From a bacterium (GTDB taxonomy: Bacteria > Patescibacteriota > Andersenbacteria > UBA10190 > CAIZMI01), in contig JAUSJG010000007.1 in NCBI GenBank assembly GCA_030647555.1, positions 36,169 to 100,168 on the forward strand: 64,000 nucleotides of DNA, in the 5' to 3' direction. A model generated the notes under the pieces. The model did not search any database. It had not been told where the DNA came from and saw only the letters and a program-made list of their open reading frames with translations. The translations under genes were made by a program, and so were the position numbers. Below, one piece after another: positions 1 to 64,000 of this stretch. How positions within the stretch are numbered: position 1 is the first letter of the stretch; every line of letters begins with the position of its first letter.

Positions 1-98
1 TAAGCGACATTGGCCAACATTTGCAGTTCATCGTAGCGCTGTTTCAGTGATTCGTATTCCTCCATTATTTCCGCTTTTTTCATTTTTTCGATAGGCAT
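1..98 (-). CDS. Hypothetical protein, partial; the N-terminus is in the window and the gene continues past position 1
   Basis: The reverse complement of 1..98 reads ATG CCT ATC... and encodes MPIEKMKKAEIMEEYESLKQRYDELQMLANVA. The ATG complement is at 96-98. Confidence 0.4.
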   Translation of the reverse strand, partial: MPIEKMKKAEIMEEYESLKQRYDELQMLANVA

Positions 99-249
99 AA
101 TTTTCACGAGAAGGATTAGTACTGTGAGCTTATAACTGGACTTTGCGGTTGTCCAGACTAACAGCACTAACCAACACCACTCCCGAAGAAGTGCCTCGGA
201 ACCACTTCGGGAGTGAACACGACGATGAAATCACTCAGTCAATTCTTGT

Positions 250-1122
250 TTACGCTTTTCCAGCACTGCCCAATAGTTGCACTTTTGACGCTACTACTAC
301 TTGGACGGCCTTACGGACTGGTGTAAGTATTTTGCGAGGATCGACCGATACAATTTTTGTTTTTTCTTCATCATTCATTCCTTTTTCAATAGAATCATGA
401 AAAGCCTCACGCAACTCTGTGTCTATATTTACTTTCGCGATACCCATTTTTACTGCTTGAGTAATTTCCATTGGAGGTAACCCAGATGCGCCGTGGAGGA
501 CCAGTGGTACTTTCACGACCTTATGAATTTCTCGCAATCGTTCGAAGCGAATTTTTTCTTCGCCGCGAAACGCGCCATGAATTGTACCAACCGACACGGC
601 CAATGCATCTACGCCTGTTGCAACAACGAAATTAACAGCTTCCGTTGGATCAGTAAGCATCGATTCATCCATTTTTATATCGGAAGCGACCATTCCTTCT
701 TTACCTTGAATTGCGCCAATTTCTCCTTCCACCCAGACGTCATTTTGATGTGCTAATTCTACGACTTTTTTTGTTAAAGCAACATTTTCGTCGAATGATA
801 ATTTGGAACCATCGATCATCACTGACTTATAGCCGACGTGAATACATTTTTGAACAATTTCGAACGAACGACCATGGTCGAGATGAATAAATATTGGAAC
901 AGAAACTGATTTTGCGACATCACTAATAATGTCGCGCAATGTTTCTAATCCGGCGTATTCAATCGCGCTTTCAGAGGTTTGAATAATTCCCGGGGAGTTT
1001 TTTTCCTGCAGACCCCAAGCAATTGCTTGGGTCATTTCCAAATTTGATGTATTAAACGCCCCGAGTGCCCAACCTTCACGGAAGGCTTGTTCATATAAGG
1101 AATGTGGGTTTTTGATGAGCAT
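250..1122 (-). CDS. fba: Class II fructose-bisphosphate aldolase
   Basis: 290 aa. Carries HLDHG and other class II FBA/tagatose-bisphosphate aldolase family motifs (GEIG, HGASG). Confidence 0.85.
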   Translation of the reverse strand: MLIKNPHSLYEQAFREGWALGAFNTSNLEMTQAIAWGLQEKNSPGIIQTSESAIEYAGLETLRDIISDVAKSVSVPIFIHLDHGRSFEIVQKCIHVGYKSVMIDGSKLSFDENVALTKKVVELAHQNDVWVEGEIGAIQGKEGMVASDIKMDESMLTDPTEAVNFVVATGVDALAVSVGTIHGAFRGEEKIRFERLREIHKVVKVPLVLHGASGLPPMEITQAVKMGIAKVNIDTELREAFHDSIEKGMNDEEKTKIVSVDPRKILTPVRKAVQVVVASKVQLLGSAGKA

Positions 1123-1276
1123 GGTATATAAAATATTATTTTTGAGATTGCTTCCACCCTTCGCCTCTTGGCTACGGAGTGGCAGGCGGCGCTGAAGTGC
1201 CTCGCAAAGACGGACGCTTACTCTTACTCACTAAAACCCACCCCCGCCCTCCTTTAACAAAGGAGGGAATCGCCGA

Positions 1277-2107
1277 CTACGCTAAACTCGCGACCTCGCG
1301 GATTATGGCTACTAACTCGGCTGGTTTAGTGGACGCGCCACCAACTAACGCTCCATCTACACCCGGTTCGGACACAAACTTCTTTACCGTTTTCGCGGTT
1401 ACGCTACCACCGTATAAAACGCGCATCTTGTCCATATATTTATTGCCACCCGCTTCGGAAATTATTTTGCGAATAAGATTAATAATTTCTGCCACTTCTT
1501 GTGCTTCGGGTTGCGGTGCTTCCAGTCCCGGCCCCGCACTGATTGCCCAAACCGGTTCGTAGGCAAAGGTGATCCGCGGAAAATCCAGCAGTGAAATATC
1601 AGCCAACACCCTTCTAACTTGTTCCCGAATTTTTTCGATCGTTTTCTCTGCTTCATGTTCTTCAAAAGATTCCCCGACGCAAATAATCGGATGAATACCA
1701 TTTTTAAGCGCCAGTTTAGTTTTTAGGGCAACAATTTCGTCTGTATCACCGTGGTATTTTCGTCTTTCGGAATGACCAACAATACAGTGACGAACATAGT
1801 CTTTTACCTCACTAACTGACACATCGCCCGTATATGCACCGGACTCCATGAAATGAATGTCTTGGGCTGCAATCTCCACCGTGCTTCCGTTACAAATTTC
1901 TTTTATCGCGGACAAAAGAGGATAGGAAGGGCTGATAATAACGTCCACTGGTTCATCGCGTAATATTTTTACTAAGCTCTGTGCGGCGGCGATGGACGCT
2001 TTCGCGTCTAAATACATTTTCCAGTTTGCGACTATTAGGGGTTTGCGTTGCATGTTGTTTGTTAAAACTAAATCATCTTTCTTTGACCAGGGACCGACCT
2101 TGGACAA
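1277..2107 (-). CDS. tpiA: Triosephosphate isomerase
   Basis: 276 aa. Motifs IVANWKMY, GHSERR, ICVGE and YEPVWAI are TIM signatures. Confidence 0.9.
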   Translation of the reverse strand: MSKVGPWSKKDDLVLTNNMQRKPLIVANWKMYLDAKASIAAAQSLVKILRDEPVDVIISPSYPLLSAIKEICNGSTVEIAAQDIHFMESGAYTGDVSVSEVKDYVRHCIVGHSERRKYHGDTDEIVALKTKLALKNGIHPIICVGESFEEHEAEKTIEKIREQVRRVLADISLLDFPRITFAYEPVWAISAGPGLEAPQPEAQEVAEIINLIRKIISEAGGNKYMDKMRVLYGGSVTAKTVKKFVSEPGVDGALVGGASTKPAELVAIIREVASLA

Positions 2108-2130
2108 ACCTGTCCAAGGTCGGTCCCTGG

Positions 2131-3171
2131 TCAGAATTGGCCCCGTAAATACTCGGCGTCATCTTCCGGCAGAGTTGTACTAATTTCCACTCCCGTGGCC
2201 ATTTCGAACCCGGCCGACATTTGCATTCTTGGCAAGATATGAATCTGCCAATGAAAGTGCGCGTATTGATCTCGCGGATAATATGAGCCGGTGTCATCAC
2301 ACGGCGAGGAATAAAGATACATATTATATGCCGGATTATCAAAACCCTTATTCAGTCCTCCCGTGGCCCGCTTGAGCACTTCAACTAGTTGAGGTAATTC
2401 CAAATCGGTTAATCTTTCAAAACCGGCATGATGCTCTTTGGGAAGAATCCATTGTTCATAACTAACACGCGGTGCAAAGGGGGCCAACAAAATAAATAAA
2501 TCATTTTCAAAAATAACCCGCGTTTTTTCACGGCGTTCAAATTGGACAATATCGCAATAACCACAATGTTTGTTTTTCTGAAAATATCTTTCCGCCCCGT
2601 CCAACAAATCCAAAACCTCATCAGTGGGAATAATCGGTAAAGCAAAAATTTGCCCATGAATGTGTTCCAAAGACGCGCCTGCACCCTGCAAATGATTCTC
2701 AATTACTTGCACGTAGTTTACCGTTGGTTTTTTTGTAAAATACAGATAACGATCGCGCAATGCTTTCAAAAAATACATTAGATCTGTTTCGGAAGACTTG
2801 TATGGATAACCGTTATGCTCACGGCCTACCACCACCTCGTGAAAACCAACCCCCTCCATGGCGCGATATAAACCTTCCTGCCTTTCCGCGACGGTGTCTT
2901 TTTCAATAAAAGCCGGATATTTATTGGGAAAAACACGGACCCGCCAGTCCTCTGTGTTTGGTAAATCCAATGTCGTCGGTTTCTGTGGAAATTTATCTTG
3001 ATTACAGAACGGACAATCCGGTTTATAGTTAGGAATTTCTTCCTTCATTTCGTGCCCCTTATTAAAATCCTCCGGTTTTTTCGTCCGCGCAGTCGCCAAA
3101 ACAACCCATTTCCCCGTTATTGGATCCTGCCGAAGTTCCGAATCTTTAAATGACTTGGTGGAATGGGTCAT
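2131..3171 (-). CDS. Galactose-1-phosphate uridylyltransferase-like protein (GalT/HIT superfamily)
   Basis: Has the CPFC zinc motif, EHIHGQIFALP (HxHxQ) and a second half-HIT motif HFHWQIHILP. The start is set at the internal ATG at 3171. The longest ORF would start at 3228 and overlap the GT2 gene by 83 nt. Confidence 0.65.
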   Translation of the reverse strand: MTHSTKSFKDSELRQDPITGKWVVLATARTKKPEDFNKGHEMKEEIPNYKPDCPFCNQDKFPQKPTTLDLPNTEDWRVRVFPNKYPAFIEKDTVAERQEGLYRAMEGVGFHEVVVGREHNGYPYKSSETDLMYFLKALRDRYLYFTKKPTVNYVQVIENHLQGAGASLEHIHGQIFALPIIPTDEVLDLLDGAERYFQKNKHCGYCDIVQFERREKTRVIFENDLFILLAPFAPRVSYEQWILPKEHHAGFERLTDLELPQLVEVLKRATGGLNKGFDNPAYNMYLYSSPCDDTGSYYPRDQYAHFHWQIHILPRMQMSAGFEMATGVEISTTLPEDDAEYLRGQF

Positions 3172-4015
3172 CGTATATTTTGCGCCAAATATTTCGTCGA
3201 ATCCGAAAAACTTCCCCCAATACTTCAATATATGCGCCAGCCGACACGCGACTATTTGGATCGTTTAGCCAAACTACCGGTGCTTCTTTCATCTTAAAAC
3301 CAAGCCGTTGTGCCACCGCCAAAATTTCAACGTCAAATCCCCAGCGATCGATAGTTAGACGAGGACAAATTTTTTCCACTGATGCGCCCGTAAACATCTT
3401 AAACCCACACTGCGTATCATGAATACCTCGTACGGCCATTATCTGAATCAAGAGGTTCCCCATCTGTCCCGCTAACTCCTTATACCAAGCTTGATGAATT
3501 TCTACATCCGAATCACTCAAGTGACGCGAGCCAATCACAATATCATATCCCTGTTCCTTAAAATATGGGAAAAAACGGTCAACATGATCGATGGAAGTAG
3601 AATTATCCGCATCCATAAAGACTCGATATTTACCAACAGCTTGCATTAAGCCATATCGAACGGCGTAGCCCTTGCCGTGATTCTTCGCGTCAGGATACTG
3701 GACAGCCTCAAATTTCTGAATTCCTTTTATCGCACCGGCCTGCACTTGCGTCTTGGTGGCAAAATCACGCACCACATCACTTGTTTTGTCTTTTGAACCA
3801 TCGTCTACCACCAATATCTCGGATGAATAATTCTGCTTTTGCAAAAACGCAACAACACTCTTTAGTGTTTCCGGGAGTCGTTTTTCCTCGTTATAAGCGG
3901 GAATGATGACGGAGAGGTAGGTGGTAGCTTGTTTTTCCACCGGGTTTGATGTTTCAGACATGGCTAGATTATAACATGACTTTCGATTGACATAAAATGC
4001 CGAAAAAATTATCAA
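3146..4015 (-). CDS. Family 2 glycosyltransferase (dolichol-P-sugar/polyprenol-P glycosyltransferase-like)
   Basis: 289 aa. The N-terminal VIIPAYNEE...VVDDGSKD motifs are typical of GT2. Confidence 0.8.
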   Translation of the reverse strand: MIIFSAFYVNRKSCYNLAMSETSNPVEKQATTYLSVIIPAYNEEKRLPETLKSVVAFLQKQNYSSEILVVDDGSKDKTSDVVRDFATKTQVQAGAIKGIQKFEAVQYPDAKNHGKGYAVRYGLMQAVGKYRVFMDADNSTSIDHVDRFFPYFKEQGYDIVIGSRHLSDSDVEIHQAWYKELAGQMGNLLIQIMAVRGIHDTQCGFKMFTGASVEKICPRLTIDRWGFDVEILAVAQRLGFKMKEAPVVWLNDPNSRVSAGAYIEVLGEVFRIRRNIWRKIYDDPFHQVI

Positions 4016-4133
4016 TTTTCAATGGCCAATTTTCAATTAATGTTCAAACTCCAATTTTCAAACAACGACGTCGTAATTGATAATTGAGCCATTGATAATT
4101 AATTGAAAATTGGGAATTGATAATTGAAAATTA
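3998..4133. repeat. Family B long imperfect palindrome. Arms are built from TCAATT/TTGATAATT units around a central CAAACAACGACGTCG.
   Basis: The left arm is the approximate reverse complement of the right arm around the centre near 4068. The same architecture and central motif recur at 12442, 15770, 17748, 18862, 34030, 36683 and 42233. Confidence 0.8.
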
Positions 4134-4532
4134 TCTTTTCCTGTTTTTCTCCAACCAAGTCTCCAGCAACAACCGCGCCGCTTCCGCGTCCGGACTCTTC
4201 ATCCCTTTCATTCGTGCCGCCATCGCGCTGGATTTGGTGGAAAAACGTTCGTCCACAAATTCTAATGGCAACCCGAGGTTATTCGTTAACTCATTGCCAA
4301 AAGACCGCACAATCGATGCCTGCGGGCCCTCTTGGCCGTCTAAAGACAACGGTAAACCCAGCAAAATTCTTTCCACGCGTTCATTGTTTGCAACCCGCCG
4401 GATTGCCTCAAAACATTCATTACGCGGTTCGGCCGGAACGGTTTTTAATGCCAACGCAAATTTTTGGTCGGTATCGGTAATCGCCAACCCCACCCGCACC
4501 GACCCGTAATCAATTGCCAGTACTGTACCCAT
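4131..4532 (-). CDS. ruvX: Putative Holliday junction resolvase / pre-16S rRNA nuclease YqgF (RuvX)
   Basis: 133 aa. N-terminal LAIDYGSVRVGLAI with a conserved acidic residue, and the length, match YqgF. Confidence 0.75.
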   Translation of the reverse strand: MGTVLAIDYGSVRVGLAITDTDQKFALALKTVPAEPRNECFEAIRRVANNERVERILLGLPLSLDGQEGPQASIVRSFGNELTNNLGLPLEFVDERFSTKSSAMAARMKGMKSPDAEAARLLLETWLEKNRKR

Positions 4533-5314
4533 TATTTTGTCGTTGTGAGCACGCGCGTTCCGTCTTTCGTAATCGCGACAGTTACCTCTTCATGCGCGGA
4601 AAACTTCCCGTCTTCAGTCAATACTGTCCAACCGTCATCGGCCGTTACAATTTCTTTTTTACCCATATTCACCATTGGTTCAATGGCGATAACCGTACCG
4701 ATTGGCAATGAAACGCCTTGTCCTTTTCGGCCATAATTTGGCACGTTCGGCGCTTCATGAAGCGCAAAACCCACGCCGTGACCGACCATCTCGCGCACCA
4801 CCGAATAACCGGCTTTTTCCGCCACTTTCTGCACCGACGCGCCAATTTCACCCGTTGTAACATTTGGTTTAACCACGTCGATTGCGGCTTGAAGTGATTG
4901 CTTTGTCGTAGCAATTAAACTTTTCGACGCCGATGAAATTTTTCCCACCCCAACCGTCATTGCCGTATCCGTATAAAGTCCGTCGTAAAGACAACCAATA
5001 TCCAAACTGACAATGTCACCTTCTTCCAAAGGTTGATCATTAGGAATCCCGTGAACCACCGCGCTGTTTACCGAAACACACAAAGTTGCCGGGAAGGCTT
5101 CTACCGCTTCTCCCGACGGAGAATAATTTTTAAAAGCCGGTTGTGCGCCTTTTTCCAAAAGTTTCTTTTCGGCCGTTTGATCTAATTCAATACCTGTGAT
5201 CCCAGGCTTTACCATTCCCGCCACTTCTTCCAAAACAGTACGCAAAATTTTTCCACCTTTAGCCATTCGCTCGATTTCTTCGGTGGTTTTTAATTTTATT
5301 TCTAATTTGTTCAT
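4532..5314 (-). CDS. map: Methionine aminopeptidase type I
   Basis: 260 aa. VVHGIP, the DIGC...YDGLY region and GHGVG are MAP1 motifs. It sits downstream of adk as in spc/alpha operons. Confidence 0.9.
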   Translation of the reverse strand: MNKLEIKLKTTEEIERMAKGGKILRTVLEEVAGMVKPGITGIELDQTAEKKLLEKGAQPAFKNYSPSGEAVEAFPATLCVSVNSAVVHGIPNDQPLEEGDIVSLDIGCLYDGLYTDTAMTVGVGKISSASKSLIATTKQSLQAAIDVVKPNVTTGEIGASVQKVAEKAGYSVVREMVGHGVGFALHEAPNVPNYGRKGQGVSLPIGTVIAIEPMVNMGKKEIVTADDGWTVLTEDGKFSAHEEVTVAITKDGTRVLTTTK

Positions 5315-5985
5315 AATCCCAGTCTTTTTCTTATCACTTTTTCCACATCTTCAGCAACTTCCGTGATTGGGCGAGCACCATCAATATGCTCACTTAAACC
5401 AAGACTATCAAGATAATTGATTACCGGCTGAGTGCGATATTTGAATTCCTCCCAGCGATTTTCCATTGCTTCCGGAACATCGTCGACACGCTTCACCAAC
5501 TGAGCACCGCATTTTTGACATTTTTCTGTTCCAACTATCGCGGGCGTATTACATTTTTCACAAACCATTCTTACCAACAGACGCTCGCGCGCATTCATAA
5601 TCGGTATATCCAAACAAATTGCCAAAATTTTTCCAACATGGTCTTTACCCAATTCAGCCAAAAGCGCTTCTACTTCATACAAAGTCCTGGGCGATCCATC
5701 AAACACAACCCCGTTTCCGCGAGCAAGAATCTCCTTCGTTTTTCCAACAACAATTTCAACCACAATTGGCGGAGGGGCCAAGGTGCCGGCATCAATTATT
5801 GCCGTGATCATTTTAGCAACCTCGGTCGACTCTGTTCGCATCGAACGCAAAATTTTCCCGGTTTCAATTCTTTCAAAACCGAGGCGTTCCTGAACAAAAC
5901 GCGCCTGGGTTCCCTTTCCGGACCCCGGTGCGCCCATGAACATAATTACTCCTTTACCTTTTTTGGAATTTTCCATCGCGCCCAT
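5311..5985 (-). CDS. adk: Adenylate kinase (long form with zinc-binding lid)
   Basis: GAPGSGKGTQA P-loop. The CEKC...CQKCG lid has four cysteines. Confidence 0.9.
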   Translation of the reverse strand: MGAMENSKKGKGVIMFMGAPGSGKGTQARFVQERLGFERIETGKILRSMRTESTEVAKMITAIIDAGTLAPPPIVVEIVVGKTKEILARGNGVVFDGSPRTLYEVEALLAELGKDHVGKILAICLDIPIMNARERLLVRMVCEKCNTPAIVGTEKCQKCGAQLVKRVDDVPEAMENRWEEFKYRTQPVINYLDSLGLSEHIDGARPITEVAEDVEKVIRKRLGL

Positions 5986-6029
5986 AGAATAACTTGATTT
6001 TTATTTTTGAGCAAGAAACACTACTTTTA

Positions 6030-6155
6030 AACCCCAAATCCCAATGTCCAATGTCCAACAAAATCACAAATCCAAAAACCCAAAACGACGTGTTTTTGGG
6101 ATTTAGATAATTTAGGATTTTGTTGAGGTTTGGGGTTTGAAAATTGGGATTTTCA
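6030..6155. repeat. Family C long imperfect palindrome. Arms are built from CCCAAA/TTTGGG units around a centre AAAACGACGTGTTTT.
   Basis: Left arm CCCCAAATCCCAATGTCCAA..., right arm ...TTGGGGTTTGAAAATTGGGATTTT. Related copies are at 9526 and 16676. Confidence 0.75.
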
Positions 6156-6158
6156 GCC

Positions 6159-7460
6159 TCAGCTGTTCTCGTACTCGCGCATCGTCAACTGCGCGTCGAT
6201 TTGTTTCATTGTTTCAAGAATAACGGACACGACGATGAGCAAGCCTGTGCCACCAACCGTCAAAGTGCTCATTTTTGTAAAACCCTGTGCGACTAATGGC
6301 AAGACCGCGATTATCCCTAGGAAAAGCGCGCCGGCTAATGTAATTCTGTTTGTAACGGCCTTCAGGTAAAGCATGGTCGCGTGACCAGGACGAATCCCCG
6401 GCACGAACCCGCCCTGTTTCTGCAAGTGTTCGGCAATACGTTTCGGATCAAATGTAACGGCGGTATAAAAATAAGTAAACACAACAACAAGCAAGAAGTA
6501 GAAAATGCCATAGAAGGCACTGTTATTAAACAAACCCACAACACTGCGAGAAATTTCCGCGATTATGGTAATTGAGGATGTTGCGAAAAATTGTGCGATC
6601 ACTCCTGGAAATAAAAGAAGTGACAAAGCGAAAATAATTGGAATGACGCCGGCCTGATTAACACGCAACGGCAAGTGAGTTGATACCCCACCCATTAATT
6701 TTCCACCACGAACGCGTTTGGCATAACTGACCGGAATATTACGCTGGGCTTCTGTCACAAAAACGACACCGGCCGTAACTACAACGGCAATCAGCAAAAA
6801 CACCAAATAAACCGGAATTTTGGTCGGATCATACAATGAAACGGTTTGCTGTAACGATTGTGGAAGTTGCGCGATAATACCGACAAAAATAATCAACGAA
6901 GCACCATTGCCCAGTCCTTGTTCGGTAATAATTTCACCAAGCCACATCAGCAATATTGACCCAGCCGTGACGGTAATAATTGTGATGGCCATTTCGAGTG
7001 GCGTGAAAGTGAGTTGTGCGCCAACACCGCCGGAAGCGGACCCACGCTGTAAAATTGTCAGGAAACCAAAAGCCTGCACGATACCAAGCGGTACCGCCAT
7101 AAGCCTAGTATACATTTGAATTTTTTGACGACCGGCTTCCCCTTCTTCCCGTTGTAACTGTTCAAACTTTGGAATAATAACAGTGAGCAACTGCATTACA
7201 ATCGAAGCCGTGATGTACGGACCAACTCCAAGCATTGCCAAAGATAGTCTCGACAAACCGCCTCCGGAAAAGATGTTCAAGAGACCGATAAGATTATTTC
7301 CTTCAAAGAAACGCCTTAAGCTTTCCGCCTCAATCCCGGGAACTGGGATATGAGAAGCGATACGAAAAACCACTAACAGCCCAATCATGATTAAAAGTTT
7401 TTTTCTAAGATCGGGAGCCTTGAATAAGGCACTAAAACGGGCAAATGGTTGCATACCCAA
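6159..7460 (-). CDS. secY: Preprotein translocase subunit SecY
   Basis: 433 aa. Polytopic and shows SecY family similarity across its whole length. It sits between rplO and adk. Confidence 0.95.
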   Translation of the reverse strand: MGMQPFARFSALFKAPDLRKKLLIMIGLLVVFRIASHIPVPGIEAESLRRFFEGNNLIGLLNIFSGGGLSRLSLAMLGVGPYITASIVMQLLTVIIPKFEQLQREEGEAGRQKIQMYTRLMAVPLGIVQAFGFLTILQRGSASGGVGAQLTFTPLEMAITIITVTAGSILLMWLGEIITEQGLGNGASLIIFVGIIAQLPQSLQQTVSLYDPTKIPVYLVFLLIAVVVTAGVVFVTEAQRNIPVSYAKRVRGGKLMGGVSTHLPLRVNQAGVIPIIFALSLLLFPGVIAQFFATSSITIIAEISRSVVGLFNNSAFYGIFYFLLVVVFTYFYTAVTFDPKRIAEHLQKQGGFVPGIRPGHATMLYLKAVTNRITLAGALFLGIIAVLPLVAQGFTKMSTLTVGGTGLLIVVSVILETMKQIDAQLTMREYENS

Positions 7461-7496
7461 ACATGATAGGATATTTATGACTTTTTTGCCAGTGTA

Positions 7497-7600
7497 TTGA
7501 GGTCGGACATCGCGCTAGGGTCGGACTTTGTGAAAGGTCCGACCCTCATTGGTAGCGCCGTAGACCAATCAAGGTCGGACCCCTTCGCGGAGTCCGACCT
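7497..7600. repeat. REP-like hairpin cluster of the form RGGTCGGAC-N9-11-GTCCGACCY; at least three hairpins
   Basis: Example hairpins are AGGGTCGGACtttgtgaaaGGTCCGACCCT and AAGGTCGGACcccttcgcggaGTCCGACCTT, both with perfect 10-bp stems. The same motif recurs at 40805-40900, 50745-50960, 60596-60700 and 61722-61800. Confidence 0.7.
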
Positions 7601-7603
7601 TGA

Positions 7604-7640
7604 ACAAAAAAATCGGGTGCTCGCAAATTGCGAACACCCG
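7604..7640 (-). terminator. Rho-independent terminator after the 266-aa membrane protein gene
   Basis: Hairpin CGGGTGCTCGCAAATTGCGAACACCCG. On the minus strand it is followed by a run of seven U. Confidence 0.6.
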
Positions 7641-7660
7641 TTGACTCGACTCTCGAAAAG

Positions 7661-8461
7661 CTACACTTGCACGACCGCCTGCTCGCGACGCTCCTTGTCG
7701 GCGATGACGGCCTCGAGCGCCCCGAGGCTTAAACTCCCAGGACACTTTGTGTGAAACCGTACATCTTCCGGACCGACCTGCATCGGATTGGGATCAGAAC
7801 CGGTATTGAACACAAACAGCATATAGCGATCGTCAGCCAACCTATATGTTTTGTGCACCTCCGGGTTTTTTCGGTCACCACGGACTTCACTGAAAATCAG
7901 CTCTCCTTCATCCATGGCACGAGACCGATCCTCGACGATGTACTCGACAACTAATCCCTCGACAGTAGTTCTCGTTTTGACAATTTCCTTTTGGCGCTTT
8001 TCTTCCGCTTCGAACTTCACCGAGGCTTCATCGGAGATGCGTCGCGCCAAACGCGCACGCAATTCGGATTCGTGAGACCCATCGGATTCGGGAACCACAG
8101 CCTTCTTTTCCCGCCAATCATCTCCCAGTTCCTTCAGGCAAGCGGCAAATTCCTCATTCTGCCTCATGTGTCGCACAAACATCCTGTTGGCCTCTTCGAT
8201 GACCTCGGGCAGTGTTTCCGGGTGAATAAACGACAGAGTCTCGAAATGGCGACGACCATACTTCTGAATAAATAGGGTTGAATCATTCGGATCGTTCGGA
8301 TTCCACACGGAGGATGAAACCAACTCCCTCCGATTTTCTTCATCATCTAGTACGTTCATAACCCACCTCCAGATGAAGCCGATCAAAACAGCCGTCCCCC
8401 AAAAACCGAACCACACAAAAGCAAACCACCAGCCCACATTCGGATTCTCTAGACTAAACAT
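7661..8461 (-). CDS. Hypothetical protein with an N-terminal transmembrane anchor
   Basis: 266 aa. The N-terminal WWFAFVWFGFWGTAVLIGFIW is hydrophobic and the rest is charged and soluble. No family is recognisable. It interrupts the rplO-secY junction. Confidence 0.55.
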   Translation of the reverse strand: MFSLENPNVGWWFAFVWFGFWGTAVLIGFIWRWVMNVLDDEENRRELVSSSVWNPNDPNDSTLFIQKYGRRHFETLSFIHPETLPEVIEEANRMFVRHMRQNEEFAACLKELGDDWREKKAVVPESDGSHESELRARLARRISDEASVKFEAEEKRQKEIVKTRTTVEGLVVEYIVEDRSRAMDEGELIFSEVRGDRKNPEVHKTYRLADDRYMLFVFNTGSDPNPMQVGPEDVRFHTKCPGSLSLGALEAVIADKERREQAVVQV

Positions 8462-8799
8462 AACCCCCTACCCTTTTACCGAGACCCGCTCGGCACGGTT
8501 CCGTCATATAGGCGGAAAACTTGCTCCCGTTTACGTATCCGCGTATAGCGAACTTTGGGAGCGACCAAACAAACCCACCGGCATTAAACGCCAGCGAGTA
8601 ACTACTCTCAATTTATGCAATTTGGGAAAATACAGACAGATAAATCAGCCCCTAATTATACTCCCAAACAGAGTTTTTGTAAATAGTGTGGGATTTTTAG
8701 GGATTTTATTAGCTTGGGTTGGCTGATTTTTACGAACATTGACGAACGACGACACATTAAGGAGTATCCTGCGAAAGGATACTCCTTAAACGGACGTGA

Positions 8800-8832
8800 C
8801 AACCAAAACGAGAGCGCGTGAGCGCTCTCGTT
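8800..8832 (-). terminator. Rho-independent terminator after the thermonuclease gene
   Basis: Perfect hairpin AACGAGAGCGCgtgaGCGCTCTCGTT, flanked by T/A runs on both sides, so it may act in both directions. A second perfect hairpin, AAGGAGTATCCtgcgaaAGGATACTCCTT, lies at 8758-8787. Confidence 0.55.
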
Positions 8833-8916
8833 TCTATTATTACTTGAGATTGCCCGCCCCTTCAGGGGCGAGGCTCGCCCAGATGGGCGGCTTCGGCCTC
8901 GCAAAGACTACGCTGA

Positions 8917-9444
8917 CTATTTCGTCTTAGTGTAAAATCCGTCGCACTTGTTGGCGGCCCAGAATCCACGCTTTGCGGCTTTTGCTTCTTTTTCAAATTT
9001 CATAAATGTTTTTTGGTAGAACGATGGCTTCTTGGCATTAACGGCTTTTGCGTAACCGTCGCGAATCATCATTGTGCCAAAAACGCGCCCGTCTTCCATC
9101 ACGACATTGCGAAGCAAGTTGCCGTTCTTGTCTTCATTGCCCTGTGTTTCGTCCTCAATTAATGTCACAAACGCGCTTTCGGCGATTTTCTTGGCGCGTA
9201 CCCACGAGTCTTTGCTGTAGCACTGCGCTTTCGTCGTTGCCGTCAGGCGATCCGGCGCGTCCATCCCGATTACCTTCACGAATTTGGAATCGCCATTTAT
9301 GGAAACCTGCAGCCAATCACCGCTCAACACCGACAACACTTTGACATGTTCGTCCTTGTGCGGTGCCGCCACAACCGGCATAATTGGAAAAAGGCTCGCC
9401 ACAAATGAGAGTGAAACGACACTTGCTGCTAGCTTCTTAAACAT
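8917..9444 (-). CDS. Secreted thermonuclease (staphylococcal nuclease/SNase-like)
   Basis: A signal-peptide-like N-terminus, MFKKLAASVVSLSFVASLFPIMPVVAA, is followed by an SNase fold whose segments are VIGMDAPD, GNLLRNVV and KRGFWA. The start is set at the ATG at 9444. Confidence 0.7.
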   Translation of the reverse strand: MFKKLAASVVSLSFVASLFPIMPVVAAPHKDEHVKVLSVLSGDWLQVSINGDSKFVKVIGMDAPDRLTATTKAQCYSKDSWVRAKKIAESAFVTLIEDETQGNEDKNGNLLRNVVMEDGRVFGTMMIRDGYAKAVNAKKPSFYQKTFMKFEKEAKAAKRGFWAANKCDGFYTKTK

Positions 9445-9525
9445 AGTTTGTGTTTGATTAATAATATTACCTGTAAATTGTAGCACAAACCGAAAGACGG
9501 TACCTGTTGATAAAGCAGTACTTTT

Positions 9526-9680
9526 AAATTCCAAACCCCAATGACCCAGCCGTCGCTAAAGCTATGGCCGGCAGGCCAATGTCCAACAAAATCCTAAACA
9601 CACTAAAACCCAAAGACGCGTTTTGGGATTTAGGAAATTATGGTTTTGTTGGGATTTGGGGTTTGGACATTGGGATTTTT
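9526..9680. repeat. Family C long imperfect palindrome
   Basis: Arms are CCAAACCCCAATGACCCAG...CCAATGTCCAACAAAATCCTAAACAC and ...GGGATTTAGGAAATTATGGTTTTGTTGGGATTTGGGGTTTGGACATTGGG, around CAAAGACGCGTTTTGGG. Confidence 0.75.
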
Positions 9681-9740
9681 GAGGCCATTTGTCCCCGTCC
9701 AAATCTCCCCTCGCCCCTCTTTGAAAAAGAGGGGAACACT

Positions 9741-10181
9741 TTATTTTTTTATGCCTACCGACCCGCCGGCTTTTTCGATTTTTTCCTTCGCGGATTTGGA
9801 AATTGGCAAGTTGATTTTTAATGCTTTGGTAATTTCGCCATCTCCCAAAACTTTGACAGGATATTCACCCGGATTAATGAGACCATTGGCAGTAAGAGAT
9901 TTCAAATCGACAGTTGCACCGGCCGGAAAAACGCGCTCCAAATCCATAATATTGATGGCTTTGGTTGGCGGTTTTTGCTTGCGAGAAATACCGCGAGTTT
10001 TTGGTAAACGTTGATAGATTGGTGTTTGACCACCTTCGAAACCGGCACGAATACGGGCTCCGGCACGGGATTTTTGACCTTTTGTACCGCGACCACTGGT
10101 CTTACCGGTACCAGAAGAAATACCGCGTCCTAGACGCTTTTTTCGGATCTTCTTCCCTATTCTTAATGAATCATGTCGCAT
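9741..10181 (-). CDS. rplO: 50S ribosomal protein L15
   Basis: Starts MRHDSLRIGKKIRKKRLGRGISSGTGKTSGRGTKGQKSRAG, a typical L15 N-terminus. Sits after rpsE. Confidence 0.9.
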   Translation of the reverse strand: MRHDSLRIGKKIRKKRLGRGISSGTGKTSGRGTKGQKSRAGARIRAGFEGGQTPIYQRLPKTRGISRKQKPPTKAINIMDLERVFPAGATVDLKSLTANGLINPGEYPVKVLGDGEITKALKINLPISKSAKEKIEKAGGSVGIKK

Positions 10182-10182
10182 T

Positions 10183-10707
10183 TTATTCTCCTTTCTTTAC
10201 TTCCGGTTGAGCTTCTACTACTTCGGTTACTTTAGCTTTTTTCAACGGTCGAGCTTGCATCGCGGTAAGGGCCATTATTGTCGCTTTTACGACATTCAAG
10301 CTGTTGTGGGAACCCATCATTTTGCTGGACAAATCACGTAAACCGCCAAGCAAGGCAACCGAACGAATAGGGCCACCGGCAATAATACCGGAACCTTGCG
10401 GAGCCGGTTTTAAGAAAACTGTGGCGCCACGAAAGGTGCGAGTAATTTCATGCGGGATTGTTCCGCCTTCAATAATGAAGCGAACGACGTTTTTCTTAGC
10501 CGATTCTTGCGCTTTGCTAATTGCGTTTTGCACATCCGCGCCCTTGGAAACACCCAAACCGACATTACCGCGCTTGTCGCCAATAATTACCGTGGCGCGA
10601 AAACGGAAACGACGTCCACCTTTAACCACGCGCGTCACACGACGTAATTCAACTACGCGATGGTCAAATTGGTCGTCACTTTGTCCTGGAAATTTTTGGA
10701 ATGCCAT
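10183..10707 (-). CDS. rpsE: 30S ribosomal protein S5
   Basis: Starts MAFQKF... and contains RVVKGGRRFRFRATVIIGD. The start is set at the ATG at 10705-10707. The longer TTG-initiated ORF reads into the repeat element. Confidence 0.9.
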   Translation of the reverse strand: MAFQKFPGQSDDQFDHRVVELRRVTRVVKGGRRFRFRATVIIGDKRGNVGLGVSKGADVQNAISKAQESAKKNVVRFIIEGGTIPHEITRTFRGATVFLKPAPQGSGIIAGGPIRSVALLGGLRDLSSKMMGSHNSLNVVKATIMALTAMQARPLKKAKVTEVVEAQPEVKKGE

Positions 10708-10864
10708 ACCCAGTATATCAACTTCCAATTTGAACAAACTTTGTTTGTTCAAAACTGGCAAGCATTAAGGTTAATTTATTTCGCTTAGTCATATGTTTGA
10801 TTGATGAATAATCTATTTTCATGAAATTGGAAGTTGTATTACTGGGCATGGTAATTAGTTTATA
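10708..10864. repeat. Family A MITE-like element. Termini CATACCCAGTATATCAAC / GTTGTATTACTGGGCAT; internal hairpin TTGAACAAACtttGTTTGTTCAA.
   Basis: 157 bp lying exactly between the rplR stop and the rpsE start codon. It has imperfect 18-bp TIRs and is flanked by CAT triplets. It is near-identical to the copy at 14688-14834. Confidence 0.8.
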
Positions 10865-11245
10865 TTAGAATTCAAGTCCGCCACTTCGAGCGCCATCGGC
10901 TACAGCCTTCACTACGCCGTGATACAAATAACCACCGCGATCAAAAACAACTTTCTTAATACCGGCCTTTTTGGCCTTTTCCGCCAAATTTTCACCTAGC
11001 GCAAAACCTTTTGCAACACGCGCGGTACGCTCTTTAGTTGCTTTGATTTTCTTATCTAATTCTTGATCGCGCGCCGAAACAAGTGTTTTGCTGTTGGCAT
11101 CATCGATCAGTTGCAAAATCAAATGTTTGTTACTGCGATAAACAGACAAACGAGGAAGTTCCGCAACACCGGAAACACGGCTACGAATGCGGTTGTGGCG
11201 CTTTAAGCGATTAACTTTTCTTGTGATAGATGGAGATTTAAACAT
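10865..11245 (-). CDS. rplR: 50S ribosomal protein L18
   Basis: 126 aa. L18 family similarity; ends ...FDRGGYLYHG. Confidence 0.9.
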   Translation of the reverse strand: MFKSPSITRKVNRLKRHNRIRSRVSGVAELPRLSVYRSNKHLILQLIDDANSKTLVSARDQELDKKIKATKERTARVAKGFALGENLAEKAKKAGIKKVVFDRGGYLYHGVVKAVADGARSGGLEF

Positions 11246-11265
11246 ATATTTGAATACTAGTTAAC

Positions 11266-11823
11266 TTATTTGCTATCGGTACCGCCAACAACCTTACCAA
11301 CCTTACGGCGAACATATTCGCCAACATAGCGGATACCCTTTCCTTTATATGGTTCCGGTTTGCGGGTCTTGCGGATAATTGCCGCTGTTTCACCAACCAA
11401 ATACTTATCAATACCGGTAATAGTGATAATACCTTTTTCAACGGCGAAACTGATGCCAGCCGGCGCAGGAATTTCCACTGGATGCGAATAACCAACCAGC
11501 AAAACAAGCGTACTGCCTTTCACTTCCGCGCGGTAACCGACACCTTGCACTTCCAATTTCTTTTCAAAACCAGCCGTAACGCCGGTGACAAGGTTTTGAA
11601 CTAACGCGCGAGACATTCCCCACAAGGCACCGATACCACCGATTTTTTCATCAGAAGTCTTCGGACGAACGACAATCGTTTCGTTTTCCAAAACGGCTTC
11701 AACGGCCGGATGCAAAGTCAAAGAAAGCGTGCCCTTAGGACCGGCAACAGAAACAGCACTACCATTAATTGTGACGGTGACGCCAGCAGTTACTTTGATA
11801 GGATTTTTACCAATTCTTGACAT
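11266..11823 (-). CDS. rplF: 50S ribosomal protein L6
   Basis: Starts MSRIGKNPIKV and has two L6 repeats. The start is set at the ATG at 11823. Confidence 0.9.
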   Translation of the reverse strand: MSRIGKNPIKVTAGVTVTINGSAVSVAGPKGTLSLTLHPAVEAVLENETIVVRPKTSDEKIGGIGALWGMSRALVQNLVTGVTAGFEKKLEVQGVGYRAEVKGSTLVLLVGYSHPVEIPAPAGISFAVEKGIITITGIDKYLVGETAAIIRKTRKPEPYKGKGIRYVGEYVRRKVGKVVGGTDSK

Positions 11824-11978
11824 ACCCAGTATATCAACCGCCAATGCAAGCGTTGAAACGCTTGCAAAAATCGGCCGAGATGAAGAATAAAGATGACATT
11901 TGAGTGATTCTAGAGTTTAATATAATTCTATTAACTTTGCAATAATTGGCGGTTGTATTACTGGGCATAATATTATAA
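11824..11978. repeat. Family A MITE-like element; internal hairpin CAAGCGTTgaaaCGCTTG
   Basis: 155 bp between the rpsH stop and the rplF ATG. Same termini as the other copies. About 95 % identical to the copy at 13515-13663. Confidence 0.8.
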
Positions 11979-12365
11979 TTACCAAACTTTACAAATAACT
12001 TCTCCACCAATTTTCTGACGGCGCGCTTCTTTGTCGGTCATCAAACCTTTTGAGGTGGAGATAACCGCGATACCGATACCGGACAAAACATGAGGAATTT
12101 CATCTTGACGCACATACCAACGACGGGACGGTTTGCTGACGCGCTGGATATCATTAATCACCGGGACAGTATCTTGATACAAAAGTGTCATTTCTAAAAC
12201 ACGCTGTGGGCCTTCTTCCATCGTTGTAACCGGACCAATCATGCCTTCTTTGCGAAGCACATCGGCAATTTGATGCTTAAGTTTAGAGTATGGAACACGT
12301 ACAACAGTAAGCCTTGCCGCCGAAGCGTTCTTGATACTCGTTACCATGTTTGCAATTTGATCCAT
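11979..12365 (-). CDS. rpsH: 30S ribosomal protein S8
   Basis: 128 aa. S8 family, in the conserved operon position. Confidence 0.9.
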   Translation of the reverse strand: MDQIANMVTSIKNASAARLTVVRVPYSKLKHQIADVLRKEGMIGPVTTMEEGPQRVLEMTLLYQDTVPVINDIQRVSKPSRRWYVRQDEIPHVLSGIGIAVISTSKGLMTDKEARRQKIGGEVICKVW

Positions 12366-12441
12366 AATATAGAATATTGTTAGATTAAACTATTTTTATC
12401 AGCAAATCCTTCACCGGACACATTTGGGGTTTTTATCAACT

Positions 12442-12612
12442 CCCTAATTTTCAATTTACAATTATCAATTTTCAATGAATTATCAATGCTTCCAGCCTTC
12501 GCCAAGGCTTCGGCCGGCAAGAAATTTTCAAACAACGACGCTACGCTCCGTTTTGATAATTTAAATAATTGAAAATTAATTGCAAAATTGATCATTGATA
12601 ATTGATAATTTG
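12442..12612. repeat. Family B long imperfect palindrome with an extra GC-rich insert (GCTTCCAGCCTTCGCCAAGGCTTCGGCCGG)
   Basis: Left arm CCCTAATTTTCAATTTACAATTATCAATTTTCAATGAATTATCAAT; centre CAAACAACGACGCTACG; right arm TTTGATAATTTAAATAATTGAAAATTAATTGCAAAATTGATCATTGATAATTGATAATT. Confidence 0.8.
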
Positions 12613-12689
12613 CAAACGTTAATTTACGAATTTCCCCCGTTGCTTTGTTTGAGATTAATGATTTCATAAGAGTATATAAGTATGTTCTA

Positions 12690-12875
12690 TTACCAAGACG
12701 CTTTTTTCACTCCGGGGATTTCACCACGACTGGCAAGCTCTCTGAAGCAAATACGACACATATCGAAATCACGCATATACCCACGACGACGACCACAACG
12801 GAAACATCTTCGAACAATTCGTGTAGAAAACTTCGGCTTCTTCTTTGCTTTCGCGATTTGTGAGGCTTTAGCCAT
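12690..12875 (-). CDS. rpsZ: 30S ribosomal protein S14 type Z (zinc-binding short form)
   Basis: 61 aa with CxxC...CxxC, in the S14 position between rplE and rpsH. Confidence 0.9.
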
Positions 12876-12899
12876 AAGTAAATATTAGATTCGTAATAA

Positions 12900-13514
12900 T
12901 TAAGCGTGCTTCTTGCTACTCGTCTTTTTTTGAACTCCGAAAACCTTCGTGTCTTCAATCGCCGCGTCTGTCAGCGGGAAACCAATACTTTCAAACAAAA
13001 CTTTCGCTTCTTCCTTATTCTTGGCAGTGGTAACAACCGTAACTTGCAAGCCGAAGATCGTTTCAATTTTCTGCGGATCTACTTCCGGAAAGGCAGCCGC
13101 TTCGCGAATCCCGACGGACATGTTGCCATTCTGATCGATACATTTGCTTTGAACACCACGGAAATCTCGAACACGAGGAAAAACAACATGAATCAGTTTC
13201 TTCAAAAAGTCGTCCATACGCTTACCACGCAATGTAACCATTAAACCGGCAACTTGATTTTCGCGAAGTTTAAAACCGGCAATGGATTTCTTGGATAATG
13301 TTTGGGCCGGTTTTTGGCCGGTGAGCAAAACCAAACCTTTTTCCACGTCTTCCAAAAACTTACCTTCTTTGGCGTGCTTACCAACACCCGACGCCACAAC
13401 AATGTGATCAACCCTTGGTAAGGACATCAAATTCTCACGTTTCAATTTTTCTTTCAAAATTGGCAACGCGTTTTGGAGATATGTTTCTTTGGAGTTGAGA
13501 CTAGACTTCGTCAT
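12900..13514 (-). CDS. rplE: 50S ribosomal protein L5
   Basis: Starts MTKSSLN... and shows L5 family similarity. The start is set at the ATG at 13514. Confidence 0.9.
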   Translation of the reverse strand: MTKSSLNSKETYLQNALPILKEKLKRENLMSLPRVDHIVVASGVGKHAKEGKFLEDVEKGLVLLTGQKPAQTLSKKSIAGFKLRENQVAGLMVTLRGKRMDDFLKKLIHVVFPRVRDFRGVQSKCIDQNGNMSVGIREAAAFPEVDPQKIETIFGLQVTVVTTAKNKEEAKVLFESIGFPLTDAAIEDTKVFGVQKKTSSKKHA

Positions 13515-13663
13515 ACCCCGTATATCAACCGCCAATGCAAGCGTTGAAACGCTTGCAAAAACCGGTCGAGATGAAAAATAAAGATAACATTTGAGTGATT
13601 CTAGAGTTTAATATATTTCTATTAACTTTGCAATAATTGGCGGTTGTATTACGGGGCATATAT
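13515..13663. repeat. Family A MITE-like element
   Basis: 149 bp between the rplX stop and the rplE ATG. Termini are CATACCCCGTATATCAAC / GTTGTATTACGGGGCAT. Confidence 0.8.
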
Positions 13664-14017
13664 TTAAGCAATAATAGCTGAACATTTTTTGCAAATTCGA
13701 TCACGGGTACTCTTGCCGTCCGTCGCAACCGTGCGTCTTAATCCGACGCGCGTGGCTTTTCCGCAAGACGGACAAATAAGCATTGTGCGAGAAACCGGAA
13801 CCTTTGACGGAATAGCAACCGTTTGTCCTTTTTCACCGGCTTTACGCGGACGAATGTGTTTCTTTACGATATTGGCGCCATCTACAACCAAACGACCTTC
13901 TTTAGGAAATACAACCAACACCTTTCCCGTCTTGTCACGATCTTTACCGGACAACATTTTTACGGTGTCGCCTTTCTTAATCTTTATCTTCAACACTTTT
14001 TCAAGTTTCTTTACCAT
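13664..14017 (-). CDS. rplX: 50S ribosomal protein L24 with a C-terminal zinc-ribbon extension
   Basis: KOW motif [22 protein letters not shown]-terminal CPSCGK...CKKC extension is absent from typical L24. Confidence 0.8.
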
Positions 14018-14382
14018 ACTTCTGGGGCTAATGAAATAATTTTTTGATAACCTTTATCACGCACTTCACGCGCGATGGGTCCAAAAATACGCGTTCCCAT
14101 CGGTTCCTTCGAATCTTTTTGCAAAACCACCGCCGCGTTCTCATCAAAACGAATATGGGAACCATCCGCGCGAGAAACTTCTTTGCGTTGACGAACAACA
14201 ACCGCTCTCACCACATCACCCTTTTTTACCAAGCCACGCGGTTGCGCCGATTTAACGGAACAAACAATCATATCACCCATATAAGAATAGCGACGACCGG
14301 TGTTACCGATAACTTTTATACACTGCAAAAGTGTCGCTCCGGAGTTGTCGGCAACCGAAAGCATTGTGCGCATCTGAATCAT
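14011..14382 (-). CDS. rplN: 50S ribosomal protein L14
   Basis: Starts [16 protein letters not shown], a canonical L14 start. Confidence 0.9.
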
Positions 14383-14687
14383 ACTGTTTCTCCTTTAATT
14401 ACGGCCGATGTAACAATACTCACTAAGCGAAAATTCTTACGGGCGGACATTGGACGACATTTTTCAATCGTCACCTTATCATTCATTTTCGCTTCCCCTT
14501 TTTCATCATGCACCAAATATTTCTTTGAACGACTATATTGCTTGTGTAATTTCAAATGCCATACCAAACGGTCCACTTTAACCGCAATTGTTTTGGTCAT
14601 CTTTCCTGCAGACACGACAATCCCAGTCAACCGTTGCGGGTGTTTTTCAGATACTACTTCTTCTGTTTTTTGAGTAACTTTAGTCAT
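14379..14687 (-). CDS. rpsQ: 30S ribosomal protein S17
   Basis: The S17 fold begins at MTKVTQ.... The start is set at the ATG at 14685-14687. Confidence 0.85.
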
Positions 14688-14834
14688 GGCCCCGTATATC
14701 AACTTCCAATTTGAACAAACTTTGTTTGTTCAAAACTGGCAAGCATTAAAATTAAAACTTTTTGCACGTTCATATTTTTTCTGATTAAGTAATTCATTAT
14801 TTTAAAATTGGAAGTTGTATTTCGGGGCATGACT
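14688..14834. repeat. Family A MITE-like element
   Basis: 147 bp between the rpmC stop and the rpsQ ATG. Termini CATGGCCCCGTATATCAAC / GTTGTATTTCGGGGCAT. Confidence 0.8.
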
Positions 14835-15116
14835 TTATTTCGTAGATGAATGAGAATTATTCTCATGTTCCGTAAGAATTGTCAACCCTTCGACGTTGCT
14901 CAGGGTTGACCCCTCGACTCGGCTCGGGGATAACCGTGACTCGTGTAGAACGGTCAAGCATCTCGCTAATTCATGACGGACCATCGATAATTTCTTAACA
15001 TTTTTTTCGCTTCCCTTCGCCGACCCAAAACGCATTTGTTCAATTTGGGCACGCAATTCTTCTACTTTGACTTTCAAAGTTTCCGGCGCAATTTGTCTTA
15101 ATTCTTTTGCTTTCAT
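14835..15116 (-). CDS. rpmC: 50S ribosomal protein L29 with a ~30 aa C-terminal extension
   Basis: Starts MKAKELRQ...KVKVEELRAQIEQMRF. The start is set at the ATG at 15116. Confidence 0.8.
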   Translation of the reverse strand: MKAKELRQIAPETLKVKVEELRAQIEQMRFGSAKGSEKNVKKLSMVRHELARCLTVLHESRLSPSRVEGSTLSNVEGLTILTEHENNSHSSTK

Positions 15117-15263
15117 ACCCAGTATATCAACTTCCAATATAAGCAATCGCGGATTGCTTATATTTAATTATAACTAAGCTTGCATTCTTCATATTATTCT
15201 GAATCAAATTTTGCTTGGAAATAAATTTCATAATATTGGAAGTTGTATTACTGGGCATAGGAT
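15117..15263. repeat. Family A MITE-like element; internal hairpin ATAAGCAATCgcgGATTGCTTAT
   Basis: 147 bp between the rplP stop and the rpmC ATG. Termini CATACCCAGTATATCAAC / GTTGTATTACTGGGCAT. Confidence 0.8.
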
Positions 15264-15686
15264 TTACAAAGATGATGTTTTACAAACAAAGGCGGTTTTT
15301 ACCGGCAATTTGTCGGAAGCCAAACGGATCGCGCGTTTTGTTGTTGCTTCATCCAATCCGTCAACTTCTAAAATAATACGCCCTCTGCGCACAACCGCCA
15401 CAAAGTGGTCGACCGCGCCCTTACCGGATCCCATTGGTACTTCCGCGCCCTTCTTCGTAATCGGCTTGTCCGGGAACACACGGATCCAAACTTTACCGGA
15501 ACGTTGCATAAAGCGTGTCATCGCGCGACGCGCCGCTTCCAGTTGACGCGCGGTAATCCAGCGACTTTCGAGCGCGCGCAAACCGTACTGGCCAAACGCT
15601 AACGTTGAACCGGCAACAGAGACTCCTCGCACCGAACCTTTTTGATGCTTACGGTGTTTGACTTTTTTGGGATTCAAAAGTGGCAT
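15264..15686 (-). CDS. rplP: 50S ribosomal protein L16
   Basis: 140 aa. L16 family; starts MPLLNPKKVKHRK. Confidence 0.9.
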   Translation of the reverse strand: MPLLNPKKVKHRKHQKGSVRGVSVAGSTLAFGQYGLRALESRWITARQLEAARRAMTRFMQRSGKVWIRVFPDKPITKKGAEVPMGSGKGAVDHFVAVVRRGRIILEVDGLDEATTKRAIRLASDKLPVKTAFVCKTSSL

Positions 15687-15769
15687 AATATTAGAAAATT
15701 TCAGCTAAATTGCGTTTATCAAACATTTCTGTAATCGAAGTTAAAATGTTTCGCAATATGCCACTAATT

Positions 15770-15905
15770 TTCAATTTACAATTATCAATTTTCAATGAAT
15801 TATCAATTCTTAAATTATCAAACAACGACGCGACGTTAATTTTTGAAAATTTAGATAATTGAAAATTAATTGCAAAATTGATAATTGATAATTGATAATT
15901 TACAA
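15770..15905. repeat. Family B long imperfect palindrome
   Basis: Arms AATTTTCAATTTACAATTATCAATTTTCAATGAATTATCAATTCTTAAATTATC and ATTGAAAATTAATTGCAAAATTGATAATTGATAATTGATAATT, around CAAACAACGACGCGACG. Confidence 0.8.
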
Positions 15906-15961
15906 AACTCATTTTCTTATCCGAATCATTTTGTGACATAAGCATCTTCATAAATTCATTA

Positions 15962-16603
15962 TTATTCGCTAACTTTGTCATCGGTATACATCCAAACTTT
16001 GACACCGATCGTACCAAAGGTTGTAAACGCGGTCGCTTCACCATAAGTAATGTTGGCACGCAAAGTGTGTAAAGGAAGATTTCCATCGCCCAACCATTCC
16101 GTGCGGGCAATATCCGCGCCATTCAAACGGCCCTTAACCTTGATACGCGCCCCTTTGGCACCGGATTGCATAATACGACCTATCGATTGCTTCAAGATTC
16201 TGCGGAAAGGCATGCGACGTTCCAGTTGATCGGCAATTGATAATGCGACAGTACCGGCATCGCGATCCGGACGCTTAACTTCTTGAACATTTACGCGAAT
16301 ATCTTTTTCACTGCCCAAGCGTATACGCAATTCTTTACGCATTTCCTCGATACCACTGCCACCGCGTCCGATTACGACTGCCGGACGCGCCGTCTTAATA
16401 TTGAAAGTAATGGCGCGCGGTGTGCGTTCAATATCAACAACATGCACCATACCCGTGCGAAACTTATCGCGGACTAATTTACGCAAGATAGTATCTTCTT
16501 TTAACTGGGTACGATATTCCAAAGGACGATCAGCAAACCACCTGGAAGCCCAAGTACCTGTAATACCGATACGTAAACCGCGGGGATGACAACGATGAGA
16601 CAT
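15962..16603 (-). CDS. rpsC: 30S ribosomal protein S3
   Basis: 213 aa. Starts MSHRCHPRGLRIG and has a KH domain. Confidence 0.9.
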   Translation of the reverse strand: MSHRCHPRGLRIGITGTWASRWFADRPLEYRTQLKEDTILRKLVRDKFRTGMVHVVDIERTPRAITFNIKTARPAVVIGRGGSGIEEMRKELRIRLGSEKDIRVNVQEVKRPDRDAGTVALSIADQLERRMPFRRILKQSIGRIMQSGAKGARIKVKGRLNGADIARTEWLGDGNLPLHTLRANITYGEATAFTTFGTIGVKVWMYTDDKVSE

Positions 16604-16675
16604 AAAGTATATTTTAAATAAAGCTATTTTCCAGAAATAAATTACTGCTATTTTCCTTTCCTGATTCAGTTACGC

Positions 16676-16810
16676 CCAAAAATCTCAAACTCCAAATCCC
16701 AAATCCCAAAAACTTACTCGACGCAAAACCCGCGACGCGATTCAATGCGTTTTTGGACATTTGGTCATTGAGATTTTTTTGGAAATTGGTCATTGGAAAT
16801 TGGAAATTAT
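16676..16810. repeat. Family C long imperfect palindrome
   Basis: Arms CTCAAACTCCAAATCCCAAATCCCAAAAAC and TTTTGGACATTTGGTCATTGAGATTTTTTTGGAAATTGGTCATTGGAAATTGG, around GACGCAAAACCCGCGACGCG. Confidence 0.75.
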
Positions 16811-16813
16811 CGT

Positions 16814-17344
16814 TTATCCTTCGCCTGCACGTCTTTGGAATGCTTGACGTGAACTCTTCGGCGAGGCGGCCTTTTTTACCGCGCCGGTTGAAGTCGCTTC
16901 TGTTTCCGTGCTCGTTTTCTCTTTCTTCACGGCAAGATCCTCCGCGGATAAATCTTCAATCTTTCGTCTTACAATTTCAGATTTCTTTCCTTCAATCTTC
17001 TTCTTACTTGGCTCACGTTCTGCTAAAAACATATCAATGTGGGAAGTCTTCTTTTCAATGCGGAAAGCGGCACCTTTGGATCTTGGCATAAAACGCTTAA
17101 GTTTCGTTCCACCACCAACTCGCACTTCCCTAACAAATAACTTCTCGGCATCCAATTCATAGTTATGTTTCGCGTTAGCAACCGCCGATTGCAAAAGTTT
17201 CAACAGAGGACCGGAACTGCGTTGTGGCAAAAACTGTAGAGTAGAAATCGCTTGCTTTATTGAAAGACCGCGTAGCTCTTTAGCTACCAAACGCACTTTG
17301 CGAGGGGCAATCCGTATAAAACCTAGTCGAGCGTGTATGTCCAT
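16814..17344 (-). CDS. rplV: 50S ribosomal protein L22 with a lysine/glutamate-rich C-terminal extension
   Basis: An L22 core followed by an ~60 aa charged tail. Confidence 0.85.
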   Translation of the reverse strand: MDIHARLGFIRIAPRKVRLVAKELRGLSIKQAISTLQFLPQRSSGPLLKLLQSAVANAKHNYELDAEKLFVREVRVGGGTKLKRFMPRSKGAAFRIEKKTSHIDMFLAEREPSKKKIEGKKSEIVRRKIEDLSAEDLAVKKEKTSTETEATSTGAVKKAASPKSSRQAFQRRAGEG

Positions 17345-17676
17345 TACTTTCCTTTCTCTTCCGGCGCCTTCAGAGCGGAGGACGCGGCTAACGCAACTTT
17401 TTGCGCTTCTTCCTTGGCCATCTGACCACCGTGACGAATAAACTTACGCGTCGGAGAAAATTCACCAAGCTTGTGCCCAACCATATCTTCCGTGCAATTT
17501 ACGGTAATAAAATCTTTTCCGTTATGCACCTGAAATTGAACGCCAACCATTTCCGGTGTAATCGAGCAAGCTCGGGACCAGGTCTTAATTGGCGTACGAT
17601 CGCCCGGGCGCTTATTTTGCACCTTCTTAATTACCCGTTCGTCCACGTAGGGACCCTTCTTGAGAGATCGAGACAT
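17344..17676 (-). CDS. rpsS: 30S ribosomal protein S19
   Basis: Starts [12 protein letters not shown] and contains GHKLGEF. Confidence 0.9.
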
Positions 17677-17747
17677 GTTAGGAAACCTTTAACGAAAAAT
17701 TAAGCAACTTACAACCATCTTCATTCAAACGATTATTCTCCTTAACA

Positions 17748-17900
17748 AGCCCCCAAATGTTCAATTTCCAATTACCAATTTTCAATAAATTATCAATGAT
17801 TAAATTATCAAATAACGCGCTCACGTCGTAGTATTTTGAAAATTCGAACTTTTGAAAATTATTTGAAAATTGCAAAATTGATAATTGAAAATTACCAATT
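17748..17900. repeat. Family B long imperfect palindrome
   Basis: Arms CCCCAAATGTTCAATTTCCAATTACCAATTTTCAATAAATTATCAATG... and ...TTTGAAAATTATTTGAAAATTGCAAAATTGATAATTGAAAATTACCAATT. Confidence 0.8.
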
Positions 17901-17953
17901 CTTCTCAAGCTCTTCATTGTTTTATCCACAATAGATGGTTTCATAATTTACTT

Positions 17954-18790
17954 TTATTTCTTCTTCCTTCTTTGAATAATAAACTGATTGGAATACTTCT
18001 TCTTATTTCTTGTCTTCACACCAAAAGCATGTTTACCCCACGGGGTTTTTGGATGACGCAAACCGATTGGGTTATGACCCTCACCACCACCGTGCGGATG
18101 ATCACAGGGATTCATGGCTTTTCCGCGGACACTTGGACGAATCCCCAAGCGACGATTTCTACCGGCAGCACCAATGCGTTCAATACGATGATCGGAATTA
18201 CTGACTTTGCCAATTGTAGCCCAACAACCGGCCGGCACCAAACGGATTTCACTGCTTGGCATTTTCAAGTGGGCGGAACCGCCTTCAACTTCTTGTAAAA
18301 TAGCGGACGAGCCGGCAGAACGAACGATTTGACCACCTTGTCCCGGGCGCAATTCAATGTTGAAAATTTCCGTACCGGATGGAATCGCCGTAAGTGGCAT
18401 ACGACAACCTATGCTCGGTTCCGTCTTTTCACCGGTTATCATTTTGTCGCCAACCTTGGCGCCTTCCCAGGCCAAATGATAACGCTTTTCACCATCCATA
18501 TAAGCAACCAATACGATAAAGCTTGTACGAATTGGATCATATTCCAAAGATTGAATCACACCTGGGATATCCAGTTTGTCTTGATGAAAATCGATCATGC
18601 GGTACATTTGACGCATTCCACCACCGTGATGACGCGTCGTAATACGACCAAGGTTATTGCGACCACCGGTCTTGCGCACAGAACTTCGAAGACGCTTTGG
18701 CGGACGGGCATGTCTGCTTAAAACACCGTAATCAACAACGGATGTTTTTCGGCGGGCCGGACTGGTTGGTTTGTAAATCTTTACAGGCAT
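17954..18790 (-). CDS. rplB: 50S ribosomal protein L2
   Basis: 278 aa. Contains GGGQ and shows L2 family similarity along its length. Confidence 0.95.
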   Translation of the reverse strand: MPVKIYKPTSPARRKTSVVDYGVLSRHARPPKRLRSSVRKTGGRNNLGRITTRHHGGGMRQMYRMIDFHQDKLDIPGVIQSLEYDPIRTSFIVLVAYMDGEKRYHLAWEGAKVGDKMITGEKTEPSIGCRMPLTAIPSGTEIFNIELRPGQGGQIVRSAGSSAILQEVEGGSAHLKMPSSEIRLVPAGCWATIGKVSNSDHRIERIGAAGRNRRLGIRPSVRGKAMNPCDHPHGGGEGHNPIGLRHPKTPWGKHAFGVKTRNKKKYSNQFIIQRRKKK

Positions 18791-18861
18791 ATCAGGAAGC
18801 TTTTAGGTTACAACTTAACTTATTCACATTTAATTTATTGATAACAACTACTGAATCTACA

Positions 18862-18985
18862 AAATCCCTAATTACCAATTTCCAATTACCAATTTCCAAT
18901 GAATGCCCAATTCCAAAATTTCCAAAAGGGACTACGCCAACATGCTTTGAAAATTTAGACATTTGAAAATTTGCAGTGGTATCAA
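18862..18985. repeat. Family B-like long imperfect palindrome of the CCAATT/AATTGG type
   Basis: Arms CCTAATTACCAATTTCCAATTACCAATTTCCAATGAATGCCCAATTCCAAAATTTCC and GCTTTGAAAATTTAGACATTTGAAAATTTGCAGTGG. Confidence 0.65.
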
Positions 18986-19018
18986 TATTCATTTTTGGGC
19001 AAATATTTTTCATAAAAG

Positions 19019-19453
19019 TCATTTTGTAAAATCAATAACCTCACCCTTGCGCACAAACACCACTGCTTTTCTGTATCCCGAAATCCTGCCCTCAATCGCG
19101 CCACGCATGCGCTTTTTTGGATGCACTGTCACAACATTGACGCGCGTCACATGCACCTTAAAACGTTTTTCCACAATCTGGTGAATTTCTTGCTTAGTAG
19201 CGTAATCGGCAATTTGAAATGTATAACGACCATCCGCGGAAAGGATGGCGGATTTTTCCGTAACAATCGGACGAATCAAAACATTGGCCTTAATTCCCTT
19301 AAAAGACGAAAGGTCGACGGAAGTTTTTTCTTCCTTTACTTCCTTGACTTTTTTTGCAGGTTTCTCGACACCATTTTCTTTTTTGTCCAACGCTTCTGCC
19401 GCGACAATATCAGCCTTGGTTTCTTTTTTCTTGAATACGGAGAGAATACTCAT
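19019..19453 (-). CDS. rplW: 50S ribosomal protein L23 with an ~45 aa N-terminal extension
   Basis: The L23 core is the C-terminal ~95 aa; the N-terminus is lysine/glutamate-rich. Confidence 0.8.
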   Translation of the reverse strand: MSILSVFKKKETKADIVAAEALDKKENGVEKPAKKVKEVKEEKTSVDLSSFKGIKANVLIRPIVTEKSAILSADGRYTFQIADYATKQEIHQIVEKRFKVHVTRVNVVTVHPKKRMRGAIEGRISGYRKAVVFVRKGEVIDFTK

Positions 19454-19457
19454 AATG

Positions 19458-20114
19458 TTATACTTTATCGCTGATACGGGTTTCTAAAACAGCGATGCCG
19501 GCCTTATCGGTTACAATTGTGGTTGTACGAAGCAAATCGTTGGCCGTAATCACTTCCGGATTTTTCACAATCACATCTTGCAAATTTCGACTGGCGCGCA
19601 AGTAGGGCGCGCGGGTGACTTTATCGCCCGAAACCAAAAACAAAACGATCCCTTTTACCGGCAACTTACCAAACGCCGCGACCAACTCTTTGGTCTTACC
19701 TGTGATTTTTGGTAAATCATTTAAGACAACCATTTCTTCATCCTTAATTTTTCCAACCAAAACACCGGCCAGGGCCGTGCGATTCATACCTTTCGGGGTG
19801 TGTGACGTGTAGTTTCGTTCCGCGCGAGGACCAAAAGCGACACCACCCTTACGCCAAATTGGCGAACGACTGGAACCGGCACGCGCGCGACCAGTCCCTT
19901 TTTGTTTCCACGGCTTAATACCGCCACCACGACGTTCGGAACGATCTTTGGTGTGAGCGCGACTAACGCGCTTGTTGGTATCGAAATTAACGGCCACTTG
20001 ATGTAACAAAATCGGCGAAACGGTTTTATTGTCCCAAGCGGAAAAACTGTCTTGCGTCGCCACTTTCTTTCCTTCTAAGTTTAAAATATTAATTTCCATA
20101 TTACTCTCCCACAA
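19458..20114 (-). CDS. rplD: 50S ribosomal protein L4
   Basis: 218 aa. L4 family. Confidence 0.9.
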   Translation of the reverse strand: MWESNMEINILNLEGKKVATQDSFSAWDNKTVSPILLHQVAVNFDTNKRVSRAHTKDRSERRGGGIKPWKQKGTGRARAGSSRSPIWRKGGVAFGPRAERNYTSHTPKGMNRTALAGVLVGKIKDEEMVVLNDLPKITGKTKELVAAFGKLPVKGIVLFLVSGDKVTRAPYLRASRNLQDVIVKNPEVITANDLLRTTTIVTDKAGIAVLETRISDKV

Positions 20115-20706
20115 TACTTAAAAGCGAATTCTTCGGACCGGGAACGGCGCCACGCACAACCAAAATGTTCGTATTTGGCACAACATCAACAACTTGAAGA
20201 CCCTTGGTTGTAACCTTCGCGCCACCCATCCGACCAGCCATACGCATACCTTTCAAAACGTGTTGGGGCCAACCGGAACCGATGGAACCCGGGGCACGTT
20301 CGGCGTGCTTTGTACCGTGCGTCGCGTTGTGGCCATGAAAATGATGTCGTTTTACGACACCGGCAAAACCCATACCTCGAGATGTTCCTGTCACATTGAC
20401 GATATCACCGACCTTAAACGTATTGACGTCTACCACATCACCACGTTTTAAGTCAGTCTTTTCAAAATTATAGGCCTTCAATGTTCTAAAATGCGGAAGT
20501 TCTTTCAGGTGACCAAGTTCGGCTTTTGTCATATTCTTTTCTTTTTTCTCGCCAAAACCAAGTTGCACTTGCTTGCCTTTTTCACCCATTTCACGAACCA
20601 AGGTAACTTGGCAAGGACCGGCTTGCATTAACGTAACAGGAACGGACTTTCCGTCCGTTTCAAAAATCGTTGTCATGCCGATCTTTTTGGCTAAAATTGC
20701 TTTCAT
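20101..20706 (-). CDS. rplC: 50S ribosomal protein L3
   Basis: 201 aa. L3 family. This is the first gene of the interrupted S10 operon segment. Confidence 0.9.
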   Translation of the reverse strand: MKAILAKKIGMTTIFETDGKSVPVTLMQAGPCQVTLVREMGEKGKQVQLGFGEKKEKNMTKAELGHLKELPHFRTLKAYNFEKTDLKRGDVVDVNTFKVGDIVNVTGTSRGMGFAGVVKRHHFHGHNATHGTKHAERAPGSIGSGWPQHVLKGMRMAGRMGGAKVTTKGLQVVDVVPNTNILVVRGAVPGPKNSLLSIVGE

Positions 20707-20920
20707 TATTCTCTTAATATAAAAATTTTACCGGGGCCTTCACCGAAGAACCCGTTCTCACGAGCAGACCCGCCAGTTTCCTGTTTCAGGACTTGGCCGG
20801 GATGGGGACTAGTTTTAATGAGCTGTGCAATATGTATACAGGGGAACGGATATCACGTCAAGCCCTGCTGACAACGAAATCCTATTCGCTTATAGAAGCC
20901 ATATTTTAGACTTTTTCCTC

Positions 20921-21062
20921 ATGAATTTTTAATTTGAAATTTGAAATTTTTAATCAATTTGAAATAAACTAATATCTTAATTTGAAAAACGCGTTTTTAT
21001 TTATTTCAAATTTGTGTATTAAAAATTGATTTCAAATTAAAAATTTCAAATTTCAAATTCGC
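20921..21062. repeat. Family D long imperfect palindrome. Arms are TTTGAAAT/ATTTCAAA units around GAAAAACGCGTTTTT.
   Basis: Near-identical arms occur at 41308-41451 and 44813-44948; all three share AATTTTTAATTTGAAATTTGAAATTTTTAATCAATTTGAAATA. Confidence 0.8.
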
Positions 21063-21163
21063 GAACACGCGCCTATTGACTTTTTCCCCGTTTGGGAGTA
21101 CAAATATTTGTTACTGACTTCTGTTTTTGGATTTCACCTCCTGTTTTTTCAAAGGAATTTACA

Positions 21164-21793
21164 ATGGAAAAGGGACAACATTTTGCGCTTTTGGCCGTCG
21201 AGGACAATACTCTCCACCTCCGCGATCTCATGCAAGTGATCGGCGAGTTGCCCGACGACTTTCCACTGGACTTGGAAATCAAGTGCGTGCGTTCATTGCG
21301 GGAAGCTCTGAACAACCTCGAGTCCGCCGACGGTGTCATTACTGACGTCTTCTTTCCCGAAATCCCTGACGGAGACGCCACCCAGCCAAACGGCAAAAAA
21401 GTCGTCGAGGCCTGCATCGCGGCACAGAAACCGGTGGTGTGGATTACGTCTACATATCACCACGGCACGATGACGAACGCTGTGAGTGAGTGGGGTCGCG
21501 ATCGCGGTCTCGAGATGTTCGACTGCCCTAACGCCGGCCGTGGAAGCGAAGAAGCGCCACACAAGCCATGGAAGGAGGCGCTATACGGCCTGATCTACAC
21601 GGCAGTAGAGATCGAGATGAAATTACTACAGTTCAAGGACGGACAGATTCAGCGGAGAGTAAACTATAATAAAGATTTCAGCCTGGCGGCAGGAATCTAT
21701 CGCGAATTGATGCTCCTCTATCTTTCCGCCGAAAATATCAAACCATACCCAGTCATGAAAAAGATGCTCGATATGGGTTTTCCGCGGAAGTAG
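21164..21793 (+). CDS. Putative stand-alone receiver-domain (CheY-like) protein with a C-terminal extension
   Basis: ALLAVEDN, a candidate phospho-acceptor D in GVITDVFFPE, and KPVVWITS. A possible SD, AAGGA, lies upstream. The assignment is tentative. Confidence 0.4.
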   Translation: MEKGQHFALLAVEDNTLHLRDLMQVIGELPDDFPLDLEIKCVRSLREALNNLESADGVITDVFFPEIPDGDATQPNGKKVVEACIAAQKPVVWITSTYHHGTMTNAVSEWGRDRGLEMFDCPNAGRGSEEAPHKPWKEALYGLIYTAVEIEMKLLQFKDGQIQRRVNYNKDFSLAAGIYRELMLLYLSAENIKPYPVMKKMLDMGFPRK

Positions 21794-21860
21794 CGACGCC
21801 CGCTTGCAACTCCGGCAGAATCCCTCCCCACCTCCCTTTGAATAAAGGGAGGAATCGCAC

Positions 21861-21903
21861 ACCCCAGCCAGGTTTTCCAACCTCGCTGGGGATTTTTATT
21901 TTT
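21861..21903 (+). terminator. Rho-independent terminator after the receiver-like gene
   Basis: CCCCAGCCaggttttccaacctcGCTGGGG followed by ATTTTTATTTTT. Confidence 0.6.
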
Positions 21904-22060
21904 CTCTTCAGAGAAAAATACCCCCCAAAGCTTTAGCGACGGGGGGTAAAGCCAGCTATCCCCCTCCGCTCCGCGTGTTCGCGGAGCTACGGGGGATTAT
22001 TATAATATAATTTTCCTTCAGAAAATATATATTATAATAAAAAACGGCTCGTGAGAACCG

Positions 22061-22381
22061 TTACTGCCCTACTACCGCTGGCTGGTGCAAAAAGTCAACC
22101 ATCTGTCGCCAACGAACGTACCGCGCACGGAGACTGGTCGGAACTATGCCCAATGTTTCCTCCATTGCCACTTTTTGTTTCATTTCTTCGATAGGAGGCA
22201 ACGCCTTAACATACACCGGCAATCTACCAATCATTTCCTGCAAAAATTTGACCGTCTTCGCGTTGTCCCCCGCGCGTAGAGCTGTATCGTGGCGCACCAA
22301 CGCTTCAGTCGACAACCATCTGTGCAACTCCCGAAACAACTCATCTACCGTGAAAGTGATTTCCGTGGCCATACAACCCAT
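22061..22381 (-). CDS. Hypothetical protein
   Basis: 106-aa ORF with no recognisable motif. Confidence 0.35.
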   Translation of the reverse strand: MGCMATEITFTVDELFRELHRWLSTEALVRHDTALRAGDNAKTVKFLQEMIGRLPVYVKALPPIEEMKQKVAMEETLGIVPTSLRARYVRWRQMVDFLHQPAVVGQ

Positions 22382-22619
22382 CCTTTTCTGTTGTTGGTTG
22401 ACTACCGATCTGAATGAACATTTTCTACTTAAATTAATCTATGACCAATTGTTTTTTTCGGCAAGCATGTATTTACAAAAGACCGCCCTTCGGGGCGGTC
22501 TTAATATTTTATTTGGATCCCGCTCTTCAGAGCGAGGCTCGCCCAGATGGGCGGCCCCGATGTCCACCCTCCGCTAAAGCTACTGGGTGGCAGGCGCTCG
22601 GGGATGACCCCTGAAGGGG

Positions 22620-22814
22620 TCACTTCATCGAGACGTCGACACCCGCCGGGATTTGCAAGCTTTGCAACGCGTCTACCGTCTTGGGTGTAAAGTTTTGAAT
22701 GTCGATGAGGCGCTTATGCACCCGAATTTCATACTGATCACGCGCGTCTTTGTGCACAAACGTTGAGCTGTTCACCGTGTAACGCTTCCGTTCTGTTGTT
22801 TCATCGGCGTGCAA
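22620..22814 (-). pseudogene. Duplicated 3' fragment of rpsJ (the last ~60 codons of S10) plus a copy of its terminator hairpin (22478-22504)
   Basis: Nucleotides 22478-22799 are ~95 % identical to 29472-29698. The two copies differ by an extra ~95 nt at 22505-22620. The encoded peptide [57 protein letters not shown] is identical to the S10 C-terminus. Confidence 0.85.
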
Positions 22815-22893
22815 AACAAGATGAAAGTGTTAAAAAGTCTTTCTCAACAATAAATGATAAGAAACACCCACAAAAAAAATCTGACTAGTGAAG

Positions 22894-24606
22894 TCAGATG
22901 CTATTAAAAAGTTTTCCATTAAATTTGCTCATCCATTTCTGAAACGGATGCAGAACCGCTTGTTTCACGTCCCCGATCCGCTGTCCTAACTCACCACACG
23001 TCTGCAAATACGTATTGTTTGCATCCTGTCCGTGGTCAATCAGGAAGAGCGCGCAATGCTCGAGTTGTCCGAGACGCCGACAGTAATCGTAGTGAAAGTT
23101 TTCCCTAAGACGACCATCGAGCCTTTGACAGAAGAGCACTGCAGAGTGGCCGTCAAGGACATGCCGATCACAAAACTGCAGAAACAACACATAGCGCACT
23201 ACTTCGCCTTGAAGGGTGTCAGGTGCTATCATGGCAAATTTTGCTACGATACCGCTCTCTGCCATCAACTGTCCTAGCACTTTGCCCACAAACACCTCGT
23301 TCATCTTTTCTCCGCAAACATCAACAACCTTGTCCTTTCGACCAACAAAGCAGATAAGAGGACAACTTCGTTTGAAACCGACAACTTCCACAACATCATT
23401 TAGTCGGTAGCGATAGAATCCACCCCCTGTTGTAACTATTACTGAATACCTTTTCCCCACGTTTAACTGATGTGCCAAACACACACTTTCGCTATCATCC
23501 TCCTCGAACTCAAAAAAATGCGAGTTAACAGACAGCGCCGAACCACTATTTCTTAGAGGAAAAGATACGAAAGCCTCCGTCGCCATCAAACCCTTGGGCT
23601 GAACAACACAGTTTGAAAAATCACGCTGAAGCCGACTTGCTGCCACCTGCGCATTTCCATCCGCCCAACAACTAATAAGTCGAAGATTGGGCCAGATTGC
23701 CTCGTAAATATTCGCTTGTTTCCCCGGAGACAATATCTGCCCCAATTCCTCGGCTCGCGCTGGAAGCCTTTGGAGACGTTTTCGAATGCGACCAGCTACC
23801 TCTTTTTCAACATTGAGTTCAACTGACAGCGCACCCTTACGAATGTCCCAAATCAACCTATCAGCCCAACTGTATAATGGCGAAAGAAGCAGACTTAGAA
23901 ATGAGGGGTTCCAAACGGAAATCCATGTTAATCCTCTCTCCTGTAGCAAAAACCTCAGCGTGGCGTACCTAAACGAATCCATGTCTGAGACCAACGCTAA
24001 TTCTGACGGTGCAGCCATCACGTGTTCAAAAACCGATTGCCCCACCACTCCAAGATAGTTTTTTTCATCATCAAAACCAATTGGAATTCCACCCTGCGTA
24101 TGGCGAACCTTGACCCCAACCGGCGTCACCGACCAGTAAGCTTTGCCGCCAATGATACTGGGGTATTCTGTCATAAGCGAAAAAATCCACGGCGCTATTC
24201 CCTCCTGAAACTGCGCGATCAATGACTTGGTGTATGGCACGAGTTTGGATGCCATTGTTGATCCGCTTGTCACACCAAATCTCTGAACCCTCTCGCTGGT
24301 CAAAACACCATTCTCCCCCCCTTCTATGCGTTTCACATACGGAACTAAATCTTCATAAGAACGAATTGGCACTAGTTGTTGGAAATTGGAAATTGAATGA
24401 ATTTCACGGAATTGATGTTCTTGTCCAAACGCTGTTTCCCTGTTCCCGACAACAATAGCCTTGAGACACTTTGTTTGAGCGATTTCCACTTCGTTAATTG
24501 AGTTATACCACCTTCTCGCCCCAAAACTGACACTAGCCAACCAAACACTGTTACAAATGGTGGTTGTGAAGTTCATCTTCTCTCCTTTGCTTCCGACATG
24601 AACCAA
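22894..24606 (-). CDS. GH3-family acyl-adenylate-forming amido synthetase
   Basis: GVTSGSTMASKLVPYT matches the GH3 SSGT-type P-loop. YRYRLNDVVEVVGF matches the GH3 YRxGD motif. About 560 aa. The start may instead be MNFTT at 24576. Confidence 0.7.
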   Translation of the reverse strand: MVHVGSKGEKMNFTTTICNSVWLASVSFGARRWYNSINEVEIAQTKCLKAIVVGNRETAFGQEHQFREIHSISNFQQLVPIRSYEDLVPYVKRIEGGENGVLTSERVQRFGVTSGSTMASKLVPYTKSLIAQFQEGIAPWIFSLMTEYPSIIGGKAYWSVTPVGVKVRHTQGGIPIGFDDEKNYLGVVGQSVFEHVMAAPSELALVSDMDSFRYATLRFLLQERGLTWISVWNPSFLSLLLSPLYSWADRLIWDIRKGALSVELNVEKEVAGRIRKRLQRLPARAEELGQILSPGKQANIYEAIWPNLRLISCWADGNAQVAASRLQRDFSNCVVQPKGLMATEAFVSFPLRNSGSALSVNSHFFEFEEDDSESVCLAHQLNVGKRYSVIVTTGGGFYRYRLNDVVEVVGFKRSCPLICFVGRKDKVVDVCGEKMNEVFVGKVLGQLMAESGIVAKFAMIAPDTLQGEVVRYVLFLQFCDRHVLDGHSAVLFCQRLDGRLRENFHYDYCRRLGQLEHCALFLIDHGQDANNTYLQTCGELGQRIGDVKQAVLHPFQKWMSKFNGKLFNSI

Positions 24607-25312
24607 GTAAGCGAATCGCCGTAGCCGTAAAATTTGCTCGGGCTATCGGTGCCACACAAACAAGTTCCGTGCCCGTTAGATATGTAGGGTTTTTCTCAAA
24701 AAAGAAACGTGTGTAAGTATCGAGTTTTTGAGGCGGTTCTGCATCAATACTCCCCGGCACCAGACGTTGGGTTTCTCTTGAAAATAATACTCGACCGCTA
24801 CCAGGATCATATTCTTCAGGATATTTCAACAAACCGAAAGCATCTCTCACGACAAGATCTTGAGCCTGATCTTCCCCATCAGGCCTTGGTAAGAAATGCC
24901 GAAAAAAGAACGGCAAGACCCGGTAAGTGCGCCACCCCTTAGACATTAAAATATAGTAGACCTCGCGTGCAGGATGAGACTCCAATACATGCACGAAATA
25001 GCGCATAATTTCGACACCGAAACCGGCACTACAGCGGCAAGCGTCGACTACAACTGTGTCCCCAGAGAATACCCCCATCACACTTCTCCCAAAGACCTGA
25101 AGGTCTAAAACCATGAGCGTCGAAAATCCGACGATTTCTCCATTTGGCAAATCGCGCCGAAGTAGCATGACCACTTCTTTTTCACGCAGATCGTGTGCAA
25201 ACACTTCTTTGTCTACACCCAAAAATACGCGTGTTAGAAGCCAAAACATCCGTTCTGTTTCTTGAACCGTCAGATCCTCAACTGTTTTCGTAAATCCTAA
25301 TATTTTGGACAT
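24551..25312 (-). CDS. Hypothetical protein, possibly a GNAT-fold N-acyltransferase
   Basis: 253 aa. Size and secondary-structure pattern are compatible with N-acyl amino acid synthase-like GNAT proteins. There is no decisive motif. Confidence 0.35.
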   Translation of the reverse strand: MSKILGFTKTVEDLTVQETERMFWLLTRVFLGVDKEVFAHDLREKEVVMLLRRDLPNGEIVGFSTLMVLDLQVFGRSVMGVFSGDTVVVDACRCSAGFGVEIMRYFVHVLESHPAREVYYILMSKGWRTYRVLPFFFRHFLPRPDGEDQAQDLVVRDAFGLLKYPEEYDPGSGRVLFSRETQRLVPGSIDAEPPQKLDTYTRFFFEKNPTYLTGTELVCVAPIARANFTATAIRLLGSCRKQRREDELHNHHL

Positions 25313-25458
25313 GATTATCCCCTCCAGGAAAAGTTGTCAAAAAAACACTACGTACGTTAGTACTAGCACAAATGCTTGCATTAGCAAATATTAGTTGCTA
25401 CCTTGAGCCAGCAGAAGTTTTTTCCCAATGAAATAAGCTAAACAAGGAGTACTTTGAC

Positions 25459-26784
25459 ATGACAAGAATACTGTTCATTATGCCCGACGCGCACATGCAC
25501 AAGTTGAAATTGTTTGGATTCACAAAGTCTTTGCGTGAAGCACCACTAACCCTCACCACTCTCGCCTCGATGGTTCCTAGTGGCCACCACATAACGATTG
25601 TCGACGGCAGTATTGACCCAATCCCCATGGACTACAAAGCGGACATAGTAGCGATAAGTTGTATAACGGGCACATGTCGACAAGGCTACGTATTGGCAGA
25701 TCATTTCAGACACAAGGGTTCATACGTGGTTATTGGCGGAGTGCATGCTTCAATCCTGCCTGACGAGGCACAGGAACATGCAGATACTGTAATAGTGGGA
25801 CCAGCGGAATTCTCCTGGCCGACATTTCTTACCGACTATTCTTCTGAAAAACAAAAGAAGCGTTATGGAAGTATCGACTGCTACCACGACGACGTTCTCA
25901 GGGATGTGCCTTTACCAAGAAGAGATCTCCAAAGAAATAGCGGTTACACACTGCCGGCAACAGTCCAAGCAACAAGGGGTTGTAAACATCGATGCGATTT
26001 CTGTTGCGTCAATGCAGTGTGGCCGAGATTTGTTAAACGACCCATAGCAGACGTGATCAGAGACATTTCGTCATTGCCTGGCAAGAGGATGGTTTTCAAC
26101 GATGTGAGTCTTGTCGACGATGTCGAATACGCAAAAGAACTCTTTAGGGCAATGATCCCTCTCAGAAAACATTGGGGTGGATTAGCGACTGTGCTTGTGG
26201 TCAAAGACGATGAACTCGTTGATTTAATGATGCGGAGCGGTTGTAAGTATCTTCTGCTTGGGTTTGAATCGGGAAATCAAGGTGTGCTAAAAGACATTGC
26301 CAAAGGGTTCAACCACGCAATCAACTACCACGAAGTTGTCGATAAACTACACGCGCATGACATAACAATCCAGGGCTGCTTCGTTTTTGGTTTCGATCAC
26401 GACACAGAAGATGTCTTTGAAAGTACGGTGGCAACAGTAGACGATCTTGGAATCGACATCCCTCGCTATTCCATTTACACACCATACCCGGGAACACCAC
26501 TTTTTGAACGATTGCAATCCGAGGGAAGAATCATCAGTCTTAACTGGAATAATTACGACACAATGCATGTAGTATTCCAGCCAAAGCTAATGACACCAGA
26601 ACGCTTGTATGACGGCTTCAAGTGGTCCTACAAACAAACGTTTAAAATACCGCGCATCGCAAGACGAACAATGTGGAACGGAAGGCACCCATCGGTAATC
26701 AATTTCGTCGGCAATCTCGCATACAGAATCTTCGTAAGAAGATTATATCGAGAAGAAAGATTCGCCCGTCCATTTATGCCCTAG
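25459..26784 (+). CDS. B12-binding-domain radical SAM protein
   Basis: An N-terminal cobalamin-binding-like domain, then CKHRCDFCC (CxxxCxxC). Confidence 0.8.
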   Translation: MTRILFIMPDAHMHKLKLFGFTKSLREAPLTLTTLASMVPSGHHITIVDGSIDPIPMDYKADIVAISCITGTCRQGYVLADHFRHKGSYVVIGGVHASILPDEAQEHADTVIVGPAEFSWPTFLTDYSSEKQKKRYGSIDCYHDDVLRDVPLPRRDLQRNSGYTLPATVQATRGCKHRCDFCCVNAVWPRFVKRPIADVIRDISSLPGKRMVFNDVSLVDDVEYAKELFRAMIPLRKHWGGLATVLVVKDDELVDLMMRSGCKYLLLGFESGNQGVLKDIAKGFNHAINYHEVVDKLHAHDITIQGCFVFGFDHDTEDVFESTVATVDDLGIDIPRYSIYTPYPGTPLFERLQSEGRIISLNWNNYDTMHVVFQPKLMTPERLYDGFKWSYKQTFKIPRIARRTMWNGRHPSVINFVGNLAYRIFVRRLYREERFARPFMP

Positions 26785-26850
26785 TCAAACGTCACTCCGA
26801 AGTGTGACGTTTTTTTAAAAACCTTGCTATGTGCAATAGCAAGGTAATTT

Positions 26851-27957
26851 CTACAAAGTCGCCAATTCGAGATGCGACGTCTTGAGACATGGAAGATCTA
26901 CTCCGCTATCTGCCCAATACACCAAGTATATATTACTCCGAAGCTGCCTACAGGCATACTTGGAAGCAATCCCTGACAATCCATTTCCTACACAAAGAGC
27001 AACGCAGAGGTAGTCATGCCCTCTGCCCGACCAGATTTGACATGCGCGACTCAAAAGAGATTCGAACACTCCGCGATCATCATCTTCTGAACTCATAAAA
27101 CAAGCACTCAATGTTTTAACTTCACCTCCGATCTTAGGAATAATTGGTTTGCCAAGTAGACGAGAATTGCAGTTTAAGAATGGTCGCAACAAACTCAACC
27201 TACAGGACAGACCAGTAACCACGGTTTGCTTAAATGATTGCTGATTCCACACACCAAATGTCCCCAAAATACGACCCCTTGATTCGCAAACAAGCAAGTC
27301 ATCACTACTGAAACCAAGAGAAAAGTCGTTTTTTACAAAAATTTCTTCAAACCGATAAGTGGGCGCAAATTGATAACGCTGATTCCACCGCTCAAGACAT
27401 TTATGGGCTAAGGGCAATTGATGATAAGGACATTTCTGTACATCAACATCAACTTTTCCACACATATTTCTTTTTTTGATTGGTATTAAATACGTTACAA
27501 GTGTGCCGATTTGGTGGTAAACAGGATGACCCGCCCGTGGCCTTTGCAAAACACTCTGAAATCGACCGTTCTCCTCCAAAATTGTTGTTAAGTAATATGG
27601 GACCTCTCCGTCTTCATGCAGTGTTCGCAAGTGGCGATGAGCTTTCGCTAGTGTCATACCCCCGCGAAATTCTGGTAAAAGACGGAGCATATTCAAGTAA
27701 CCAATCGCCTTCTTTTCACCATCAACGTATAAGTTTCGCACACTTCGACAGGCAAAACCCACAACATCACCCGCAACTCCCGCTCGACAAACAATCGTCT
27801 GATTCTTTTCATTTCCAATTTTTCCAACTGCAAAAAAACTTGGCTCTCGCAAGAACGCAAGAGATATATCGCCGGGCATTGGTGTCCGACGCAGGATGTT
27901 CCTCATTGCCTCATCATCTGCCGTGTTGGCGAAATCAATCACAGATCTGGTGTTCAC
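26851..27957 (-). CDS. Hypothetical protein, possibly a tandem acyltransferase fold
   Basis: 368-aa ORF with no clear motif. It sits inside the rSAM/GH3 cluster. Confidence 0.35.
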   Translation of the reverse strand: MNTRSVIDFANTADDEAMRNILRRTPMPGDISLAFLREPSFFAVGKIGNEKNQTIVCRAGVAGDVVGFACRSVRNLYVDGEKKAIGYLNMLRLLPEFRGGMTLAKAHRHLRTLHEDGEVPYYLTTILEENGRFQSVLQRPRAGHPVYHQIGTLVTYLIPIKKRNMCGKVDVDVQKCPYHQLPLAHKCLERWNQRYQFAPTYRFEEIFVKNDFSLGFSSDDLLVCESRGRILGTFGVWNQQSFKQTVVTGLSCRLSLLRPFLNCNSRLLGKPIIPKIGGEVKTLSACFMSSEDDDRGVFESLLSRACQIWSGRGHDYLCVALCVGNGLSGIASKYACRQLRSNIYLVYWADSGVDLPCLKTSHLELATL

Positions 27958-27970
27958 TTTTTTGTCCTCT

Positions 27971-29317
27971 CTAGTAGATTGGTTCGGGAAGTGTTGGTTT
28001 TTCCCCTAACGGCAGGCCATCACGTTGAGTTATCTCCCTGCGCAAAAGCCAATTGACATATGCAAACACTCCGGCCTTTTTGACTGAACTGCAGTTTCCT
28101 CGAATATTACTTGCCCTCCTGACAATACTTCGGAAACTATAGAATTTGCGACGAGCTTCAATACACGCTTTGTGCAACTCCTCGGCGGATATTCCATTTG
28201 GTCTGAAAACAATATCGCCAAACCGAAACGATGGTGACAACCACCACTCATCATCCGTCAACTGACCACCACTCTGGAATTGCTCGTAAAGTGGCGTGCC
28301 AGGAAACGGAACAAGATGGTTAAATGCCCCAATAAAGAGTCCAAAATCGATAGCCGCCTCCGTTGTTCTTTGGATATCCTCCTTGGTCTCATTGCCATAA
28401 CCGAAAACAAATGTCCCATAAAGCGCTATTCCATAACCATGAATGATGTCGATGAGTCTTTTGTAATCTCCCAATTTGATGTTTACCTTCTTGCCCATGC
28501 TAGCTAGTGTGTCACGCCGGAGAGACTCAAAGCCTATGAGTATTCCAACGCAACCACTCCTAGCCATCAATTCAAGCAGTTCGCAATCATTGGCCATCGT
28601 TAACGTGCCCTGACCCACCCACTTGATCTTATGTGGGATTAGCTCCCGACAAAGGTCTTTTGCGTGCGCCGGATTACCCACAAAGTTATCTTCGACGAAA
28701 AAAACTTCTCTGTTTTGAAGCAACGCAATCTCTTCAACAACACTGTCAATAGAACGCGCCGTATACGTTGAAGAAGTGACTGCGGCAATCGAACAGAAAT
28801 TGCATCCAAATGGGCATCCGCGCCCGGTTTCAACGCATGATAATGGAAAATACGATCTTGTTCCGAAAATTTCCCTCCTTGGGAGAACAAAATTGTATGA
28901 CACGGATCGATCTTGCGAATATCGTCGCTTCAGGCACCCTGCTTGCGCATCACGCATCACTTGTCCCCAAATTAGTTCTGCGTAACCAATAACAATACTA
29001 TCGGCATACCTTTGCGCTTCTTCGGGTCTCAGTGTTACATGATATCCACCAAGAACAGTTTTCACGCCTCTTTGGTGATATTCCCTAACAATCTCGTATG
29101 CTCTTTTTGCCGTGTAAGCCTCAACCGTAATCGCAACAAGATCTGTTGACAAATCAAAGTTGATATTCTCAAAACGGTCATCAAAAAAAGATACTTCCAC
29201 ATCAACTGGTGTGAGGCCAGCCAGTGTAGCAATCGGAAGCGGTTCCATTTGCCAAGTACGCACATACTTTCCACCAGGCCTCTTCCCAACACTTGGCATA
29301 ATAAACGTAACCTTCAT
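27971..29317 (-). CDS. B12-binding-domain radical SAM protein
   Basis: An N-terminal B12-binding-like domain, then GRGCPFGCNFCSI (CxxxCxxC). It is a paralog of the 25459 gene. Confidence 0.8.
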   Translation of the reverse strand: MKVTFIMPSVGKRPGGKYVRTWQMEPLPIATLAGLTPVDVEVSFFDDRFENINFDLSTDLVAITVEAYTAKRAYEIVREYHQRGVKTVLGGYHVTLRPEEAQRYADSIVIGYAELIWGQVMRDAQAGCLKRRYSQDRSVSYNFVLPRREIFGTRSYFPLSCVETGRGCPFGCNFCSIAAVTSSTYTARSIDSVVEEIALLQNREVFFVEDNFVGNPAHAKDLCRELIPHKIKWVGQGTLTMANDCELLELMARSGCVGILIGFESLRRDTLASMGKKVNIKLGDYKRLIDIIHGYGIALYGTFVFGYGNETKEDIQRTTEAAIDFGLFIGAFNHLVPFPGTPLYEQFQSGGQLTDDEWWLSPSFRFGDIVFRPNGISAEELHKACIEARRKFYSFRSIVRRASNIRGNCSSVKKAGVFAYVNWLLRREITQRDGLPLGEKPTLPEPIY

Positions 29318-29459
29318 CTTTGAATCCTTATGTTCGAATTGTGAATGAACTCAATACTAGATCCGTGCGACAACACTATCACAACCAAATATTTTAACAA
29401 ATACAATTCCTGACCAACGAATCCCTCGATCGCTACGCGCGTGGTATTAGGGAAAGGAG

Positions 29460-29497
29460 CAAATCAAACATAAGACCGCCCTTGCGGGCGGTCTTAT
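29460..29497 (-). terminator. Hairpin terminator downstream of rpsJ
   Basis: AAGACCGCCCttgcGGGCGGTCTT. T-rich flanks on both strands suggest it may act in both directions. It is duplicated at 22478-22504. Confidence 0.55.
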
Positions 29498-29512
29498 CTA
29501 TAGTATATTTTA

Positions 29513-29899
29513 TTATTTCATAGACACATCTACACCTGCCGGGATTTGCAGGCTCTGCAACGCGTCTACCGTCTTGGGTGTAAAGTTTTGAATATCGATG
29601 AGGCGCTTGTGGACGCGAATCTCATACTGATCACGCGCGTCTTTGTGCACAAACGTTGAGCTGTTCACCGTGTAACGCTTCCGTTCTGTTGGAAGCGGTA
29701 CCGGACCAAAAACGCGGGCTCCGGTTCTGATCACCGTATCGGCAATTTGCTTTGCCGATTGATCCACGAGCTTGTAATCATAAGCCTTGATCTTGATGCG
29801 AATTCTCGGCCCCGTTTGTTCCGGAGTGACAGCCACGGCTTCCGCCACAACCTCATCCGTAACATCTTTGGCGTCGTCAATTATTTCGTCCGTAGGCAT
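29513..29899 (-). CDS. rpsJ: 30S ribosomal protein S10 with an ~25 aa acidic N-terminal extension
   Basis: The C-terminal 100 aa are canonical S10: [10 protein letters not shown]...RLIDI. Confidence 0.9.
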
Positions 29900-29925
29900 G
29901 ATATTAAGGTGCAGTAATTAACAAA

Positions 29926-31131
29926 TTATTTGAGAATCTTGGTAACGATACCGGCACCGACTGTGCGACCACCTTCACGGATAGCAAAACGCATTTGTTG
30001 TTCCATGGCTACTTCCTTAATCAATGTTACAACACCCTTCACTGTGTCACCCGGCATAACCATTTCCGTACCTTCCGGTAAAGCGACTTCTCCTGTTACA
30101 TCCGTTGTGCGGATATAAAATTGCGGTTTGTAGCCCTTGAAGAACGGCGTGTGACGTCCGCCTTCATCTTTTGTCAAAACGTAGATTTCACATTCAAATT
30201 GAGAGTGAGGCGTGATGGATCCCGGCTTGGCCAAAACTTGACCACGCTCGACATCTTCTTTCTTTGTGCCACGGAGCAAGACACCGGCGTTATCTCCGGC
30301 CAAACCTTCGTCCAAAGTTTTGTTGAACATTTCAATACCGGTAACAATCGACTTGGCGGTTGGACGCAAACCAACGATTTCTACTTCATCGTTTGTGTGC
30401 ACCTTTCCTCTTTCAATACGACCGGTAACAACTGTTCCGCGACCTTCAATGGAGAAAATATCTTCAATGGAGAGCAAAAACGGTTGATCAATGGCGCGAA
30501 CGGGTTCCGGAATGGCTTCGTCCAAAGCAGCAACCAAATCGTAAACGGATTTTGCACCCGGATCTTCCGCGGAAGTGGCCTTCAACGCTTGCAAGGCGGA
30601 TCCGCGAATGACTCTGGCCTTTTCGCCATCATAATGATACTTGGAAAGAATTTCGCGCACTTCGGCTTCCACCAAATCAACCAATTCCGGATCATCCACC
30701 GCGTCAACTTTGTTTAAGAAAACGACAATTTCCGGAACACCAATTTGGTACGCAAGCAAAACGTGTTCACGAGTTTGTGGCATTGGACCGTCAATAGCCG
30801 ATACGACCAAAATTGCGCCGTCCATTTGCGCGGCACCGGTGATCATGTTCTTGACATAATCAGCGTGGCCAGGACAGTCAACGTGGGCATAATGACGCTT
30901 TTCCGAGGAATATTCGGTGTGCGCGGTAGCGATTGTTAAAATTTTAGTCGGATCACGACGACCTTCTTTTTCAGAAGCTTTTGCGATATCATCGTAACTT
31001 CGATCTGTCGCCAAACCCTTAAGGGACATAACGTGCGTCAACGCTGCGGTTAAGGTTGTCTTTCCGTGATCAACGTGACCAATGGTCCCGACGTTAATGT
31101 GCGGCTTATTTCTCTCAAACTTTTCTGCCAT
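29926..31131 (-). CDS. tuf: Elongation factor Tu
   Basis: 401 aa. [15 protein letters not shown] and NKVD GTPase motifs. Confidence 0.97.
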
Positions 31132-31284
31132 AATGTTTTTCTCCTTGAAAATTAAGATTATTTAGACTTGTACCGCTACAACCTTACAATTTCCGAACTA
31201 CCAGGAATTATATAAGTTGACGCGATAGTAGTGACAGCACGACTGTAACAAAAAGCAACGATTTATGCAAATTTTTCGTTAATT

Positions 31285-33405
31285 TTAGTTTCCGACGCGA
31301 TGCTTTTTGCCCGACCGACCCTCGGTTACCTCTTTTGCTACGTTCGTGGGCACTGCTTCGTAGCGATTAAACTCCATTGTATAACTTGCGCGACCTTGTG
31401 TCATTGAACGCAACGACGTCGCGTAACCAAACATCGTCGCCAACGGCACAAAGGCATCAATCACCTTAACATTCATACGGTCGTTCATCCCTACAACTTG
31501 ACCGCGACGCGCGTTAAGATCTCCCACAACGTCACCCATATAATCTTCCGGCGTAGTGACTTCAACTTTCATAATCGGTTCGAGAAGGACCGGGTTAGCA
31601 GCCTTAACGGCTTCTTGAAAAGCTTTGCTACCGGCAATTTTGAAAGCGGCTTCGGAAGAATCGACATCGTGGTAAGAACCATCAAAAAGCGTCACAACAA
31701 CATCGATTGTCGGATAACCCGCCAACACGCCGGAATCGGAAGCTTCTTTTACGCCCTTTTCAATGGCCGGCACAAACTCTTGCGGAATAACGCCACCTTT
31801 AATTTCACTGACAAACTCCACGCCCTTCCCGCGTTCGAGTGGCGCGACGCGCAACCAACAGTGACCATATTGACCACGTCCACCGGACTGACGAATATAT
31901 TTTCCTTCCGCTTCCGCCGAACCGAGAATTGTTTCTTTGTAGGCCACTTGCGGGGCGCCAACATTGGCTTCCACGCCGAATTCGCGACGCATCCGATCAA
32001 CGATAATTTCCAAGTGCAATTCACCCATACCGGCAATAATCAACTGCGATGTTTCAATGTCGGTACTGATACGGAAAGTTGGATCTTCATCAGACAATTT
32101 CTTAAGCGCCATACCCATCTTTTCCTGATCGGCCTTGGTTTTTGGTTCGATGGCAATCCGAATAACCGGTTCCGGAAATGTAATGCGTTCCAACATAATC
32201 GGGTTTTCCTCGTCACACAAAGTGTCACCGGTTGTGGTGTGTTTCATTCCAATCAACGCGCCAATATTTCCCGCGGAAAGACTTTGCACTTCTTCACGCT
32301 TATCGGCATGAATCCGCAAAATTCGACTAATACGTTCCTTTTCGTTGGCATTTGCATTCAAAACGTATGTTCCGGTATTGATATTTCCGGAATAAACACG
32401 GAAAAAAGTAAGCTGACCGACATAGGGATCGGTGGCCACTTTAAAAGCCAGGGCCGTAAACGGTTCGGTGACATCGGGATGACGTTCAATTTTTACTTCC
32501 GGATCATCAATGTCGGTACCCATAATTGCCGGAACATCCATCGGTGATGGCAGAAGTTCGATCACCGCGTCCAAAGCAAATTGCACGCCTTTGTTTTTTA
32601 AAGCAGAACCGCATAAAACGGGAACCACTTTATAGGCAATCACGGCACGACGCAACGCGGAATGCAATTCTTCATAGTTCATTGTTTCACCGGCCAGATA
32701 TTTTTCGGTTAATGCATCATCGCTTTCGGCGATTTTTTCCACAAACTTATTGCGCCATTCTTCGGCTTGCGCTTTTTGGTTTTCCGGAATGGGAATTTCG
32801 ACGATTGTTTCACCGTGCGGACCATCAAAACGAAATGCTTTTAGTTTTAACAAATCGATGACACCGGAAAAATCTCCCTCACTGCCAATTGGCAAAAAGG
32901 CCGGTATCGCGTTTGGCGTTAAACGAAGAAGAATACTTTCGTAAGAACGGAAAAAATCCGCGCCTGTGCGGTCTAACTTATTGATGAAACAAACGCGCGG
33001 TACTTTGTATTTATCGGCTTGACGCCAAACTGTTTCACTCTGTGGTTCCACGCCGGCAACACCATCAAACACAACAACCGCGCCGTCCAAAACACGCAAA
33101 CTACGTTCCACTTCCGCGGTAAAATCAACGTGCCCGGGAGTATCGATCAAATTCAGACGAAAACCTTTCCAAAAACAAGTGGTGGCGGCCGAAGTGATTG
33201 TAATACCGCGCTCGCGTTCTTGTTCCATCCAATCCATTACCGTTTCACCTTCGTGCACTTCCCCGATTTTGTGAGAAATACCGGTATAAAAAAGCACACG
33301 TTCCGACATCGTGGTTTTACCGGCATCAATGTGCGCTACAATGCCGAAATTTCTAATCTTTTCGATTGGAATCGCGACGGAAAATTGATCGTCTTTTTCG
33401 GGCAT
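31285..33405 (-). CDS. fusA: Elongation factor G
   Basis: 706 aa. [17 protein letters not shown] and NKLD motifs. Confidence 0.97.
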
Positions 33406-33486
33406 TTGATGTTGTTTGCGCTAATAATTAAATTTTGTTCTTCTTTTTGATGCATTCCGAGTTTTTCTCGGAAACATTTTATCTTC

Positions 33487-33957
33487 TTAGAAGTTGAAAT
33501 GCGAGAACGCCTTGTTTGCTTCGGCCATTCTGTGCACTTCGTCGCGCTTCTTAATCGCGCCACCCTCTTTTTTCGCGGCATCCAAAAGCTCGGCCGCCAA
33601 TTTATCAAAAAACTTAATTCCATTTCGGTCGCGTGTGGCTTGAATAATCCAACGCATTGCCAAGGTGAGTCGACGTTCCGCGCGCACTTCCATCGCGATT
33701 TGGTAGTTCGCACCACCAACGCGCTTGGCTCGCACCTCCAAAACGGGAGAAACGTTGCGAATCGCATTATCAAAAATACTCAATGGATCTTGTTTGGTTG
33801 TTTCGCTGATGACGTCAAAGGCATCATAAACAATCGATCTGGCCAAAGTTTTTTTGCCACCCTTCATTAGATGGTTGGCAAAACGCTCAATCATAACGTT
33901 TCCAAACTTTGGGTCTGGGAGAATTTCGCGACGGGTTTTAATAGCTCTTCGTGGCAT
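33487..33957 (-). CDS. rpsG: 30S ribosomal protein S7
   Basis: 156 aa. Starts MPRRAIKTRREILPDPKF. Confidence 0.95.
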   Translation of the reverse strand: MPRRAIKTRREILPDPKFGNVMIERFANHLMKGGKKTLARSIVYDAFDVISETTKQDPLSIFDNAIRNVSPVLEVRAKRVGGANYQIAMEVRAERRLTLAMRWIIQATRDRNGIKFFDKLAAELLDAAKKEGGAIKKRDEVHRMAEANKAFSHFNF

Positions 33958-34029
33958 GGGGGGAGTATATTTAAATTAAACTATTTTCACAAGTTAATTT
34001 TACGCCGGATGGTAATGTGTTTTTAAGAA

Positions 34030-34122
34030 GCCCCCAAATTTTCAATTTCCAATTACCAATTTTCAAATAATTATCAATTCCAAAATTTTCAAACAACGAC
34101 GCGACGTTCCGTTTTGATAATT
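34030..34122. repeat. Family B element, partial: left arm and centre only; the right arm is replaced by a GC-rich hairpin GCCCGCCACATCGGCGGG
   Basis: CCCCAAATTTTCAATTTCCAATTACCAATTTTCAAATAATTATCAATTCCAAAATTTTCAAACAACGACGCGACGTTCCGTTTTGATAATT. Confidence 0.7.
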
Positions 34123-34226
34123 GCCCGCCACATCGGCGGGTCCGCCTGCTGGCGGAATAATTAGCAAGCTTGCTGATACCGGCCGAAATTCTATTTTTTA
34201 GAAATAATTTCATAGGTAAGAAATAT

Positions 34227-34664
34227 CTACTTCTTTTTGTCTGATGGTTTTTTTGTTCCATAAATGGAACGACCGCGACGACGCGTTTCCACACCTTGCG
34301 TATCGAGGACGCCACGGACAACACGATAACGGACGCCGTTCAAATCTTTGACGCGACCACCACGAACCAAAACAACAGAATGTTCTTGCAAGTTATGCCC
34401 TTCACCCGGGATGTGAGCGGTAATTTCCATCCCATTGGTCAAACGCACGCGGGCAATTTTACGCAAAGCGGAATTTGGTTTGCGAGGAGTTTGCGTTCTT
34501 ACCTGAATACAAACGCCCCGCTTAAACGGGCTACCCTTAGAAAGATAGACCGGACGATTTTTCAAAACATTGAACATTTTTCCCAAAGCTGGGACACGAG
34601 ATTTTTTTACGGCTTGCTTGCGGGGTTTTCTGATTAACTGATTAATTGTTGGCATTGATGGCAA
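34227..34664 (-). CDS. rpsL: 30S ribosomal protein S12
   Basis: Starts [13 protein letters not shown] and contains [10 protein letters not shown]. Confidence 0.95.
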
Positions 34665-34865
34665 TATAAATAGAGGATTCTTCGCAAAATCAAAAAGAAA
34701 TTGCGTGTCATAGGAACTTTACGGAAAGAACGAATTGCCGTCAAGAGGCCATTAACGTGAATGCTGAATAACGAATGATGAATGATGATGCGACGTGGAC
34801 AAAACATGCTTATTGGCCACCTGTCATCCTTTCCTCACAACAACTATCGATCAGAAACTCCGTCC

Positions 34866-34893
34866 GCAGGAATTTGCCTTTTTTCTATCTTTT
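34866..34893 (+). promoter_or_regulatory. Candidate sigma70-type promoter (TTGCCT-N16-TATAAT) for the 325-aa gene
   Basis: TTGCCT is at 34866-34871 and TATAAT at 34888-34893. A GAGGAG SD lies 6 nt before the ATG at 34964. Confidence 0.35.
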
Positions 34894-34963
34894 ATTATAA
34901 TCATCCCGCGTTCGTTACACAATTTCGCCAAATTTGGCAATCGCAACTTGAGGAGCCTGAACC

Positions 34964-35941
34964 ATGTCGACCGATTCAACAACAACAGAAACGATCACCC
35001 CTCCGCCAGTAGCAGATCCCACCAAAGAAACCGACCCGCGTTTCCCGCTTGAGCAAATTATCGGCACCGAACCGATGAAAGTTTGCAAAAATTGGGCAGA
35101 CTGGTTAGACGAGTGGCAAAGCGCGGGCTTCTTCCAACGACTTGGCCTGCTTGAAGTGGGCCTTTTGATGCCCAGGACTACACGCGAAGTGGTTTGTCAG
35201 CAATTTCGATTTTTCGTTACCCTCTCCGATTACAAAACAAGCAAAGAACCTTGTATACACAACGTAAGGGAGTGGGGGGCATTAAGCGCGAAAGCCTCGG
35301 AAATGCTGGTCCGAGAAGTATTCACCAACAACGCCGACAAATATTCCCAGCCATCATGGTCTTGGCTTTTGGACACTCCAGAGTTGTTCGAAACCGTGTT
35401 GTGGTACTTCCGACCAAGGTTTTCTACCAGACAAATCAATCTTGTGGCAATCGACTACACTGACTCCGACGAATCCAAAGCCATTATGCGTAAATTTTTG
35501 CGCGATTTTTGCCGGCTGGCTTGGACCGAAGAAAAATGTGAAAAGCGACCATGGCTCGCAGAAAAACGCCCACAGATGGTTCCCATCCTTTGCGGACTAG
35601 GCGGACCGGCAATTTGGGAAGCGACGGACCAGCACGGCGTAATCAGCTTCGATGACGAATGTCTGAAAGCGCTTGAGCAAACAGTTCTTTCCGTCAAGGT
35701 CACTTTGCCACGCGACTCGGTCTATCGGTTTCCCAAAAACGTCCAGGATTCCGTGAATTGTGGCGTCGAATGTGCCCGTGTCCTTCTTGTTCTTCAGGCG
35801 ATGGCCACAGAAGAACTTCGGTACACACAGATCGATGCCCACGAAGAACGAATTGCCGAATTGCGCGGACAAATGGGCCAACTACAAATGGAGCTCGCCG
35901 CTCTCGGAGGCGATCTGCCCGACGAAAAGCCAGGACAGTAA
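34964..35941 (+). CDS. Hypothetical protein
   Basis: 325 aa with good SD support. The N-terminus is T/P-rich. No recognisable family. Confidence 0.5.
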   Translation: MSTDSTTTETITPPPVADPTKETDPRFPLEQIIGTEPMKVCKNWADWLDEWQSAGFFQRLGLLEVGLLMPRTTREVVCQQFRFFVTLSDYKTSKEPCIHNVREWGALSAKASEMLVREVFTNNADKYSQPSWSWLLDTPELFETVLWYFRPRFSTRQINLVAIDYTDSDESKAIMRKFLRDFCRLAWTEEKCEKRPWLAEKRPQMVPILCGLGGPAIWEATDQHGVISFDDECLKALEQTVLSVKVTLPRDSVYRFPKNVQDSVNCGVECARVLLVLQAMATEELRYTQIDAHEERIAELRGQMGQLQMELAALGGDLPDEKPGQ

Positions 35942-35981
35942 TAACGACAACCGGAAGGTTAATCCTCTCCGGTTTTTTTAT

Positions 35982-36623
35982 TTACCCCAGGAAAATATGT
36001 AGGAAAAATTCTACAGGTAACCGCACGATTACATCCAAAATCAAACCGTTGGTTAAACTATCGATAATTAATAACCCAAGAAGATACATATAGCCCTGAC
36101 GTTCCATACTATAAAGCAAGCCGGCGTTGTTTTTAAAAATATAAGGCAAAATCGCCGAACCATCGAGCGGTGGTATGGGAATTAAATTAAACATCATTAA
36201 TACTAAATTAATGGTAATAATCGCAATAAATAATGTTTGCAAATTTGTGCCCGCCGGCAAAAAACGAAAAATTAACGCAAAAATACAAGCCGTGAGAAAA
36301 TTGGAAACCGGACCGGCCAAAGCAACCAGCAAGCGGTCACGAATCGGTTTTTTAAAATTATAAGGATTTATCGGCACCGGTTTGGCCCAACCAAAGATAA
36401 AGCCTGTCCCCGTCATTAAAAGAAGGCCCGGAATAAGAATAGAACCCACCGGATCGATATGTTTTAGCGGATTAAGACTAATTCGCCCTTCGATTCTAGC
36501 CGTAGGATCACCCAACTGATCCGCCACATAAGCGTGCGCGGACTCGTGAATGACGATGGCGAGGATAAAACCAATGATGGTGGCGAGGATAGTGAGGGTG
36601 ATCATGGATGGATTATAGCACAA
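35982..36623 (-). CDS. Site-2 protease-family (M50) zinc metalloprotease, membrane-embedded
   Basis: HESAHAY is an HExxH inside a TM helix. The LDGS-like PPLDGSAIL motif is present, with multiple TM segments. Confidence 0.75.
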   Translation of the reverse strand: MCYNPSMITLTILATIIGFILAIVIHESAHAYVADQLGDPTARIEGRISLNPLKHIDPVGSILIPGLLLMTGTGFIFGWAKPVPINPYNFKKPIRDRLLVALAGPVSNFLTACIFALIFRFLPAGTNLQTLFIAIITINLVLMMFNLIPIPPLDGSAILPYIFKNNAGLLYSMERQGYMYLLGLLIIDSLTNGLILDVIVRLPVEFFLHIFLG

Positions 36624-36682
36624 AGTTTGATAAAAACTTGTGTTTTAAATTTTCAATCTCGTTCCAATGATTTTAACAACTA

Positions 36683-36810
36683 AATTATCAATTTTCAATG
36701 ACCAATTTTCAATTAATGATCAATTCTTAAATTATCAAAAGACGGCGTCATAATTGATAATTGAGCCCTTGATAATTAATTGAAAATTGGTCATTGAAAA
36801 TTGATAATTT
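36683..36810. repeat. Family B long imperfect palindrome
   Basis: Arms TAAATTATCAATTTTCAATGACCAATTTTCAATTAATGATCAATTCTTAAATTATC and ATTGATAATTGAGCCCTTGATAATTAATTGAAAATTGGTCATTGAAAATTGATAATTT, around AAAAGACGGCGTCAT. Confidence 0.8.
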
Positions 36811-36889
36811 TGTCGTGGGACTACTTTTCTTGCCTAAATCACGTCTCCGTGTTAAATTCCTTCAGTATTTAATTCTATTCCCCATCCCT

Positions 36890-37069
36890 ATGATGAAAGT
36901 TTGCCAGCGTTGCGAGAAGAAAACCCAATCTTCTTTTAGCCGAAGCCACTCGAATATCGCTTCCAAGCGTCGCCAATACCCAAACTTGCAAAAGTGCAAA
37001 ATCGCCGGAATCCGGATGCTTTTGTGCGCGTCTTGTATCAAGATCGCCACAAAAGAAATGACGAAGTAA
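36890..37069 (+). CDS. rpmB: 50S ribosomal protein L28
   Basis: MMKVCQRCEKK...SHSN...KRRQYPNLQK matches the L28 consensus. The longer ORF starting at 36794 begins inside the repeat, so the ATG at 36890 is used. Confidence 0.75.
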   Translation: MMKVCQRCEKKTQSSFSRSHSNIASKRRQYPNLQKCKIAGIRMLLCASCIKIATKEMTK

Positions 37070-37136
37070 AAATCTATTTTTTAAAGAAAACCATCCCCGC
37101 GTCCGCCAACTGACAGAGCGAGGATCTTGGTAAAAA

Positions 37137-37904
37137 TCATGCCGGACTAACTTCCGACGACTTTGTTATTTTCTTTTCAATTAATTCCGGAAATCGATTG
37201 TTTGTAATATCAAAAACTGTAATCTCAAGGAAATTAAGCTTAAGATGATTAACAATATCGTACTTACGCTTGACGTTATTGTCATATTTTTTGTTTGCCC
37301 CCTTCAAGCCAAAATATTCAATGAACAACCCATGATCTGGCAAATAAAAATCTGTATTAAGCTTTGATGACGGATAGTTTATATTTCGTTCATGTTTAAT
37401 TTTGCGATCATATAACCAGTCATCGATAATTTTTTCAGTAAAAGAATCACACCAGTGCCCATCTTTTGCAAGCATACGCTTCGTAAACTTTTCCGGATTT
37501 GGAACAAACCCTGCGGCAACAATTGCGTTATTCCAACTACCGAAAAACTTCTTACAAATTCTAAATTTGTTGAGTTCATATTTCAGCGGAATACATCCAT
37601 TTTTCTCATGAAATTCCTTGATCAGGCGCAAGATATCAGTCTTGTTGAATTTAATTTTGAACTGGTATTTTCTCAAACGAATTCTTGCTTTTCTTTTTTC
37701 TTCCAGTGTCCACTTATGAGCCTTTAATTTATGCCGTTCTTCAATCGCGATTTTCTGATCAAATGAAACATTAATTCCCTTTGTCCACAAAAATGCAGAA
37801 CCATTGCTGATTTTTAGCTTATGAGCAATTTCACGGTGCGTGTAACCTTCTGTTCGCAACCGCCTGGCACTATCTTTGGTGATAATTGTGTACATTTGCC
37901 CCAA
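37137..37904 (-). CDS. HTH plus homing-endonuclease-associated repeat (HARE) plus DUF559/Vsr-like PD-(D/E)XK endonuclease domain protein
   Basis: An N-terminal HTH, LRTEGYTHREIAHKLKIS. A HARE motif in the middle, GCIPLKYELNKF...FGSWNNAIVAAGF. A C-terminal DFYLPDHGLFIEYFG...YD, like DUF559 restriction-endonuclease-fold proteins. Confidence 0.6.
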   Translation of the reverse strand: MGQMYTIITKDSARRLRTEGYTHREIAHKLKISNGSAFLWTKGINVSFDQKIAIEERHKLKAHKWTLEEKRKARIRLRKYQFKIKFNKTDILRLIKEFHEKNGCIPLKYELNKFRICKKFFGSWNNAIVAAGFVPNPEKFTKRMLAKDGHWCDSFTEKIIDDWLYDRKIKHERNINYPSSKLNTDFYLPDHGLFIEYFGLKGANKKYDNNVKRKYDIVNHLKLNFLEITVFDITNNRFPELIEKKITKSSEVSPA

Positions 37905-37957
37905 TTAAATATTTTTTTATTGCAATAGAGTTCATTAGCCCTGATACTATTATAGTT

Positions 37958-38028
37958 CGGGGTGTCGTATAGTGGTAGTACATGCCCATGGGGTGGGTAG
38001 AGCCCGGTTTCGATTACCGGCGTCCCGA
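37958..38028 (+). tRNA. tRNA-Pro (anticodon GGG); CCA not encoded
   Basis: Acceptor stem CGGGGTG/CGTCCCG, with two G-U pairs. D-arm GTAT-AGTGGTA-GTAC. Anticodon stem TGCCC/GGGTA with loop ATGGGGT: U33, G37, anticodon GGG. T-arm CCGGT-TTCGATT-ACCGG. Discriminator A. Confidence 0.75.
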
Positions 38029-38038
38029 CGATAAAAAA

Positions 38039-38067
38039 AGAACAGCCTGTGGCTGTTCTTTTTTTGA
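38039..38067 (+). terminator. Rho-independent terminator after the tRNA-Pro
   Basis: GAACAGCCtgtGGCTGTTC followed by TTTTTTT. Confidence 0.7.
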
Positions 38068-38151
38068 GTCCGGCGCTGAAAGCGCCGTTACATCTGTCTA
38101 ACCTCATAAACCAACAAAAAAATACCCCGCCGTTGCTACGTGGGGCTTTGC

Positions 38152-38496
38152 TTATTGCTCTTCACTTTCTTCATTGCTCAGTGCGTCACGCATGCAAACA
38201 CGGAAAGGAGTAATCCAAAACCGATTAGGTGAACTAGCATACTCTTTTTCCGTACAATAACCCCGACGACCGTGAAGCTCCATCGTCCCGTCAATTTCGA
38301 GCGCGTCTCCGAGTTTAACTCGTTTGAGTAGTTCGCCAGCACCAACTGGCCGGCCGTCCGACAGATGCCAACTGGTCGCGTTTGAATCAACAATCATTCG
38401 CGCCAGCAAAGGTGGTTCACCGTCAATAGGAAGCACCAAAAATAATCCGCTAGGGTTCGCTTCCCTAACAACGGCTCTAACGTTTCTTAATTGCAT
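38152..38496 (-). CDS. Hypothetical protein
   Basis: 114-aa ORF with no recognised motif. Confidence 0.35.
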   Translation of the reverse strand: MQLRNVRAVVREANPSGLFLVLPIDGEPPLLARMIVDSNATSWHLSDGRPVGAGELLKRVKLGDALEIDGTMELHGRRGYCTEKEYASSPNRFWITPFRVCMRDALSNEESEEQ

Positions 38497-38678
38497 AACA
38501 GTGCTCCGAAAAAGTGTTGGGTAACGAACTAAAACATGATCGTATTAGCATATTTGTTTATTACTCGTCAATAATCAGCACCATTGTAAAAAAATATAAA
38601 ACCCGTTATGTTACCAAATAGTTATCAGAAAACGTTTTCTGATAGTTTTGTACGTTACCCAACTCTGGAGATCGAACC

Positions 38679-39791
38679 ATGAAAAAGACTGGACTGACTT
38701 ACGGTGGTGACGCCGGCATCAACTACGAAGACATGGATCCGTTCAAAATTGAGGCGCAAGAAGAAGGCCTGAAAGTCGCGCTCGCGTTGAACTTCCCGGA
38801 AATCACAAGAACGCGCGGAGAAAGTGCTTACGTTTCCGTGACACCCAAGGGGGAATTGCTAGCGCAAGTCGTCGAGGGTCTCGGTTCGGAAAATCAGGTA
38901 GCGGATTGGCTTTACGACAATCGTAGCCTCAACTTCTTCCGTGAGATCGGTTGGAGCAATACCGCCACGGCGCTCAACGACCTCATCACGACCGGTGCCG
39001 CACCATGGACTTACATGATGTTTCTCGCCGTCGGTGCCTCAAGTTGATTCCAAAACGAACGACGGCGACGCGCCATAATCGAAGGATGCAAACTTGCCTG
39101 TCTAAAAGCCGGATGTTCATATGGCGGTGGTGAATCGCAAACACTTACCGACGGACAAGTCAGCGAAAATTCCTTCGTCATGGCCGGCTCGGCAACCGGA
39201 GTGTTTGCGCGCGAAGACGACTTAATCGATCCAGACCGCATCACGGCGGGCGACTCAATCATCTTGGTCGATAGTTCCGGCGTCCACGATAACGGCATTT
39301 CTCTTCTACGGACAATCGCCAAACAGTTGCCTCAAGGATATGACACGCGACTTCCCGACGGTTTCCGGTTCGGACCGACAATTCTGAAAGCGACGTGCAT
39401 TTACGCGCCCTACATGGCCCGACTTCTCAACAATGGGATTGTTCCGCACTACGCTGTGTACATTTCCGGTCATGGCTGGTGCAAGCTGATGCGCGCGAAT
39501 CAGCCGTTTGAGTACGAAATCGACACGTTGCCTCAAGAACAACCCATATTCCCGTTTATTCAGACCGCCGGTCCGGTGACGACTCGCGACATGTATAAAA
39601 CCTTCAACATGGGTGCGGGATTGGCCCTGTACATCGCCCCCAAAGACGAAGAACTGGCGATCAGCCTGGCCGAACCCAGCGGTTGTACTGCTTTTCGTGG
39701 CGGTACAGTTCGCCAAAGCGACAAAAAACGGGTTTCAATTTTGCCGCTCGACATTCGGTTCGACGAATCAGATCTCCAAATCCGTTGCTAG
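38679..39791 (+). pseudogene. purM: Phosphoribosylformylglycinamidine cyclo-ligase (PurM/AIR synthase) interrupted by one in-frame TGA at 39045-39047
   Basis: The N-terminal half has SLTYGGDAGINYED. The C-terminal half has GDSIILVDSSGVHDNGISL, FNMGAGLAL and GCKLACLKAGCSYGGGE. Both halves are in the same frame, split only by the TGA. The two ORFs are 38679..39047 and 39180..39791. Confidence 0.7.
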
Positions 39792-39844
39792 TCCAAAGAC
39801 GACAGCAACAATAAGTCACGAATCGGTCCGCCGGTTCGTTTTTT

Positions 39845-40783
39845 TTATATTATTCCCCTGAAATACCCAATCGTCTTTTTCAAACCTTCTTCAAGCTCCA
39901 CTTTTGGTTCCCACTTTAGGAATTTTTTGGCGAGGGTGATATCAGGCTGGCGTTTCTTGGGATCGTCATCGGGAATTGTTTTGTACACTATTTCCGATTT
40001 GGAACCAATTAATTTTACAATCCGGTTTGCCAGTTCTCCAACGGTTATTTCCACCGGATTCCCCAAATTTACCGGACCAATCATTTCCGTGTTCTCCATC
40101 ATGCGCACTAACCCGTCAACCAAATCATCGACGTAACAAAAACTACGCGTATGGGTTCCGTCGCCATAAATAGTAATCGGTTCGTTCTTCAACGCCTGAA
40201 TAATAAAATTAGAGACCACCCGCCCATCGTTTGGATGCATCCTTGGACCATAGGTATTAAATATCCGCACAATGCGAATATCTACATTATTTTGACGGTG
40301 ATAACTCATAAACAAAGATTCCGCGACACGTTTTCCTTCATCATAACAACTGCGCAAGCCAAGTGGATTAACGTTACCCCAATAAGTTTCTTTTTGCGGA
40401 TGTTCGTTAGGATCGCCATACACTTCCGACGTCGATGTTTGCAAAATTCGCGCTTTCACGCGCTTGGCGAGACCCAACATATTCACTACTCCAACAGTAG
40501 AGGTTTTAATCGTTTTAATCGGATTGTATTGATAGTGCACTGGACTGGCCGGACAAGCGAGATTATAAATCTGATCCACTTCTACCGTTAACGGATCCGT
40601 CACATCGTGCCGAATCATTTCGAAATGTTTATTATCCAGAAGATGACGAACATTTTCTTTAGAACCGGTAAAAAAATTATCGGCACAAATTACCTCGTGA
40701 CCATCATTCAAAAGACGCTCGCACAAGTGACTACCAATGAATCCCGCCCCACCGGTTACTAATACCGTTTTTTGGTTTTTCAT
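39845..40783 (-). CDS. UDP-glucuronate decarboxylase / UDP-xylose synthase-like NAD-dependent epimerase/dehydratase
   Basis: [13 protein letters not shown] Rossmann motif, a YDEGKR catalytic Y..K, and ~310 aa similar to UXS/ArnA-decarboxylase. Confidence 0.75.
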
Positions 40784-40804
40784 CTATAAAAAGTAGCAAG
40801 ATTT

Positions 40805-40900
40805 TACCAATATTGACAAGTAGTATACGGGTCGGACTGCTGTAGCGGTCCGACCCGCACTGGTTCGTCGCCACCAACCAAGAGGTCGGACCGCTCGGCA
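40805..40900. repeat. REP-like GGTCGGAC/GTCCGACC hairpin pair
   Basis: GGGTCGGACtgctgtagcgGTCCGACCC and AGGTCGGACcgctcggcaGTCCGACCT. Confidence 0.7.
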
Positions 40901-41140
40901 GTCCGACCTTATAATAGCGTTTTCATTGACAAAATAAGTAGAATAATATATACTTTTTCCTCATTGGTTGAGACCTGGTACATTTCAAAACTCATATCAT
41001 AATCTTGACAATCGTTTTCACGATTGTTCTCCCGCATGGGGGTACCCAATATTCTTTGTATTGTTCGTTTATAAATTTGGTGCCTCCATGCGGGGGGTTC
41101 TTTTTTTGCGGGGGGCTACCTGCAACAGAGGAGCCTGAAT

Positions 41141-41239
41141 ATGTGGCGTAATTTTTCTGCCCGAAATATGGTCGGTTACTCGCTTTTTCTCGTAACACTC
41201 GTGTTGCTTGAACAAGTGATGATCTGGCTGGAACACTAA
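41141..41239 (+). CDS. Putative 32-aa hydrophobic small protein
   Basis: A GGAG SD lies 8 nt upstream. The ORF MWRNFSARNMVGYSLFLVTLVLLEQVMIWLEH is followed by a strong terminator at 41267-41299. It is not in the supplied ORF track because it is under 60 aa. Confidence 0.3.
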   Translation: MWRNFSARNMVGYSLFLVTLVLLEQVMIWLEH

Positions 41240-41266
41240 CTTAAAGGATTTCATTCAGAGGTAGCT

Positions 41267-41299
41267 AGGACTGTTCTCAACAAACAGTCCTTTTTTTAT
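41267..41299 (+). terminator. Rho-independent terminator
   Basis: AGGACTGTTctcaacaaACAGTCCT followed by TTTTTTT. Confidence 0.65.
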
Positions 41300-41307
41300 G
41301 TTCAAGC

Positions 41308-41451
41308 TCTAAATTTTTAATTTGAAATTTGAAATTTTTAATCAATTTGAAATAAATAAATATTTTAATAACGAATTACGTCCATCGCGGTATTTCAAAT
41401 TTTTATATTTCAAATTGATTTCAAATTTCAAATTAAAAATTTCAAATTCGA
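41308..41451. repeat. Family D long imperfect palindrome
   Basis: AATTTTTAATTTGAAATTTGAAATTTTTAATCAATTTGAAATAAATAAA ... TTTCAAATTGATTTCAAATTTCAAATTAAAAATTTCAAATTCG. Confidence 0.8.
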
Positions 41452-41511
41452 AGCCCCTAATACCAAATTTCCCACACAAGCGGGAAATGGTTTTTTGTCT
41501 GATAAAAAGTC

Positions 41512-42114
41512 CTATTTCTTTTTGGGCGTATCCCACTCCGCGTCATGCAAAACTTTATCCATGACGTTTTCGTAATCATAGATTTCAGCTTTCGTGAACC
41601 AAAGCGCGATTTCACGTTTCGCTTCATCCGGTTCCGATGACGCGTGAATCAGATTGCGAACCGAACGGCCTTCCATATTAGCCATTTCAATCGTGTCAAT
41701 TGTTAAATCACCACGGATACTGCCAACATCCGCCGAAATAGGATTAGTACTGCCGACCAACTGGCGCACATTACTAATCGCGTGAGTTCCCTGCCAAACC
41801 ATCGCGACGACAGGACCGATTGCCAAATAGCGACCAAGCTGATTACGAATCCACTGACCGATTTGAATCGGTGTGCGACTATCCGACAAACCATTTTTCT
41901 CCATTCCGGCTTTGGCTTTTTCACCCAACGCCGTTAAATACGCAACATCGTTTGTGTAATGCTTTTCCAAAATTTCTTTACTCGGCCAAACCATCTTCAT
42001 TCCCACAAGCTTGAGACCGGCTTTTTCAAAGCGACCGATGACATCTCCAATCAAGCCACGCTGTACTCCATCCGGCTTAATCAAAACCAACGTCTGCTGA
42101 CGCTTGATCTCCAT
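41512..42114 (-). CDS. ndk: Nucleoside diphosphate kinase, with an internal insertion
   Basis: Starts MEIKRQQTLVLIKPDGVQRGLIGDVIGRFE. The catalytic His lies in the NLIHASS segment. The start is set at the ATG at 42114. Confidence 0.8.
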   Translation of the reverse strand: MEIKRQQTLVLIKPDGVQRGLIGDVIGRFEKAGLKLVGMKMVWPSKEILEKHYTNDVAYLTALGEKAKAGMEKNGLSDSRTPIQIGQWIRNQLGRYLAIGPVVAMVWQGTHAISNVRQLVGSTNPISADVGSIRGDLTIDTIEMANMEGRSVRNLIHASSEPDEAKREIALWFTKAEIYDYENVMDKVLHDAEWDTPKKK

Positions 42115-42232
42115 TATTCTCGAATCAACCTCCGACTTTTTTTGAGATTTAGGCATATGAGTAACAATATAGGGGAAAACCCATTTATTGACAAATGAGT
42201 AATACTTGAAACCAAATGTTTATAAATACCTC

Positions 42233-42360
42233 CAAAATTACCAATTATCAATGACCAATTATCAATTAATTTTCAAGATTCAATTTTCAATTTGATACCG
42301 TAATTGATAATTTATGAATTGATAATTAATTGAAAATTGGGGATTGATAATTGAAAATTA
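42233..42360. repeat. Family B long imperfect palindrome
   Basis: CCAAAATTACCAATTATCAATGACCAATTATCAATTAATTTTCAAGATTCAATTTTCAATTTGATACCG TAATTGATAATTTATGAATTGATAATTAATTGAAAATTGGGGATTGATAATTGAAAATT. Confidence 0.8.
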
Positions 42361-43221
42361 GAGTTCGCATTCTTTCTCGCACCTCAATTTTACAGACCCA
42401 GACCCCACATTACTTTCCAGAGTGATCGTTCCCATCCGGTCTGTTCTCTCAACTTTTACTCCGCCAAGTCTTTTTAATGTTAATGGATTCGGATGCCCAT
42501 ACATATTTTTTACCCCCACTGAAATAATCGCCATCTTGGGTTTTACAAAATCCAAAAACGTGGTGCTTGAAGATGTTTTACTGCCGTGATGTCCAACCTT
42601 CAAAATATCAGCAGTCAAAACACTGCCATATTTTTTCGCTAAATAATTTTCCGTTGGTGCTTCTATGTCTCCGGTGAGTAATAACGAAACCCCCGGAACA
42701 ATTAATCTTGCAACTACCGAGGCATTATTGATGTTTGTTTTGCTCCATGTGAGTAATTTTTCATCCGGCGAAAGAATGTCTAATTTAATATCATTATAAA
42801 TAATAGTTTGCCCCGCCTCGGCGAAAACTATCGGAATTTTTTTATCCATAACGCTCTGGAGAAATATCCGATAATTTTTTTTATTCTCGATAATTTTTGG
42901 CAATACAACTGTTCCAACCTCATATTTTTTTACAACATATAATAATCCACCGAGATGATCTTGATCCGGGTGCGTTAGAACAACCACGTCAATTTTACGG
43001 TCCCACGCCGGACGATTTTCACCAAGACGTTGCAAAACGGTTAAGTCGGGTCCACCATCTACTAAAACATCAAAATTCCCCTGACGCATAAGAATCGCGT
43101 CACCTTGACCAACATTCATAAAACTCACAAAAACTTTGCCATCGCGAGAATTTTGCAACCACAGAGCCATACCAAGAACCAACGTCCCCACTATTATCAA
43201 AAATATCGCTCTGCGCTTCAT
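42358..43221 (-). CDS. ComEC/Rec2 C-terminal metallo-beta-lactamase domain protein
   Basis: HPDQDHLGG is an MBL HxHxDH motif. There is an N-terminal TM/signal segment. Overlaps the upstream ComEC TM ORF by 4 nt. Confidence 0.75.
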   Translation of the reverse strand: MKRRAIFLIIVGTLVLGMALWLQNSRDGKVFVSFMNVGQGDAILMRQGNFDVLVDGGPDLTVLQRLGENRPAWDRKIDVVVLTHPDQDHLGGLLYVVKKYEVGTVVLPKIIENKKNYRIFLQSVMDKKIPIVFAEAGQTIIYNDIKLDILSPDEKLLTWSKTNINNASVVARLIVPGVSLLLTGDIEAPTENYLAKKYGSVLTADILKVGHHGSKTSSSTTFLDFVKPKMAIISVGVKNMYGHPNPLTLKRLGGVKVERTDRMGTITLESNVGSGSVKLRCEKECEL

Positions 43222-44798
43222 TTTTTCGCCATATCACTTAGTTGTTCAGTGCGGACACTATTTTTGTTCACACTGAACAATTCCCGTATCGGCCAAAATT
43301 GACGCCTTGTTGAACGAGACAAAATAATCGATAGAACAAATAAAAGAAAATAAAAGAGCACAAGATATCCGGCCTTAAATTCTACCAATTGAATATTGGC
43401 ACCGGGGAGTTTTGCCGAAAACTCGACTAGCCCTAAAAATATATCAGTAAGCGCGTGAGTGATAAAAAACAGAAAACCTTGAAGGAACGGTATCCAGCCA
43501 AAAATTAAAACCGCTACCCCCAAAAGCATCAAGGGTGGATAAAGCGGTGCCGCAAATACATTAGCAAGCAACCCAATAAGCGAAACCCGGCCAAATGAAT
43601 AGGCGATAATCGGTGTTGTTGTAAACATCGCGCACGCGGTCATTAAAAAAATATTTTGCAAACCAAAAGATTTCGCGCGAAAAGTAAAACGTTGGCCAAT
43701 GGGATAAAAAACAATTAATCCCCACATTGCCAGCGCGGATAATTGAAAACCCAAATCGGCCAACAAAATTCGCGGATTCGCCATTAGCATTAACACGACA
43801 GTCACTAAAAGAATCCGAACGCCATGGGATTTTCTTCCAGATGCCATCGCAATATAAACCGCCGCAACCATAATAACCGACCGAATACCGCTCGGAGGAA
43901 AATCAACAAGCGCGATAAATAGCGTGGCCAAAACCGCGGTAACAATCATCGCGTAAATTCGCGGTACGCCAATCATGGTTGTAATAAAAAATATCGCGAT
44001 GGCCAACATACTCACGTGTTGCCCGGAAATAGCCACCAAGTGCGCTAAACCGGAATTGGAAAAGTCTGTACGCAAACTTTTTGGAACATCCCGCATATAT
44101 CCCAACAATGTCGCCGAAAAAAGCCCCGCGTCCGGTTCCGGCAACAAAACAAAAAACTTCTCTCGTAAATCATTCCTTATCGTTGTAAGTTTATTTTCCG
44201 CGCCACTTTGCATCACTTGTATTCGCGGATTAAGCATCGTGGCAAAAATGCCATAACGGGCGTAATACCGACGCGGGTCAAAGTGTCCCGCGCTTAAAGA
44301 AAAATTGTCCGGTATGGCAATTTTTCCGATAAATTGAATATCATCTCCCGTTTGGATACTCTCCGAGACCGCTGTTTTTATTTCAAGCACGCCGGGCAAT
44401 ACATTACTTGTATTTTGAATTTTTACATTTTCAACTTGTACTTTTAGTGATAATCCGTCTTCTTCCACACTCTGAACACGGCCTTCATATTTTGAGATAT
44501 TTCCGGCAACATTTTTCCAACTTGCCATGTTTTGCACATCACTCCTGACAGCCAAATCACTAAACACCAAACCCATAAGCAAAGAACCGCTAAAAATTAA
44601 GCCATATCGTACCGCCTGATACCGTCCAAAAACACAGAAAATAAAACATACAGAAAATAACAAATAGAAAACATTCGCCACAACAGGAGAAAAAGTGCTT
44701 CCAAGTATTACCCCCGCGATATACCCAACGCAGAAATACGGAATTATTTGAGGATACATAGTTTTATGATAGTACGTTTTTTGGAACAGGGTGAACAC
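43218..44798 (-). CDS. ComEC/Rec2 transmembrane competence-channel domain protein
   Basis: 526 aa, polytopic. Has the ComEC competence domain (LSGQHVSML-type region) with DUF4131-like N-terminal TM helices. Confidence 0.7.
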   Translation of the reverse strand: MFTLFQKTYYHKTMYPQIIPYFCVGYIAGVILGSTFSPVVANVFYLLFSVCFIFCVFGRYQAVRYGLIFSGSLLMGLVFSDLAVRSDVQNMASWKNVAGNISKYEGRVQSVEEDGLSLKVQVENVKIQNTSNVLPGVLEIKTAVSESIQTGDDIQFIGKIAIPDNFSLSAGHFDPRRYYARYGIFATMLNPRIQVMQSGAENKLTTIRNDLREKFFVLLPEPDAGLFSATLLGYMRDVPKSLRTDFSNSGLAHLVAISGQHVSMLAIAIFFITTMIGVPRIYAMIVTAVLATLFIALVDFPPSGIRSVIMVAAVYIAMASGRKSHGVRILLVTVVLMLMANPRILLADLGFQLSALAMWGLIVFYPIGQRFTFRAKSFGLQNIFLMTACAMFTTTPIIAYSFGRVSLIGLLANVFAAPLYPPLMLLGVAVLIFGWIPFLQGFLFFITHALTDIFLGLVEFSAKLPGANIQLVEFKAGYLVLFYFLLFVLSIILSRSTRRQFWPIRELFSVNKNSVRTEQLSDMAKK

Positions 44799-44812
44799 AG
44801 AACTGCCATAGC

Positions 44813-44948
44813 TAATTTTTAATTTGAAATTTGAAATTTTTAATCAATTTGAAATATCGTAATAGCTTAATTGAAAAACGCGCGATTATTTCAAATTTAA
44901 ATATTAAAAATTGATTTCAAATTGTAAATTTCAAATTTCAAATTCGAG
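44813..44948. repeat. Family D long imperfect palindrome
   Basis: AATTTTTAATTTGAAATTTGAAATTTTTAATCAATTTGAAATATCG ... ATTTCAAATTTAAATATTAAAAATTGATTTCAAATTGTAAATTTCAAATTTCAAATTCG. Confidence 0.8.
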
Positions 44949-44954
44949 AGACCT

Positions 44955-44991
44955 TAAGAAACAAAAGCCCCGCCTTTCTTAGCGGGACTTT
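44955..44991 (-). terminator. Rho-independent terminator after ftsZ
   Basis: On the minus strand, AAAGTCCCGCtaagaaagGCGGGGCTTT is followed by TGTTTCTT. Confidence 0.55.
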
Positions 44992-45019
44992 GTTAGTATT
45001 ATCGTTTTATATCTCTACC

Positions 45020-46225
45020 CTAGCTTTTCATTTTTCGACGAATGAAAGTTGGTATATCCAAATCTTCTTGCGTACTCGGTTGCTGGATCGTCTTTTGCGG
45101 TGGTGGCACAACCGGGTGCGGTTGCGGTGGAGACATCGGATGTTCAACTGGTCGTGAATAAGACGGAACAGAGCTTACCGGACGTTTTGTAATCAAGGTT
45201 CGCGGTTGATCACGACGCTGTAATGGTTCTTTCTTCGCGGAATCAAAACCGGTCGCCACAACGGTGATACGCACCTCATCATTAGCTTGCGTCTCATCAA
45301 TCACGGCGCCGAAAATAACGCGTGCGTTTGGATCGGCATTCTCGGTAATAATACGAGCGGCTTCTTCCACTTCATACATTCCCAAATCAGATCCACCGCT
45401 AATGTTGAACAAAATACCTTTCGCGCCATCAATGGAAACCTCCAAAAGCGGGCTATCGATGGCCGCCCTGGCGGCCTCAACGGCACGATTCTCACCCGTC
45501 GCTCGACCTATCCCCATTAAAGCAGAACCTGCGTCGGACATAATTGCCCTGACGTCGGCAAAATCGACATTAACCATACCGTGTTCTGTAATCAAATCCG
45601 TAATACCCTGAACACCTTGGCGCAACACATCGTCCACAATTCGGAACGCATCCAAAAGTGAGGTTTTTTTGTCGATTACTTGAAGTAAACGGTCGTTTGG
45701 AATTACGACGGCCGCGTCCACACGTTCACATAATTCCGCCAATCCTTCATCGGCGATAATACGGCGTGCCTGTCCTTCAAACGAAAACGGTTTGGTAACA
45801 ATCGCGATTGTTAAAGCACCGCTTTCTTTGGCGATCTCCGCCACAATCGGCATCGCTCCTGTTCCGGTTCCACCACCTTCACCACCGGCAACAAAAACCA
45901 TATCGCTCCCTTTTAGCGCTTCATGAATTTCCTCGCGACTTTCTTCCGCGGCTTGCTGACCGACAGACGGATCCATACCGGCACCTAAACCCCTTGTAAG
46001 AGTTTGACCGATGTGAATCTTTTGATCCGCGCCGGAATGATGCAAAGCCTGCGCGTCCGTATTGACCGCAATAAATTCCACTCCTTTTATTTTTGCCTCA
46101 ACCATTCTATTCAATGCCGCGTTGCCGGATCCGCCGACACCAACGACTTTTATTTTTGGAAGTGTTTCTATTTTTGGTTTGACTTCTGCCATAAATCTTT
46201 GTTTCAATTCCTTAGTGGGTAACAC
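45020..46225 (-). CDS. ftsZ: Cell division protein FtsZ
   Basis: GGGTGTG tubulin signature. 401 aa. Confidence 0.95.
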   Translation of the reverse strand: MLPTKELKQRFMAEVKPKIETLPKIKVVGVGGSGNAALNRMVEAKIKGVEFIAVNTDAQALHHSGADQKIHIGQTLTRGLGAGMDPSVGQQAAEESREEIHEALKGSDMVFVAGGEGGGTGTGAMPIVAEIAKESGALTIAIVTKPFSFEGQARRIIADEGLAELCERVDAAVVIPNDRLLQVIDKKTSLLDAFRIVDDVLRQGVQGITDLITEHGMVNVDFADVRAIMSDAGSALMGIGRATGENRAVEAARAAIDSPLLEVSIDGAKGILFNISGGSDLGMYEVEEAARIITENADPNARVIFGAVIDETQANDEVRITVVATGFDSAKKEPLQRRDQPRTLITKRPVSSVPSYSRPVEHPMSPPQPHPVVPPPQKTIQQPSTQEDLDIPTFIRRKMKS

Positions 46226-46508
46226 GGCCAGAATAACACTTCAAAAAACCTTGTCAAACAAGCATTTGTTAAACCTGAACACTATTATTGTTCACGATGA
46301 ACAATAAATGTATATATTTGCCATCTACGCATATGAAGAACGCATTAATTTAAAAGATGTATTTGGTATTTTGTATATGGTATATGGAGCGTAGAAAGCT
46401 TGCTGGTTTTCATATACTATATACCAAATACTATATACTTTTTCTAAACCAATTTTAAATAAAAAGACCCACCATGGTGGGTTAGCAAATTCAAAACAGC
46501 ACCTATTA

Positions 46509-47753
46509 CTAAGGCATCAACGACCGAAACCACCCGCGAATTTTTGTTACTGTTGGGCCAACGGACGATAAATTCGGCATCTTTGAACTCGGTTTTGATT
46601 GATGCGTGTCCATGGTATGAAAAATCAATCCAACCGCCGTGGCCCATGCCGGATCATATATTTCATCAACAATTCCCGGCAATGGTTGCGGATAACCCAA
46701 CTGCGCCGGTAACCGTAATTCTTTTTTTGCCAGTTCAACAACGCCGTGCATTTTTGCGCCCCCGCCGGTAAGAACCACACCGGCCGGCAACAACCCTGAA
46801 CGTTGCACCATTTTTAATTCTTTATTAACCATTAAAAATATCTCCGCCAATCTTGCCTCAATAATTTCCGCGACATGACGACGCGGAATTTCAGTCTCTT
46901 CTTCCTGTTCATCCATATGTTTCAAATTGATAATTTGCGTTTTCTTTACTTCGTCCGGTATGGCTGTGCCCAATTCGACCTTAATTTTTTCCGCCACGTC
47001 AATTGAAGACCTTAAACCGATCGCGATGTCATTGGTAATATGCATCGATCCAATCGGCAATGTTGCCGTTTGAAGCAAACGGTTTTCTTCAAAAACGGCA
47101 ATATTTGTCGTGCCACCGCCCAAATCTATTAAAATTACACCAAGTTCTCTTTGTCTCTTGGAAAGAACCGCCTTCGCGGCAGATAACGGCGCGTAAACCA
47201 AATCTTCCACGGTCACACCCGCCTGATAAACACACTTCGTTAAATTTTTTATAAATGGCGCGGACCCCTCAATAATATGGGCGTCCACTTCCAATCTAAC
47301 ACCCGTCATCCCCAACGGATCGGTAATGCCATCCTGACTATCCACAACAAACTGTTGTGGAACAACATGAAGTATTTCTCGATTTGATGGAATAGAAATT
47401 GCTTGCGCCGCATTAATCACGCGCGTGATATCGTCTTCACTGATTTCTCCATCGGCGCGAGACACCGCAATTACACCGCGACTGTTTTGAGAAGAAATAT
47501 GCGCCCCCCCAATACTAACCGTGGCATGCTCAATCGGCGAACCGGCCATTTGTTCCGCCCGATCCAAAGCACTACTCACAGATTGAATCGTTTCTTCCAC
47601 GTCGGTAACGACCCCTTTTTGAATACCGGAAGATGGAACTACGCCAATCCCCACCACCGAAGGTTTTTCATTTTCCGGCGATCGAACCGCCACCACAACT
47701 CGCGTTGTGGTAGTGCCGACGTCTAAACCTACGATTAAATCTTCTTTAGCCAT
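46509..47753 (-). CDS. ftsA: Cell division protein FtsA
   Basis: 414 aa. Actin-like ATPase with VGLDVGTT at the N-terminus. Located upstream of ftsZ. Confidence 0.9.
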   Translation of the reverse strand: MAKEDLIVGLDVGTTTTRVVVAVRSPENEKPSVVGIGVVPSSGIQKGVVTDVEETIQSVSSALDRAEQMAGSPIEHATVSIGGAHISSQNSRGVIAVSRADGEISEDDITRVINAAQAISIPSNREILHVVPQQFVVDSQDGITDPLGMTGVRLEVDAHIIEGSAPFIKNLTKCVYQAGVTVEDLVYAPLSAAKAVLSKRQRELGVILIDLGGGTTNIAVFEENRLLQTATLPIGSMHITNDIAIGLRSSIDVAEKIKVELGTAIPDEVKKTQIINLKHMDEQEEETEIPRRHVAEIIEARLAEIFLMVNKELKMVQRSGLLPAGVVLTGGGAKMHGVVELAKKELRLPAQLGYPQPLPGIVDEIYDPAWATAVGLIFHTMDTHQSKPSSKMPNLSSVGPTVTKIRGWFRSLMP

Positions 47754-47803
47754 AATTCTTATACGTTATCATACCACGATAAACAACAAACAATTTACTC
47801 CCT

Positions 47804-48187
47804 CTAATTGCCATCACTTAAATTCGTTAAGCAATACCCCGCTGTTTTGTTTAACAGAGGTGGAATGAAAATAAATAGTCCCACCAATACCGCGCAAATA
47901 GACGCCAAAAGCACGGCGGCGGCGGCCAAATCCTTTGTTTTTTTAATGGCTAAATGTTGCTCCGGATGCACCCGATCCGCGAACGATTCTATTGCCGAAT
48001 TAACATATTCCATCGCTATTACAAAAAAGATCGTCAAAATAAGCACCGCCCAATCAAGCGACGACAAACAAACAAAAAAACTGGCAATAAAAACCACCAC
48101 ACCAACAATGATATGTAGACGAATCGAACGATCGTGTTTTATCCCCACCATAAGGCCATGGAGTGCATATTTAAGGCGTCGAATCAT
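47804..48187 (-). CDS. dgkA: Diacylglycerol/undecaprenol kinase (DgkA family)
   Basis: 127 aa, three TM helices, an AIESF...D motif. Confidence 0.75.
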   Translation of the reverse strand: MIRRLKYALHGLMVGIKHDRSIRLHIIVGVVVFIASFFVCLSSLDWAVLILTIFFVIAMEYVNSAIESFADRVHPEQHLAIKKTKDLAAAAVLLASICAVLVGLFIFIPPLLNKTAGYCLTNLSDGN

Positions 48188-48630
48188 ATCTTTTCAAAAA
48201 AATTAATAATTTTGTTCGAAACTTTTTCCATCTCGTCCTGTTTCAGATCGGTATCATGATCATATCCGCACAAATGCAATAAACCATGTACCACCAAAAA
48301 ATTCAATTCTTTTTTTTCTTCCCTGCCTTTGTTTATTGAATTTTTTAGCGCAAATTTTGGGTTTATTACGATATCACCCAAAGAAACATTCCCCTCGGGA
48401 TCTTTATCAAAAATACTGTCGTCCTGAAGTGGAAAAGACAAAACATCCGTTATTTTATTAATTTTTCTAGTGATTCTATTCAGTTTACGAATTTCCGCAT
48501 CATCCACAAAAAAAATGTTTACCTTTGATTCTTTTGGTAAATTTAAAACTTTCCCCGCGCATCGCATTAATTCTTCAATAACATCCGCGGAGACGCGCAT
48601 CTTAGTATTATTTTCAAACTCAACCTTCAT
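48184..48630 (-). CDS. ybeY: rRNA maturation endoribonuclease YbeY
   Basis: HGLLHLCGYDH zinc-binding motif. Confidence 0.9.
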   Translation of the reverse strand: MKVEFENNTKMRVSADVIEELMRCAGKVLNLPKESKVNIFFVDDAEIRKLNRITRKINKITDVLSFPLQDDSIFDKDPEGNVSLGDIVINPKFALKNSINKGREEKKELNFLVVHGLLHLCGYDHDTDLKQDEMEKVSNKIINFFEKI

Positions 48631-48648
48631 GTTTCTTTCCGGAAAATA

Positions 48649-49809
48649 CTAGATACTACAACGCGCCGGACCGGAAAGTTTGTCGTTGGGAGACGCAATG
48701 AACGGATTATACCCATTAACAACTTCTTGACCATCCAAATACCCATCTCCATCCGTATCCGGATTATTTACATCCGTCCCCCAACATTTTTCATCGGGAT
48801 CCGCCAAACCATCACGATCGGTATCAAGTTTTCCACCACTCACTAACGGGTCGTAACCGGCATCAATTTCTTGCTTATCGGTGTATCCATCCCCATCCGT
48901 GTCGGCTTTAAATGGGTCCGTGCCCAACTTGGTTTCTTGCGCGTCAGTTAGCCCATCACCATCCGAATCGGTCAATAAAAGCGTATCCGCGCTTGGCGTC
49001 GGTGAAGCAACGACAATATCGGATGAAGGATTTGGCGTAAATAATGATGAGTCTGTTGGTGACGTAGGTGGTGGTGTACTACCGGAACGAGTCAAAAAAT
49101 ACCAAAGCGACATAAAAATTACCGCGATAAATAACAGCAACACAATGACAACAATCGCCAATCGTCGCGGGCGAATATTTCGATCAACACTGGCCTCCGG
49201 TGGCGCGGTGGGCGGTGGGACACTTTTTCCCGATGCCTTAATATCATCATCACCGGATTTATTTAGAAGTTCCTCGATATCGTTTTCAACAGCACTTTCC
49301 GGAGCCACGGGCGCCCTCGGCACTCCAATTTTTGACCTCACCGATACGGTGTCAACAATTTCTTTAGCGGACGGTTCTTCTTTTACCTTATCAATCAACG
49401 CGTCTTTCTCTTTAATAACTTCAGGGATATTTTTTGGCCCTCTGCTTATAGACGAACCTTTTAACGCGGTACCTATGCCAAATTTAGCGGTAGAACTCTT
49501 CATCGGACTCGTGGGTGCGGACGGTAACGGACCCCTCACACCAGGCACAATCTTTGGTATCGATCTCGGGACGGCTGGAATTTCTTTAACGAGTTTTTCG
49601 TCGATAAATTTTACTTCATTAGGCAAATCATCCGAAACATCATCCACAAACGGTAAATCGGCAGGAGGTTCAACTCCGCCCCGCTTTGGCAAACTAGGTA
49701 TCCCCATTGATGAACTCTTTGGTAAAGCGGGTTTTGCCCCGGCACCCAAAATATCATCGGATGAATTTGTTCCCTGATTATCCCCTGAATTTGTTGTTTG
49801 TGTGTCCAT
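48649..49809 (-). CDS. Membrane-anchored protein with C-terminal thrombospondin type-3-like Asp-rich calcium-binding repeats
   Basis: A single TM helix at LAIVVIVLLLFIAVIFMSLWYFL. The C-terminus has DSDGDGLTDAQE, DTDGDGYTDKQE, DTDRDGLADPDE and DTDGDGYLDGQE repeats. Confidence 0.6.
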   Translation of the reverse strand: MDTQTTNSGDNQGTNSSDDILGAGAKPALPKSSSMGIPSLPKRGGVEPPADLPFVDDVSDDLPNEVKFIDEKLVKEIPAVPRSIPKIVPGVRGPLPSAPTSPMKSSTAKFGIGTALKGSSISRGPKNIPEVIKEKDALIDKVKEEPSAKEIVDTVSVRSKIGVPRAPVAPESAVENDIEELLNKSGDDDIKASGKSVPPPTAPPEASVDRNIRPRRLAIVVIVLLLFIAVIFMSLWYFLTRSGSTPPPTSPTDSSLFTPNPSSDIVVASPTPSADTLLLTDSDGDGLTDAQETKLGTDPFKADTDGDGYTDKQEIDAGYDPLVSGGKLDTDRDGLADPDEKCWGTDVNNPDTDGDGYLDGQEVVNGYNPFIASPNDKLSGPARCSI

Positions 49810-49945
49810 AATGTTAATTTATGCTTTATTACGATTTATTAAGTATGATGCATAACCTCACTTTTATTCAAGGCCATTAAATGAATGATGATATATGATT
49901 TATGAATGTTGGATGACATATTCATCGTTCGCGTTTCATAAATCA

Positions 49946-50389
49946 TTATTCATTAATCATTCTTTCAACAACCGCTTTCACCCGTCCCCCATCCACTTGT
50001 CCTTTTAATTTCCCAAGAATCGCGCCGGTAATCTTGCCAATGTTTTTTTCACCGGTAATTTGGCCGATAAAATCCACCACAAATTTTTCCAGATCGGCAT
50101 CGGAAATTTGTGCCGGCAAATATGCCTCCAAAATTTTCTGCTCCGCGAGCTCTTTTTCAGAATCGGCCATACGTCCCCCTTTCGCAAAAGCTTCCGACGC
50201 TTCGCGCCGTTTTTTAATCTCTCGCTGAACAATCTTTTGAAGTTCCTCATTTGGAAGTTCTTCCAGCCTTAACGCAATCTTTTGATTTGTTATTTGAGAC
50301 TGAAGCAGGCGCAAGGTGGAAAGACGCAGAACATCGCCAGCCTTCAAGCTCAAGCGCAAGTCTGCCGTTATTTGTTCAGCGAGCGTCAT
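49946..50389 (-). CDS. GatB/YqeY domain protein
   Basis: 147 aa. The MTLAEQITADLRLSLKAGD... YqeY family pattern. Confidence 0.75.
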   Translation of the reverse strand: MTLAEQITADLRLSLKAGDVLRLSTLRLLQSQITNQKIALRLEELPNEELQKIVQREIKKRREASEAFAKGGRMADSEKELAEQKILEAYLPAQISDADLEKFVVDFIGQITGEKNIGKITGAILGKLKGQVDGGRVKAVVERMINE

Positions 50390-50402
50390 TTATTATATAG
50401 TT

Positions 50403-50648
50403 TTAAAAACCGCCGGAACGTTCGTGAGTACGTTCTTCCAATTTGCCCAATTTCTTTAACGTATCTCTTTCATCCTTAAGTTCGGTTTTGCGAATCGCTT
50501 CTTTTCTCTGGCGTTGCTTGCTTTTCGGACGTTCGTAATAACGGACCTTTTTGGCCTGAATAATCACTCCGCTTTGTTGCACCTTACGGTGAAAGCGACG
50601 CAAAAGACTATCGAGCGATTCGTGCTCTTTTTTCTTCACTTCAAACAT
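50403..50648 (-). CDS. rpsU: 30S ribosomal protein S21
   Basis: LRRFHRKVQQSG...KR(Q)R basic tail. Confidence 0.85.
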   Translation of the reverse strand: MFEVKKKEHESLDSLLRRFHRKVQQSGVIIQAKKVRYYERPKSKQRQRKEAIRKTELKDERDTLKKLGKLEERTHERSGGF

Positions 50649-50744
50649 GAATAAAACTCACCTCTTTCTTTAAATTTGAATGCCTAAATAGTAACAGGGC
50701 AACCAAAAAGTGTCAAAATTCTGTAGACAACCGTCAAACAGGGT

Positions 50745-50960
50745 CCGTCCCTGCACGCCAGGGTCGGACCCTGATCGGCGTAGTAAAAAGTTTTCGTCGT
50801 CGCATACCCCTCTTTCCACACCACACGTAACTTTAGTAAAATGTGGTTTCAAAGAGAGCCACCCATTTGGGCGAGTCGCTCTGATGAGCGGGAATCAGCG
50901 TCGTCGAGAGGGTGCGTCCCTGCCGAGCAGGGTCGGACCCTGATTTGCGTCAAAAAAGTT
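50745..50960. repeat. Two ~70-bp direct repeats, each containing CAGGGTCGGACCCTG-type REP-like hairpins
   Basis: 50745-50815 and 50905-50975 share GGGT(C/G)CGTCCCTGC...CAGGGTCGGACCCTGAT..GCGT..AAAAAGTTTTC. Confidence 0.7.
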
Positions 50961-50969
50961 TTCATCGCG

Positions 50970-52796
50970 TCACCGTAACGTCGCACCAAGCAACCGCCGT
51001 TTCATCTCCAATAGGACTTCAATCGTCTGCTGACTGATTTTCTCTTTCCCGATAATTTTATCAACTTCATATGCAAACTTGTTGCGAAGATCGTCTACTT
51101 TATCCATGTAATTAACAGGCTTATTCTTCTTTTCTTTTAGTAATCCCTCTTCAAAGTCGCTCAAGAAATTTCGCAAATCACTTAACGGTTTGTCTAGCTT
51201 TTCATAATCACCCTTGATTATCGAAGGGTCATTAGCTTTTTTCTTATCCAAAAGTGTTACCAATATTTTTTGAATCGCGACAACCGCATCACCAATCTTC
51301 TCGCCGATTTTTACACCATCCGTTTCCGATACCGTCTCATCAACGGTCTTGACTTCATTCATACCAATCACTCCTTCTTTGCTTTCATCGAAAACACCGT
51401 TGTTATTAACATAAGTTGAATCAACGTAGTAATCTCCGGCGGTGTTACCGCTTATTTTGAGCGTATACTTCCCTACTTTTGGATTACGAATGGTAACAAG
51501 GATAATATCGTCAGGGTCGGAAGGGTCATCGTCAAAATTGGCATTGTCTTCACCGAGTTGGTTTTCAGTCCGTGAAAGTAGCTTCCCGTCGGGATCGGTC
51601 ACTTCGAAAGCGACGTTGGGAGAGACGGTAAAGGAGAGCATACTGTCGGGAGCGACATATTCATCGCCATCCGCTCTGGCAAACGGTGTAATCAGGAGAT
51701 TTTGTGCCAACGCGCGAAACGGCTGGGGTAAATACCACATGATTGGTGGATTAATAAACCACGGAATTGTAAAACGTGCGTCATCGGGAATTTTGATATG
51801 CGAAGTACCCTCCAACTGGAAATCATCAATTTCGGAAATACCGGCACTGGCTACTAAAACGGTTTCATCTCCCTGCGTTGAGTTTGCCACTGGCGGATCT
51901 GGAATCGGATGGCCATCGCGCCAACGCGCGAGTGTTGCGTCCGCCTGTTCATCAACGGGGTTCACGGTAATTTCTCCCATTGTTTTTCCGGTCAAACCAT
52001 AATAAATTCGCGTGTTATCACCGACGTGTGATTTCAGAACAGCGATATTGTTGTTCAGGTTGATAAGGAAATCGTTTTTGTCTTTCATCTCACTCAACGT
52101 CACCATTCCCGCTCCGTCTCTGACAAAGGGCACGGTGGGCAACAAGTCCTTAATTGACGGGAAGAATTCGCGGAAAGAGAGAGGGGGAAGGATGTCTTTT
52201 TTGTTACGTGTTCTTTTTAATGACCACTGAATATTATTAAAAAATGATTTATAAAAATAGTTCCAACTCTGCGGATATAGCCCTCCCTCCCAGACAACAT
52301 ATGCATCCGACGCCCCATAATTTGGCGTTCCCATCATTACCAATTTATTAACATCGTGCCCGTAACTATCGTTTTGAATATACGCACGCGAAAGCAAACC
52401 GCCCATACTGTGTGCTACCAAATCAACGTGGTCTTGCCCGCTGATGCGTTTCGCTTCATCAATCTTCGGTTTTAGATATTTCGACCAATTTTCTGAAACG
52501 GGTTTCCGCCAATCGTAATGGGCGATAAAAAGTGTTTTTCCTTCTTCAAAACCCCTTGCCTTCAACTCATTTATTAACGCTTTGTAAACGTTTCCACCCC
52601 ACACAAAACCCCATTTGTTATCTTCTTTGTCCTGGTACATCAGTTTTTTATCGAACGATGCCAACATTCCCGGAACAATCACGACGGGGCAAACAGGATC
52701 ACATCCGGCGTGAACAGCGAGTGCAGGACTAAAAAGAACAAGAACAGAAAGAACGATGTTGAATAATTGTCTATATTTGTCCGCCATAAATTCCAC
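50970..52796 (-). CDS. Secreted alpha/beta-hydrolase (LCAT/PGAP1-like lipase/esterase) with a C-terminal beta-rich domain
   Basis: A signal peptide, then a GxSxG nucleophile elbow, AHSMGG. 608 aa. Confidence 0.65.
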   Translation of the reverse strand: MEFMADKYRQLFNIVLSVLVLFSPALAVHAGCDPVCPVVIVPGMLASFDKKLMYQDKEDNKWGFVWGGNVYKALINELKARGFEEGKTLFIAHYDWRKPVSENWSKYLKPKIDEAKRISGQDHVDLVAHSMGGLLSRAYIQNDSYGHDVNKLVMMGTPNYGASDAYVVWEGGLYPQSWNYFYKSFFNNIQWSLKRTRNKKDILPPLSFREFFPSIKDLLPTVPFVRDGAGMVTLSEMKDKNDFLINLNNNIAVLKSHVGDNTRIYYGLTGKTMGEITVNPVDEQADATLARWRDGHPIPDPPVANSTQGDETVLVASAGISEIDDFQLEGTSHIKIPDDARFTIPWFINPPIMWYLPQPFRALAQNLLITPFARADGDEYVAPDSMLSFTVSPNVAFEVTDPDGKLLSRTENQLGEDNANFDDDPSDPDDIILVTIRNPKVGKYTLKISGNTAGDYYVDSTYVNNNGVFDESKEGVIGMNEVKTVDETVSETDGVKIGEKIGDAVVAIQKILVTLLDKKKANDPSIIKGDYEKLDKPLSDLRNFLSDFEEGLLKEKKNKPVNYMDKVDDLRNKFAYEVDKIIGKEKISQQTIEVLLEMKRRLLGATLR

Positions 52797-53085
52797 GGAC
52801 AGTTATCCCGCCCATTATTTCAATAATCCACCACGGCAAATTATATCCAAGCCAAAAAAGTATAGCACTAACAATAATTACTATAATAATCATCTTTTTT
52901 GTAATTTCCCTTTTTTTCTTTTTTTGCCACAGAAGCCAAGCCCAGGGAAGTATGACAAGTACATATGAAAGATAAATTGTTGAATATCCCAACAAAGCAG
53001 CAGTTATTCCAGCCATTTTATCTGAAAAAGTCGGATACCCCGCAGGATTCTCCCCCAACAACTTCAATAACATATCCACAATCAT
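52771..53085 (-). CDS. Putative small membrane protein
   Basis: 104-aa ORF with two or three hydrophobic segments. It overlaps the lipase start by 26 nt. Weak support. Confidence 0.3.
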   Translation of the reverse strand: MIVDMLLKLLGENPAGYPTFSDKMAGITAALLGYSTIYLSYVLVILPWAWLLWQKKKKREITKKMIIIVIIVSAILFWLGYNLPWWIIEIMGGITVRGIYGGQI

Positions 53086-53255
53086 ATTTATATTTTAGCA
53101 CTCCGCAGCTTTAATACAAATATATGGCGATACAAGAAACATCCGGCTCCCCTTTCCGTGTTTGGCCACCATGAGCAGTAGTAGCAAAACGAGTTGCTTT
53201 TTGAAGATTAACAAAAGTACCTGACATTTTTAGATTATCCTTCATACATATTTAA

Positions 53256-53879
53256 TCAAATAATTACAGAGCGTACCGCCATTCGATCTAATGAATTATT
53301 ATATTTCTGAAGTAATTCAGGGTTTTTTTCGATAATTAATAAGTTGTAATATTTTTGCCATGCTTTCTTAAAATCACGAAAATATGCGTTATTATGAAAC
53401 CTTAATCTTTTATCAACAATTTGCACGCCAGCATCTTTATCAATACATCCTTCACAATAAAAAATACCTTCTCCGTCAGTATATCCATCTGATTGATTTT
53501 GAACCAATGAATCTGCTTTTATAAAATATTCGTGTGCTAAACCACAACGAAATAGCGTATAAATATTTCCTTCCTTGTCTATGAAATCTACATCCTTAAA
53601 TTTCTGCTTAAATTCTTTGTAGTGATTCTTATCACTATTCCACTCAAAAAACTCCAGCGCCTTATTAAACTGTTCTTGACTTTTTCCCTGTAAACCAAGC
53701 GTTCCATTTGCAAGTCCACCAAGAAATTCTGTGTTAGATAACAGAGCCAAAGCCACAGTATAATTTGCTTTCGCCTTGATACAATTTTGAATATCGTTAA
53801 AGATAAAACCAAAAATATATTTCTTAAAGTATTCTTTTATTAACTCTTCATTTCTTTCCATATTTTTTATTTCTCCCAA
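53256..53879 (-). CDS. Hypothetical protein; the last gene of the R-M operon
   Basis: 207 aa. It overlaps the hsdMS stop by 13 nt, so it is probably co-transcribed. No recognisable domain. Confidence 0.45.
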   Translation of the reverse strand: MGEIKNMERNEELIKEYFKKYIFGFIFNDIQNCIKAKANYTVALALLSNTEFLGGLANGTLGLQGKSQEQFNKALEFFEWNSDKNHYKEFKQKFKDVDFIDKEGNIYTLFRCGLAHEYFIKADSLVQNQSDGYTDGEGIFYCEGCIDKDAGVQIVDKRLRFHNNAYFRDFKKAWQKYYNLLIIEKNPELLQKYNNSLDRMAVRSVII

Positions 53880-56401
53880 AGTTTAGCGATAGCTTCTTTG
53901 GTTTTTTGTTCGTAGATTTCGATCAGTTTTTTGGCGGATTCTACCAATGCGCGCTCGGCTTCGATTTTTTCCACTATTTGTTTTTGTATGGCGAGAGATG
54001 GAAGAGGAATTTCTATCTCAAGAAGATTTCCTTTACTAATTCTTTGTCTTGTGGCCCCCGATAAATCAGAGTTGATTCTCTTCTGATATTCATCGGTTTG
54101 GGTTATTGATACAAAATATTTTGCATTAATTGGATTATCAAACCGAAAAATTGTACAGTCTACAGCTGTTATTGTTCTTTTGTTTATTTCTGGAAGTATA
54201 CAGGCTCGTCCGACAGGATCTGGTAATCTTGATAGTAATACATCTCCAACAAAAATTTCTGTGCATTTTAATCTCTTAAATGTCTCATTAGAAATATATC
54301 TTTCTTTGCCGGCCTTATCTATGTATTCACCAATACCAACATTACCCGTCTGAATTAACCTAATCCCACTATCAGATTGGTCTTTTGATTCTATCCAATC
54401 GCCATCATCAATAAATTTTGCAATCCTGCCCAACTTCACCTTTTTCCACTCGGGGTCGATGTCGATTTTGGGTTTCCAGTTTTGGACTATTTGTTTGGCT
54501 CCGGCGATTATACTCGCGTAGCCGTCCAACTCCGCCACAATTTGTTCTTGAATTTCGAGAGGCGGAAGAGGGATTTGAAGTCTTTCAAAATTTGATTTTG
54601 AAATTTCAGCAAAAGTGCCTCCACTCGACATTGCTTTCATTTCATCAACCAACTCTGTAAGTGCCCACGCTATGTACATATAGTCGGTTAATTTTTTATC
54701 ACGGATGACTACATTTTTGAAGCCTTGATTAGTGGCCAACTCAATAGAATTTGTAGCTATTCTTCCAATAGTAGCCCGTGAGGATACAAGTACAGAATGT
54801 CTGGGTAGTAGTTTGGCGGATGAATTTTTCAGCCCATCCTTTGTTATTTTTCTCTGCGTTTCTTTTATGTCATTCAACAAATTACTTGCAGGTAAATCTA
54901 CTAACGTCGCCCAATTTACATCTCCATTCCAATATTTTTCATTTTTCGAGTCTGGAGTACCACCTGATTCAATATTAAAATATTTTTCATTTCCCAACTT
55001 CACCATTGGCCACTTGGCATTGGTGTAGTCGGTGGCGATGCGGTAGCGATCGCCGGAGAGGTTATAGTCGCCATTTTCGGCAATTTTTTCTTTTAATACG
55101 GCGACAGCCAGAGATTGCTTCCCCACTTCGCCAAGGCTTCGAGAGGCAGGCGCAATGACGGGCGACGCTTGCCATTTTTTTAGGATTTCCAAAGCTATCG
55201 GCAAATCGTTTTTGCTGATTGGTCGCTTGGTCGCGCCGAGGTCAAAGCCGTCTTGTTCTATTTTTACAAACAGAATTTCTTTGCTTTGTTTTGCCAGCTC
55301 ATTATTGAAAAGCAAAATACTCGTTTTCACTCCGCTGTATGGCGCAAATACGCCAGACGGCAAACTAACTACTGCATAAAGTCCGTCCTCTACGAGATTT
55401 TTGCGAAGCTGTTTGTGCGCTGTGCCTGATTGAAAGATAATTCCTTCCGGCACAATGATACCGGCGCGTCCCTTTGGTCGCAGGTGGTTCATAATGTAAT
55501 CAACAAACAAAACTTCTGAACGACTTGATTGAACACTGAATTTGCTGTGCGGTTTGATCCCGCCTTTTGGTGACATAAACGGTGGATTGGCGAGAATCAC
55601 ATCAAACTTATCATTCCAGCGTTCTTCACTGGAAAGTGAGTCGTATTGGAAAATCTTAGGATTTTTGAACTGATGCAAATACATATTGACCTGCGCAATA
55701 CGCACCATCGTCGGGTCTATATCATAACCCTCAAAATTGTTCATTATTTTCTTTCGCTCATCTGGCGTTAGTGATTTTTCTTTCTTGTCCGGATCATCTT
55801 TACCGTCATGTTGTTCCAGAATATGTTGGTACGACTTCATCAAAAACCCGCCCGTGCCACAAGCGGGATCAAGCACTTTGTCATCTTTCGTTGGATTTAC
55901 AACATCGACAATAAAATCAATGATGTGGCGAGGCGTGCGAAATTGCCCAGCGTCCCCCTGGCTCGACATAACGGAAAGCAGATATTCGTAAGCGTTACCG
56001 AGTTCCTCCGGATGAGAGTAGTCAAAGTAATCAATCTCTTTCAAAAATAGTCCGAGCGTTTCGGGTGAGCGATACGGCAAAAAAGCGGATTTAAAAATTC
56101 CACGGAAAAGTTCCGGCAATTGTTTGGCTTCGGAAAACTTCAACAGCGCATCGGAATATAAATTCATGCGCTCCTGATTTCCCATCCGCGCGTCCATTAA
56201 TCGTGTCCAGGCATAACGCTCTAAATTACCAACGAAAAAAGATGGTTCGCCACCCGCCTTGATAGCCGCTTGATCCATATCATCCATAAATTTGTAAATC
56301 AGCGCGTTGGTAATTTGATCGATTTGCGATGTGGGATTTGGCACGACGCCAACCAATACTTGGCGAGCCGCGTCGATATGACGTTTTGTGTCTGCGTTCA
56401 T
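53867..56401 (-). CDS. Type I R-M fused methyltransferase-specificity protein (HsdM-HsdS fusion)
   Basis: The N-terminal ~440 aa are an N6-adenine MTase, with DPACGTGGFL (motif I) and NPPF (motif IV). The C-terminal ~400 aa hold two target-recognition domains and the conserved HsdS central and distal helices (LPPLEIQEQIV, LPSLAIQKQIV). Confidence 0.8.
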   Translation of the reverse strand: MNADTKRHIDAARQVLVGVVPNPTSQIDQITNALIYKFMDDMDQAAIKAGGEPSFFVGNLERYAWTRLMDARMGNQERMNLYSDALLKFSEAKQLPELFRGIFKSAFLPYRSPETLGLFLKEIDYFDYSHPEELGNAYEYLLSVMSSQGDAGQFRTPRHIIDFIVDVVNPTKDDKVLDPACGTGGFLMKSYQHILEQHDGKDDPDKKEKSLTPDERKKIMNNFEGYDIDPTMVRIAQVNMYLHQFKNPKIFQYDSLSSEERWNDKFDVILANPPFMSPKGGIKPHSKFSVQSSRSEVLFVDYIMNHLRPKGRAGIIVPEGIIFQSGTAHKQLRKNLVEDGLYAVVSLPSGVFAPYSGVKTSILLFNNELAKQSKEILFVKIEQDGFDLGATKRPISKNDLPIALEILKKWQASPVIAPASRSLGEVGKQSLAVAVLKEKIAENGDYNLSGDRYRIATDYTNAKWPMVKLGNEKYFNIESGGTPDSKNEKYWNGDVNWATLVDLPASNLLNDIKETQRKITKDGLKNSSAKLLPRHSVLVSSRATIGRIATNSIELATNQGFKNVVIRDKKLTDYMYIAWALTELVDEMKAMSSGGTFAEISKSNFERLQIPLPPLEIQEQIVAELDGYASIIAGAKQIVQNWKPKIDIDPEWKKVKLGRIAKFIDDGDWIESKDQSDSGIRLIQTGNVGIGEYIDKAGKERYISNETFKRLKCTEIFVGDVLLSRLPDPVGRACILPEINKRTITAVDCTIFRFDNPINAKYFVSITQTDEYQKRINSDLSGATRQRISKGNLLEIEIPLPSLAIQKQIVEKIEAERALVESAKKLIEIYEQKTKEAIAKLWEK

Positions 56402-56522
56402 ATTATTTCAATTTTTTAAGATTAACCGCCTTTCTACTACATTCTCACTACATGATTTTTTGGCTAAGATAGGCCATTTTTATGAATTTTATCAACAATA
56501 TTCATAAAACCACTACATGCTT

Positions 56523-57962
56523 TTATGCCCAATTTGGTACATATTCTTTCTGTTTTTCAGATTCCTTAATGAAACCTTTTTCTATTGTTGCCTTAATAAT
56601 TATTGAAGCAGTTGGATAGTTTTTTTCTCCGATACTAAGTCTCTCTCTAAGAGTTGCATTTGTCATTCTTGATTTTTCTATATATTTCAAAACACAATGC
56701 TGAAAACACGCACGTACTTTATCATCCAAAGTCATCTCCTTTAAATCTTTATGTGCATATAGAGTGACTTTCGTAAAATCATCATATTTTTCAAAACTAG
56801 GTGCTGGCAATTGGTATAAAGCCACGTTAACTAATGCTCGATCAATACCAGTCCCTCCCTCTTCACAAACACCAATTTGCCTCATAAACGAAGCTAAGTC
56901 TTCATTTCTAGACCGTGGAGGGTGATCAATAAATCTATCCGTTTCAATTAATGGTTCCCCCGTATTGGTTATTTCAATTCTATTATCAAATATTTCTATC
57001 ATTGGTCCAGCGCCTGATATTGAAAGATCTTGATGAATAAGTGCATTGGCAACAAATTCACGAATTGCAACTTCTGGATACATCTTTGCTTCTTTTCTCA
57101 ATGCTTTGGAGATTACTTCATTGTGGGGAAGCTTGTCGTTTACATAATCAAGTAAATTCTCAAATGCAATTGCATATCCAAGTGCTCCCACTTGCTCTTT
57201 TACCCTTTCGACCTTTGTATTGCCTTTGTAGAGTACAACTCTTACAGATTTTCTCCTGACCGTTGGAAAATCATTCAAATTTTTAGCAAACAAAATAGCT
57301 CCAAGATTTGTAATATCGTAGTTGTTATTAAAAACCTTTTTTACTAATCCATGCTGAGCCATTTTTTCAACAAATTGGTTCGTTTCACTTGGAATCTCTT
57401 GCTTTGTAAGAGAAAAATATTTTGAATAGTCTAATAAGCCCAATACATCTGCAATAGTCAAATTTTCCTGCGCTATTCCTTTTTCAAAACTTTTTTTATT
57501 AATATTATCCCAAATCTTTCTTTCTTTCTCAGGATAGTCATTTAGTTTTGGAGTAGCTGATCCAACCCTGATATAAGCTATGTTATTAAACTTTACTGGT
57601 TGGTTTGTAGCGGGTGGAATCTCAAAAATGACAACATTTTTTTCTTCGTGCTGGAATTCGTGAATAGTGAAATTAATCCTCGGATTTAAATGTTGTGACA
57701 GCCAAAATTCTAACTGATCATTGCCAATCTTTTCTCTGCTGGGAAAAAAATTTGTACCAACAATTTCATGATTATCATCCTTGATACCGAACACAATGTA
57801 AGCGAATTTTTTATCCTTCAGATTTGCAGAGTTTGATAACGCTGATATCCTTTTGCCAATATCGTCTTTATTATAGTTATTTTCCTTGAATTCAACTGTT
57901 TCATCTTCAATTGGAAGTAAAACTAAATTTTTTAATAATAACCTTAATTGCTCTTTATCCAT
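56523..57962 (-). CDS. Schlafen/AlbA_2-domain plus HATPase_c_4 (RecG-C-terminal-like) putative regulator
   Basis: N-terminal ETVEFKE...ISALSNS is an AlbA_2 DNA-binding fold. The C-terminal segment is a GHKL-type ATPase-like domain. Sits between hsdMS and hsdR. Confidence 0.6.
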   Translation of the reverse strand: MDKEQLRLLLKNLVLLPIEDETVEFKENNYNKDDIGKRISALSNSANLKDKKFAYIVFGIKDDNHEIVGTNFFPSREKIGNDQLEFWLSQHLNPRINFTIHEFQHEEKNVVIFEIPPATNQPVKFNNIAYIRVGSATPKLNDYPEKERKIWDNINKKSFEKGIAQENLTIADVLGLLDYSKYFSLTKQEIPSETNQFVEKMAQHGLVKKVFNNNYDITNLGAILFAKNLNDFPTVRRKSVRVVLYKGNTKVERVKEQVGALGYAIAFENLLDYVNDKLPHNEVISKALRKEAKMYPEVAIREFVANALIHQDLSISGAGPMIEIFDNRIEITNTGEPLIETDRFIDHPPRSRNEDLASFMRQIGVCEEGGTGIDRALVNVALYQLPAPSFEKYDDFTKVTLYAHKDLKEMTLDDKVRACFQHCVLKYIEKSRMTNATLRERLSIGEKNYPTASIIIKATIEKGFIKESEKQKEYVPNWA

Positions 57963-57964
57963 AT

Positions 57965-60544
57965 CTATAAATTTGTTAAATGATAGGCATAATCACGGAC
58001 ATATTGCGGGACGACTGACTTGAATCCGTTGAGTTGTTGATATTCGTCAAAATGAAATGATGACTCCGTATTAAAACGACCGATTTGACGGCTCGTGACG
58101 ATTTCACGGACTTTTTCATCCGTCACATACGCTTTAAAAAACATTTTGACTGGCGCGTAGTGCGTTTGATCCACCGGATTCACTTCCATAAACTTTTCCC
58201 ATTCTGATTCGAGCAGGTCATCTTTCATCTCAAAAGTTTCTTTGTCGCCAAAAGCTACCTGCAAAAATTCTTTGACGGTAATACGGCGATCAACGCCAAA
58301 AATCTTTTTGATCTTGTCGAGGTTGAGGAAATATTTTGGCTTATCAAAAACCTGCTTTTGGGCAAAATTTTCGGCTTCTTCGGTGTCGCCGTTTTCCCAC
58401 ATATTTTTGAGTTTTTCGTTGCCAAGCACATCTTCTTCCACGGCACGCTTGAAGCCCTCACGGTCAATGCGCATAATCACGCCCTCGGGAGTTTCGGAAA
58501 GCGTAGCGAGTTCGTCGCTGGTCGCCAGGTCTATCGGGCCTTTTGCCCCAATAGGCTCGTCGCCCACAACACCAGCGCCATCTGCACCTAAGCCAGTGCC
58601 GTCAGAGCCAGTTGATGGTGTGATAAAAGGATAAGTAAGTTTTATTTTTTCATCATAATCAAATTCATTTTCAAAATATTCGCAGGTAGCAAAGAAATCA
58701 AAAAACTTGAATTTTTCTTTTGGTTCTATAACTGGATCGTTTTGATAATCGTTATATTCAAACTGCCATTTCCTTGTGCCTCGTCCTTTGATCTGCACAA
58801 AATCAGTCGGACTAAAAACCGGACGCATCAGCGCGATATTGAGTAAATCTTGGCAATCGTAGCCGGTTGTCATCATTCCTACAGTCACGGCAACACGAGT
58901 TTTACTCGAGTCGTAGCCTTCGGGGTGGTTTGTTTGTCCACCAAGACGATTATTGGCAAAATTGATGGTCATTTGCTGGGCACTCGCTACTTGCGAAGAA
59001 ACTTGCATCGCGAAATTGGATTCGCTGTATTGTTCCGGCCATTTTTCAAAAGCAATTTTGTTCAAGACATTGGTTAATCGAGAGGCATGTTTTTGAGATA
59101 CGGCAAAAACTATCGTTTTCCCAAACAAATCCACGCCAAGTTGTTTGGCAACGGGATCAAAAAGTCCGTTATCAATGAGCGCCTTACACATAGCAATATT
59201 GGTTTCTTCGTTGAAAATTTTGCGCTCGTAGTGGCGTTCGTTGAAAGTCTCATCAATTGTTTCGCCACTTTCGGTGAGAGTGTGGACGGCATAGCCTTCT
59301 TCCGAAAGAAGTTCCGTCGTTATGTTTGTGCGAGCGTCCACGAGAGTCGGCTTGATGAGATAGCCCTCCTCCGCGCCTTTTTCCAGATCATATGAAAAAG
59401 TCGGGTTGCCGGCTTCACAGCCAAATGTTTTATAGGTGTCAATCAAAAGTCGGCGCTCATATTCTCTTTGACTATCTGCGCCTTCAGCATCAAAACCTCT
59501 TAGATAATTTTTTGGCGTCGCGGTAAGACCAAGTTTGTAGCCGACAAAATATTCAAAAACCGCACGGCTGTTGCCACCAATGGAACGATGAGCTTCGTCG
59601 GAAATAACCAGTTCAAAATCGGTTGGTGAAAATTCTTTTTTGTAACGATCACCGGCAAGAAAGGTTTGGATCGTGGAAACGACAATGCTGGCCTTTGCCC
59701 ACGAATCTTTGTTTTCTTTGTAGATAACGCTTCGATAATCCTTGCCAAGATATTGAACGAACGCTTTTTGCGCTTGAACTTCGAGCTCAAGGCGATCAAC
59801 GAGAAAAAGTATTCGGCGAGCATTGCCGGATTTGAGAAATAGTTTTATGACCGCGGCAGAAATAAGCGTTTTTCCTGTTCCCGTTGCCATTTCAAACAAA
59901 AATCTTTGGCTTCCATTCTTTGCGCATTCTTGAAGCGCTTTGATTGCTTGCACTTGGTATGGACGAAGTTGCTTGAGTTTATTGGTTTTCAAAAACTCTG
60001 TGCGAGTAGATTCATCTTGAAAAGCAGGGTCTGTCGCGAAGGTTGGAATTTGTGTCGAGACGATATAATTTTCATCAACAACCGTTTGCGCAAGCTCGAC
60101 AGGATTCGGCGTATACTTTTCATATTGAGTTATCGAATCTTGTGTTGGAAAACGAGAAATTGTGTCGGGATTACCGTGTTTGGTATCCCAAAAATAATGA
60201 ATATTGCCGTTTGAGAGGATAACAAAACGAGCACCGGCGTTGCGAGCGTAGTTTCGCGCTTGCTCTTTCGCTGACAGCGGATCAATCGCTTCTTTTTTGG
60301 CCTCTACAACAACGAGGGGACGCTTATCTTTATCTAATAAAAGAAAGTCAATAAAACCGTGAGTTTCATTTTCAAAATCATCACCCAGTTCGGCATATTT
60401 TACGCCCGGCTCAAGGTGGATATTGGCTTTGCCGTTTTTATCATCTTCAAAACGCCAACCTGATTCTTCGAGTAGTTTATTTATTTTAATTCGTGCCTTT
60501 GCTTCTTTTGACATAATGTATTTAAAGTAACGCCGAACGACCAA
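57965..60544 (-). CDS. hsdR: Type I restriction enzyme R subunit (HsdR)
   Basis: An N-terminal PD-(D/E)xK nuclease motif, LLLDKDKRPLVVVEAKK. A helicase Walker A, MATGTGKT, with a DEAH box in VISDEAHRS. 859 aa. Confidence 0.85.
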   Translation of the reverse strand: MVVRRYFKYIMSKEAKARIKINKLLEESGWRFEDDKNGKANIHLEPGVKYAELGDDFENETHGFIDFLLLDKDKRPLVVVEAKKEAIDPLSAKEQARNYARNAGARFVILSNGNIHYFWDTKHGNPDTISRFPTQDSITQYEKYTPNPVELAQTVVDENYIVSTQIPTFATDPAFQDESTRTEFLKTNKLKQLRPYQVQAIKALQECAKNGSQRFLFEMATGTGKTLISAAVIKLFLKSGNARRILFLVDRLELEVQAQKAFVQYLGKDYRSVIYKENKDSWAKASIVVSTIQTFLAGDRYKKEFSPTDFELVISDEAHRSIGGNSRAVFEYFVGYKLGLTATPKNYLRGFDAEGADSQREYERRLLIDTYKTFGCEAGNPTFSYDLEKGAEEGYLIKPTLVDARTNITTELLSEEGYAVHTLTESGETIDETFNERHYERKIFNEETNIAMCKALIDNGLFDPVAKQLGVDLFGKTIVFAVSQKHASRLTNVLNKIAFEKWPEQYSESNFAMQVSSQVASAQQMTINFANNRLGGQTNHPEGYDSSKTRVAVTVGMMTTGYDCQDLLNIALMRPVFSPTDFVQIKGRGTRKWQFEYNDYQNDPVIEPKEKFKFFDFFATCEYFENEFDYDEKIKLTYPFITPSTGSDGTGLGADGAGVVGDEPIGAKGPIDLATSDELATLSETPEGVIMRIDREGFKRAVEEDVLGNEKLKNMWENGDTEEAENFAQKQVFDKPKYFLNLDKIKKIFGVDRRITVKEFLQVAFGDKETFEMKDDLLESEWEKFMEVNPVDQTHYAPVKMFFKAYVTDEKVREIVTSRQIGRFNTESSFHFDEYQQLNGFKSVVPQYVRDYAYHLTNL

Positions 60545-60595
60545 TAAATCAACGCTTAGTTGATATGGATCAAGTACAGGATTATTGCTCGCCGA

Positions 60596-60700
60596 CTAAC
60601 CACTTTTTTGGGGACAACGAGCGACAAACGCCAATCAGGGTCCGGCCCATGAACCACGCTACGGTTCAGGGCCGGACCCTCTACTGCGACGACGAAATCC
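60596..60700. repeat. Repeat block containing CAGGGTCCGGCCC/GGGCCGGACCCT REP-like hairpins. Direct-repeat partner of 61722-61800.
   Basis: GGGACAACGAGCGACAAACGCCAATCAGGGTCCGGCCC versus GGGGACGACGAGCGACGAACGCCAATCAGGGTCCGACCC at 61726. Confidence 0.7.
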
Positions 60701-60870
60701 CTCCCAACCTTTGCCCATCAAGGCAACACCGTCGACACGTGTGCAACCGTACCGACAAACAAACAACTTGACAACCTTATTTAATTACGATAGGATGAAA
60801 TCACATTTGGCAGTAGTGTCAAATGACATCAACTGCAGGATCCCGCGGCAACGCGGGATTCTTTGCGTTT

Positions 60871-61051
60871 AGGCCTCGTCCGTAAATAAATTCCCAATCT
60901 TATACTCACTGCATCTTTAACTGCAAGCACTTCTCAATCGTAAAACCTTTCACCGTACTGCTAGTACGCCGTAAGGTTATACTCAATCAAAGTACTCACA
61001 TTTAAAGCGCATTGAGCATAATCTTGGGGAATTTATTTACGGACGAGGCCT
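60871..61051. repeat. 27/28-bp inverted repeat pair (AGGCCTCGTCCGTAAATAAATTCCCAA ... TTGGGGAATTTATTTACGGACGAGGCCT) enclosing ~125 bp
   Basis: Left copy 60871-60897, right copy 61024-61051. The right copy overlaps the stop codon of the NYN gene. Confidence 0.75.
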
Positions 61052-61642
61052 TATTTTTACCGATAATATCTCACTTCTAAAATCCGTAATATCGAAATAA
61101 TGATGACAGGCTGGCGGGAGTTCTTTGGCTACATGTCCGCTTCTTGAGAAAACGATCGTCATCTTTCCTTTCCCTCTTAAAACTTTCAGCAAATATTCAA
61201 AATCACAATCGCCGGAAAACAAAATAAACGTATCGTATTTTTCTATTTTATCTATCGCGTCTACGGCGATTTCAACGTCAAAATTCGCTTTGCGGTGCGG
61301 ATGTTCCGGCGCATGATCAAAATATTTCTTCATCTGCTTGGTGGAAAGCTTATACCCCGCTTTCTTCAGCATATACATAAAATTTCGATGGGACTCACTT
61401 TCAAAATCGGCAGAATAATAACTGATAGCGGTCAACTCCCCCATTTTTTCGAAAAACATTTTAAGCTGCCGATAATCTACCGTCCATTTTAATTTTCCCG
61501 GTTCAAAATGCTTAAGATTGTCCGGAATATCTTTTGGATTAACCCACATACTGCGTACCGATTGCTCAAGATTCGCCGCATCAATGAAAACACTAATTCT
61601 GCCGCGAAGGACGTCTTTTAGCTTGATATGATATTCATTCAT
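61037..61642 (-). CDS. NYN-domain (LabA-like) predicted RNase
   Basis: SVFIDAANL, DVEIAVDAID and FILFSGDCDF are the NYN/LabA acidic motifs. Confidence 0.7.
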   Translation of the reverse strand: MNEYHIKLKDVLRGRISVFIDAANLEQSVRSMWVNPKDIPDNLKHFEPGKLKWTVDYRQLKMFFEKMGELTAISYYSADFESESHRNFMYMLKKAGYKLSTKQMKKYFDHAPEHPHRKANFDVEIAVDAIDKIEKYDTFILFSGDCDFEYLLKVLRGKGKMTIVFSRSGHVAKELPPACHHYFDITDFRSEILSVKIRPRP

Positions 61643-61721
61643 ATTGGATTATTTATTTAGAGTTTTACACAACTGTGACAATTTTACCACGTTCGTGTTT
61701 TGTTTGCAATAGCGTGTTTTG

Positions 61722-61800
61722 GACGTTTTTTAAGGGGGACGACGAGCGACGAACGCCAATCAGGGTCCGACCCTGCGCCTCAGGGACGGACCCTATATCT
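61722..61800. repeat. Repeat block, partner of 60596-60700
   Basis: See 60596. Confidence 0.7.
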
Positions 61801-61831
61801 ATCGGACCCTATTCTACTTTCAAAAACAAAT

Positions 61832-62170
61832 TTAGAGCGGACGCAGTTTTTCGCCACCTAAAAGATGGATATGTAAATGCTGTACGGTTTGTCCGGCATT
61901 GACGCCGATATTGGTTAATAATCTGTAGCCACCATTTTCCAATCCTCTTTCTCGCGCAATTTTCGCGCCGATGCGCATCAATTTTCCAACCAACTCATCA
62001 TCGGCTTCTTGCATTTCCGCAACCGAAACCAAATGTTTCACGGGAATAATAATTACGTGTGTTTTATATTTTGGATAGAGATCGTTAAACGCAACAACGC
62101 CGTCCTGCTCATAAACAATATCGGCCTTTATTTGTTTCGCGATAATTTTGCAGAAAACGCAGTCAGACAT
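61832..62170 (-). CDS. HIT-family (histidine triad) protein
   Basis: HLHIHLLGG is a HxHxHxx HIT motif. 112 aa. Confidence 0.85.
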   Translation of the reverse strand: MSDCVFCKIIAKQIKADIVYEQDGVVAFNDLYPKYKTHVIIIPVKHLVSVAEMQEADDELVGKLMRIGAKIARERGLENGGYRLLTNIGVNAGQTVQHLHIHLLGGEKLRPL

Positions 62171-62257
62171 AATGTGACGTGAATTAAGATTTATGATTTA
62201 TGAATGATGATGACGACGACGCTTCATTAATCATATATCATCAATCATTATTCACGT

Positions 62258-63721
62258 TCACGTATGGCTCGTCAGAATTTCTTTGTGCAATCTCTTTTTC
62301 AAGGCAGGTACAAGTGAGTCTAGATTCAAGTCTAATGTTTCTTGCATCCCGCTTTCCATATTGCGCAAAATAATGGTGCTGTCTAAGGCTTCTTTTTGCC
62401 CCAAAATCAAAGTCCATTGCACCTTTAGGCGATCGGCATTGCGCAGTTGCGCTTTGATACCGTCTTTGTGAAACGCTTCGGCAACTTTAAAGCCGGAACG
62501 ACGCAAATCATCCAGAAGTTTTACGGCGCGACGGCGTCCAAGATCACCCAGATGCGCCAAAAATACATCCGGCATATCGGTATTTTTTACTTCAACACCT
62601 TCCGCTTTCATTTGCATAATTACTCGCTCTACCCCACCGGAAAAACCAACGGCGGGAGTAGCCGGACCACCAAGAAGTTCAACCAATCCGTCGTATCGAC
62701 CGCCACCACCCAACGCCATACCGCTCAATGGATCCCCGGCCGGTAACGTTGAGATTATTTCAAAAGCAGTTCGGGTGTAATAATCCAAACCGCGCACCAA
62801 ACGTGCGTTTTCCCTAAATGGAATGCCCAAATCTTGCAAATAACGAAGAACGTTTTGATAATGTGCTTTACAATCTTCACAAAGATTTTCGGTAACTTTA
62901 GGAGCGGTATTGCCAACCATTTGGCATTTTTCTTCTTTACAATCAAAAATACGGAGTGGATTTACCTTTGCTCGGCGTTTGCAATCGACACAAAGTTTTC
63001 GCGTATTATCCTGCACGTGTTTTTTCAATGCGTTAAGATATGATGGACGACAATTTTTGTTAAGACAGCCAACAGAATTGATATCAATTCTAAAAGCATC
63101 GAGTTGCAAAGCCTTATAAGCTTCATAGGCTAAATGAATTACTTGCACATCGATTATTGGATGGCCTTCCCCGATTACTTCCACGCCAAACTGTGTCAAT
63201 TGACGATAACGACCGGCCTGCGGACGGTCATGACGAAAAACCGGACCTTGATACCACATCCGCACCGGTTGTGGCTTACTACTCATTCCATGTTCCAGAT
63301 AAGCGCGGGCAACACCGGCCGTAAATTCCGGACGTAATGCCAAACGTGTTGTTCCACTGCGATCCTTCACAAAAAACATTTCCTTTTCCACGACATCCGT
63401 GGTTTCACCGATACTTCGCTCAAAAAGCGCCGCTTCTTCCACAACTGGAACAGAAACTTTTTTCATATTAAAACTAATGGCGACCTGTTTAAAGGTGTCA
63501 TTCACAATATCCCAATAACGCATATCATCCCACAAAACATCTTGCATCCCCCGCGGAGAACGGACGACCAACGCGATTGGCGCGCGCGCGCGAATATCTT
63601 CTTCCTCTTCTTCCGGCGGACGTTGCATTCCACGACGTTGCTCGGTGCGCGCCGGCACGCCTGGTTTTACTTCTTCTTTCTTCTTGTCATTTTTGGCGTT
63701 TTCTTGGGCCGTTTGAACCAT
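62258..63721 (-). CDS. hisS: Histidine--tRNA ligase with a lysine/glutamate-rich N-terminal extension
   Basis: Class II motifs RPEFTAGVARAY and GGGRYDGL, plus the anticodon-binding domain. The first ~40 aa are charged and low-complexity; the true start may be internal. Confidence 0.85.
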   Translation of the reverse strand: MVQTAQENAKNDKKKEEVKPGVPARTEQRRGMQRPPEEEEEDIRARAPIALVVRSPRGMQDVLWDDMRYWDIVNDTFKQVAISFNMKKVSVPVVEEAALFERSIGETTDVVEKEMFFVKDRSGTTRLALRPEFTAGVARAYLEHGMSSKPQPVRMWYQGPVFRHDRPQAGRYRQLTQFGVEVIGEGHPIIDVQVIHLAYEAYKALQLDAFRIDINSVGCLNKNCRPSYLNALKKHVQDNTRKLCVDCKRRAKVNPLRIFDCKEEKCQMVGNTAPKVTENLCEDCKAHYQNVLRYLQDLGIPFRENARLVRGLDYYTRTAFEIISTLPAGDPLSGMALGGGGRYDGLVELLGGPATPAVGFSGGVERVIMQMKAEGVEVKNTDMPDVFLAHLGDLGRRRAVKLLDDLRRSGFKVAEAFHKDGIKAQLRNADRLKVQWTLILGQKEALDSTIILRNMESGMQETLDLNLDSLVPALKKRLHKEILTSHT

Positions 63722-63744
63722 AATAATATTGATGAAAAATAATT

Positions 63745-64000
63745 TTAGGATTGAGGCGACACGGTCGCTTGCGACGGAACAATACCACCATATTGCGGAG
63801 TTGCGAAGGCCGACGCTTCGTTTATAGGAAAAAGACGCAACCAGGCGCGACCGACGATCAAATTACGCGGAACAGCCCCCCAAAAACGCGAATCGGAGCT
63901 GTGCTCACGATTGTCACCCAGTACGAAATATTCATCCTTACCAAGCATAGAATCAATGTTTCCGACCGTGATATCGGTAGTTGGAAGATATTGTCCCTCA
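63745..64000 (-). CDS. lepB: Signal peptidase I, C-terminal part; the gene continues past the window end
   Basis: [18 protein letters not shown] is box E of SPase I. The frame stays open to position 64000. Confidence 0.7.

Follow-up and report, generated by a model that had tools for sequence, protein, structure and literature searches.

Palindromes with arms of seven-nucleotide units

The window, the 64,000-nucleotide stretch of DNA analysed here, comes from a candidate-phyla-radiation (CPR) bacterium whose most conserved operons are colonised by repeats that are probably selfish. Its ribosomal protein genes and their neighbours (assignments confirmed via translation and Pfam) are interspersed with repeats of three families, B, C and D (Table), in addition to those of a family A. 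A sequence-only reading had described 14 sites as palindromes of the whole element with arms made of short tandem units, and both inverted-repeat search and folding agree at 14/14: these are long AT-rich palindromes, far above chance expectation, which form whole-element hairpins of 110-176 nt with long, stable stems of 40-60 bp. Fold z-scores against shuffles range from -2.3 to -14.4, the exception being copy 18862 (z = +0.3), and copy 34030, rightly called partial, retains only half of its palindrome. The arms are reverse-complementary and multi-copy: with no more than one mismatch allowed, 16 occurrences of the family B arm motif AATTAYCAATTTTCAA were counted, against 0.04 expected.

Tandem Repeats Finder resolves every B, C and D arm into a period-7 array. 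The units are AATTTTC/TAATTGA in family B, CCAATGT and AAATCCC / TTGGGAT and TTGGAAA in family C, and AATTTGA/ATTTCAA in family D; their sequence thus differs between families, while the period of 7 is strict in all. Family D has the reverse design, its G-containing arm coming first, and 3/3 copies carry an identical 33-nt arm although they lie 20 kb apart. In family B we distinguish the operon unit B1 from B2, a shorter, near-perfect subtype to which the non-operon copies at 3998, 36683 and 42233 belong. Operon junction units reach beyond the palindrome to occupy the whole junction gap (210-324 nt) and have a conserved TTATGAAA start, a AGTTTAATTTAA-type end and non-palindromic 5' and 3' extensions of ~60-70 nt, so the description of the elements as something other than a pair of terminal inverted repeats fits the palindrome cores but not these larger units. 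Similarly, the conserved GC centre ascribed to family B, CAAACAACGACG, is exact in four of the eight copies (4059, 12529, 15819 and 34090) and variant or missing in the others.

The orientation of B1 relative to transcription is identical in 10/10 copies; one non-operon B2 copy, in the relative L205, is inverted. Operon B/C hairpins fold more stably from the sense strand than from the antisense strand and contain more G·U pairs in the sense form (28 versus 10), an excess that could stem from strand-biased mutation and not from RNA-level selection. Families B and C grade into each other: copy 18862 is intermediate, and at the L15/SNase junction C takes the place of B when sister genomes are compared. 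The families are built alike, as palindromes of the whole element whose arms consist of short units, and act as a single superfamily, which supports the grouping first proposed. With family A counted, ~14 junctions of the str/S10/spc region hold an insert, close to the ~13 claimed initially.

Table. Family B, C and D copies in the window, with their mini-ORFs, neighbouring genes and state in relatives
Feature	Position	Strand	Details
B2, near-perfect 126-nt palindrome, RuvX (4131-4532) / GT2 glycosyltransferase (3146-4015)	4007..4132	.	dG -41 kcal/mol, z -5.9; no through-ORF
C palindrome, SecY (6159-7460) / adenylate kinase (5311-5985)	6030..6150	.	z -7.3; no start-to-stop ORF found across the gap (exception inside operon)
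C palindrome, L15 (9741-10181) / SNase-like gene (8917-9534)	9530..9685	.	B2 copy at this junction in sister genomes
Nested GC mini-element in preceding copy	~9546-9575		
S14/S8 insert, B1	12366..12689	-	palindrome 12446-12610; empty in L001; orthologous in L081, indels 27 and 30 nt
S14/S8 mini-ORF	12380-12667	-	95 aa; 89% of gap, shuffle P < 0.0005
Nested 30-nt GC mini-element in S14/S8 insert	~12492-12521		
S3/L16 insert, B1	15687..15961	-	palindrome 15766-15905; empty in L001; orthologous in L081
S3/L16 mini-ORF	15691-15951	-	95% of gap; stop 4 nt ahead of L16 ATG
L22/S3 insert, C	16604..16813	-	palindrome 16676-16810; empty in L001; orthologous in L083, zero indels
L22/S3 mini-ORF	16614-16793	-	59 aa; 86% of gap, shuffle P 0.004
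L2/S19 insert, B1	17677..17953	-	palindrome 17755-17900; empty in L001; orthologous in L083
L2/S19 mini-ORF	17678-17944	-	88 aa; 96% of gap; stop 1 nt ahead of S19 ATG
L23/L2 insert, B/C intermediate	18791..19018	-	degenerate hairpin (z +0.3); empty in L001; gap 9 nt in L083
L23/L2 mini-ORF	18792-19022	-	97% of gap; ATG overlaps L23 stop codon
D palindrome upstream of L3 (20101-20706)	20923..21060	.	z -6.1
S12/S7 insert, B1	33958..34226	-	GC-rich mini-hairpins in place of left arm; gap 9 nt in L206, 3 nt in L207
S12/S7 mini-ORF	33971-34213	-	90% of gap
B2, most perfect palindrome, HNH-repeat protein (37137-37904) / M50 peptidase (35982-36623)	36676..36816	.	arms 63 nt, 87% complementary; dG -64 kcal/mol, z -14.4; no through-ORF
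D palindrome ~20 nt downstream of terminator-like hairpin following NDK	41311..41448	.	position occupied by B2 copy in L205
B2, metallo-beta-lactamase-fold gene (42358-43221) / promoter-like site of NDK (41512-42156)	42236..42359	.	promoter-like TTGTCA-17-TATATT downstream; present in L205, absent in L207; no through-ORF
D palindrome, FtsZ terminator-like hairpin (44964-44991) / ComEC start (44798)	44814..44944	.	short B-like copy at this junction in L205

Insertions and open frames between coupled genes

Comparison with relatives indicates that the B, C and D elements are lineage-specific insertions. L001, a sister species with an L2 protein 94% identical, has tight empty junctions throughout the S10/spc operon (10/10 operon sites), and in L206 and L207 no insert occupies S12/S7 or several further junctions. 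The JGI relative has inserts in common with the window at S3/L16, S14/S8, L2/S19 and L22/S3 and holds private ones at L5/S14, S8/L6, L36/S13, S11/S4 and pilB/pilC. It has neither the L23/L2 insert nor any family A copy. At four sites the same junction is occupied by a different family in sister genomes, and orthologous copies are no more similar than paralogous ones. Family A has terminal inverted repeats and a clean 4-bp duplication; no target-site duplication was visible for B2 or D, and the ends of B1 cannot be placed sharply, since its spacer differs along its entire length from that of the empty site. The 64-kb window yielded no mobilising enzyme, and neither it nor close relatives yielded a gene for an rRNA intervening-sequence (IVS) protein.

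That inserts are tolerated between translationally coupled genes had been proposed from the outset, and the comparison bears this out; it also reveals the presence/absence polymorphism that had been suggested as a check. The open reading frames that overlap them had, however, been dismissed as spurious, and this does not hold. In 16/17 operon inserts a sense ORF fills 85-97% of the gap (shuffle P <= 0.013 each), whereas antisense coverage is 0-36%. These mini-ORFs start at or just past the upstream stop codon and end 1-15 nt ahead of the next ATG or overlap the start codon; the pilB/pilC insert is a called gene of 91 aa, with a 4-nt overlap onto the start of pilC. Two junctions depart from this pattern: at L29/S17 the ORF of the family A insert spans just 39% of the gap, and at SecY/Adk the family C copy has no start-to-stop ORF. 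Such frames lie on the gene strand only and at coupled junctions only: no comparable ORF was found at non-operon junctions (n=8), and copies outside operons, between terminator and promoter, are without one. A Shine-Dalgarno (SD)-like motif precedes only 5/31 genes.

The mini-ORFs stay open across ~30% sequence divergence. Indels inside them measure 27, 30, 9, 3, 6 and 6 nt or compensate one another (5+4), and the two 1-nt indels both fall outside the ORF. Under neutral simulation the probability of a frame still being open is 0.003-0.005 for B and 0.06-0.08 for C, and ~1e-6 jointly over three orthologous pairs. The peptides behave very differently. In the ribosomal genes on either side, identity is 89-100% at codon positions 1 and 2 versus 55-71% at position 3, whereas the mini-ORFs diverge about equally at all three positions; their orthologues share ~50% amino-acid identity, against 90-98% for neighbouring genes, and non-synonymous changes exceed synonymous ones 4-7 fold. 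The arms are the best-conserved part of orthologous inserts, and divergence in the 3' third is saturated. Together, these results show that the open frame is under selection and the peptide is not, the latter evolving almost neutrally.

The window's arm recurs in >120 metagenome contigs from very distant lineages, where it again takes the form of mini-ORFs that separate ribosomal genes, and also lies within a 16S rRNA gene (contig L099) and beside 23S-rRNA-IVS-protein genes (PF05635/TIGR02436), which it flanks in at least six contigs; many metagenome copies consist of one G-arm immediately ahead of a start codon. This metagenome sample was drawn with a pattern from the translatable arm variant, so that its ORF statistics are biased and lack a proper null. 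L2 identity is as low as 43-47% between organisms that have a 24-nt arm exactly in common. In contigs with an L2 that distant from the window's, mini-ORFs of 39-54 codons again lie between ribosomal genes, with ATGA or TAATG overlaps and an SD within a small hairpin. The occupied junctions vary between contigs, and the mini-ORFs are an independent recurrence. In these lineages the inserts fold only weakly while the relay signals persist; melting of the hairpin is therefore not enough to account for the ORF.

A proposed translational relay and its alternatives

To explain these results we propose, with somewhat better than even confidence, that families B, C and D together with A are non-autonomous selfish hairpin repeats of one superfamily, gained in this lineage through insertion or replacement, and that the operon copies survive via a translational relay. 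The landing site would set the form of the element. In untranslated spacers, from a terminator to the next promoter, bare near-perfect palindromes (B2, D) could persist; between the coupled genes of a mostly SD-less organism, only copies carrying a relay would. This relay would consist of an ATG at or just past the upstream stop, a single frame that continues unbroken across the two arms and the two flanks, and a stop codon that falls 1-15 nt ahead of the next start codon or overlaps it. Having finished the upstream gene, ribosomes would start again on the mini-ORF, open the hairpin during its translation, keep the transcript covered and stop beside the downstream start codon; thus, essential downstream genes would still be expressed. 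The peptide would be a by-product, and the mini-ORFs are most likely the means by which the insert is tolerated. What the sequences show is insertion polymorphism, hairpin potential, ORF geometry, selection for an open frame and recurrence in distant lineages; translation of the mini-ORFs, their coupling function, the way in which the elements move and any cleavage by RNase III are inferred.

The hairpins could instead benefit the host, either as places where RNase III or RNase E processes the RNA or as attenuators or stabilisers of mRNA; they would split the long r-protein transcript into units or tune product stoichiometry, and the mini-ORF would be incidental. ERIC, Correia and REP sequences act like this in other bacteria. 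The stems would be ideal RNase III substrates, the sense-strand stability with its extra G·U pairs and the conservation of the arms fit such a role, and processing of known repeats offers precedents (PMC10969869, PMC3184786, PMC4990558). This reading, compatible with the relay, is nevertheless unlikely: a sister species with near-identical genes lacks inserts at every junction, so they are not needed, families are interchangeable at the same site, and in distant lineages the hairpins have decayed while the relay signals were kept. It also leaves unexplained the frame open through non-palindromic flanks, the frame-preserving indels and the absence of the ORF from non-operon copies. Those same frames might be read as genuine small-protein genes of ~60-95 aa (PGAP hypothetical proteins), palindromic by chance, given their conserved starts (MK...) and ends (...SLI*), their calling by PGAP and JGI, their recognition as a protein family (E as low as 1e-33) and the conserved arm-encoded segments NYQLSIINF and LKIDNCKLKI. 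Yet these segments coincide with nucleotide-level palindrome arms, and the flat codon-position pattern, the excess of non-synonymous change, the low identity beside well-conserved neighbours and the saturated 3' third all oppose a selected peptide. Moreover, families A, C and a GC-rich 'TTACAGG' type encode unrelated peptides at the same positions, no Pfam domain was found in the mini-ORFs, and the sister species has none of them, which makes this reading the least credible to us.

Two other possibilities concern the arrays and their spread. The 7-nt arrays might be binding platforms, the palindrome being secondary: as RNA, they would bind OB-fold proteins (cold-shock proteins or ribosomal protein S1, one per heptamer) and act as AU-rich translation enhancers upstream of SD-less starts; as DNA, they would bind a nucleoid or regulatory protein. 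The strict period despite differing units, the SD-poor lineage and the single G-arms ahead of start codons speak for it, as does the precedent of TAACTGA heptamer repeats toward SD-less starts and of CspB, one protein per heptamer (PMC4679880). However, ~60-70 nt of unrelated sequence separate the window's B1 arms from the next ATG, the corresponding genes of sister species are without the arrays, and two-armed symmetry, a maintained ORF and copies downstream of terminators go unexplained; we hold it to be very unlikely. Highly improbable, too, is that the elements are immobile and spread locally via 7-nt slippage, hairpin-templated repair, gene conversion or illegitimate recombination, with no element-specific enzyme. 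It would suit the lack of target-site duplications in B, C and D and of a transposase in the window, the close similarity of adjacent L5/S14, S14/S8 and S8/L6 units in L081 (leader TAGAACATNCTTATATAC included), the possible microhomology of S14 and S8 (both end TTGGTAA, and their starts share TATG), and orthologous copies no closer than paralogous ones. Against it stand the 24-nt arm shared by organisms with such divergent L2 proteins, copies on different contigs and in unrelated operons (pilB/pilC, S11/S4, inside 16S rRNA), the identical arms of the distant D copies, and the clean duplication and inverted repeats of family A.

Relation to known repeats and intervening sequences

The relay-carrying selfish hairpins that we favour have partial counterparts elsewhere. 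TAACTGA heptamer repeats of Beggiatoaceae and Cyanobacteria are also 7-nt unit arrays, mostly intergenic and toward SD-less starts, patchy across distant phyla and of a mechanism that is not known (PMC4679880), but they are direct, not palindromic, with stop codons in all three forward frames, whereas the window elements are two-armed and their units avoid stops in the used frame. REPINs, RAYT-mobilised REP doublets, are likewise ~100-nt whole-element hairpins from two inverted halves, extragenic and with within-genome family structure (PMC3116915); the window elements, however, have no GTAG or CGTC tag and are AT-rich, not GC-rich, no RAYT gene was found in the window, and REPINs avoid translated regions. 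ERIC, Correia (CREE) and YPAL MITEs are imperfect palindromes of ~100-170 bp, often in operons, co-transcribed and able to change mRNA processing, some with ORFs (PMC3184786, PMC10969869), but they have defined terminal inverted repeats and TA duplications, sometimes IHF sites, and neither colonisation of r-protein operons nor a coupling-maintained ORF is reported for them. Essential regions are usually 'repeat deserts' (PMC3184786).

The first reading had pointed to Rickettsia palindromic elements, aptly in spirit, and to Correia elements, than which IVSs are closer. The Rickettsia elements are 100-150 bp palindromic repeats of a reduced genome, without known transposase or target-site duplication, and one open frame makes them tolerated in translated regions with the peptide as passenger (PMC10969869, PMC3184786). 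They insert in frame within host genes and join the protein, whereas the window's operon copies are stand-alone mini-ORFs, each with a start and a stop codon of its own, chained between genes; the phylum differs, the window arms are 7-nt arrays and the sequences appear unrelated.

In architecture, the window elements may be the gene-less counterpart of bacterial rRNA IVSs (Coxiella burnetii and Leptospira 23S; S23p/IVP, PF05635). They differ in location, the window copies occupying mRNA operons and intergenic spacers instead of rRNA, and in content, these copies carrying no IVP gene but, in operons, a maintained mini-ORF; nor do they have sequence similarity to classical IVSs. Both, however, are selfish hairpins with terminal inverted repeats as a long stem, and their patchy distribution suggests horizontal spread. 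The Coxiella IVS is bounded by terminal inverted repeats, its stem region contains heptameric tandem repeats, its loop holds an S23p ORF, and RNase III excises it (PMC4990558); CPR rRNA genes contain IVP ORFs as well as many short ORF-less insertions (PMC11270868). Elsewhere in CPR the same arms make up the stem of cassettes with a 23S-rRNA-IVS-protein gene, a four-helix-bundle protein as optional loop cargo, and are also present inside rRNA genes. Thus, on these sequence comparisons, the rRNA IVS appears to be a nearer known relative than the Correia elements.

Heptad palindromes in two ribosomal gene blocks

Two blocks of ribosomal genes lie on the window's minus strand, a str block and an S10/spc-type cluster that is followed further along by SecY-Adk-MAP; an L30 gene is absent from these blocks. 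Among named organisms the best matches come from Patescibacteria: L2 reaches at most 57% identity, to Kuenenbacteria and others, and NDK 57-60%, to Andersenbacteria. Exact-sequence lookup of the window's L2, of one mini-ORF (a sense-strand ORF filling an insert between coupled genes) and of P0007 gave no match. S10 is cut off from the rest of its operon, because an island of ~6.9 kb intervenes between S10 and L3. This island is bracketed by two direct duplicates of the S10 gene 3' end, ~175 nt long and identical at most aligned positions, and it contains a GH3-family gene, two radical-SAM/B12-binding genes and several unknowns.

At every site where the sequence-only reading had placed a member of families B, C or D, we find a long AT-rich palindrome. 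The cores are predicted to form single hairpins of 110-176 nt, 2.3-14.4 standard deviations below shuffles, except in the degenerate L23/L2 copy. The arms are indeed built of short tandem units: all B, C and D arms are period-7 arrays by Tandem Repeats Finder, and this is the feature that unifies them. The conserved GC centre holds in part, being exact in four B copies and in those only. We count 16 occurrences of the B arm motif where 0.04 would be expected. B and C form a graded series with no sharp border, and D has the opposite arm order, with a 33-nt arm identical across all three copies. At operon junctions, self-comparison extends the repeated unit beyond the palindrome alone to nearly the entire 210-324 nt gap, and the units of B1 (the operon-junction subtype of B; B2 is the shorter, near-perfect non-operon subtype) have non-palindromic outer flanks.

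Smaller elements are nested within the AT-rich arms. A GC-rich mini-element of ~30 nt (CCAGCCTTCGCCAAGGCTTCGGCCGGCA) recurs in the window and in relatives; its copy at 12492 adds 30 nt in frame and is missing from the orthologous insert of a JGI metagenome relative, and one copy lies within a Type I R-M methylase/specificity gene. In relatives, small GC hairpins of other kinds, for instance CCGCCAGCTGGCGG, are nested likewise. The window also holds previously unlisted 7-nt-unit palindromes or arrays and, at other intergenic sites, a separate GC-rich palindrome set. The most perfect B2 palindrome neighbours an ORF with the homing-endonuclease-associated HNH_repeat domain (PF18780).

Coordinates of the gene blocks, elements and neighbouring features (L-numbers are relatives or metagenome contigs)
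Feature	Sequence	Coordinates	Strand	Detail
S10/spc-type cluster	window	20706 down to 9741	-	L3-L4-L23-L2-S19-L22-S3-L16-L29-S17-L14-L24-L5-S14-S8-L6-L18-S5-L15
str block	window	34664 down to 29513	-	S12-S7-EF-G-EF-Tu-S10
S10 3'-end duplicates	window	22624-22798, 29517-29691		
Family A elements	window	10704-10851, 11826-11972, 13517-13660, 14689-14828, 15119-15262		five sites
CCAGCCTTCGCCAAGGCTTCGGCCGGCA mini-element copies	window	12492-12521, 9546-9575, 55121-55150		
CCAGCCTTCGCCAAGGCTTCGGCCGGCA mini-element copies	L205	~5112, ~6014		
CCAGCCTTCGCCAAGGCTTCGGCCGGCA mini-element copy	L083	193		
Unlisted 7-nt-unit sites	window	46344-46439, 49880-49961, 62177-62257, 34758-34788		FtsA/FtsZ gap, gap upstream of YqeY gene, HisRS/HIT gap, upstream of S12; units GTATATG/ATATACT, TCATTAA, TGATTTA, TGAATGA
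GGTCGGAC(C)-type palindromes	window	2084-2133, 7500-7600, 50736-50945, 60871-61051, ~40880-41000		
HNH_repeat ORF	window	37137-37904		
Most perfect B2 palindrome	window	36676-36816		
Promoter-like site (example)	window	42166-42194		TTGTCA-N17-TATATT
KsgA homologue	L085	1482-2456	-	
LeuRS homologue	L105	327-2705	+	
16S rRNA gene	L099	1908-4203		

The inserts come and go between close relatives. The earlier suggestion to look for presence or absence polymorphism proved fruitful, as L001, the sister species and species representative, has empty junctions where the window carries inserts. L001 is close to the window (L2 94% identical, genes at 80-91% nucleotide identity), and in its copy of the operon the junctions measure 0-45 nt; against it, the window shows 139-300 extra bases at L23/L2, L2/S19, L22/S3, S3/L16 and S14/S8, as well as at the five family A sites. 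By this comparison, the operon inserts of the window are insertions. The relative from JGI metagenome 3300009537 shares inserts with the window at S3/L16, S14/S8, L2/S19 and L22/S3, is without the L23/L2 insert and any family A copy, and has inserts of its own at L5/S14, S8/L6, L36/S13, S11/S4 and pilB/pilC. In the more distant syntenic relatives L206 and L207 the S12/S7 gap is 3-9 nt; the NDK/epimerase and FtsZ/ComEC gaps of L206 are 27 and 55 nt, and the MBL/NDK gap of L207 is 70 nt. The claim of one superfamily of hairpins tolerated in coupled operons is thus upheld, as something mobile-like, by insertion polymorphism and shared architecture.

Four junctions carry a different family at the same place in sister genomes: NDK/epimerase (D in the window, B2 in the syntenic relative L205), FtsZ/ComEC (D, B-like in L205), L15/SNase (C, B2 in L001 and in L081 of the JGI relative) and S8/L6 (A, B1 in L081). 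Such swaps could come from reinsertion at hot spots or from element-for-element replacement. A pairwise identity matrix of the inserts, with all values at 74-89%, was uninformative between recent transposition and gene conversion.

Open frames through the inserts

The ORFs that overlap the inserts had been dismissed as spurious, a claim that is refuted by gap-filling ORFs on the gene strand and by a frame that is kept open. In operon inserts, the ORF starts 0-35 nt past the upstream stop codon or overlaps that stop, runs through both arms and both non-palindromic flanks, and stops 1-15 nt ahead of the next start codon. For 16 of the 17 operon inserts, it fills 85-97% of the gap (P <=0.013 each against shuffles, and <0.0005 for most B copies), the exception being the family A copy at L29/S17, with 39% only; on the antisense strand, coverage is only 0-36%. 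The pilB/pilC insert is a called gene of 91 aa with a 4-nt overlap with pilC. Eight junctions where an element sits in an untranslated spacer have no comparable ORF; there, the element lies between a terminator-like hairpin and the next gene's conserved promoter-like TTGTCA-N17-TATATT.

The arms themselves are readable. The C-containing arm has stop codons in no frame, and the G-containing arm has exactly one open frame, because its unit, read xxT-TGN, has T or G rather than A at the last position (TGT/TGG, not TGA). This design fits translation. B1 is oriented the same way relative to transcription in 10 of 10 copies; one non-operon B2 copy in L205 is flipped. Family A, the separate inserts of the same operons, has terminal inverted repeats (CCCAGTAATACAAC...) and a clean 4-bp duplication, TATG, made of T plus the downstream gene's start codon, where the empty L001 site has a single TATG. 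From the upstream ATG copy runs an ORF (MP(S/R)NTT...) whose TGA lies 10 nt ahead of the true start codon.

Is the peptide or the frame under selection? We compared three orthologous insert pairs and their flanking ribosomal genes. The flanking genes are 89-100% identical at codon positions 1 and 2 and 55-71% at position 3, with 4-21 non-synonymously differing codons per gene, a classical picture of purifying selection. The mini-ORFs diverge roughly equally at the three codon positions (68/71/58, 80/65/55 and 74/76/66% identity); their amino-acid identity is ~50%, and non-synonymous differences exceed synonymous ones 4-7 fold. Overall insert identity, 67-71%, is at the silent-site level, with arms nearly invariant and the 3' extension near saturation. 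Even so, all orthologous mini-ORF copies are still open: indels within the ORF are of 27, 30, 9, 3, 6 and 6 nt or a compensating 5+4, and 1-nt indels occur outside the ORF only. When neutral substitution was simulated at the observed divergence, the probability of remaining open was 0.003-0.005 for B and 0.06-0.08 for C, jointly ~1e-6 over the three pairs. Open frames, frame-preserving indels and flat divergence therefore indicate selection on translatability, not on the peptide. Support is good both for the geometry of the ORFs and for selection acting on the frame.

A proposed translational relay

Why would a palindrome be translated? This lineage is SD-poor, with an SD-like motif upstream of 5 of the 31 genes examined, and the empty L001 junctions are SD-less and very short. 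Because of these two properties, initiation by ribosomes that terminate just upstream is the natural expression route. An untranslated, structured insert of 200-300 nt would part the terminating ribosome from the next start codon and would leave a C-rich, G-poor arm exposed, possibly inviting Rho-dependent polarity on that RNA. Most likely, we infer, a selfish palindrome survives in essential operons because ribosomes translate it as a relay mini-ORF that keeps the genes coupled. A promoter function of the arms is rejected: sigma-70-like sites are not enriched (15 against 13 expected), and those promoter-like sites that are conserved fall outside the elements. The latter sites (TTGTCA-N17-TATATT) are conserved at orthologous positions in L205 and L207 and end ~10 nt ahead of the NDK and epimerase ATGs; the mRNAs of these two genes are suggested to be near-leaderless.

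The arrangement recurs far from the window. The arm pattern TTGAAAATTGNTAATTGKAAATTG has matches in more than 120 metagenome contigs at least; among the matches listed, arm-bearing contigs with ribosomal genes have L2 and S3 43-47% identical to the window's, and four contigs (L091, L106, L124 and L148) have mini-ORFs of 39-54 codons between ribosomal protein genes. Overlaps of the ATGA type mark their starts, and TAATG overlaps join stop and start; they occupy junctions that vary between the four contigs and in many cases end in a GCCTCCGAAGGAGGC mini-hairpin that holds the downstream gene's SD. The distant contigs have several arm families, including a GC-richer TTACAGG type, and their insert hairpins are weak (z -0.5 to -4.3, one -9.0). 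With hairpins weak and overlaps kept, it is therefore the relay, not the palindrome, that persists in old copies. Among the matches listed, the arm frame ends within 20 nt of a start, overlaps it or enters the gene in 26 of 34 unique matches with a same-strand downstream gene, a count that is supportive only, as the pattern is biased to the translatable arm variant.

Ribosomal protein operons are the textbook case in which translational coupling has frozen both the order and the spacing of genes. Essential regions are, as a rule, "repeat deserts" (PMC3184786). With inserts of 130-320 nt at more than 12 str/S10/spc junctions, differing between sister species, the operon thus tolerates far more than has been assumed, if the insert is translatable. 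This amounts to a natural experiment on what translational coupling requires, which seems to be only an open frame of almost any sequence with a stop within ~15 nt of the next start. CPR genome annotation is affected, since dozens of core-operon "hypothetical proteins" would be by-products of elements, and so is phylogenomics based on concatenated ribosomal protein blocks or on synteny. Compact relay modules may also provide parts for synthetic operons.

Relation to known elements

As in a classical MITE, the whole element is an inverted repeat, but direct repeats are absent from the flanks of the three D and the three B2 copies, and without target-site duplication for B2 or D we reject that assignment. 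Both ends of B1 read TATG, but T at -1 is the usual start-codon context in the lineage, and the copied unit also takes in the leader that precedes the first ATG, so "TATG...TATG" is not taken as proof of transposition. A clean duplication against the empty site is seen in family A alone. No parent IS or transposase with matching ends was found within the 64-kb window, nor a transposase or IVP gene (IVP, or S23p, is the protein encoded by some rRNA intervening sequences, IVSs) in the window or the relatives' loci. REP/REPIN-RAYT elements are rejected because the arm ends are AT-rich heptad units without a GTAG/CGTC tag and the window has no RAYT gene; it has no Y1-transposase domain either. Rfam 15 at the gathering threshold gave 0 matches over the entire window on both strands, which rules out a known structured RNA family. 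Comparison of the arms by eye with Fur boxes, DnaA boxes, IHF sites and TIGR arrays gave no supporting feature, and a phage vector is ruled out by 0 arm-motif matches in a viral contig collection. In the searchable literature we found no description of such translated palindromic inserts, and nothing specific on MITEs of CPR/Patescibacteria or on palindromic repeats in ribosomal operons.

The comparison with Rickettsia palindromic elements (RPEs) was apt for coexistence with translation (PMC10969869, PMC3184786). However, RPEs lie in frame inside host genes, whereas the window copies are stand-alone ORFs or untranslated. Two genes from other metagenomes touch on this point: a KsgA homologue has the arm motif in frame and is longer by a net ~11 aa inserted at a GC mini-hairpin, and a LeuRS homologue has C-arm-like and G-arm-like segments in place of variable regions flanking a conserved helix, with no added length. 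With net gain in the one and none in the other, RPE-like insertion within proteins is a partial case, and we do not rely on it.

The closest likeness is to IVSs. The 16S rRNA gene of contig L099 contains a palindrome with the same heptad arms and is 2,296 nt long against a 1,533-nt model, ~760 nt extra. Among the matches listed, arms directly flank 23S-rRNA-IVS-protein genes (PF05635, TIGR02436) in at least six contigs, either lying on both sides as identical arms (L101, L108/L114, L137, L175, L190) or next to the gene (L107, L173), and arm spacing around these genes is constant, 434-442 nt, in four loci. We take the PF05635 family to include also the DGR accessory protein Avd. A bolder reading, which we hold to be rather unlikely, is that of pan-CPR selfish palindromes with heptad units, evolutionarily continuous with IVSs and carrying a portable translational relay. 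Its parts would be a start codon of its own, a one-frame stop-free arm design, and a stop/start overlap or hairpin-held SD, and with it the elements would be able to settle in those operons of SD-poor bacteria that are most essential and most tightly coupled; the long-enigmatic four-helix-bundle IVS protein (PF05635) would be their mobilisation or maintenance factor. The findings themselves link three puzzles: IVSs with their orphan protein family, the short uncharacterised CPR rRNA insertions, and RPE-like translated repeats.

Classical IVSs, selfish hairpins that end in inverted repeats and in some cases hold an S23p ORF in the loop, are excised by RNase III, and the Coxiella IVS has heptameric tandem repeats inside (PMC4990558). 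A survey of CPR rRNA genes reported IVP ORFs together with many short, uncharacterised, ORF-less insertions (PMC11270868). The window copies, too, have terminal inverted repeats forming a long stem; they are without an IVP gene and, unlike IVSs, all lie between protein-coding genes rather than in rRNA (23S helix 25 or 45), where IVSs are cut from the transcript without re-ligation. Thus, the B, C and D copies of the window look like a cargo-less version of the IVS element type that lives outside rRNA.

Follow-up and report, generated by a model that had tools for sequence, protein, structure and literature searches.

Five start-codon elements in a ribosomal protein operon of a patescibacterium are probably miniature derivatives of a small GIY-YIG nuclease-encoding element

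The start codons of rpsE, rplF, rplE, rpsQ, and rpmC in the 64-kb window (i.e., the whole stretch of DNA analyzed here) are each occupied by a related element of 142 to 148 nt on the minus strand. The motif GTTGTATTACTGGGCAT, searched with up to 3 mismatches, gave 5 matches versus 0.11 expected, and CATACCCAGTATATCAAC gave 4 versus 0.02 expected, with the rpsQ copy escaping the latter pattern because of one extra base. These pattern matches recovered the five MITE-like copies that a preliminary description had placed at ribosomal protein ATGs. The left ends given there were exact, but the right ends (10864, 11978, 13663, 14834, and 15263) overran to the upstream stop codon. The elements also do not fill the entire gap between stop codon and ATG as had been proposed, since 4 to 15 nt of it are native spacer that is likewise present in element-free relatives. 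On the minus strand, we bounded each copy from the upstream ATG through the host ATG (Table 1). All five elements have termini that pair and a (Y)ATG that is duplicated, and the CAT/ATG flanks noted earlier are present in 5/5 copies, the ATG being the duplicated target triplet. As the rpsQ copy carries CATG on either flank, the target duplication is probably 4 bp (YATG). Copies c2 and c3 are 95% identical, c1 and c4 are 80% identical, and c5 stands apart, in keeping with the three internal subtypes reported before, whose individual hairpins adjoin the 3′ arm. A compensatory CCCCG/CGGGG variant is found in c3, its difference from c2 being a compensated pair. The c5 region is 100% identical across 1074 nt in an independent assembly (L125), which rules out an assembly artifact.

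Table 1. Elements, terminal-helix arms, and ORFs at the five ribosomal protein start codons (positions in the window)
Feature	Position	Strand	Details
Copy c1, rpsE	10705..10849	-	Upstream duplicated ATG 10847-10849; body CCCAG...CTGGGT 10708-10846; host ATG 10705-10707
c1 5′ arm, terminal helix	10827..10850	-	Y-ATG-CCCAGTA / ATA loop / CAAC+6; predicted fold and family covariation
c1 3′ arm, terminal helix	10705..10728	-	6+GTTG / ATA loop with TGA / TACTGGG-T-ATG; includes host start codon; predicted fold and family covariation
c1 ORF	10718..10849	-	43 codons, MPSNTTSNF...VQIGS*; TGA in 3′ repeat, 10 nt before rpsE ATG
Copy c2, rplF	11821..11968	-	Upstream ATG 11966-11968; body 11824-11965; host ATG 11821-11823; arms 11946-11969, 11821-11844
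c2 ORF	11834..11968	-	44 codons, MPSNTTANYC...ACIGG*
Copy c3, rplE	13512..13659	-	Upstream ATG 13657-13659; body 13515-13656; host ATG 13512-13514; arms 13637-13660, 13512-13535
c3 ORF	13525..13659	-	44 codons, MPRNTTANYC...ACIGG*
Copy c4, rpsQ	14685..14830	-	Upstream ATG 14828-14830; body 14688-14827; host ATG 14685-14687; arms 14808-14831, 14685-14709
c4 ORF	14699..14830	-	43 codons, MPRNTTSNFK...VQIGS*
Copy c5, rpmC	15114..15258	-	Upstream ATG 15256-15258; body 15117-15255; host ATG 15114-15116; arms 15236-15259, 15114-15137
c5 ORF	15127..15258	-	43 codons, MPSNTTSNIM...AYIGS*

Orthologous junctions were compared in relatives of the operon (74 to 92% L5 identity; nucleotide identity of about 80 to 98% in L126 and 88 to 95% in L250), counting only relatives with a comparable start call. 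The compared sites contained one ATG and no element: at rpsE, rplE, and rpmC in L126, L129, and L131; at rplF in L126 and L129; at rpsQ in L129 and L131; and in L250 at rplE, the only junction where its start call was comparable. In L126, the closest relative, the flanks are near-identical to those of the window, and the blastn alignment between the two breaks exactly at c1. Judged from these alignments, the five window copies are insertions, and because sites are empty in relatives with 88 to 95% nucleotide identity, they are both recent and dispensable. The mobile, MITE-like nature first suggested for them is borne out by the empty sites in close relatives together with the terminal inverted repeats, the target duplication, the many copies per genome, and the near-identical copies at different genes.

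The same termini were found at 120 or more loci in many Patescibacteria (CPR) lineages. Among 123 short copies, 121 are oriented in the sense direction and positioned at the ATG either of a gene or of another copy, and in 92% an ORF of at least 50 aa follows from the 3′ ATG; 8 of the 10 exceptions are tandem arrays with a shared ATG. With 108 of 109 long copies behaving likewise (see below), placement on start codons holds throughout the family and is no peculiarity of the window, where it had first been noted. The genes downstream of short copies belong to more than 100 different families (125 Pfam families among 109 proteins) and are functionally unrelated, with ribosomal protein genes making up at least 17/109 and appearing over-represented. 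The base preceding the ATG agrees on both sides in 114/123 copies. Targets differ from control gene starts at position -1 only (T/C in 98% versus 60%), and a 4-bp target is insufficient to explain the start-codon specificity. At least 8 clusters of short copies share interiors that are at least 85% identical at different sites, and interiors are unconserved among short copies.

A longer form of about 330 bp, with identical termini 309 to 315 bp apart, was found at 116 metagenome loci, many of which are the same organism resampled, so that independent full-length sites number fewer than 116. Its layout is [Y]ATG / CCCNGTAATACAAC + 6 variable bp ... 6 complementary bp + GTTGATATACNGGG / [Y]ATG. 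In 98 of the 116 loci, the whole element is filled by an ORF of about 101 aa (MPSNTT...GS*) that starts at the upstream copy of the duplicated ATG, in its native host context, and ends with a TGA that lies within the 3′ repeat. The 5′ repeat encodes the first seven codons (MPSNTTS), and the 3′ repeat encodes the last two plus the stop (GS*). The element inserts at a gene start codon and duplicates YATG; one ATG copy starts its own ORF, and the second, 10 nt after the TGA, starts the host gene, which begins at this 3′ ATG in 108/109 long copies (104 Pfam families among 98 proteins). The ORF matched the Pfam GIY-YIG domain (E values of 4e-14 and 9e-16) and PDB 1zg2 of UPF0213 (E value of 4e-8), and an AlphaFold2 model (pLDDT 86) was closest to 1zg2, followed by Slx1 nuclease domains, well above I-TevI and UvrC. 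A predicted minimal GIY-YIG nuclease of 101 aa, UPF0213/Slx1-like in type, is all that the long form encodes. Its dN/dS ratio of about 0.12, which is approximate as dS is near saturation, points to purifying selection. Homologues form 699 protein clusters at an E value of ≤1e-10, and repeat subfamilies track nuclease subfamilies.

Three points were absent from the preliminary description, namely, an ORF in each copy, the nuclease ancestry, and a stop codon located at a conserved mismatch. In all five window copies, an ORF of 43 to 44 codons runs from the upstream ATG to a TGA 10 to 11 nt before the host ATG, and frame 0 alone is open (5/5), the other five frames of c1 having 2 to 6 stops each. 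By its sequence, this mini-ORF is a remnant of the GIY-YIG nuclease gene of the full-length element, the window copies having lost the nuclease domain and retained the start, frame, and stop of that gene. The c2 and c3 peptides differ at 5/44 residues, showing that the frame is kept and the peptide is not. In the whole family, 43/123 short copies have a frame 0 that stays open until 25 nt or less from the host ATG, versus 8/123 for frame 1. The full relay ORF is kept in only about 35% of short copies, the others stopping after about 10 to 25 codons; a complete relay is therefore not essential everywhere. Whether a copy lies inside an operon was not significantly associated with its ORF being open (P = 0.08 when the window copies are included and 0.31 when they are left out). 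An unrelated palindromic family has five insertions in the same operon, each with exactly one stop-free sense frame that starts within 22 nt of the upstream stop and ends 1 to 14 nt before the next ATG; outside the operon, 6/7 copies of this family have no open frame among the six. Shine-Dalgarno-like motifs are seen in few of the genes here.

The pairing of the termini, already proposed, was seen in every predicted fold of the five copies (ΔG of -42 to -51 kcal/mol; z-scores of -6.2 to -7.4). The 6 free positions per side are paired in 98 to 99% of 122 copies, each with three to four Watson-Crick pair types, and bases flanking the helix pair at the background level of 31 to 39%. Since G.T and A.C mismatches are equally rare, covariation does not distinguish between a stem in RNA and a hairpin in DNA. 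The conserved 3x3 mismatch of the repeats (AUA/AUA) is the position of the TGA stop of the ORF, and the host AUG is paired (A-U, U-A, G.U) within the terminal helix.

Taken together, we consider that the window copies are probably miniature nonautonomous derivatives of the ~330-bp selfish Patescibacteria element, tolerated through a relay ORF that preserves coupling. Ribosomes finishing the upstream ribosomal protein gene, whose stop is 4 to 15 nt away, would reinitiate at the element ATG, and translation through the element would keep the 21-bp terminal helix melted. Termination 10 nt short of the host ATG would be followed by reinitiation at that ATG, so that the relay ORF would bridge the insertion and maintain operon coupling. 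The AUA/AUA mismatch may be conserved because the 3′ arm must hold the stop codon, and the helix-forming ends could be the substrate of a structure-specific nuclease, supplied in trans to the short copies. No publication was found that describes this mobile element, which is very small and resides in ultra-small bacteria (CPR/Patescibacteria), and it is apparently undescribed.

The preliminary description saw the folded stem itself as a possible coupling device, placing the upstream stop beside the downstream AUG in the mRNA. Reinitiation would then be possible across a 145-nt insert that is not translated. The terminal helix predicted in 5/5 copies and its family-wide covariation would fit such a route, although the covariation would suit a DNA hairpin equally well. 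In phage T4 genes 38 and 25, split ribosome-binding sites are joined by a hairpin. Moreover, about 65% of short copies lack the full relay ORF and yet precede intact housekeeping genes, so some ORF-independent expression route must exist. However, the folds pair the two AUGs with each other (UAUG/UAUG) in a helix of -42 to -51 kcal/mol, so that the host AUG should be concealed and initiation blocked. Neither the openness of frame 0 (5/5 in the window and about five times that of frame 1 family-wide) nor the bridging ORFs of the unrelated palindromic insertions is explained by a stem, and we regard this route as unlikely. Still less probable is that the short copies have been co-opted as host regulatory or processing modules (RNase III uncoupling sites or stems setting ribosomal protein stoichiometry) and kept for function. 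RNase III cleaves long helices that are nearly perfectly paired, and Correia elements of Neisseria and rRNA intervening sequences are processed by this enzyme. All five window copies are in the ribosomal protein operon despite about 34 YATG gene starts in the window, ribosomal protein genes are seemingly enriched among the hosts, and one full-length copy (P0295) occupies the same locus in 10/10 contigs among those listed, from 10 different samples. Against co-option stand the empty sites in close relatives, the functional diversity of the host genes, and the unconserved interiors, exemplified by the c2 and c3 peptides. A search of Rfam with the elements gave no match at the gathering score or at an E value of <0.5, which also argues against co-option.

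The same Rfam result weighs against immobile, conserved cis-regulatory leaders (riboswitch-like or ribosomal protein autoregulatory RNAs), a reading that the location immediately upstream of ribosomal protein genes and the high degree of structure might favor. The absence of the elements from orthologous junctions of close relatives, where a single ATG is found, refutes this identity, including the ancient-leader origin entertained earlier; the same element also precedes more than 100 unrelated gene families and occurs in tandem arrays, leaving the leader reading with almost no probability. The enzymology poses a different question. Transposition is not a known activity of GIY-YIG enzymes, and instead of mobilizing the element the nuclease might be carried along as a passenger. 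Another enzyme, i.e., a transposase or host recombination, might then move the repeats, with the GIY-YIG gene as cargo or an addiction module and the short copies as ordinary MITEs of some insertion sequence family. Inverted repeats combined with a 4-bp duplication are a typical mark of DDE transposons, and the 64-kb window contains no intact nuclease copy. Nevertheless, the nuclease ORF fills 98 of the 116 long copies, its termini are encoded by the repeats, it is under purifying selection, and its subfamilies are tracked by those of the repeats. In addition, the unpaired termini in about 0.8 Mb of retrieved loci yielded no element of greater length that combined such ends with a different ORF. 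We thus give mobilization by another enzyme little credence.

Compared with known systems, the window copies, which we take to be probable derivatives of the nuclease element, resemble the Correia (CREE/NEMIS) MITEs of Neisseria in their size (~100 to 160 bp) and terminal inverted repeats. Like those MITEs, they duplicate a short target, number in the tens per genome, are cotranscribed with neighbors, have termini able to form a long mRNA hairpin, and lack a transposase of their own. Correia elements duplicate TA at varied intergenic positions, whereas the Patescibacteria elements duplicate YATG at start codons in one orientation (121/123), have a related full-length element encoding a GIY-YIG nuclease and not a DDE transposase, and in many cases retain an ORF beginning at the duplicated start codon. 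Like the free-standing GIY-YIG homing endonuclease genes (Seg of T-even phages; I-TevI type), the full-length element is a small selfish nuclease gene that is situated between genes of the host and depends on the host for its transcription. Homing endonucleases have a C-terminal DNA-binding domain and one long target and spread via homologous repair, without inverted repeats or target duplication. In contrast, the protein here is a bare domain of ~100 aa, modeled as structurally nearer to Slx1/UPF0213 than to I-TevI, in an element with a 21-bp helix-forming repeat and a 4-bp duplication at more than 100 unrelated genes. UPF0213/YhbQ/prokaryotic Slx1-like proteins (PDB 1zg2 and 1ywl) are of the same size, are the best sequence and fold matches, and share the core Y..Y...YxGxT...R..H...E...RE..LK with the element nuclease. 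The UPF0213/YhbQ family comprises vertically inherited, probable repair enzymes (PMC1564403). Unlike these, element nucleases are multicopy, are bounded by repeats encoding their own N and C termini, and have short derivatives with the same ends and targets that are polymorphic between close relatives (the empty sites being those of short copies only).

REP/BIME sequences with their RAYTs (IS200/IS605-like Y1) offer a similar combination of many short, hairpin-forming noncoding copies and few small nuclease or transposase genes flanked by the same repeats. The IS200/IS605 family also has a tetranucleotide target but makes no target duplication, and the enzyme is HUH/Y1 instead of GIY-YIG. REPs mostly lie 3′ of genes rather than on start codons. 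The proposed relay would parallel termination-reinitiation and leader-ORF unmasking (MS2 coat-replicase and ermC leader), in which upstream translation melts a helix over the next start and ribosomes are delivered a few nucleotides upstream of it. Here, however, the relay ORF would come from an inserted mobile element and would not have evolved in place. Finally, Rickettsia palindromic elements are likewise small palindromic mobile repeats of reduced genomes, tolerated in expressed regions because they are still translatable. The Rickettsia elements are inserted in frame within genes and are incorporated into the encoded protein, whereas the Patescibacteria elements form a separate cistron at a gene boundary. 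A closer analogue of the Rickettsia elements in the window is a 72-nt in-frame insertion in rpmC.

The S10-spc ribosomal-protein operon occupies about 9.7 to 20.7 kb of the window on the minus strand. The window has a G+C content of 43.6%, and Shine-Dalgarno-like motifs are uncommon in it, preceding about 20% of the starts checked. As the preliminary description had reported, five related copies of a short element (c1 to c5) lie at five r-protein gene starts, and the two terminal motifs occur five and four times in the window compared to 0.11 and 0.02 expected by chance. The right ends reported there had to be moved, since they extended to the upstream stop codon and took in 4 to 15 nt of native spacer; exact bounds are listed in the table. 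Each copy is 142 to 148 nt long and reads, in mRNA sense, as native spacer, ATG, CCC(A/C)G(T/A)AATACAAC, six variable nucleotides, interior, six complementary nucleotides, GTTGATATAC(T/G)GGG, T or CC, and the host ATG. The three sub-types described earlier were recovered, with c2 and c3 sharing 95% identity, c1 and c4 sharing 80%, and c5 standing apart, and the predicted folds place a sub-type-specific hairpin next to the 3′ arm of each copy. The roughly 7 nt differences between c2 and c3 include two that form one compensated pair. Folding also supported the proposed pairing of the termini, as a common basal helix is predicted in all five copies (dG of −42 to −51 kcal/mol, z-scores of −6.2 to −7.4). 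None of the copies contains an ORF beyond 43 to 44 codons, and Pfam returned no match to these ORFs. The c5 region is 100% identical in an independent assembly (L125). A promoter and terminator scan of the copies yielded only weak AT-rich matches, none consistent among them, and Rfam gave no relevant match either for the whole window at the gathering score or for positions 10500 to 15500 at an E value of ≤1.

Insertions and other repeats in the window (exact bounds for c1 to c5)
Feature	Position	Strand	Location
Element copy c1	10705-10849	minus	rpsE start
Element copy c2	11821-11968	minus	rplF start
Element copy c3	13512-13659	minus	rplE start
Element copy c4	14685-14830	minus	rpsQ start
Element copy c5	15114-15258	minus	rpmC start
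AT-rich palindrome	18792-19022	minus	L23-L2 junction
AT-rich palindrome	17678-17944	minus	L2-S19 junction
AT-rich palindrome	16614-16793	minus	L22-S3 junction
AT-rich palindrome	15691-15961	minus	S3-L16 junction
AT-rich palindrome	12380-12688	minus	S14-S8 junction
AT-rich palindrome	4007-4132		outside operon
AT-rich palindrome	20923-21060		outside operon
AT-rich palindrome	33963-34122		outside operon
AT-rich palindrome	36676-36816		outside operon
AT-rich palindrome	41311-41448		outside operon
AT-rich palindrome	42236-42360		outside operon
AT-rich palindrome	44814-44944		outside operon
G+C-rich in-frame insertion	~14886-14957	minus	within rpmC
Further repeat pair	50740-50793, 50909-50962
Further repeat pair	6048-6099, 9576-9627
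Further repeat pair	22624-22798, 29517-29691

The same operon was recovered from relatives whose L5 proteins are 92% (L126 to L128), 78% (L129), and 74% (L131) identical to that of the window (NCBI MDO8511913.1), and a further relative, L250, with 88 to 95% nucleotide identity to the window, covers the rplX-rplE junction only. The operon genes of these relatives are 0 to 25 nt apart, and every junction with a comparable start call (in L126 to L128, L129, and L131, and at rplX-rplE in L250) carries one ATG and no element. The junction flanks of L126 are almost identical to those of the window; upstream of rpmC, for instance, the window reads ...tgtaaatcct ATG[element]ATG aaagcaaaagaa and L126 reads ...tgtaactcct ATG aaagcaaaagaa. 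In a blastn search of the operon against L126, the alignment is interrupted exactly at each copy. At rpsQ, the native site is CATG, and CATG is present on both sides of the element. The comparison of orthologous junctions, which the preliminary description had suggested, therefore identifies the copies as insertions, each placed on the YATG (Y being C or T) of a start codon that is duplicated in the process.

Beyond the window, the two-termini pattern was found at no fewer than 120 loci in MAGs of Doudna-, Kerfeld-, Uhr-, Azam-, Terry-, Portnoy-, Komeili-, Lipton-, and Yanofskybacteria, among others, with at least 11 loci in each of two MAGs. Every named element relative is a Patescibacteria/CPR genome; some source MAGs are labelled Gammaproteobacteria or Saccharibacteria, labels that come from automated submissions. 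Viral contigs gave a single match, hence no sign of phage carriage. AT precedes 128 of 139 pattern matches, completing an ATG, and N-ATG follows nearly all of them. An ORF of at least 50 aa starts exactly at the 3′ ATG after 92% of the 123 complete short copies (~145 nt). Eight of the 10 exceptions are tandem arrays whose 3′ ATG is the first ATG of the next copy, so that 121 of 123 short copies lie on a start. Downstream lie genes for ordinary housekeeping proteins, which fall into 125 Pfam families, including GatA, RuvA, RecA, MreB, SecA, FtsA, enolase, and many r-proteins; for the first protein of each set, the match begins at profile position 1. In 86% of copies a T precedes the ATG, and this preceding base agrees on both sides in 114 of 123 (107 T/T and 7 C/C), which favours a 4-bp YATG target duplication. 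At least eight clusters of near-identical interiors (≥85% identity) sit at unrelated sites, which argues for recent spread of the short copies themselves.

Some loci depart from the standard form. Longer copies with nested insertions occur in L116 (6286-6633, in minus-strand orientation), where a different small hairpin element lies within the 3′ repeat (GTTGA/CCCCGTAGAG...CTACGGGG/TTGATATAC, slashes marking its edges), and in L081 (1192-1690), whose interior contains internal repeat units. At least two more repeat subfamilies share the architecture and the start-codon placement (L065 at 5232-5480, minus strand; L121/L122 at 2501-2803; L124 at 2330-2800). One has the termini CCCAGTAACAATACTTC and GAAGTAATTGTTACTGGG and a protein running from MPSNNTSP to AVWHRVK before the stop, the other has the termini CCCAGTTCCAATACC and GGTAGTTGGAACTGGG, and repeat type follows nuclease subfamily.

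The genome matches included one long copy, L109, with the same termini around a GIY-YIG ORF. A related copy in L065 encodes a protein that begins MPSNNTSP at the flanking ATG, and the contexts of three homologues, which include a CCTAG/CTAGG compensated variant, have the same layout at the starts of an ftsK-like gene, dnaE (MPKFVNLHTHSHYSLLDG), and fpg (MPELPEVE). A metagenome scan for window-type termini 270 to 300 nt apart returned 116 loci of a ~330-bp form, with ends mostly 309, 312, or 315 bp apart. Proteins of ~101 aa that start with MPSNTT at the flanking ATG and end in FGSGS at the same TGA are encoded at 98 of these loci. Independent sites are fewer than loci because many loci represent one organism across different samples. 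A look-up of the nuclease protein P0295 for further insertion sites gave one stable locus in many samples. The long copies are flanked upstream by TATG (78) or CATG (13) and downstream by TATG (79), a gene begins at the 3′ ATG after 108 of 109, and 98 downstream proteins represent 104 Pfam families. The mini-ORFs of the window copies agree with the nuclease gene in their start and stop, in the frame between them, and in the first seven and last two codons; they are probably deletion or replacement derivatives of it. No nuclease copy lies within the 64-kb window, and when unpaired termini in 120 loci were searched for a longer element encoding a conventional transposase, nothing turned up besides L109 and copies that were nested or in tandem. 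At several orthologous host genes (52 to 70% identical), one genome has a full-length coding copy and another has at least one short copy (L155 versus L059; L139/L171/L181 versus L058; L191/L248 versus L089; L221 versus L108), a pattern indicating either that copies decay in place or that one start codon is hit repeatedly.

The element ORF matches the Pfam GIY-YIG domain (PF01541; E values of 4e-14 and 9e-16), and there are also a weak match to the T5orf172 family and a sub-threshold match to an NCBIfam group I intron endonuclease model. Y14, Y25, R35, E59, R70, and E71 are invariant across 64 sequences. By phmmer, the closest solved proteins are of the UPF0213 type (1zg2, E value of 4e-8; 1ywl, 1.4e-3). 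An AlphaFold2 model of the 101-aa protein (pLDDT of 86) predicts a beta-beta-alpha-beta-alpha topology with no extra domain, with disorder in the C-terminal tail and over the five N-terminal residues (MPSNT), whose codons lie in the 5′ repeat. Foldseek ranked 1zg2 first, followed by the Slx1 structures 6seh, 7cq2, and 4xm5 (rmsd of 1.7 to 3.4 Å); I-TevI and UvrC came far lower, 15th and 20th. The domain match, the conserved Tyr, Arg, and Glu residues, and the modelled topology place the protein in the GIY-YIG superfamily, and its nearest relatives in sequence and fold, its lack of an accessory domain, and its total length of 101 aa place it in the UPF0213/prokaryotic Slx1-like subfamily. The gene is under selection, with a dN/dS of ~0.12 among 83 intact ORFs, for which dS is near saturation. 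At an E value of ≤1e-10, 699 protein clusters were found; the best 120 of the 699 almost all read MP(S/R/G)NTT...G(S/R) before the stop and have generic annotations only. Slx1 is a structure-specific nuclease that acts on branched DNA, which makes the helix-forming ends of the element an obvious candidate substrate. Other small UPF0213 GIY-YIG genes in CPR do not have the MPSN terminus and adjoin tRNA-like sequence (L009 at 1883-2101, L024 at 3502-3711, L058 at 2404-2607); duplicated tRNA 5′ segments lie on both sides of the gene in L009 and L024, and L058 has tRNA-like sequence upstream only. This arrangement suggests that related nucleases may colonise tRNA genes rather than start codons.

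The paired termini amount to 21 bp, broken by one 3×3 mismatch, and pair in 98 to 100% of cases across 122 copies. Among the 122 distinct short copies, the six positions beyond CAAC/GTTG that were left free in the search pattern pair in 98 to 99% of cases, with three to four Watson-Crick pair types per position (e.g., TA 40, CG 27, GC 26, and AT 26), and the free position of CCCNG/CNGGG is paired in 93%. Pairing ends abruptly past the sixth variable pair, and the bases adjoining the element on the outside pair at background (31 to 39%). These statistics define a helix of 4 bp (YAUG/YAUG), 7 bp, a 3×3 AUA/AUA mismatch, and 10 bp, and terminal complementarity is clearly maintained. A comparison of G·T with A·C mismatches, intended to separate an RNA stem from a DNA hairpin, revealed no asymmetry, both being equally rare and the mismatches too few. 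The perfect complement of the 5′ arm, GTTGTATTAC, has no stop in the ORF frame; it is the conserved AUA/AUA mismatch that creates the TGA of the ORF, and in the second repeat subfamily an extra base creates a TAA.

The MITE-like character first proposed for the family was borne out by its inverted repeats, (Y)ATG duplication, precise empty sites, and dispersal over at least 120 loci, together with a small size and no ORF of transposase length. The longer partner, with identical termini in 116 loci, has a GIY-YIG nuclease as its sole product and candidate mobilising enzyme. A riboswitch or r-protein leader was rejected because of the empty sites in relatives and the diversity of host genes, in addition to the absence of an Rfam match, and the copies are likewise not the ancient, non-mobile leader sequences that the preliminary description had kept in view. 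Membership in a known IS family (DDE, DEDD, HUH, serine, or tyrosine transposases) was also considered, but the element ORFs match GIY-YIG/T5orf172 and none of those classes. GIY-YIG homing endonucleases bind DNA through a separate domain and recognise one long target, and their genes spread by homologous repair between alleles and lack inverted repeats and target duplication, whereas the element has no extra domain, carries inverted repeats with a YATG duplication, and sits at hosts in 104 Pfam families among 98 proteins. The partner element thus belongs to none of the known IS classes, nor is it a conventional homing endonuclease gene. The Correia element, a MITE of Neisseria, differs from the short copies in its TA duplication and in its 26-bp repeats, which are unrelated to those found here; it also has an IHF site and is processed by RNase III. 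No description of this element was found in a search of 8 million papers and preprints. What comes nearest is a remark on CPR rRNA genes, where GIY-YIG proteins are encoded in insertions other than introns (PMC11270868), and a 2006 phylogenomic study of GIY-YIG proteins (PMC1564403) is among the nearest literature.

The window contains 690 YATG sites, of which ~118 are in non-coding DNA and ~34 at gene starts, and if insertion were random and intragenic hits were then lost, only ~22% of copies would be expected on starts. When occupied targets were compared to 522 control starts for an extended motif, the only difference was at position −1 (T/C). The position of 98% of copies on start codons, in one orientation, is explained neither by a DNA motif nor by simple purifying selection, and the short copies do not themselves have to be expressed. 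In our estimate, the chances are even that the ~330-bp form represents a new class of transposable element and is autonomous. If so, the inverted repeats, which encode both ends of the 101-aa Slx1-like nuclease, would form the hairpin or cruciform that this protein recognises, and its cleavage at YATG would mobilise the element. The element would specifically colonise start codons, use the host initiation site, and return the duplicated ATG 10 nt past its own stop, and the five window copies would be MITEs of the ~330-bp form, kept translatable in the r-protein operon as relay ORFs.

The preliminary description had the copies right but missed that, in all five, the upstream ATG opens a frame of 43 to 44 codons (MPSNTT(S/A)N...IG(S/G) before the stop). 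This element ORF uses the upstream ATG in the native context of the host, and its stop, the TGA in GTTGATATAC, lies 10 to 11 nt before the regenerated host ATG. The remaining frames on both strands contain two to seven stops each. Between c2 and c3, 5 of 44 residues differ, so the reading frame has been conserved but not the peptide. Across the family, 43 of 123 copies have a frame 0 that is open to a point no more than 25 nt from the host ATG, compared to 8 of 123 for frame 1, and the TGA is in frame in 69 of 123; frame-0 openness is thus an enrichment and not a universal rule. Enrichment of open relay ORFs at operon-internal sites was not significant. We infer a ribosome relay, in which ribosomes leaving the upstream cistron would reinitiate at the element ATG, translate through the element and so hold open a helix that otherwise buries the host AUG, terminate beside that AUG, and reinitiate there. 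In copies with a truncated ORF, translation of the first 10 to 25 codons may be enough to prevent pairing of the 5′ arm and leave the host AUG accessible. The alternative mechanism offered earlier, in which the folded stem itself bridges the upstream stop and the host AUG and so preserves translational coupling, agrees with the predicted pairing of the termini. However, folding pairs the element AUG with the host AUG, which makes the stem bridge less likely than the relay.

A second family of insertions, AT-rich palindromes with arms such as AATTGAAAATTGATAATTG, is unrelated to the element. The five in the operon (170 to 280 nt) are absent from L126, L129, and L131, and each has exactly one stop-free sense frame of 59 to 95 codons, which begins within 22 nt of the upstream stop and ends 1 to 14 nt before the next ATG; the other frames have 1 to 16 stops. 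All 10 intergenic insertions in the r-protein operon, from two unrelated families, are therefore bridged by ORFs, and the AT-rich palindromes would lend the relay idea independent support at the sequence level. Unlike the operon copies, six of the seven AT-rich palindromes outside the operon (125 to 160 nt) have stops in all six frames. L250 has an AT-rich palindromic insertion with a 68-codon ORF between rplE and rpsN (1163-1405), where the window has only 24 nt, and has no element at rplE; both insertion families are thus polymorphic among close relatives.

To our knowledge, GIY-YIG chemistry is absent from present insertion-sequence classifications, and the family would add a transposon-like group whose only gene is a minimal GIY-YIG nuclease, with a coding form of only ~0.33 kb. 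If it is a new class, it would rank with the smallest known mobile elements that are self-contained and would be the first to target start codons; it is widespread in the Candidate Phyla Radiation. Inserting exactly at a start codon, using the host initiation site, and returning the start codon is a parasitic strategy for which we found no description, and it could explain how very compact CPR operons tolerate large intergenic insertions. The 10 ORF-bridged insertions make the translational relay directly testable. Hundreds of CPR entries would need rethinking as mobile-element genes, namely those annotated "GIY-YIG nuclease family protein" or "excinuclease ABC subunit C", and gene callers will mis-assign starts near these elements.

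Other repeats were noted in the same region. Within rpmC, a 72-nt G+C-rich, hairpin-forming in-frame insertion with TTGAC flanks, resembling Rickettsia palindromic elements, adds 24 residues to L29 (93 aa, compared to 69 aa in L126 and 77 aa in L129). The best promoter-like match of the region, TTGACA-18-AATAAT (14885-14856), spans the downstream edge of this insertion, its first hexamer being the flanking TTGAC repeat. The further repeat families of the window include G+C-rich GGGTC..GACCC hairpin repeats and a 175-nt direct repeat, 93% identical, one copy of which overlaps an rpsJ-like ORF (22620-22814).

Follow-up and report, generated by a model that had tools for sequence, protein, structure and literature searches.

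A five-gene operon between two rpsJ 3' ends in a patescibacterial genome: a likely horizontal insertion that restored its target gene at the border between two operons

RESULTS

Gene content of the island and its neighborhood

The window, a 64-kb stretch of a 172-kb contig from a metagenome-assembled genome (MAG), carries between rpsJ and rplC an island with the following genes and neighbors.

29926..31131, minus strand: tuf (EF-Tu), the resident upstream neighbor of rpsJ (ORF; syntenic in all relatives)
22799..29467, minus strand: island of 6.67 kb, consisting only of a five-gene operon with 150 nt upstream and 95 nt downstream
27971..29317, minus strand: B12-binding radical SAM enzyme, 448 aa (Pfam B12-binding and Radical_SAM)
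26851..27957, minus strand: 368-aa protein Q7S57_01570, predicted to fold as a tandem-GNAT acyltransferase (AF2 model, pLDDT 91.8)
25459..26784, plus strand: another B12-binding radical SAM enzyme, of 441 aa and with a DUF4070 domain (Pfam, NCBIfam)
24551..25312, minus strand: 253-aa protein, whose own sequence has no family match
22894..24606, minus strand: GH3-family acyl-acid amido synthetase (Pfam GH3 6e-51, GH3_M, and GH3_C)
22879..22899, minus strand: terminator-like hairpin and T-run closing the island operon (terminator scan)
20101..20706, minus strand: rplC (L3), which opens the ribosomal protein operon farther downstream (ORF and domain)

The five genes that a preliminary description had placed between two copies of the rpsJ 3' end were all recovered by ORF and domain search, the gene for the 441-aa radical SAM enzyme being inverted with respect to the other four. 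The 448-aa enzyme is 60 to 61% identical to its homologues at loci L012 and L013, and its NCBIfam matches (HpnJ, BchE, and lipid-rSAM) are all subthreshold. A Foldseek search with the model of Q7S57_01570 retrieved N-myristoyltransferases and the tandem GNAT protein MAB_4324 (E value of ~1e-13, TM score of ~0.6), and the orthologues of the 253-aa protein at L013 to L015 show a weak match to the GNAT family Acetyltransf_9. The GH3 protein comprises 570 aa as an ORF and 560 aa in the NCBI annotation (MDO8511931.1), and its closest nonself homologues are 55 to 58% identical. From this repertoire we infer a probable role of the operon in the synthesis or remodeling of an N-acyl-amine or amino-lipid.

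The same gene module is present at other loci in other Patescibacteria with 40 to 61% amino acid identity, the island itself was not found at any related locus examined, and its donor lineage is absent from the databases (nearest GH3, 58% identical). The GC and GC3 values of the island resemble those of the host, as would be expected with a related donor.

Two rpsJ tails of different ancestry

The island is flanked by two rpsJ 3' ends, an upper one that completes the functional gene and a lower one on the far side of the cargo. The assignments to resident and imported sequence in the following lines are based on comparisons with relatives.

29513..29899, minus strand: full-length hybrid rpsJ (S10, 128 aa; Pfam Ribosomal_S10 7.8e-33)
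29692-29899, minus strand: resident 5' part of the hybrid rpsJ (diagnostic sites)
29622-29691, minus strand: block of the hybrid rpsJ identical to the remnant (repeat alignment)
29513-29621, minus strand: imported tail of the hybrid rpsJ, ending in TAA (tail affinities to relatives)
29470..29497, minus strand: terminator hairpin of the imported rpsJ tail, AAGACCGCCC-GCAA-GGGCGGTCTT, its T-run being interrupted (layout as in L005 and L096)
22620..22798, minus strand: displaced resident rpsJ 3' end, 58 codons and TGA (repeat and L016 affinity)
22504..22619, minus strand: resident GC-rich tetraloop hairpin array, beginning at the TGA stop (fold z-score of -5.9)
22475..22503, minus strand: terminator hairpin of the resident rpsJ tail, with TTTTG after it (repeat/terminator analysis)

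The duplication of the rpsJ 3' end proposed in the preliminary description is real: the direct repeat D1 (22624-22798 versus 29517-29691) extends in frame to 179 nt (22620-22798 versus 29513-29691), i.e., 2 nt, 58 codons, and the stop, and each copy is followed by a terminator hairpin (22475-22503 and 29468-29496, 90% identical). The two tails differ at 14 of 179 bases, and their identity of 92.2% is lower than the ~95% initially given. This divergence is unevenly distributed, with a perfect match over the opening 70 nt and 87% identity over the closing 109 nt. All 13 differences in sense codons are synonymous and the stops are TAA (upper) versus TGA (lower). The lower tail is intact, and its peptide is identical to that of the functional copy. 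The probability of 13 out of 13 synonymous changes under neutrality is 3e-9, and the tails diverged under purifying selection, within functional genes of separate lineages. Had the rpsJ tail been duplicated locally in tandem, with later divergence and insertion of unrelated genes between the copies, the repeat would likewise be direct and local, but a nonfunctional copy would have gained mostly nonsynonymous changes. Moreover, the two tails group with different relatives and differ in their stops and 3' untranslated layouts; synonymous-only divergence and separate affinities together effectively refute this scenario, which we regard as extremely improbable.

The affinities of the tails are as follows. 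Over the last 109 nt, the nearest relative, L016, is 94.5% identical to the lower tail and 89.9% identical to the upper one, and variable sites favor the lower tail by 9:4 (L016), 9:5 (L097), and 7:3 (L007). Homologous GC-rich hairpin arrays 3' of a TGA stop are found in L007, L009/L010, L016, and L097; the "extra insert" of ~95 nt formerly attributed to the lower copy is thus a native array of 116 nt (22504-22619), and the motif that it was said to share with a site at 8868 is an exact 24-nt match (8868-8891 and 22532-22555). The TAA stop and the simple terminator of the upper tail recur in the more distant L005, L096, and L099, to which the variable sites also assign it (9:5, 6:4, and 7:3, respectively), and its identity to genus-level relatives is 84 to 90%. 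Judged by these affinities, the lower tail is the resident one, and the upper tail with its terminator is foreign and arrived with the island. Within the complete rpsJ, the sites that separate the two groups of relatives carry resident-type bases as far as nt 276 and foreign-type bases at nt 384 and 386, which places the switch between nt 276 and nt 384. The suggestion that the copies have different histories is therefore borne out by the synonymous-only divergence and by the grouping with different relatives. Since the remnant has accumulated neither a nonsynonymous change nor a frameshift in comparison with L016, the insertion looks recent.

Both inner junctions of the island are real: an independent assembly of SRR13727527 (k = 31) contains a 6,817-nt locus (L011) that is 100% identical to positions 29585 to 22769 and whose contig ends lie exactly k-1 bases inside the shared stretches. 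A residual suspicion of misassembly concerns the outer connections. The chromosome might be uninterrupted and the island a separate circle or strain variant that was threaded in through the shared 70-nt repeat; the source is a MAG, an identical block of 70 nt is an ambiguous graph node at small k, and a k = 31 contig that ends at the repeats cannot show what lies beyond them. However, such an artefact is very unlikely: the junction of the island end with rpsJ nt 209 was found in two assemblies, normal reads and the large k values of MAG assemblers exceed 70 nt and should resolve such a repeat, and the copies are nonidentical and hence no collapsed repeat. In addition, it is implausible that a 6.9-kb circle lacking genes for replication or mobility would be stably maintained, and the NCBI annotation shows the genes in identical consecutive order (MDO8511931-36).

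The rpsJ-rplC interval as an operon boundary

Between the lower tail and rplC, the 106-aa ORF, the palindrome, and the opposite-strand ORF mentioned in the preliminary description are all present, together with two further elements.

22061..22381, minus strand: ORF106, without family match, with its own terminator at 22043-22062
21997..22040, no strand: AT-rich palindrome, present once in the window (repeat search)
21092..21793, plus strand: opposite-strand ORF, 233 aa from TTG or 209 aa from ATG at 21164
20923..21060, no strand: AT-rich inverted-repeat element with arms AATTTGAAATTTGAAATTTTTAAT, belonging to a dispersed family
20715..20861, minus strand: rplC promoter and conserved structured leader (promoter motifs, covariation)

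ORF106 (GC3 of 0.58 versus ~0.43 in the host) is absent from all related loci. The 233-aa ORF (GC3 of 0.65) is 44% identical to a gene in the equivalent position at L007. Its receiver-like character, as given in the preliminary description, was not confirmed: it has no Response_reg (PF00072) match at an E value of ≤5 and no significant BLASTP similarity to CheY, its single-sequence model has a pLDDT of 41, and its positional analogue at L099 shows a weak PF00072 match (E = 3.8e-4).

The downstream operon has a promoter of its own (-35 TTGACG at 20861-20856, -10 TATACA at 20838-20833) and a leader (~20807-20715) with compensatory changes in 9 of 32 predicted pairs and no match in Rfam; the copy in the window lacks the 3' arm of the final hairpin. 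Terminator hairpins are located 3' of rpsJ. Within the clade, the two genes lie 0.4 to at least 10 kb apart, compared with a median of 227 nt across 63 metagenome loci with a measurable gap and 102 to 1,032 nt in GTDB species representatives outside the clade. A canonical S10 operon with cotranscription of rpsJ and rplC was accordingly rejected on the basis of the rpsJ terminator, the separate rplC promoter and leader, and the variable gap. Differing cargo is found between the two genes at L016, L097, L098, L007, L176, L018, and L100, and the interval separates, in this clade, two transcription units and is a hotspot of cargo variation. The comparison with related genomes hence corrects the notion that one of the most conserved operon junctions of bacteria had been breached, since the S10-L3 interval is hypervariable and occupied differently in nearly every relative, and at the same time confirms that the island is missing from close relatives.

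Traces of mobility

None of the five island proteins contains a recombinase or integrase domain, and the long ORFs scanned across the 64-kb window are likewise devoid of an integrase, in agreement with the initial reading of the sequence. With 150 nt and 95 nt, the edges of the island are too short to hold a decayed integrase gene, and no arm-type repeats were found there. A second rpsJ fragment was detected in 0 of 160 related loci (80 from GTDB and 80 from metagenomes) and in none of the additional relatives, and viral contigs contain no attP with an rpsJ tail. A ComEC protein (Competence and DUF4131 domains) is encoded at 43218-44798 and, as the single indicator, suggests that the host may be naturally competent.

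DISCUSSION

Overall, the findings moderately favor the horizontal acquisition of the five-gene operon by a patescibacterial host from a sibling lineage via recombination at the end of rpsJ. The operon would have arrived together with the rpsJ 3' end and the terminator of the donor, and recombination in or beside the 70-nt stretch that is identical in both copies would have fused the 5' part of the resident gene with the imported tail, so that S10 remains intact. The tail native to the host, together with the hairpin array and terminator that follow it, would have been displaced beyond the insert as an unexpressed remnant. Because the island encodes no mobility function, DNA uptake and host recombination are the likeliest route, either as a Campbell-type or double-crossover homologous recombination with the rpsJ tail as homology arm or as homology-facilitated illegitimate recombination. 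Integration was thus most likely integrase independent, and a self-encoded integrase is less likely. The 70-nt block of perfect identity abuts a tail with 13% divergence, and this pattern would need either conservation by chance (~3 to 6%) or a gene conversion where the exchange took place. For homology-facilitated illegitimate recombination in its simple linear form, a left crossover upstream of nt 209 would be required, which the few informative sites do not show.

One objection to integrase-independent acquisition is that the duplication of a gene's 3' end is also the exact product of a site-specific integrase, and the search for one acting in trans covered 64 kb of the 172-kb contig. The preliminary description had proposed an integrative element that restores its target, and the architecture matches: foreign DNA is bracketed by attL/attR-like direct repeats with the 3' end of the target (22475-22798 and 29468-29691), and rpsJ is rebuilt by an element-borne tail of different origin, the upper one foreign and the lower one resident. 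Such an element would have targeted the rpsJ 3' end with an attP-borne replacement tail, its integrase being lost, as in a CIME, or acting in trans; the identical block could hold the crossover core with element-specific sequence thereafter, streptococcal ICEs use the ribosomal protein genes rplL, rpsI, and rpmG as targets (PMC4701971), and the module copy at L012 adjoins a large serine recombinase. What speaks against the integrase part of that proposal is the negative outcome of the searches for an integrase in the island and the 64-kb window, for arm-type repeats, further rpsJ fragments, and a viral attP, as well as the shortness of the island edges, a cargo that is just one metabolic operon, and the absence of rpsJ from the known integrase targets in the literature (PMC4701971). 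We therefore consider this alternative possible but clearly less probable than integrase-independent acquisition.

A related, rather doubtful idea is that the island represents an integrase-less cassette that brings its own homology arm, a copy of the conserved rpsJ tail, and spreads between sibling Patescibacteria by DNA uptake and host RecA. If true, a loop-out through the 70-nt block would be possible, and the rpsJ terminator region would be a clade-wide docking site with swappable cargo and no dedicated recombinase. Under the preferred reading, a horizontal insertion that restores the gene it enters and lies at the border between two operons, the locus exemplifies a real yet fairly ordinary island at a spot that is variable throughout the group.

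Comparison with known systems

The nearest known system for the cargo is the OlsH/OlsI ornithine-lipid pathway of planctomycetes, i.e., a GH3-dependent amino-lipid synthesis (PMC12493201). In both cases, a GH3-family adenylating amido-synthetase sits among acyltransferase-type proteins. In contrast to that pathway, a Pfam search of the island revealed no OlsI-type alpha/beta-hydrolase, and the additional genes encode the tandem-GNAT protein, the 253-aa protein, and two B12-radical-SAM enzymes. An assignment of the island GH3 as OlsH was rejected (62 bits versus an NCBIfam equivalog cutoff of 620).

With respect to the integration site, integrase-less derivatives of integrative elements are known as cis-mobilizable elements (CIMEs). 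Islands, ICEs, and IMEs with tyrosine recombinases enter the 3' ends of tRNA or housekeeping genes, the latter including rplL, rpsI, and rpmG of Streptococcus (PMC4701971). Foreign DNA between direct repeats that hold the 3' end of a conserved gene, an element-borne tail that rebuilds this gene, and a native tail left at the far end are common to these elements and the present island, and the landing site is, as for the ICEs of Streptococcus, a ribosomal protein gene. Unlike them, the island lacks an integrase, excisionase, relaxase, or conjugation gene, its long repeat of 179 nt and the hairpin has diverged by 8%, rpsJ is an unreported target that is not recurrently occupied in relatives, and the host belongs to the Patescibacteria.

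Acinetobacter, Streptococcus pneumoniae, and Pseudomonas stutzeri are known to integrate foreign DNA, once taken up by natural transformation, through homologous or homology-facilitated illegitimate recombination. Homology-facilitated illegitimate recombination (summarized in PMC3240628) usually deletes recipient DNA, whereas a 179-nt duplicate remains here; at the joint 22799|22798, only 'CA' (2 nt) is common to both sides as putative microhomology, and competence is a prediction. Common to both are a conserved gene as homologous anchor and a close donor, and the heterologous cargo free of mobility genes and the encoded competence channel ComEC add to this resemblance.

Organization of the region between rpsJ and rplC

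Searches with S10 and GH3 assign the window to a metagenome-assembled genome (contig of 172,405 bp, locus-tag prefix Q7S57). Database comparison places the relatives of the window within the Patescibacteria. The genes of interest are located on the minus strand and are listed in gene direction.

Features from tuf to rplC (window coordinates)
31131-29926, minus: tuf
29899-29513, minus: rpsJ, 128 aa
29497-29470, minus: terminator hairpin after rpsJ, then a 150-nt spacer
29467-22799, minus: island of five genes with a terminator at its end (22899-22879), then an 80-nt spacer
22798-22620, minus: partial rpsJ copy
22619-22504, minus: GC-rich segment, 116 nt
22503-22475, minus: second copy of the terminator hairpin
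22381-22061, minus: ORF106 with its own terminator
22040-21997: palindrome
21092-21793, opposite to rplC and rpsJ: opposite-strand ORF
20923-21060: AT-rich inverted repeat
20706-20101, minus: rplC

The proteins from the island to S10 (MDO8511931-MDO8511936) are in consecutive order in the NCBI annotation, which lets S10 begin at a downstream GTG start; exact look-ups of the 128-aa S10 sequence and of the annotated shorter form returned no match.

Origin of the two rpsJ tails

The duplication of the rpsJ 3' end reported in the preliminary description was borne out. It comprises the last 58 codons plus the stop codon (179 nt) with 14 differences, none of them in the first 70 nt, while identity falls to 87% over the remaining 109 nt. 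Thirteen of the differences affect sense codons, every one of them synonymous; the stop codon is TAA in the upstream tail versus TGA in the downstream tail. Of all single-base substitutions that these codons allow, only 22% are synonymous; neutral decay would thus give 13 out of 13 with a probability of 3e-9, and each tail must therefore have evolved inside a working rpsJ, i.e., in two different lineages. A local tandem duplication of the tail followed by drift is ruled out by this pattern and retains practically no probability. The earlier proposal that the copies have different histories is thus strongly supported, also by their different relatives, stop codons, and 3' layouts, and the all-synonymous divergence represents an internal proof that the DNA originated in a sister lineage.

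Identity to the first relatives did not decide which tail is native; the question was settled by the layout of the 3' untranslated region and by the nearest relative, L016. In the loci with the highest flanking nucleotide identity (L016, 88%; L009/L010, 87%; L097, 85%; L007, 84%), rpsJ ends with TGA; immediately after it come a series of small GC-rich hairpins and then the terminator, and the lower copy (22798-22620) has precisely this layout. In the upper copy at the end of the full-length gene (29691-29513), TAA is separated from the terminator by a short AT-rich spacer, as in the more distant clade members L005 (79%), L096 (80%), and L099 (76%). The 14 variable sites divide in the same way, with lower-to-upper agreements of 9:4 (L016), 9:5 (L097), and 7:3 (L007) versus upper-to-lower agreements of 9:5 (L005), 6:4 (L096), and 7:3 (L099); across the final 109 nt, L016 shares 94.5% identity with the lower tail versus 89.9% with the upper tail. 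It is the resident tail that was moved to the opposite end of the insert. Within the full-length gene, the group-separating sites match the resident type as far as nt 276 but the foreign type at nt 384 and 386, so that the functional rpsJ is a hybrid of a resident 5' part and an imported tail; an imported tract upstream of nt 209 was also looked for, a stretch with too few informative sites.

The 116-nt segment at 22504-22619, previously taken for an extra insert, is the native 3' untranslated region, whose layout is shared by the closest relatives; it folds into tetraloop hairpins (z-score of -5.9). Comparable intergenic strings of short GC-rich tetraloop hairpins are present at 8855-8910 and 50860-50900, with an exact 24-nt match between 8868-8891 and 22532-22555, and may be REP-like stabilizer or terminator elements. 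The remnant shows neither a non-synonymous change nor a frameshift relative to L016, which dates the event as recent on the scale of species divergence and provides a clean, datable case of recent gene gain in a patescibacterium with a reduced genome.

The inner junctions were confirmed by an independent k=31 assembly of run SRR13727527, whose contig L011 (6817 nt) is 100% identical to the window from 29585 to 22769: the imported tail with its terminator is joined to the island, and the far end of the island is fused to rpsJ nt 209. Both ends of the contig lie exactly 30 nt inside the shared stretches, and the outer connections fall outside it, but an assembly artefact is very improbable given that normal reads are longer than the 70-nt repeat and that the two copies are not identical.

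A variable slot between two transcription units

Among species representatives of GTDB outside the clade, defined here by an S10 at least about 75% identical to that of the window, the gap between rpsJ and rplC ranges from 102 to 1032 nt, and its median is 227 nt in the 63 metagenome loci with a measurable gap. Within the clade it varies widely.

Gap between rpsJ and rplC in clade members
L005: 0.40 kb, no content
L001: 0.64 kb, no content
L007: about 1.35 kb, homologue of the opposite-strand ORF of the window (44% amino acid identity)
L176: 1.5 kb, unrelated opposite-strand gene
L098: 1.7 kb, two small ORFs
L097: 5.1 kb, 923-aa surface protein
L016: at least 5.3 kb, homologous 1324-aa surface protein and IS630-family (DDE_3) transposase
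L018: at least 9.5 kb, sugar-nucleotide genes
L100: at least 10 kb, without rplC, glycolytic block directly after rpsJ

The repeat-rich surface proteins (L016:10644-15650 and L097:3461-6232) share CHB_HEX_C_1 and Fn3_assoc domains and one segment of 75% identity, and the transposase of L016 sits at the contig end. In L100 (8975-17716), rpsJ is followed by a block of GT2, GalT, TIM, FBA, GAPDH, PGK, and enolase genes, indicating that the stretch from rplC to secY was moved or lost there; FBA, TIM, GalT, and GT2 are located at 250-4015 in the window, after the ribosomal protein operons.

A terminator follows rpsJ, and rplC has its own promoter and leader; the island thus landed between two transcription units. 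The notion that a conserved operon junction was opened does not hold for this clade, in which the site is a boundary with a variable gap. The slot is a clade-specific hotspot with different cargo in almost every relative: the S10-L3 junction is not protected and has repeatedly collected surface proteins, an IS630-family transposase, sugar-nucleotide genes, and the island operon.

The sigma-70-like promoter of rplC (TTGACG, 17 nt, TATACA; 20861-20833, minus) precedes a conserved three-helix leader of about 110 nt. Promoter and leader occupy 20715-20861 (minus) in the window and recur at L097:7990-8150, L007:7900-8060, L005:10620-10785, L176:3950-4103, L001:10850-11011, and L098:11900-12059. Compensatory changes affect 9 of the 32 predicted pairs, and the last helix, a long hairpin with a U-run just before the ribosome-binding site, looks like an attenuator. 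Rfam gave no match at gathering thresholds and only chance-level matches in 20600-22700, and the element is a candidate clade-specific ribosomal protein leader of the L3-L4 operon. The window copy (20715-20740, minus) lacks the 3' arm of the terminal hairpin, reading GGCCCCGG / TAAAATTTTTATA versus GGCCCCGGATTTATCCGGAATCTTCACTGAAGAATTTTTATA in L007, and the deletion, about 22 nt long, would eliminate the putative attenuator. In L007 itself (8040-8163), the leader is followed not by rplC but by unrelated sequence up to the contig end, which may be another insertion or an assembly break.

The opposite-strand ORF and ORF106 have GC3 values of 0.65 and 0.58 versus about 0.43 in host genes, which suggests separate, foreign origins. 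They are other, older layers in the slot; the former predates the split from L007, and ORF106 has no counterpart in any of the 177 fetched loci. For the opposite-strand ORF (233 aa), a single-sequence AF2 model was too poor for a structure search.

Further elements were observed in the window. The AT-rich inverted repeat is dispersed (20923-21060, 44821-44944, and 41319-41342), with five copies of its arm AATTTGAAATTTGAAATTTTTAAT versus none expected by chance, and similar palindromes are intergenic in many other patescibacterial loci (e.g., L083, L049, L036, and L152). A protein with a homing-endonuclease-associated repeat (HNH_repeat; 37137-38029) adjoins tRNA-Pro (GGG), the only tRNA gene of the window. 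A defence-type cluster (53867-60544) encodes a fused N6-methylase and specificity protein (844 aa), a Schlafen/AlbA_2 plus HATPase_c_4 protein (479 aa), and a type I/III restriction helicase subunit (859 aa).

The cargo operon

The island consists of one operon and nothing else. It encodes a B12-binding radical SAM enzyme (448 aa), a 368-aa protein without sequence-family match, a second B12-radical-SAM enzyme (441 aa) that is inverted relative to the other four genes, a 253-aa protein with a weak Acetyltransf_9 mark in its orthologues, and a GH3-family amido synthetase. Sequence searches with the 253-, 368-, 233-, and 106-aa proteins against Pfam, NCBIfam, and PDB yielded nothing usable. The AlphaFold model of the 368-aa protein (pLDDT of 91.8; 32 homologues) predicts a tandem GNAT, with N-myristoyltransferases and the tandem GNAT MAB_4324 as the nearest solved structures (Foldseek E of ~1e-13, TM of ~0.6).

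The same module with conserved gene order occurs at unrelated loci of other Patescibacteria (40-61% amino acid identity), e.g., in a Candidatus Paceibacter MAG and in GCA_030688645.1. In the latter genome, a large serine recombinase (Resolvase, Recombinase, and Zn_ribbon_recom domains) and a type I restriction-modification system directly follow the module (L012:11928-13229 and 13463-21340), which may adjoin or lie inside a mobile region. N-acylation of ornithine during amino-lipid synthesis is a known activity of bacterial GH3 enzymes (OlsH; PMC12493201), but the island GH3 scores 62 bits versus the OlsH cut-off of 620 bits. The cargo probably represents an N-acyl-amine or lipid-tail-modifying pathway. 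The combination of GH3, tandem GNAT, and two B12-radical-SAM enzymes is a conserved module without prior characterization, which may enable acyl-chain modification or N-acyl amines in organisms thought to lack lipid synthesis, and is the part most deserving experimental follow-up.

GC content and GC3 of the island are host-like and its pooled codon usage is only mildly deviant, which fits a related donor. Among 5.8 billion proteins, the closest non-self GH3 reaches 58% identity, which marks the donor as unsampled; a first scan of genome contigs with the GH3 protein revealed no close relative, and without any match of the island edges and the ORF106 region among the 177 fetched loci the donor is untraceable.

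Mechanism of acquisition

Direct repeats that restore the target gene are the hallmark of islands inserted by an integrase. Ribosomal protein genes are documented targets, as streptococcal ICE integrases insert into rplL, rpsI, and rpmG (PMC4701971). The proposed integrative element is only partly supported, by the duplicated 3' end and the restored gene; every other defining feature is absent: no recombinase domain was detected in the five island proteins or the other scanned ORFs of the 64-kb window, the island edges of 150 nt and 95 nt leave no room for a decayed integrase gene and carry no arm-type repeats, no second rpsJ fragment was found in 80 GTDB species representatives, 80 metagenome loci, and the extra relatives, and viral contigs contained no attP with an rpsJ tail. 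A sole match in a viral contig was spurious, lying out of frame inside a phage tail gene. A degenerate or trans-mobilized integrative element consequently appears rather unlikely, and we lean slightly towards an integrase-independent acquisition.

The observed structure would likewise be expected from host recombination, whether by Campbell-type integration, by a double crossover in which a pre-formed cassette uses the conserved rpsJ tail as homology, or by homologous exchange at one end and an illegitimate joint at the other. The 70 identical nucleotides abutting 13% divergence would fit an exchange within the longest stretch of identity, perhaps accompanied by conversion. ComEC is encoded in the window. 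An integrase-free cassette exchange is possible and, together with the cargo module, is among the most interesting loose ends. In comparison with known genomic islands that duplicate the 3' end of their target, the present one is of the same kind; unusual are the lack of a mobility gene, the choice of rpsJ as the target, and the phylum of its host.
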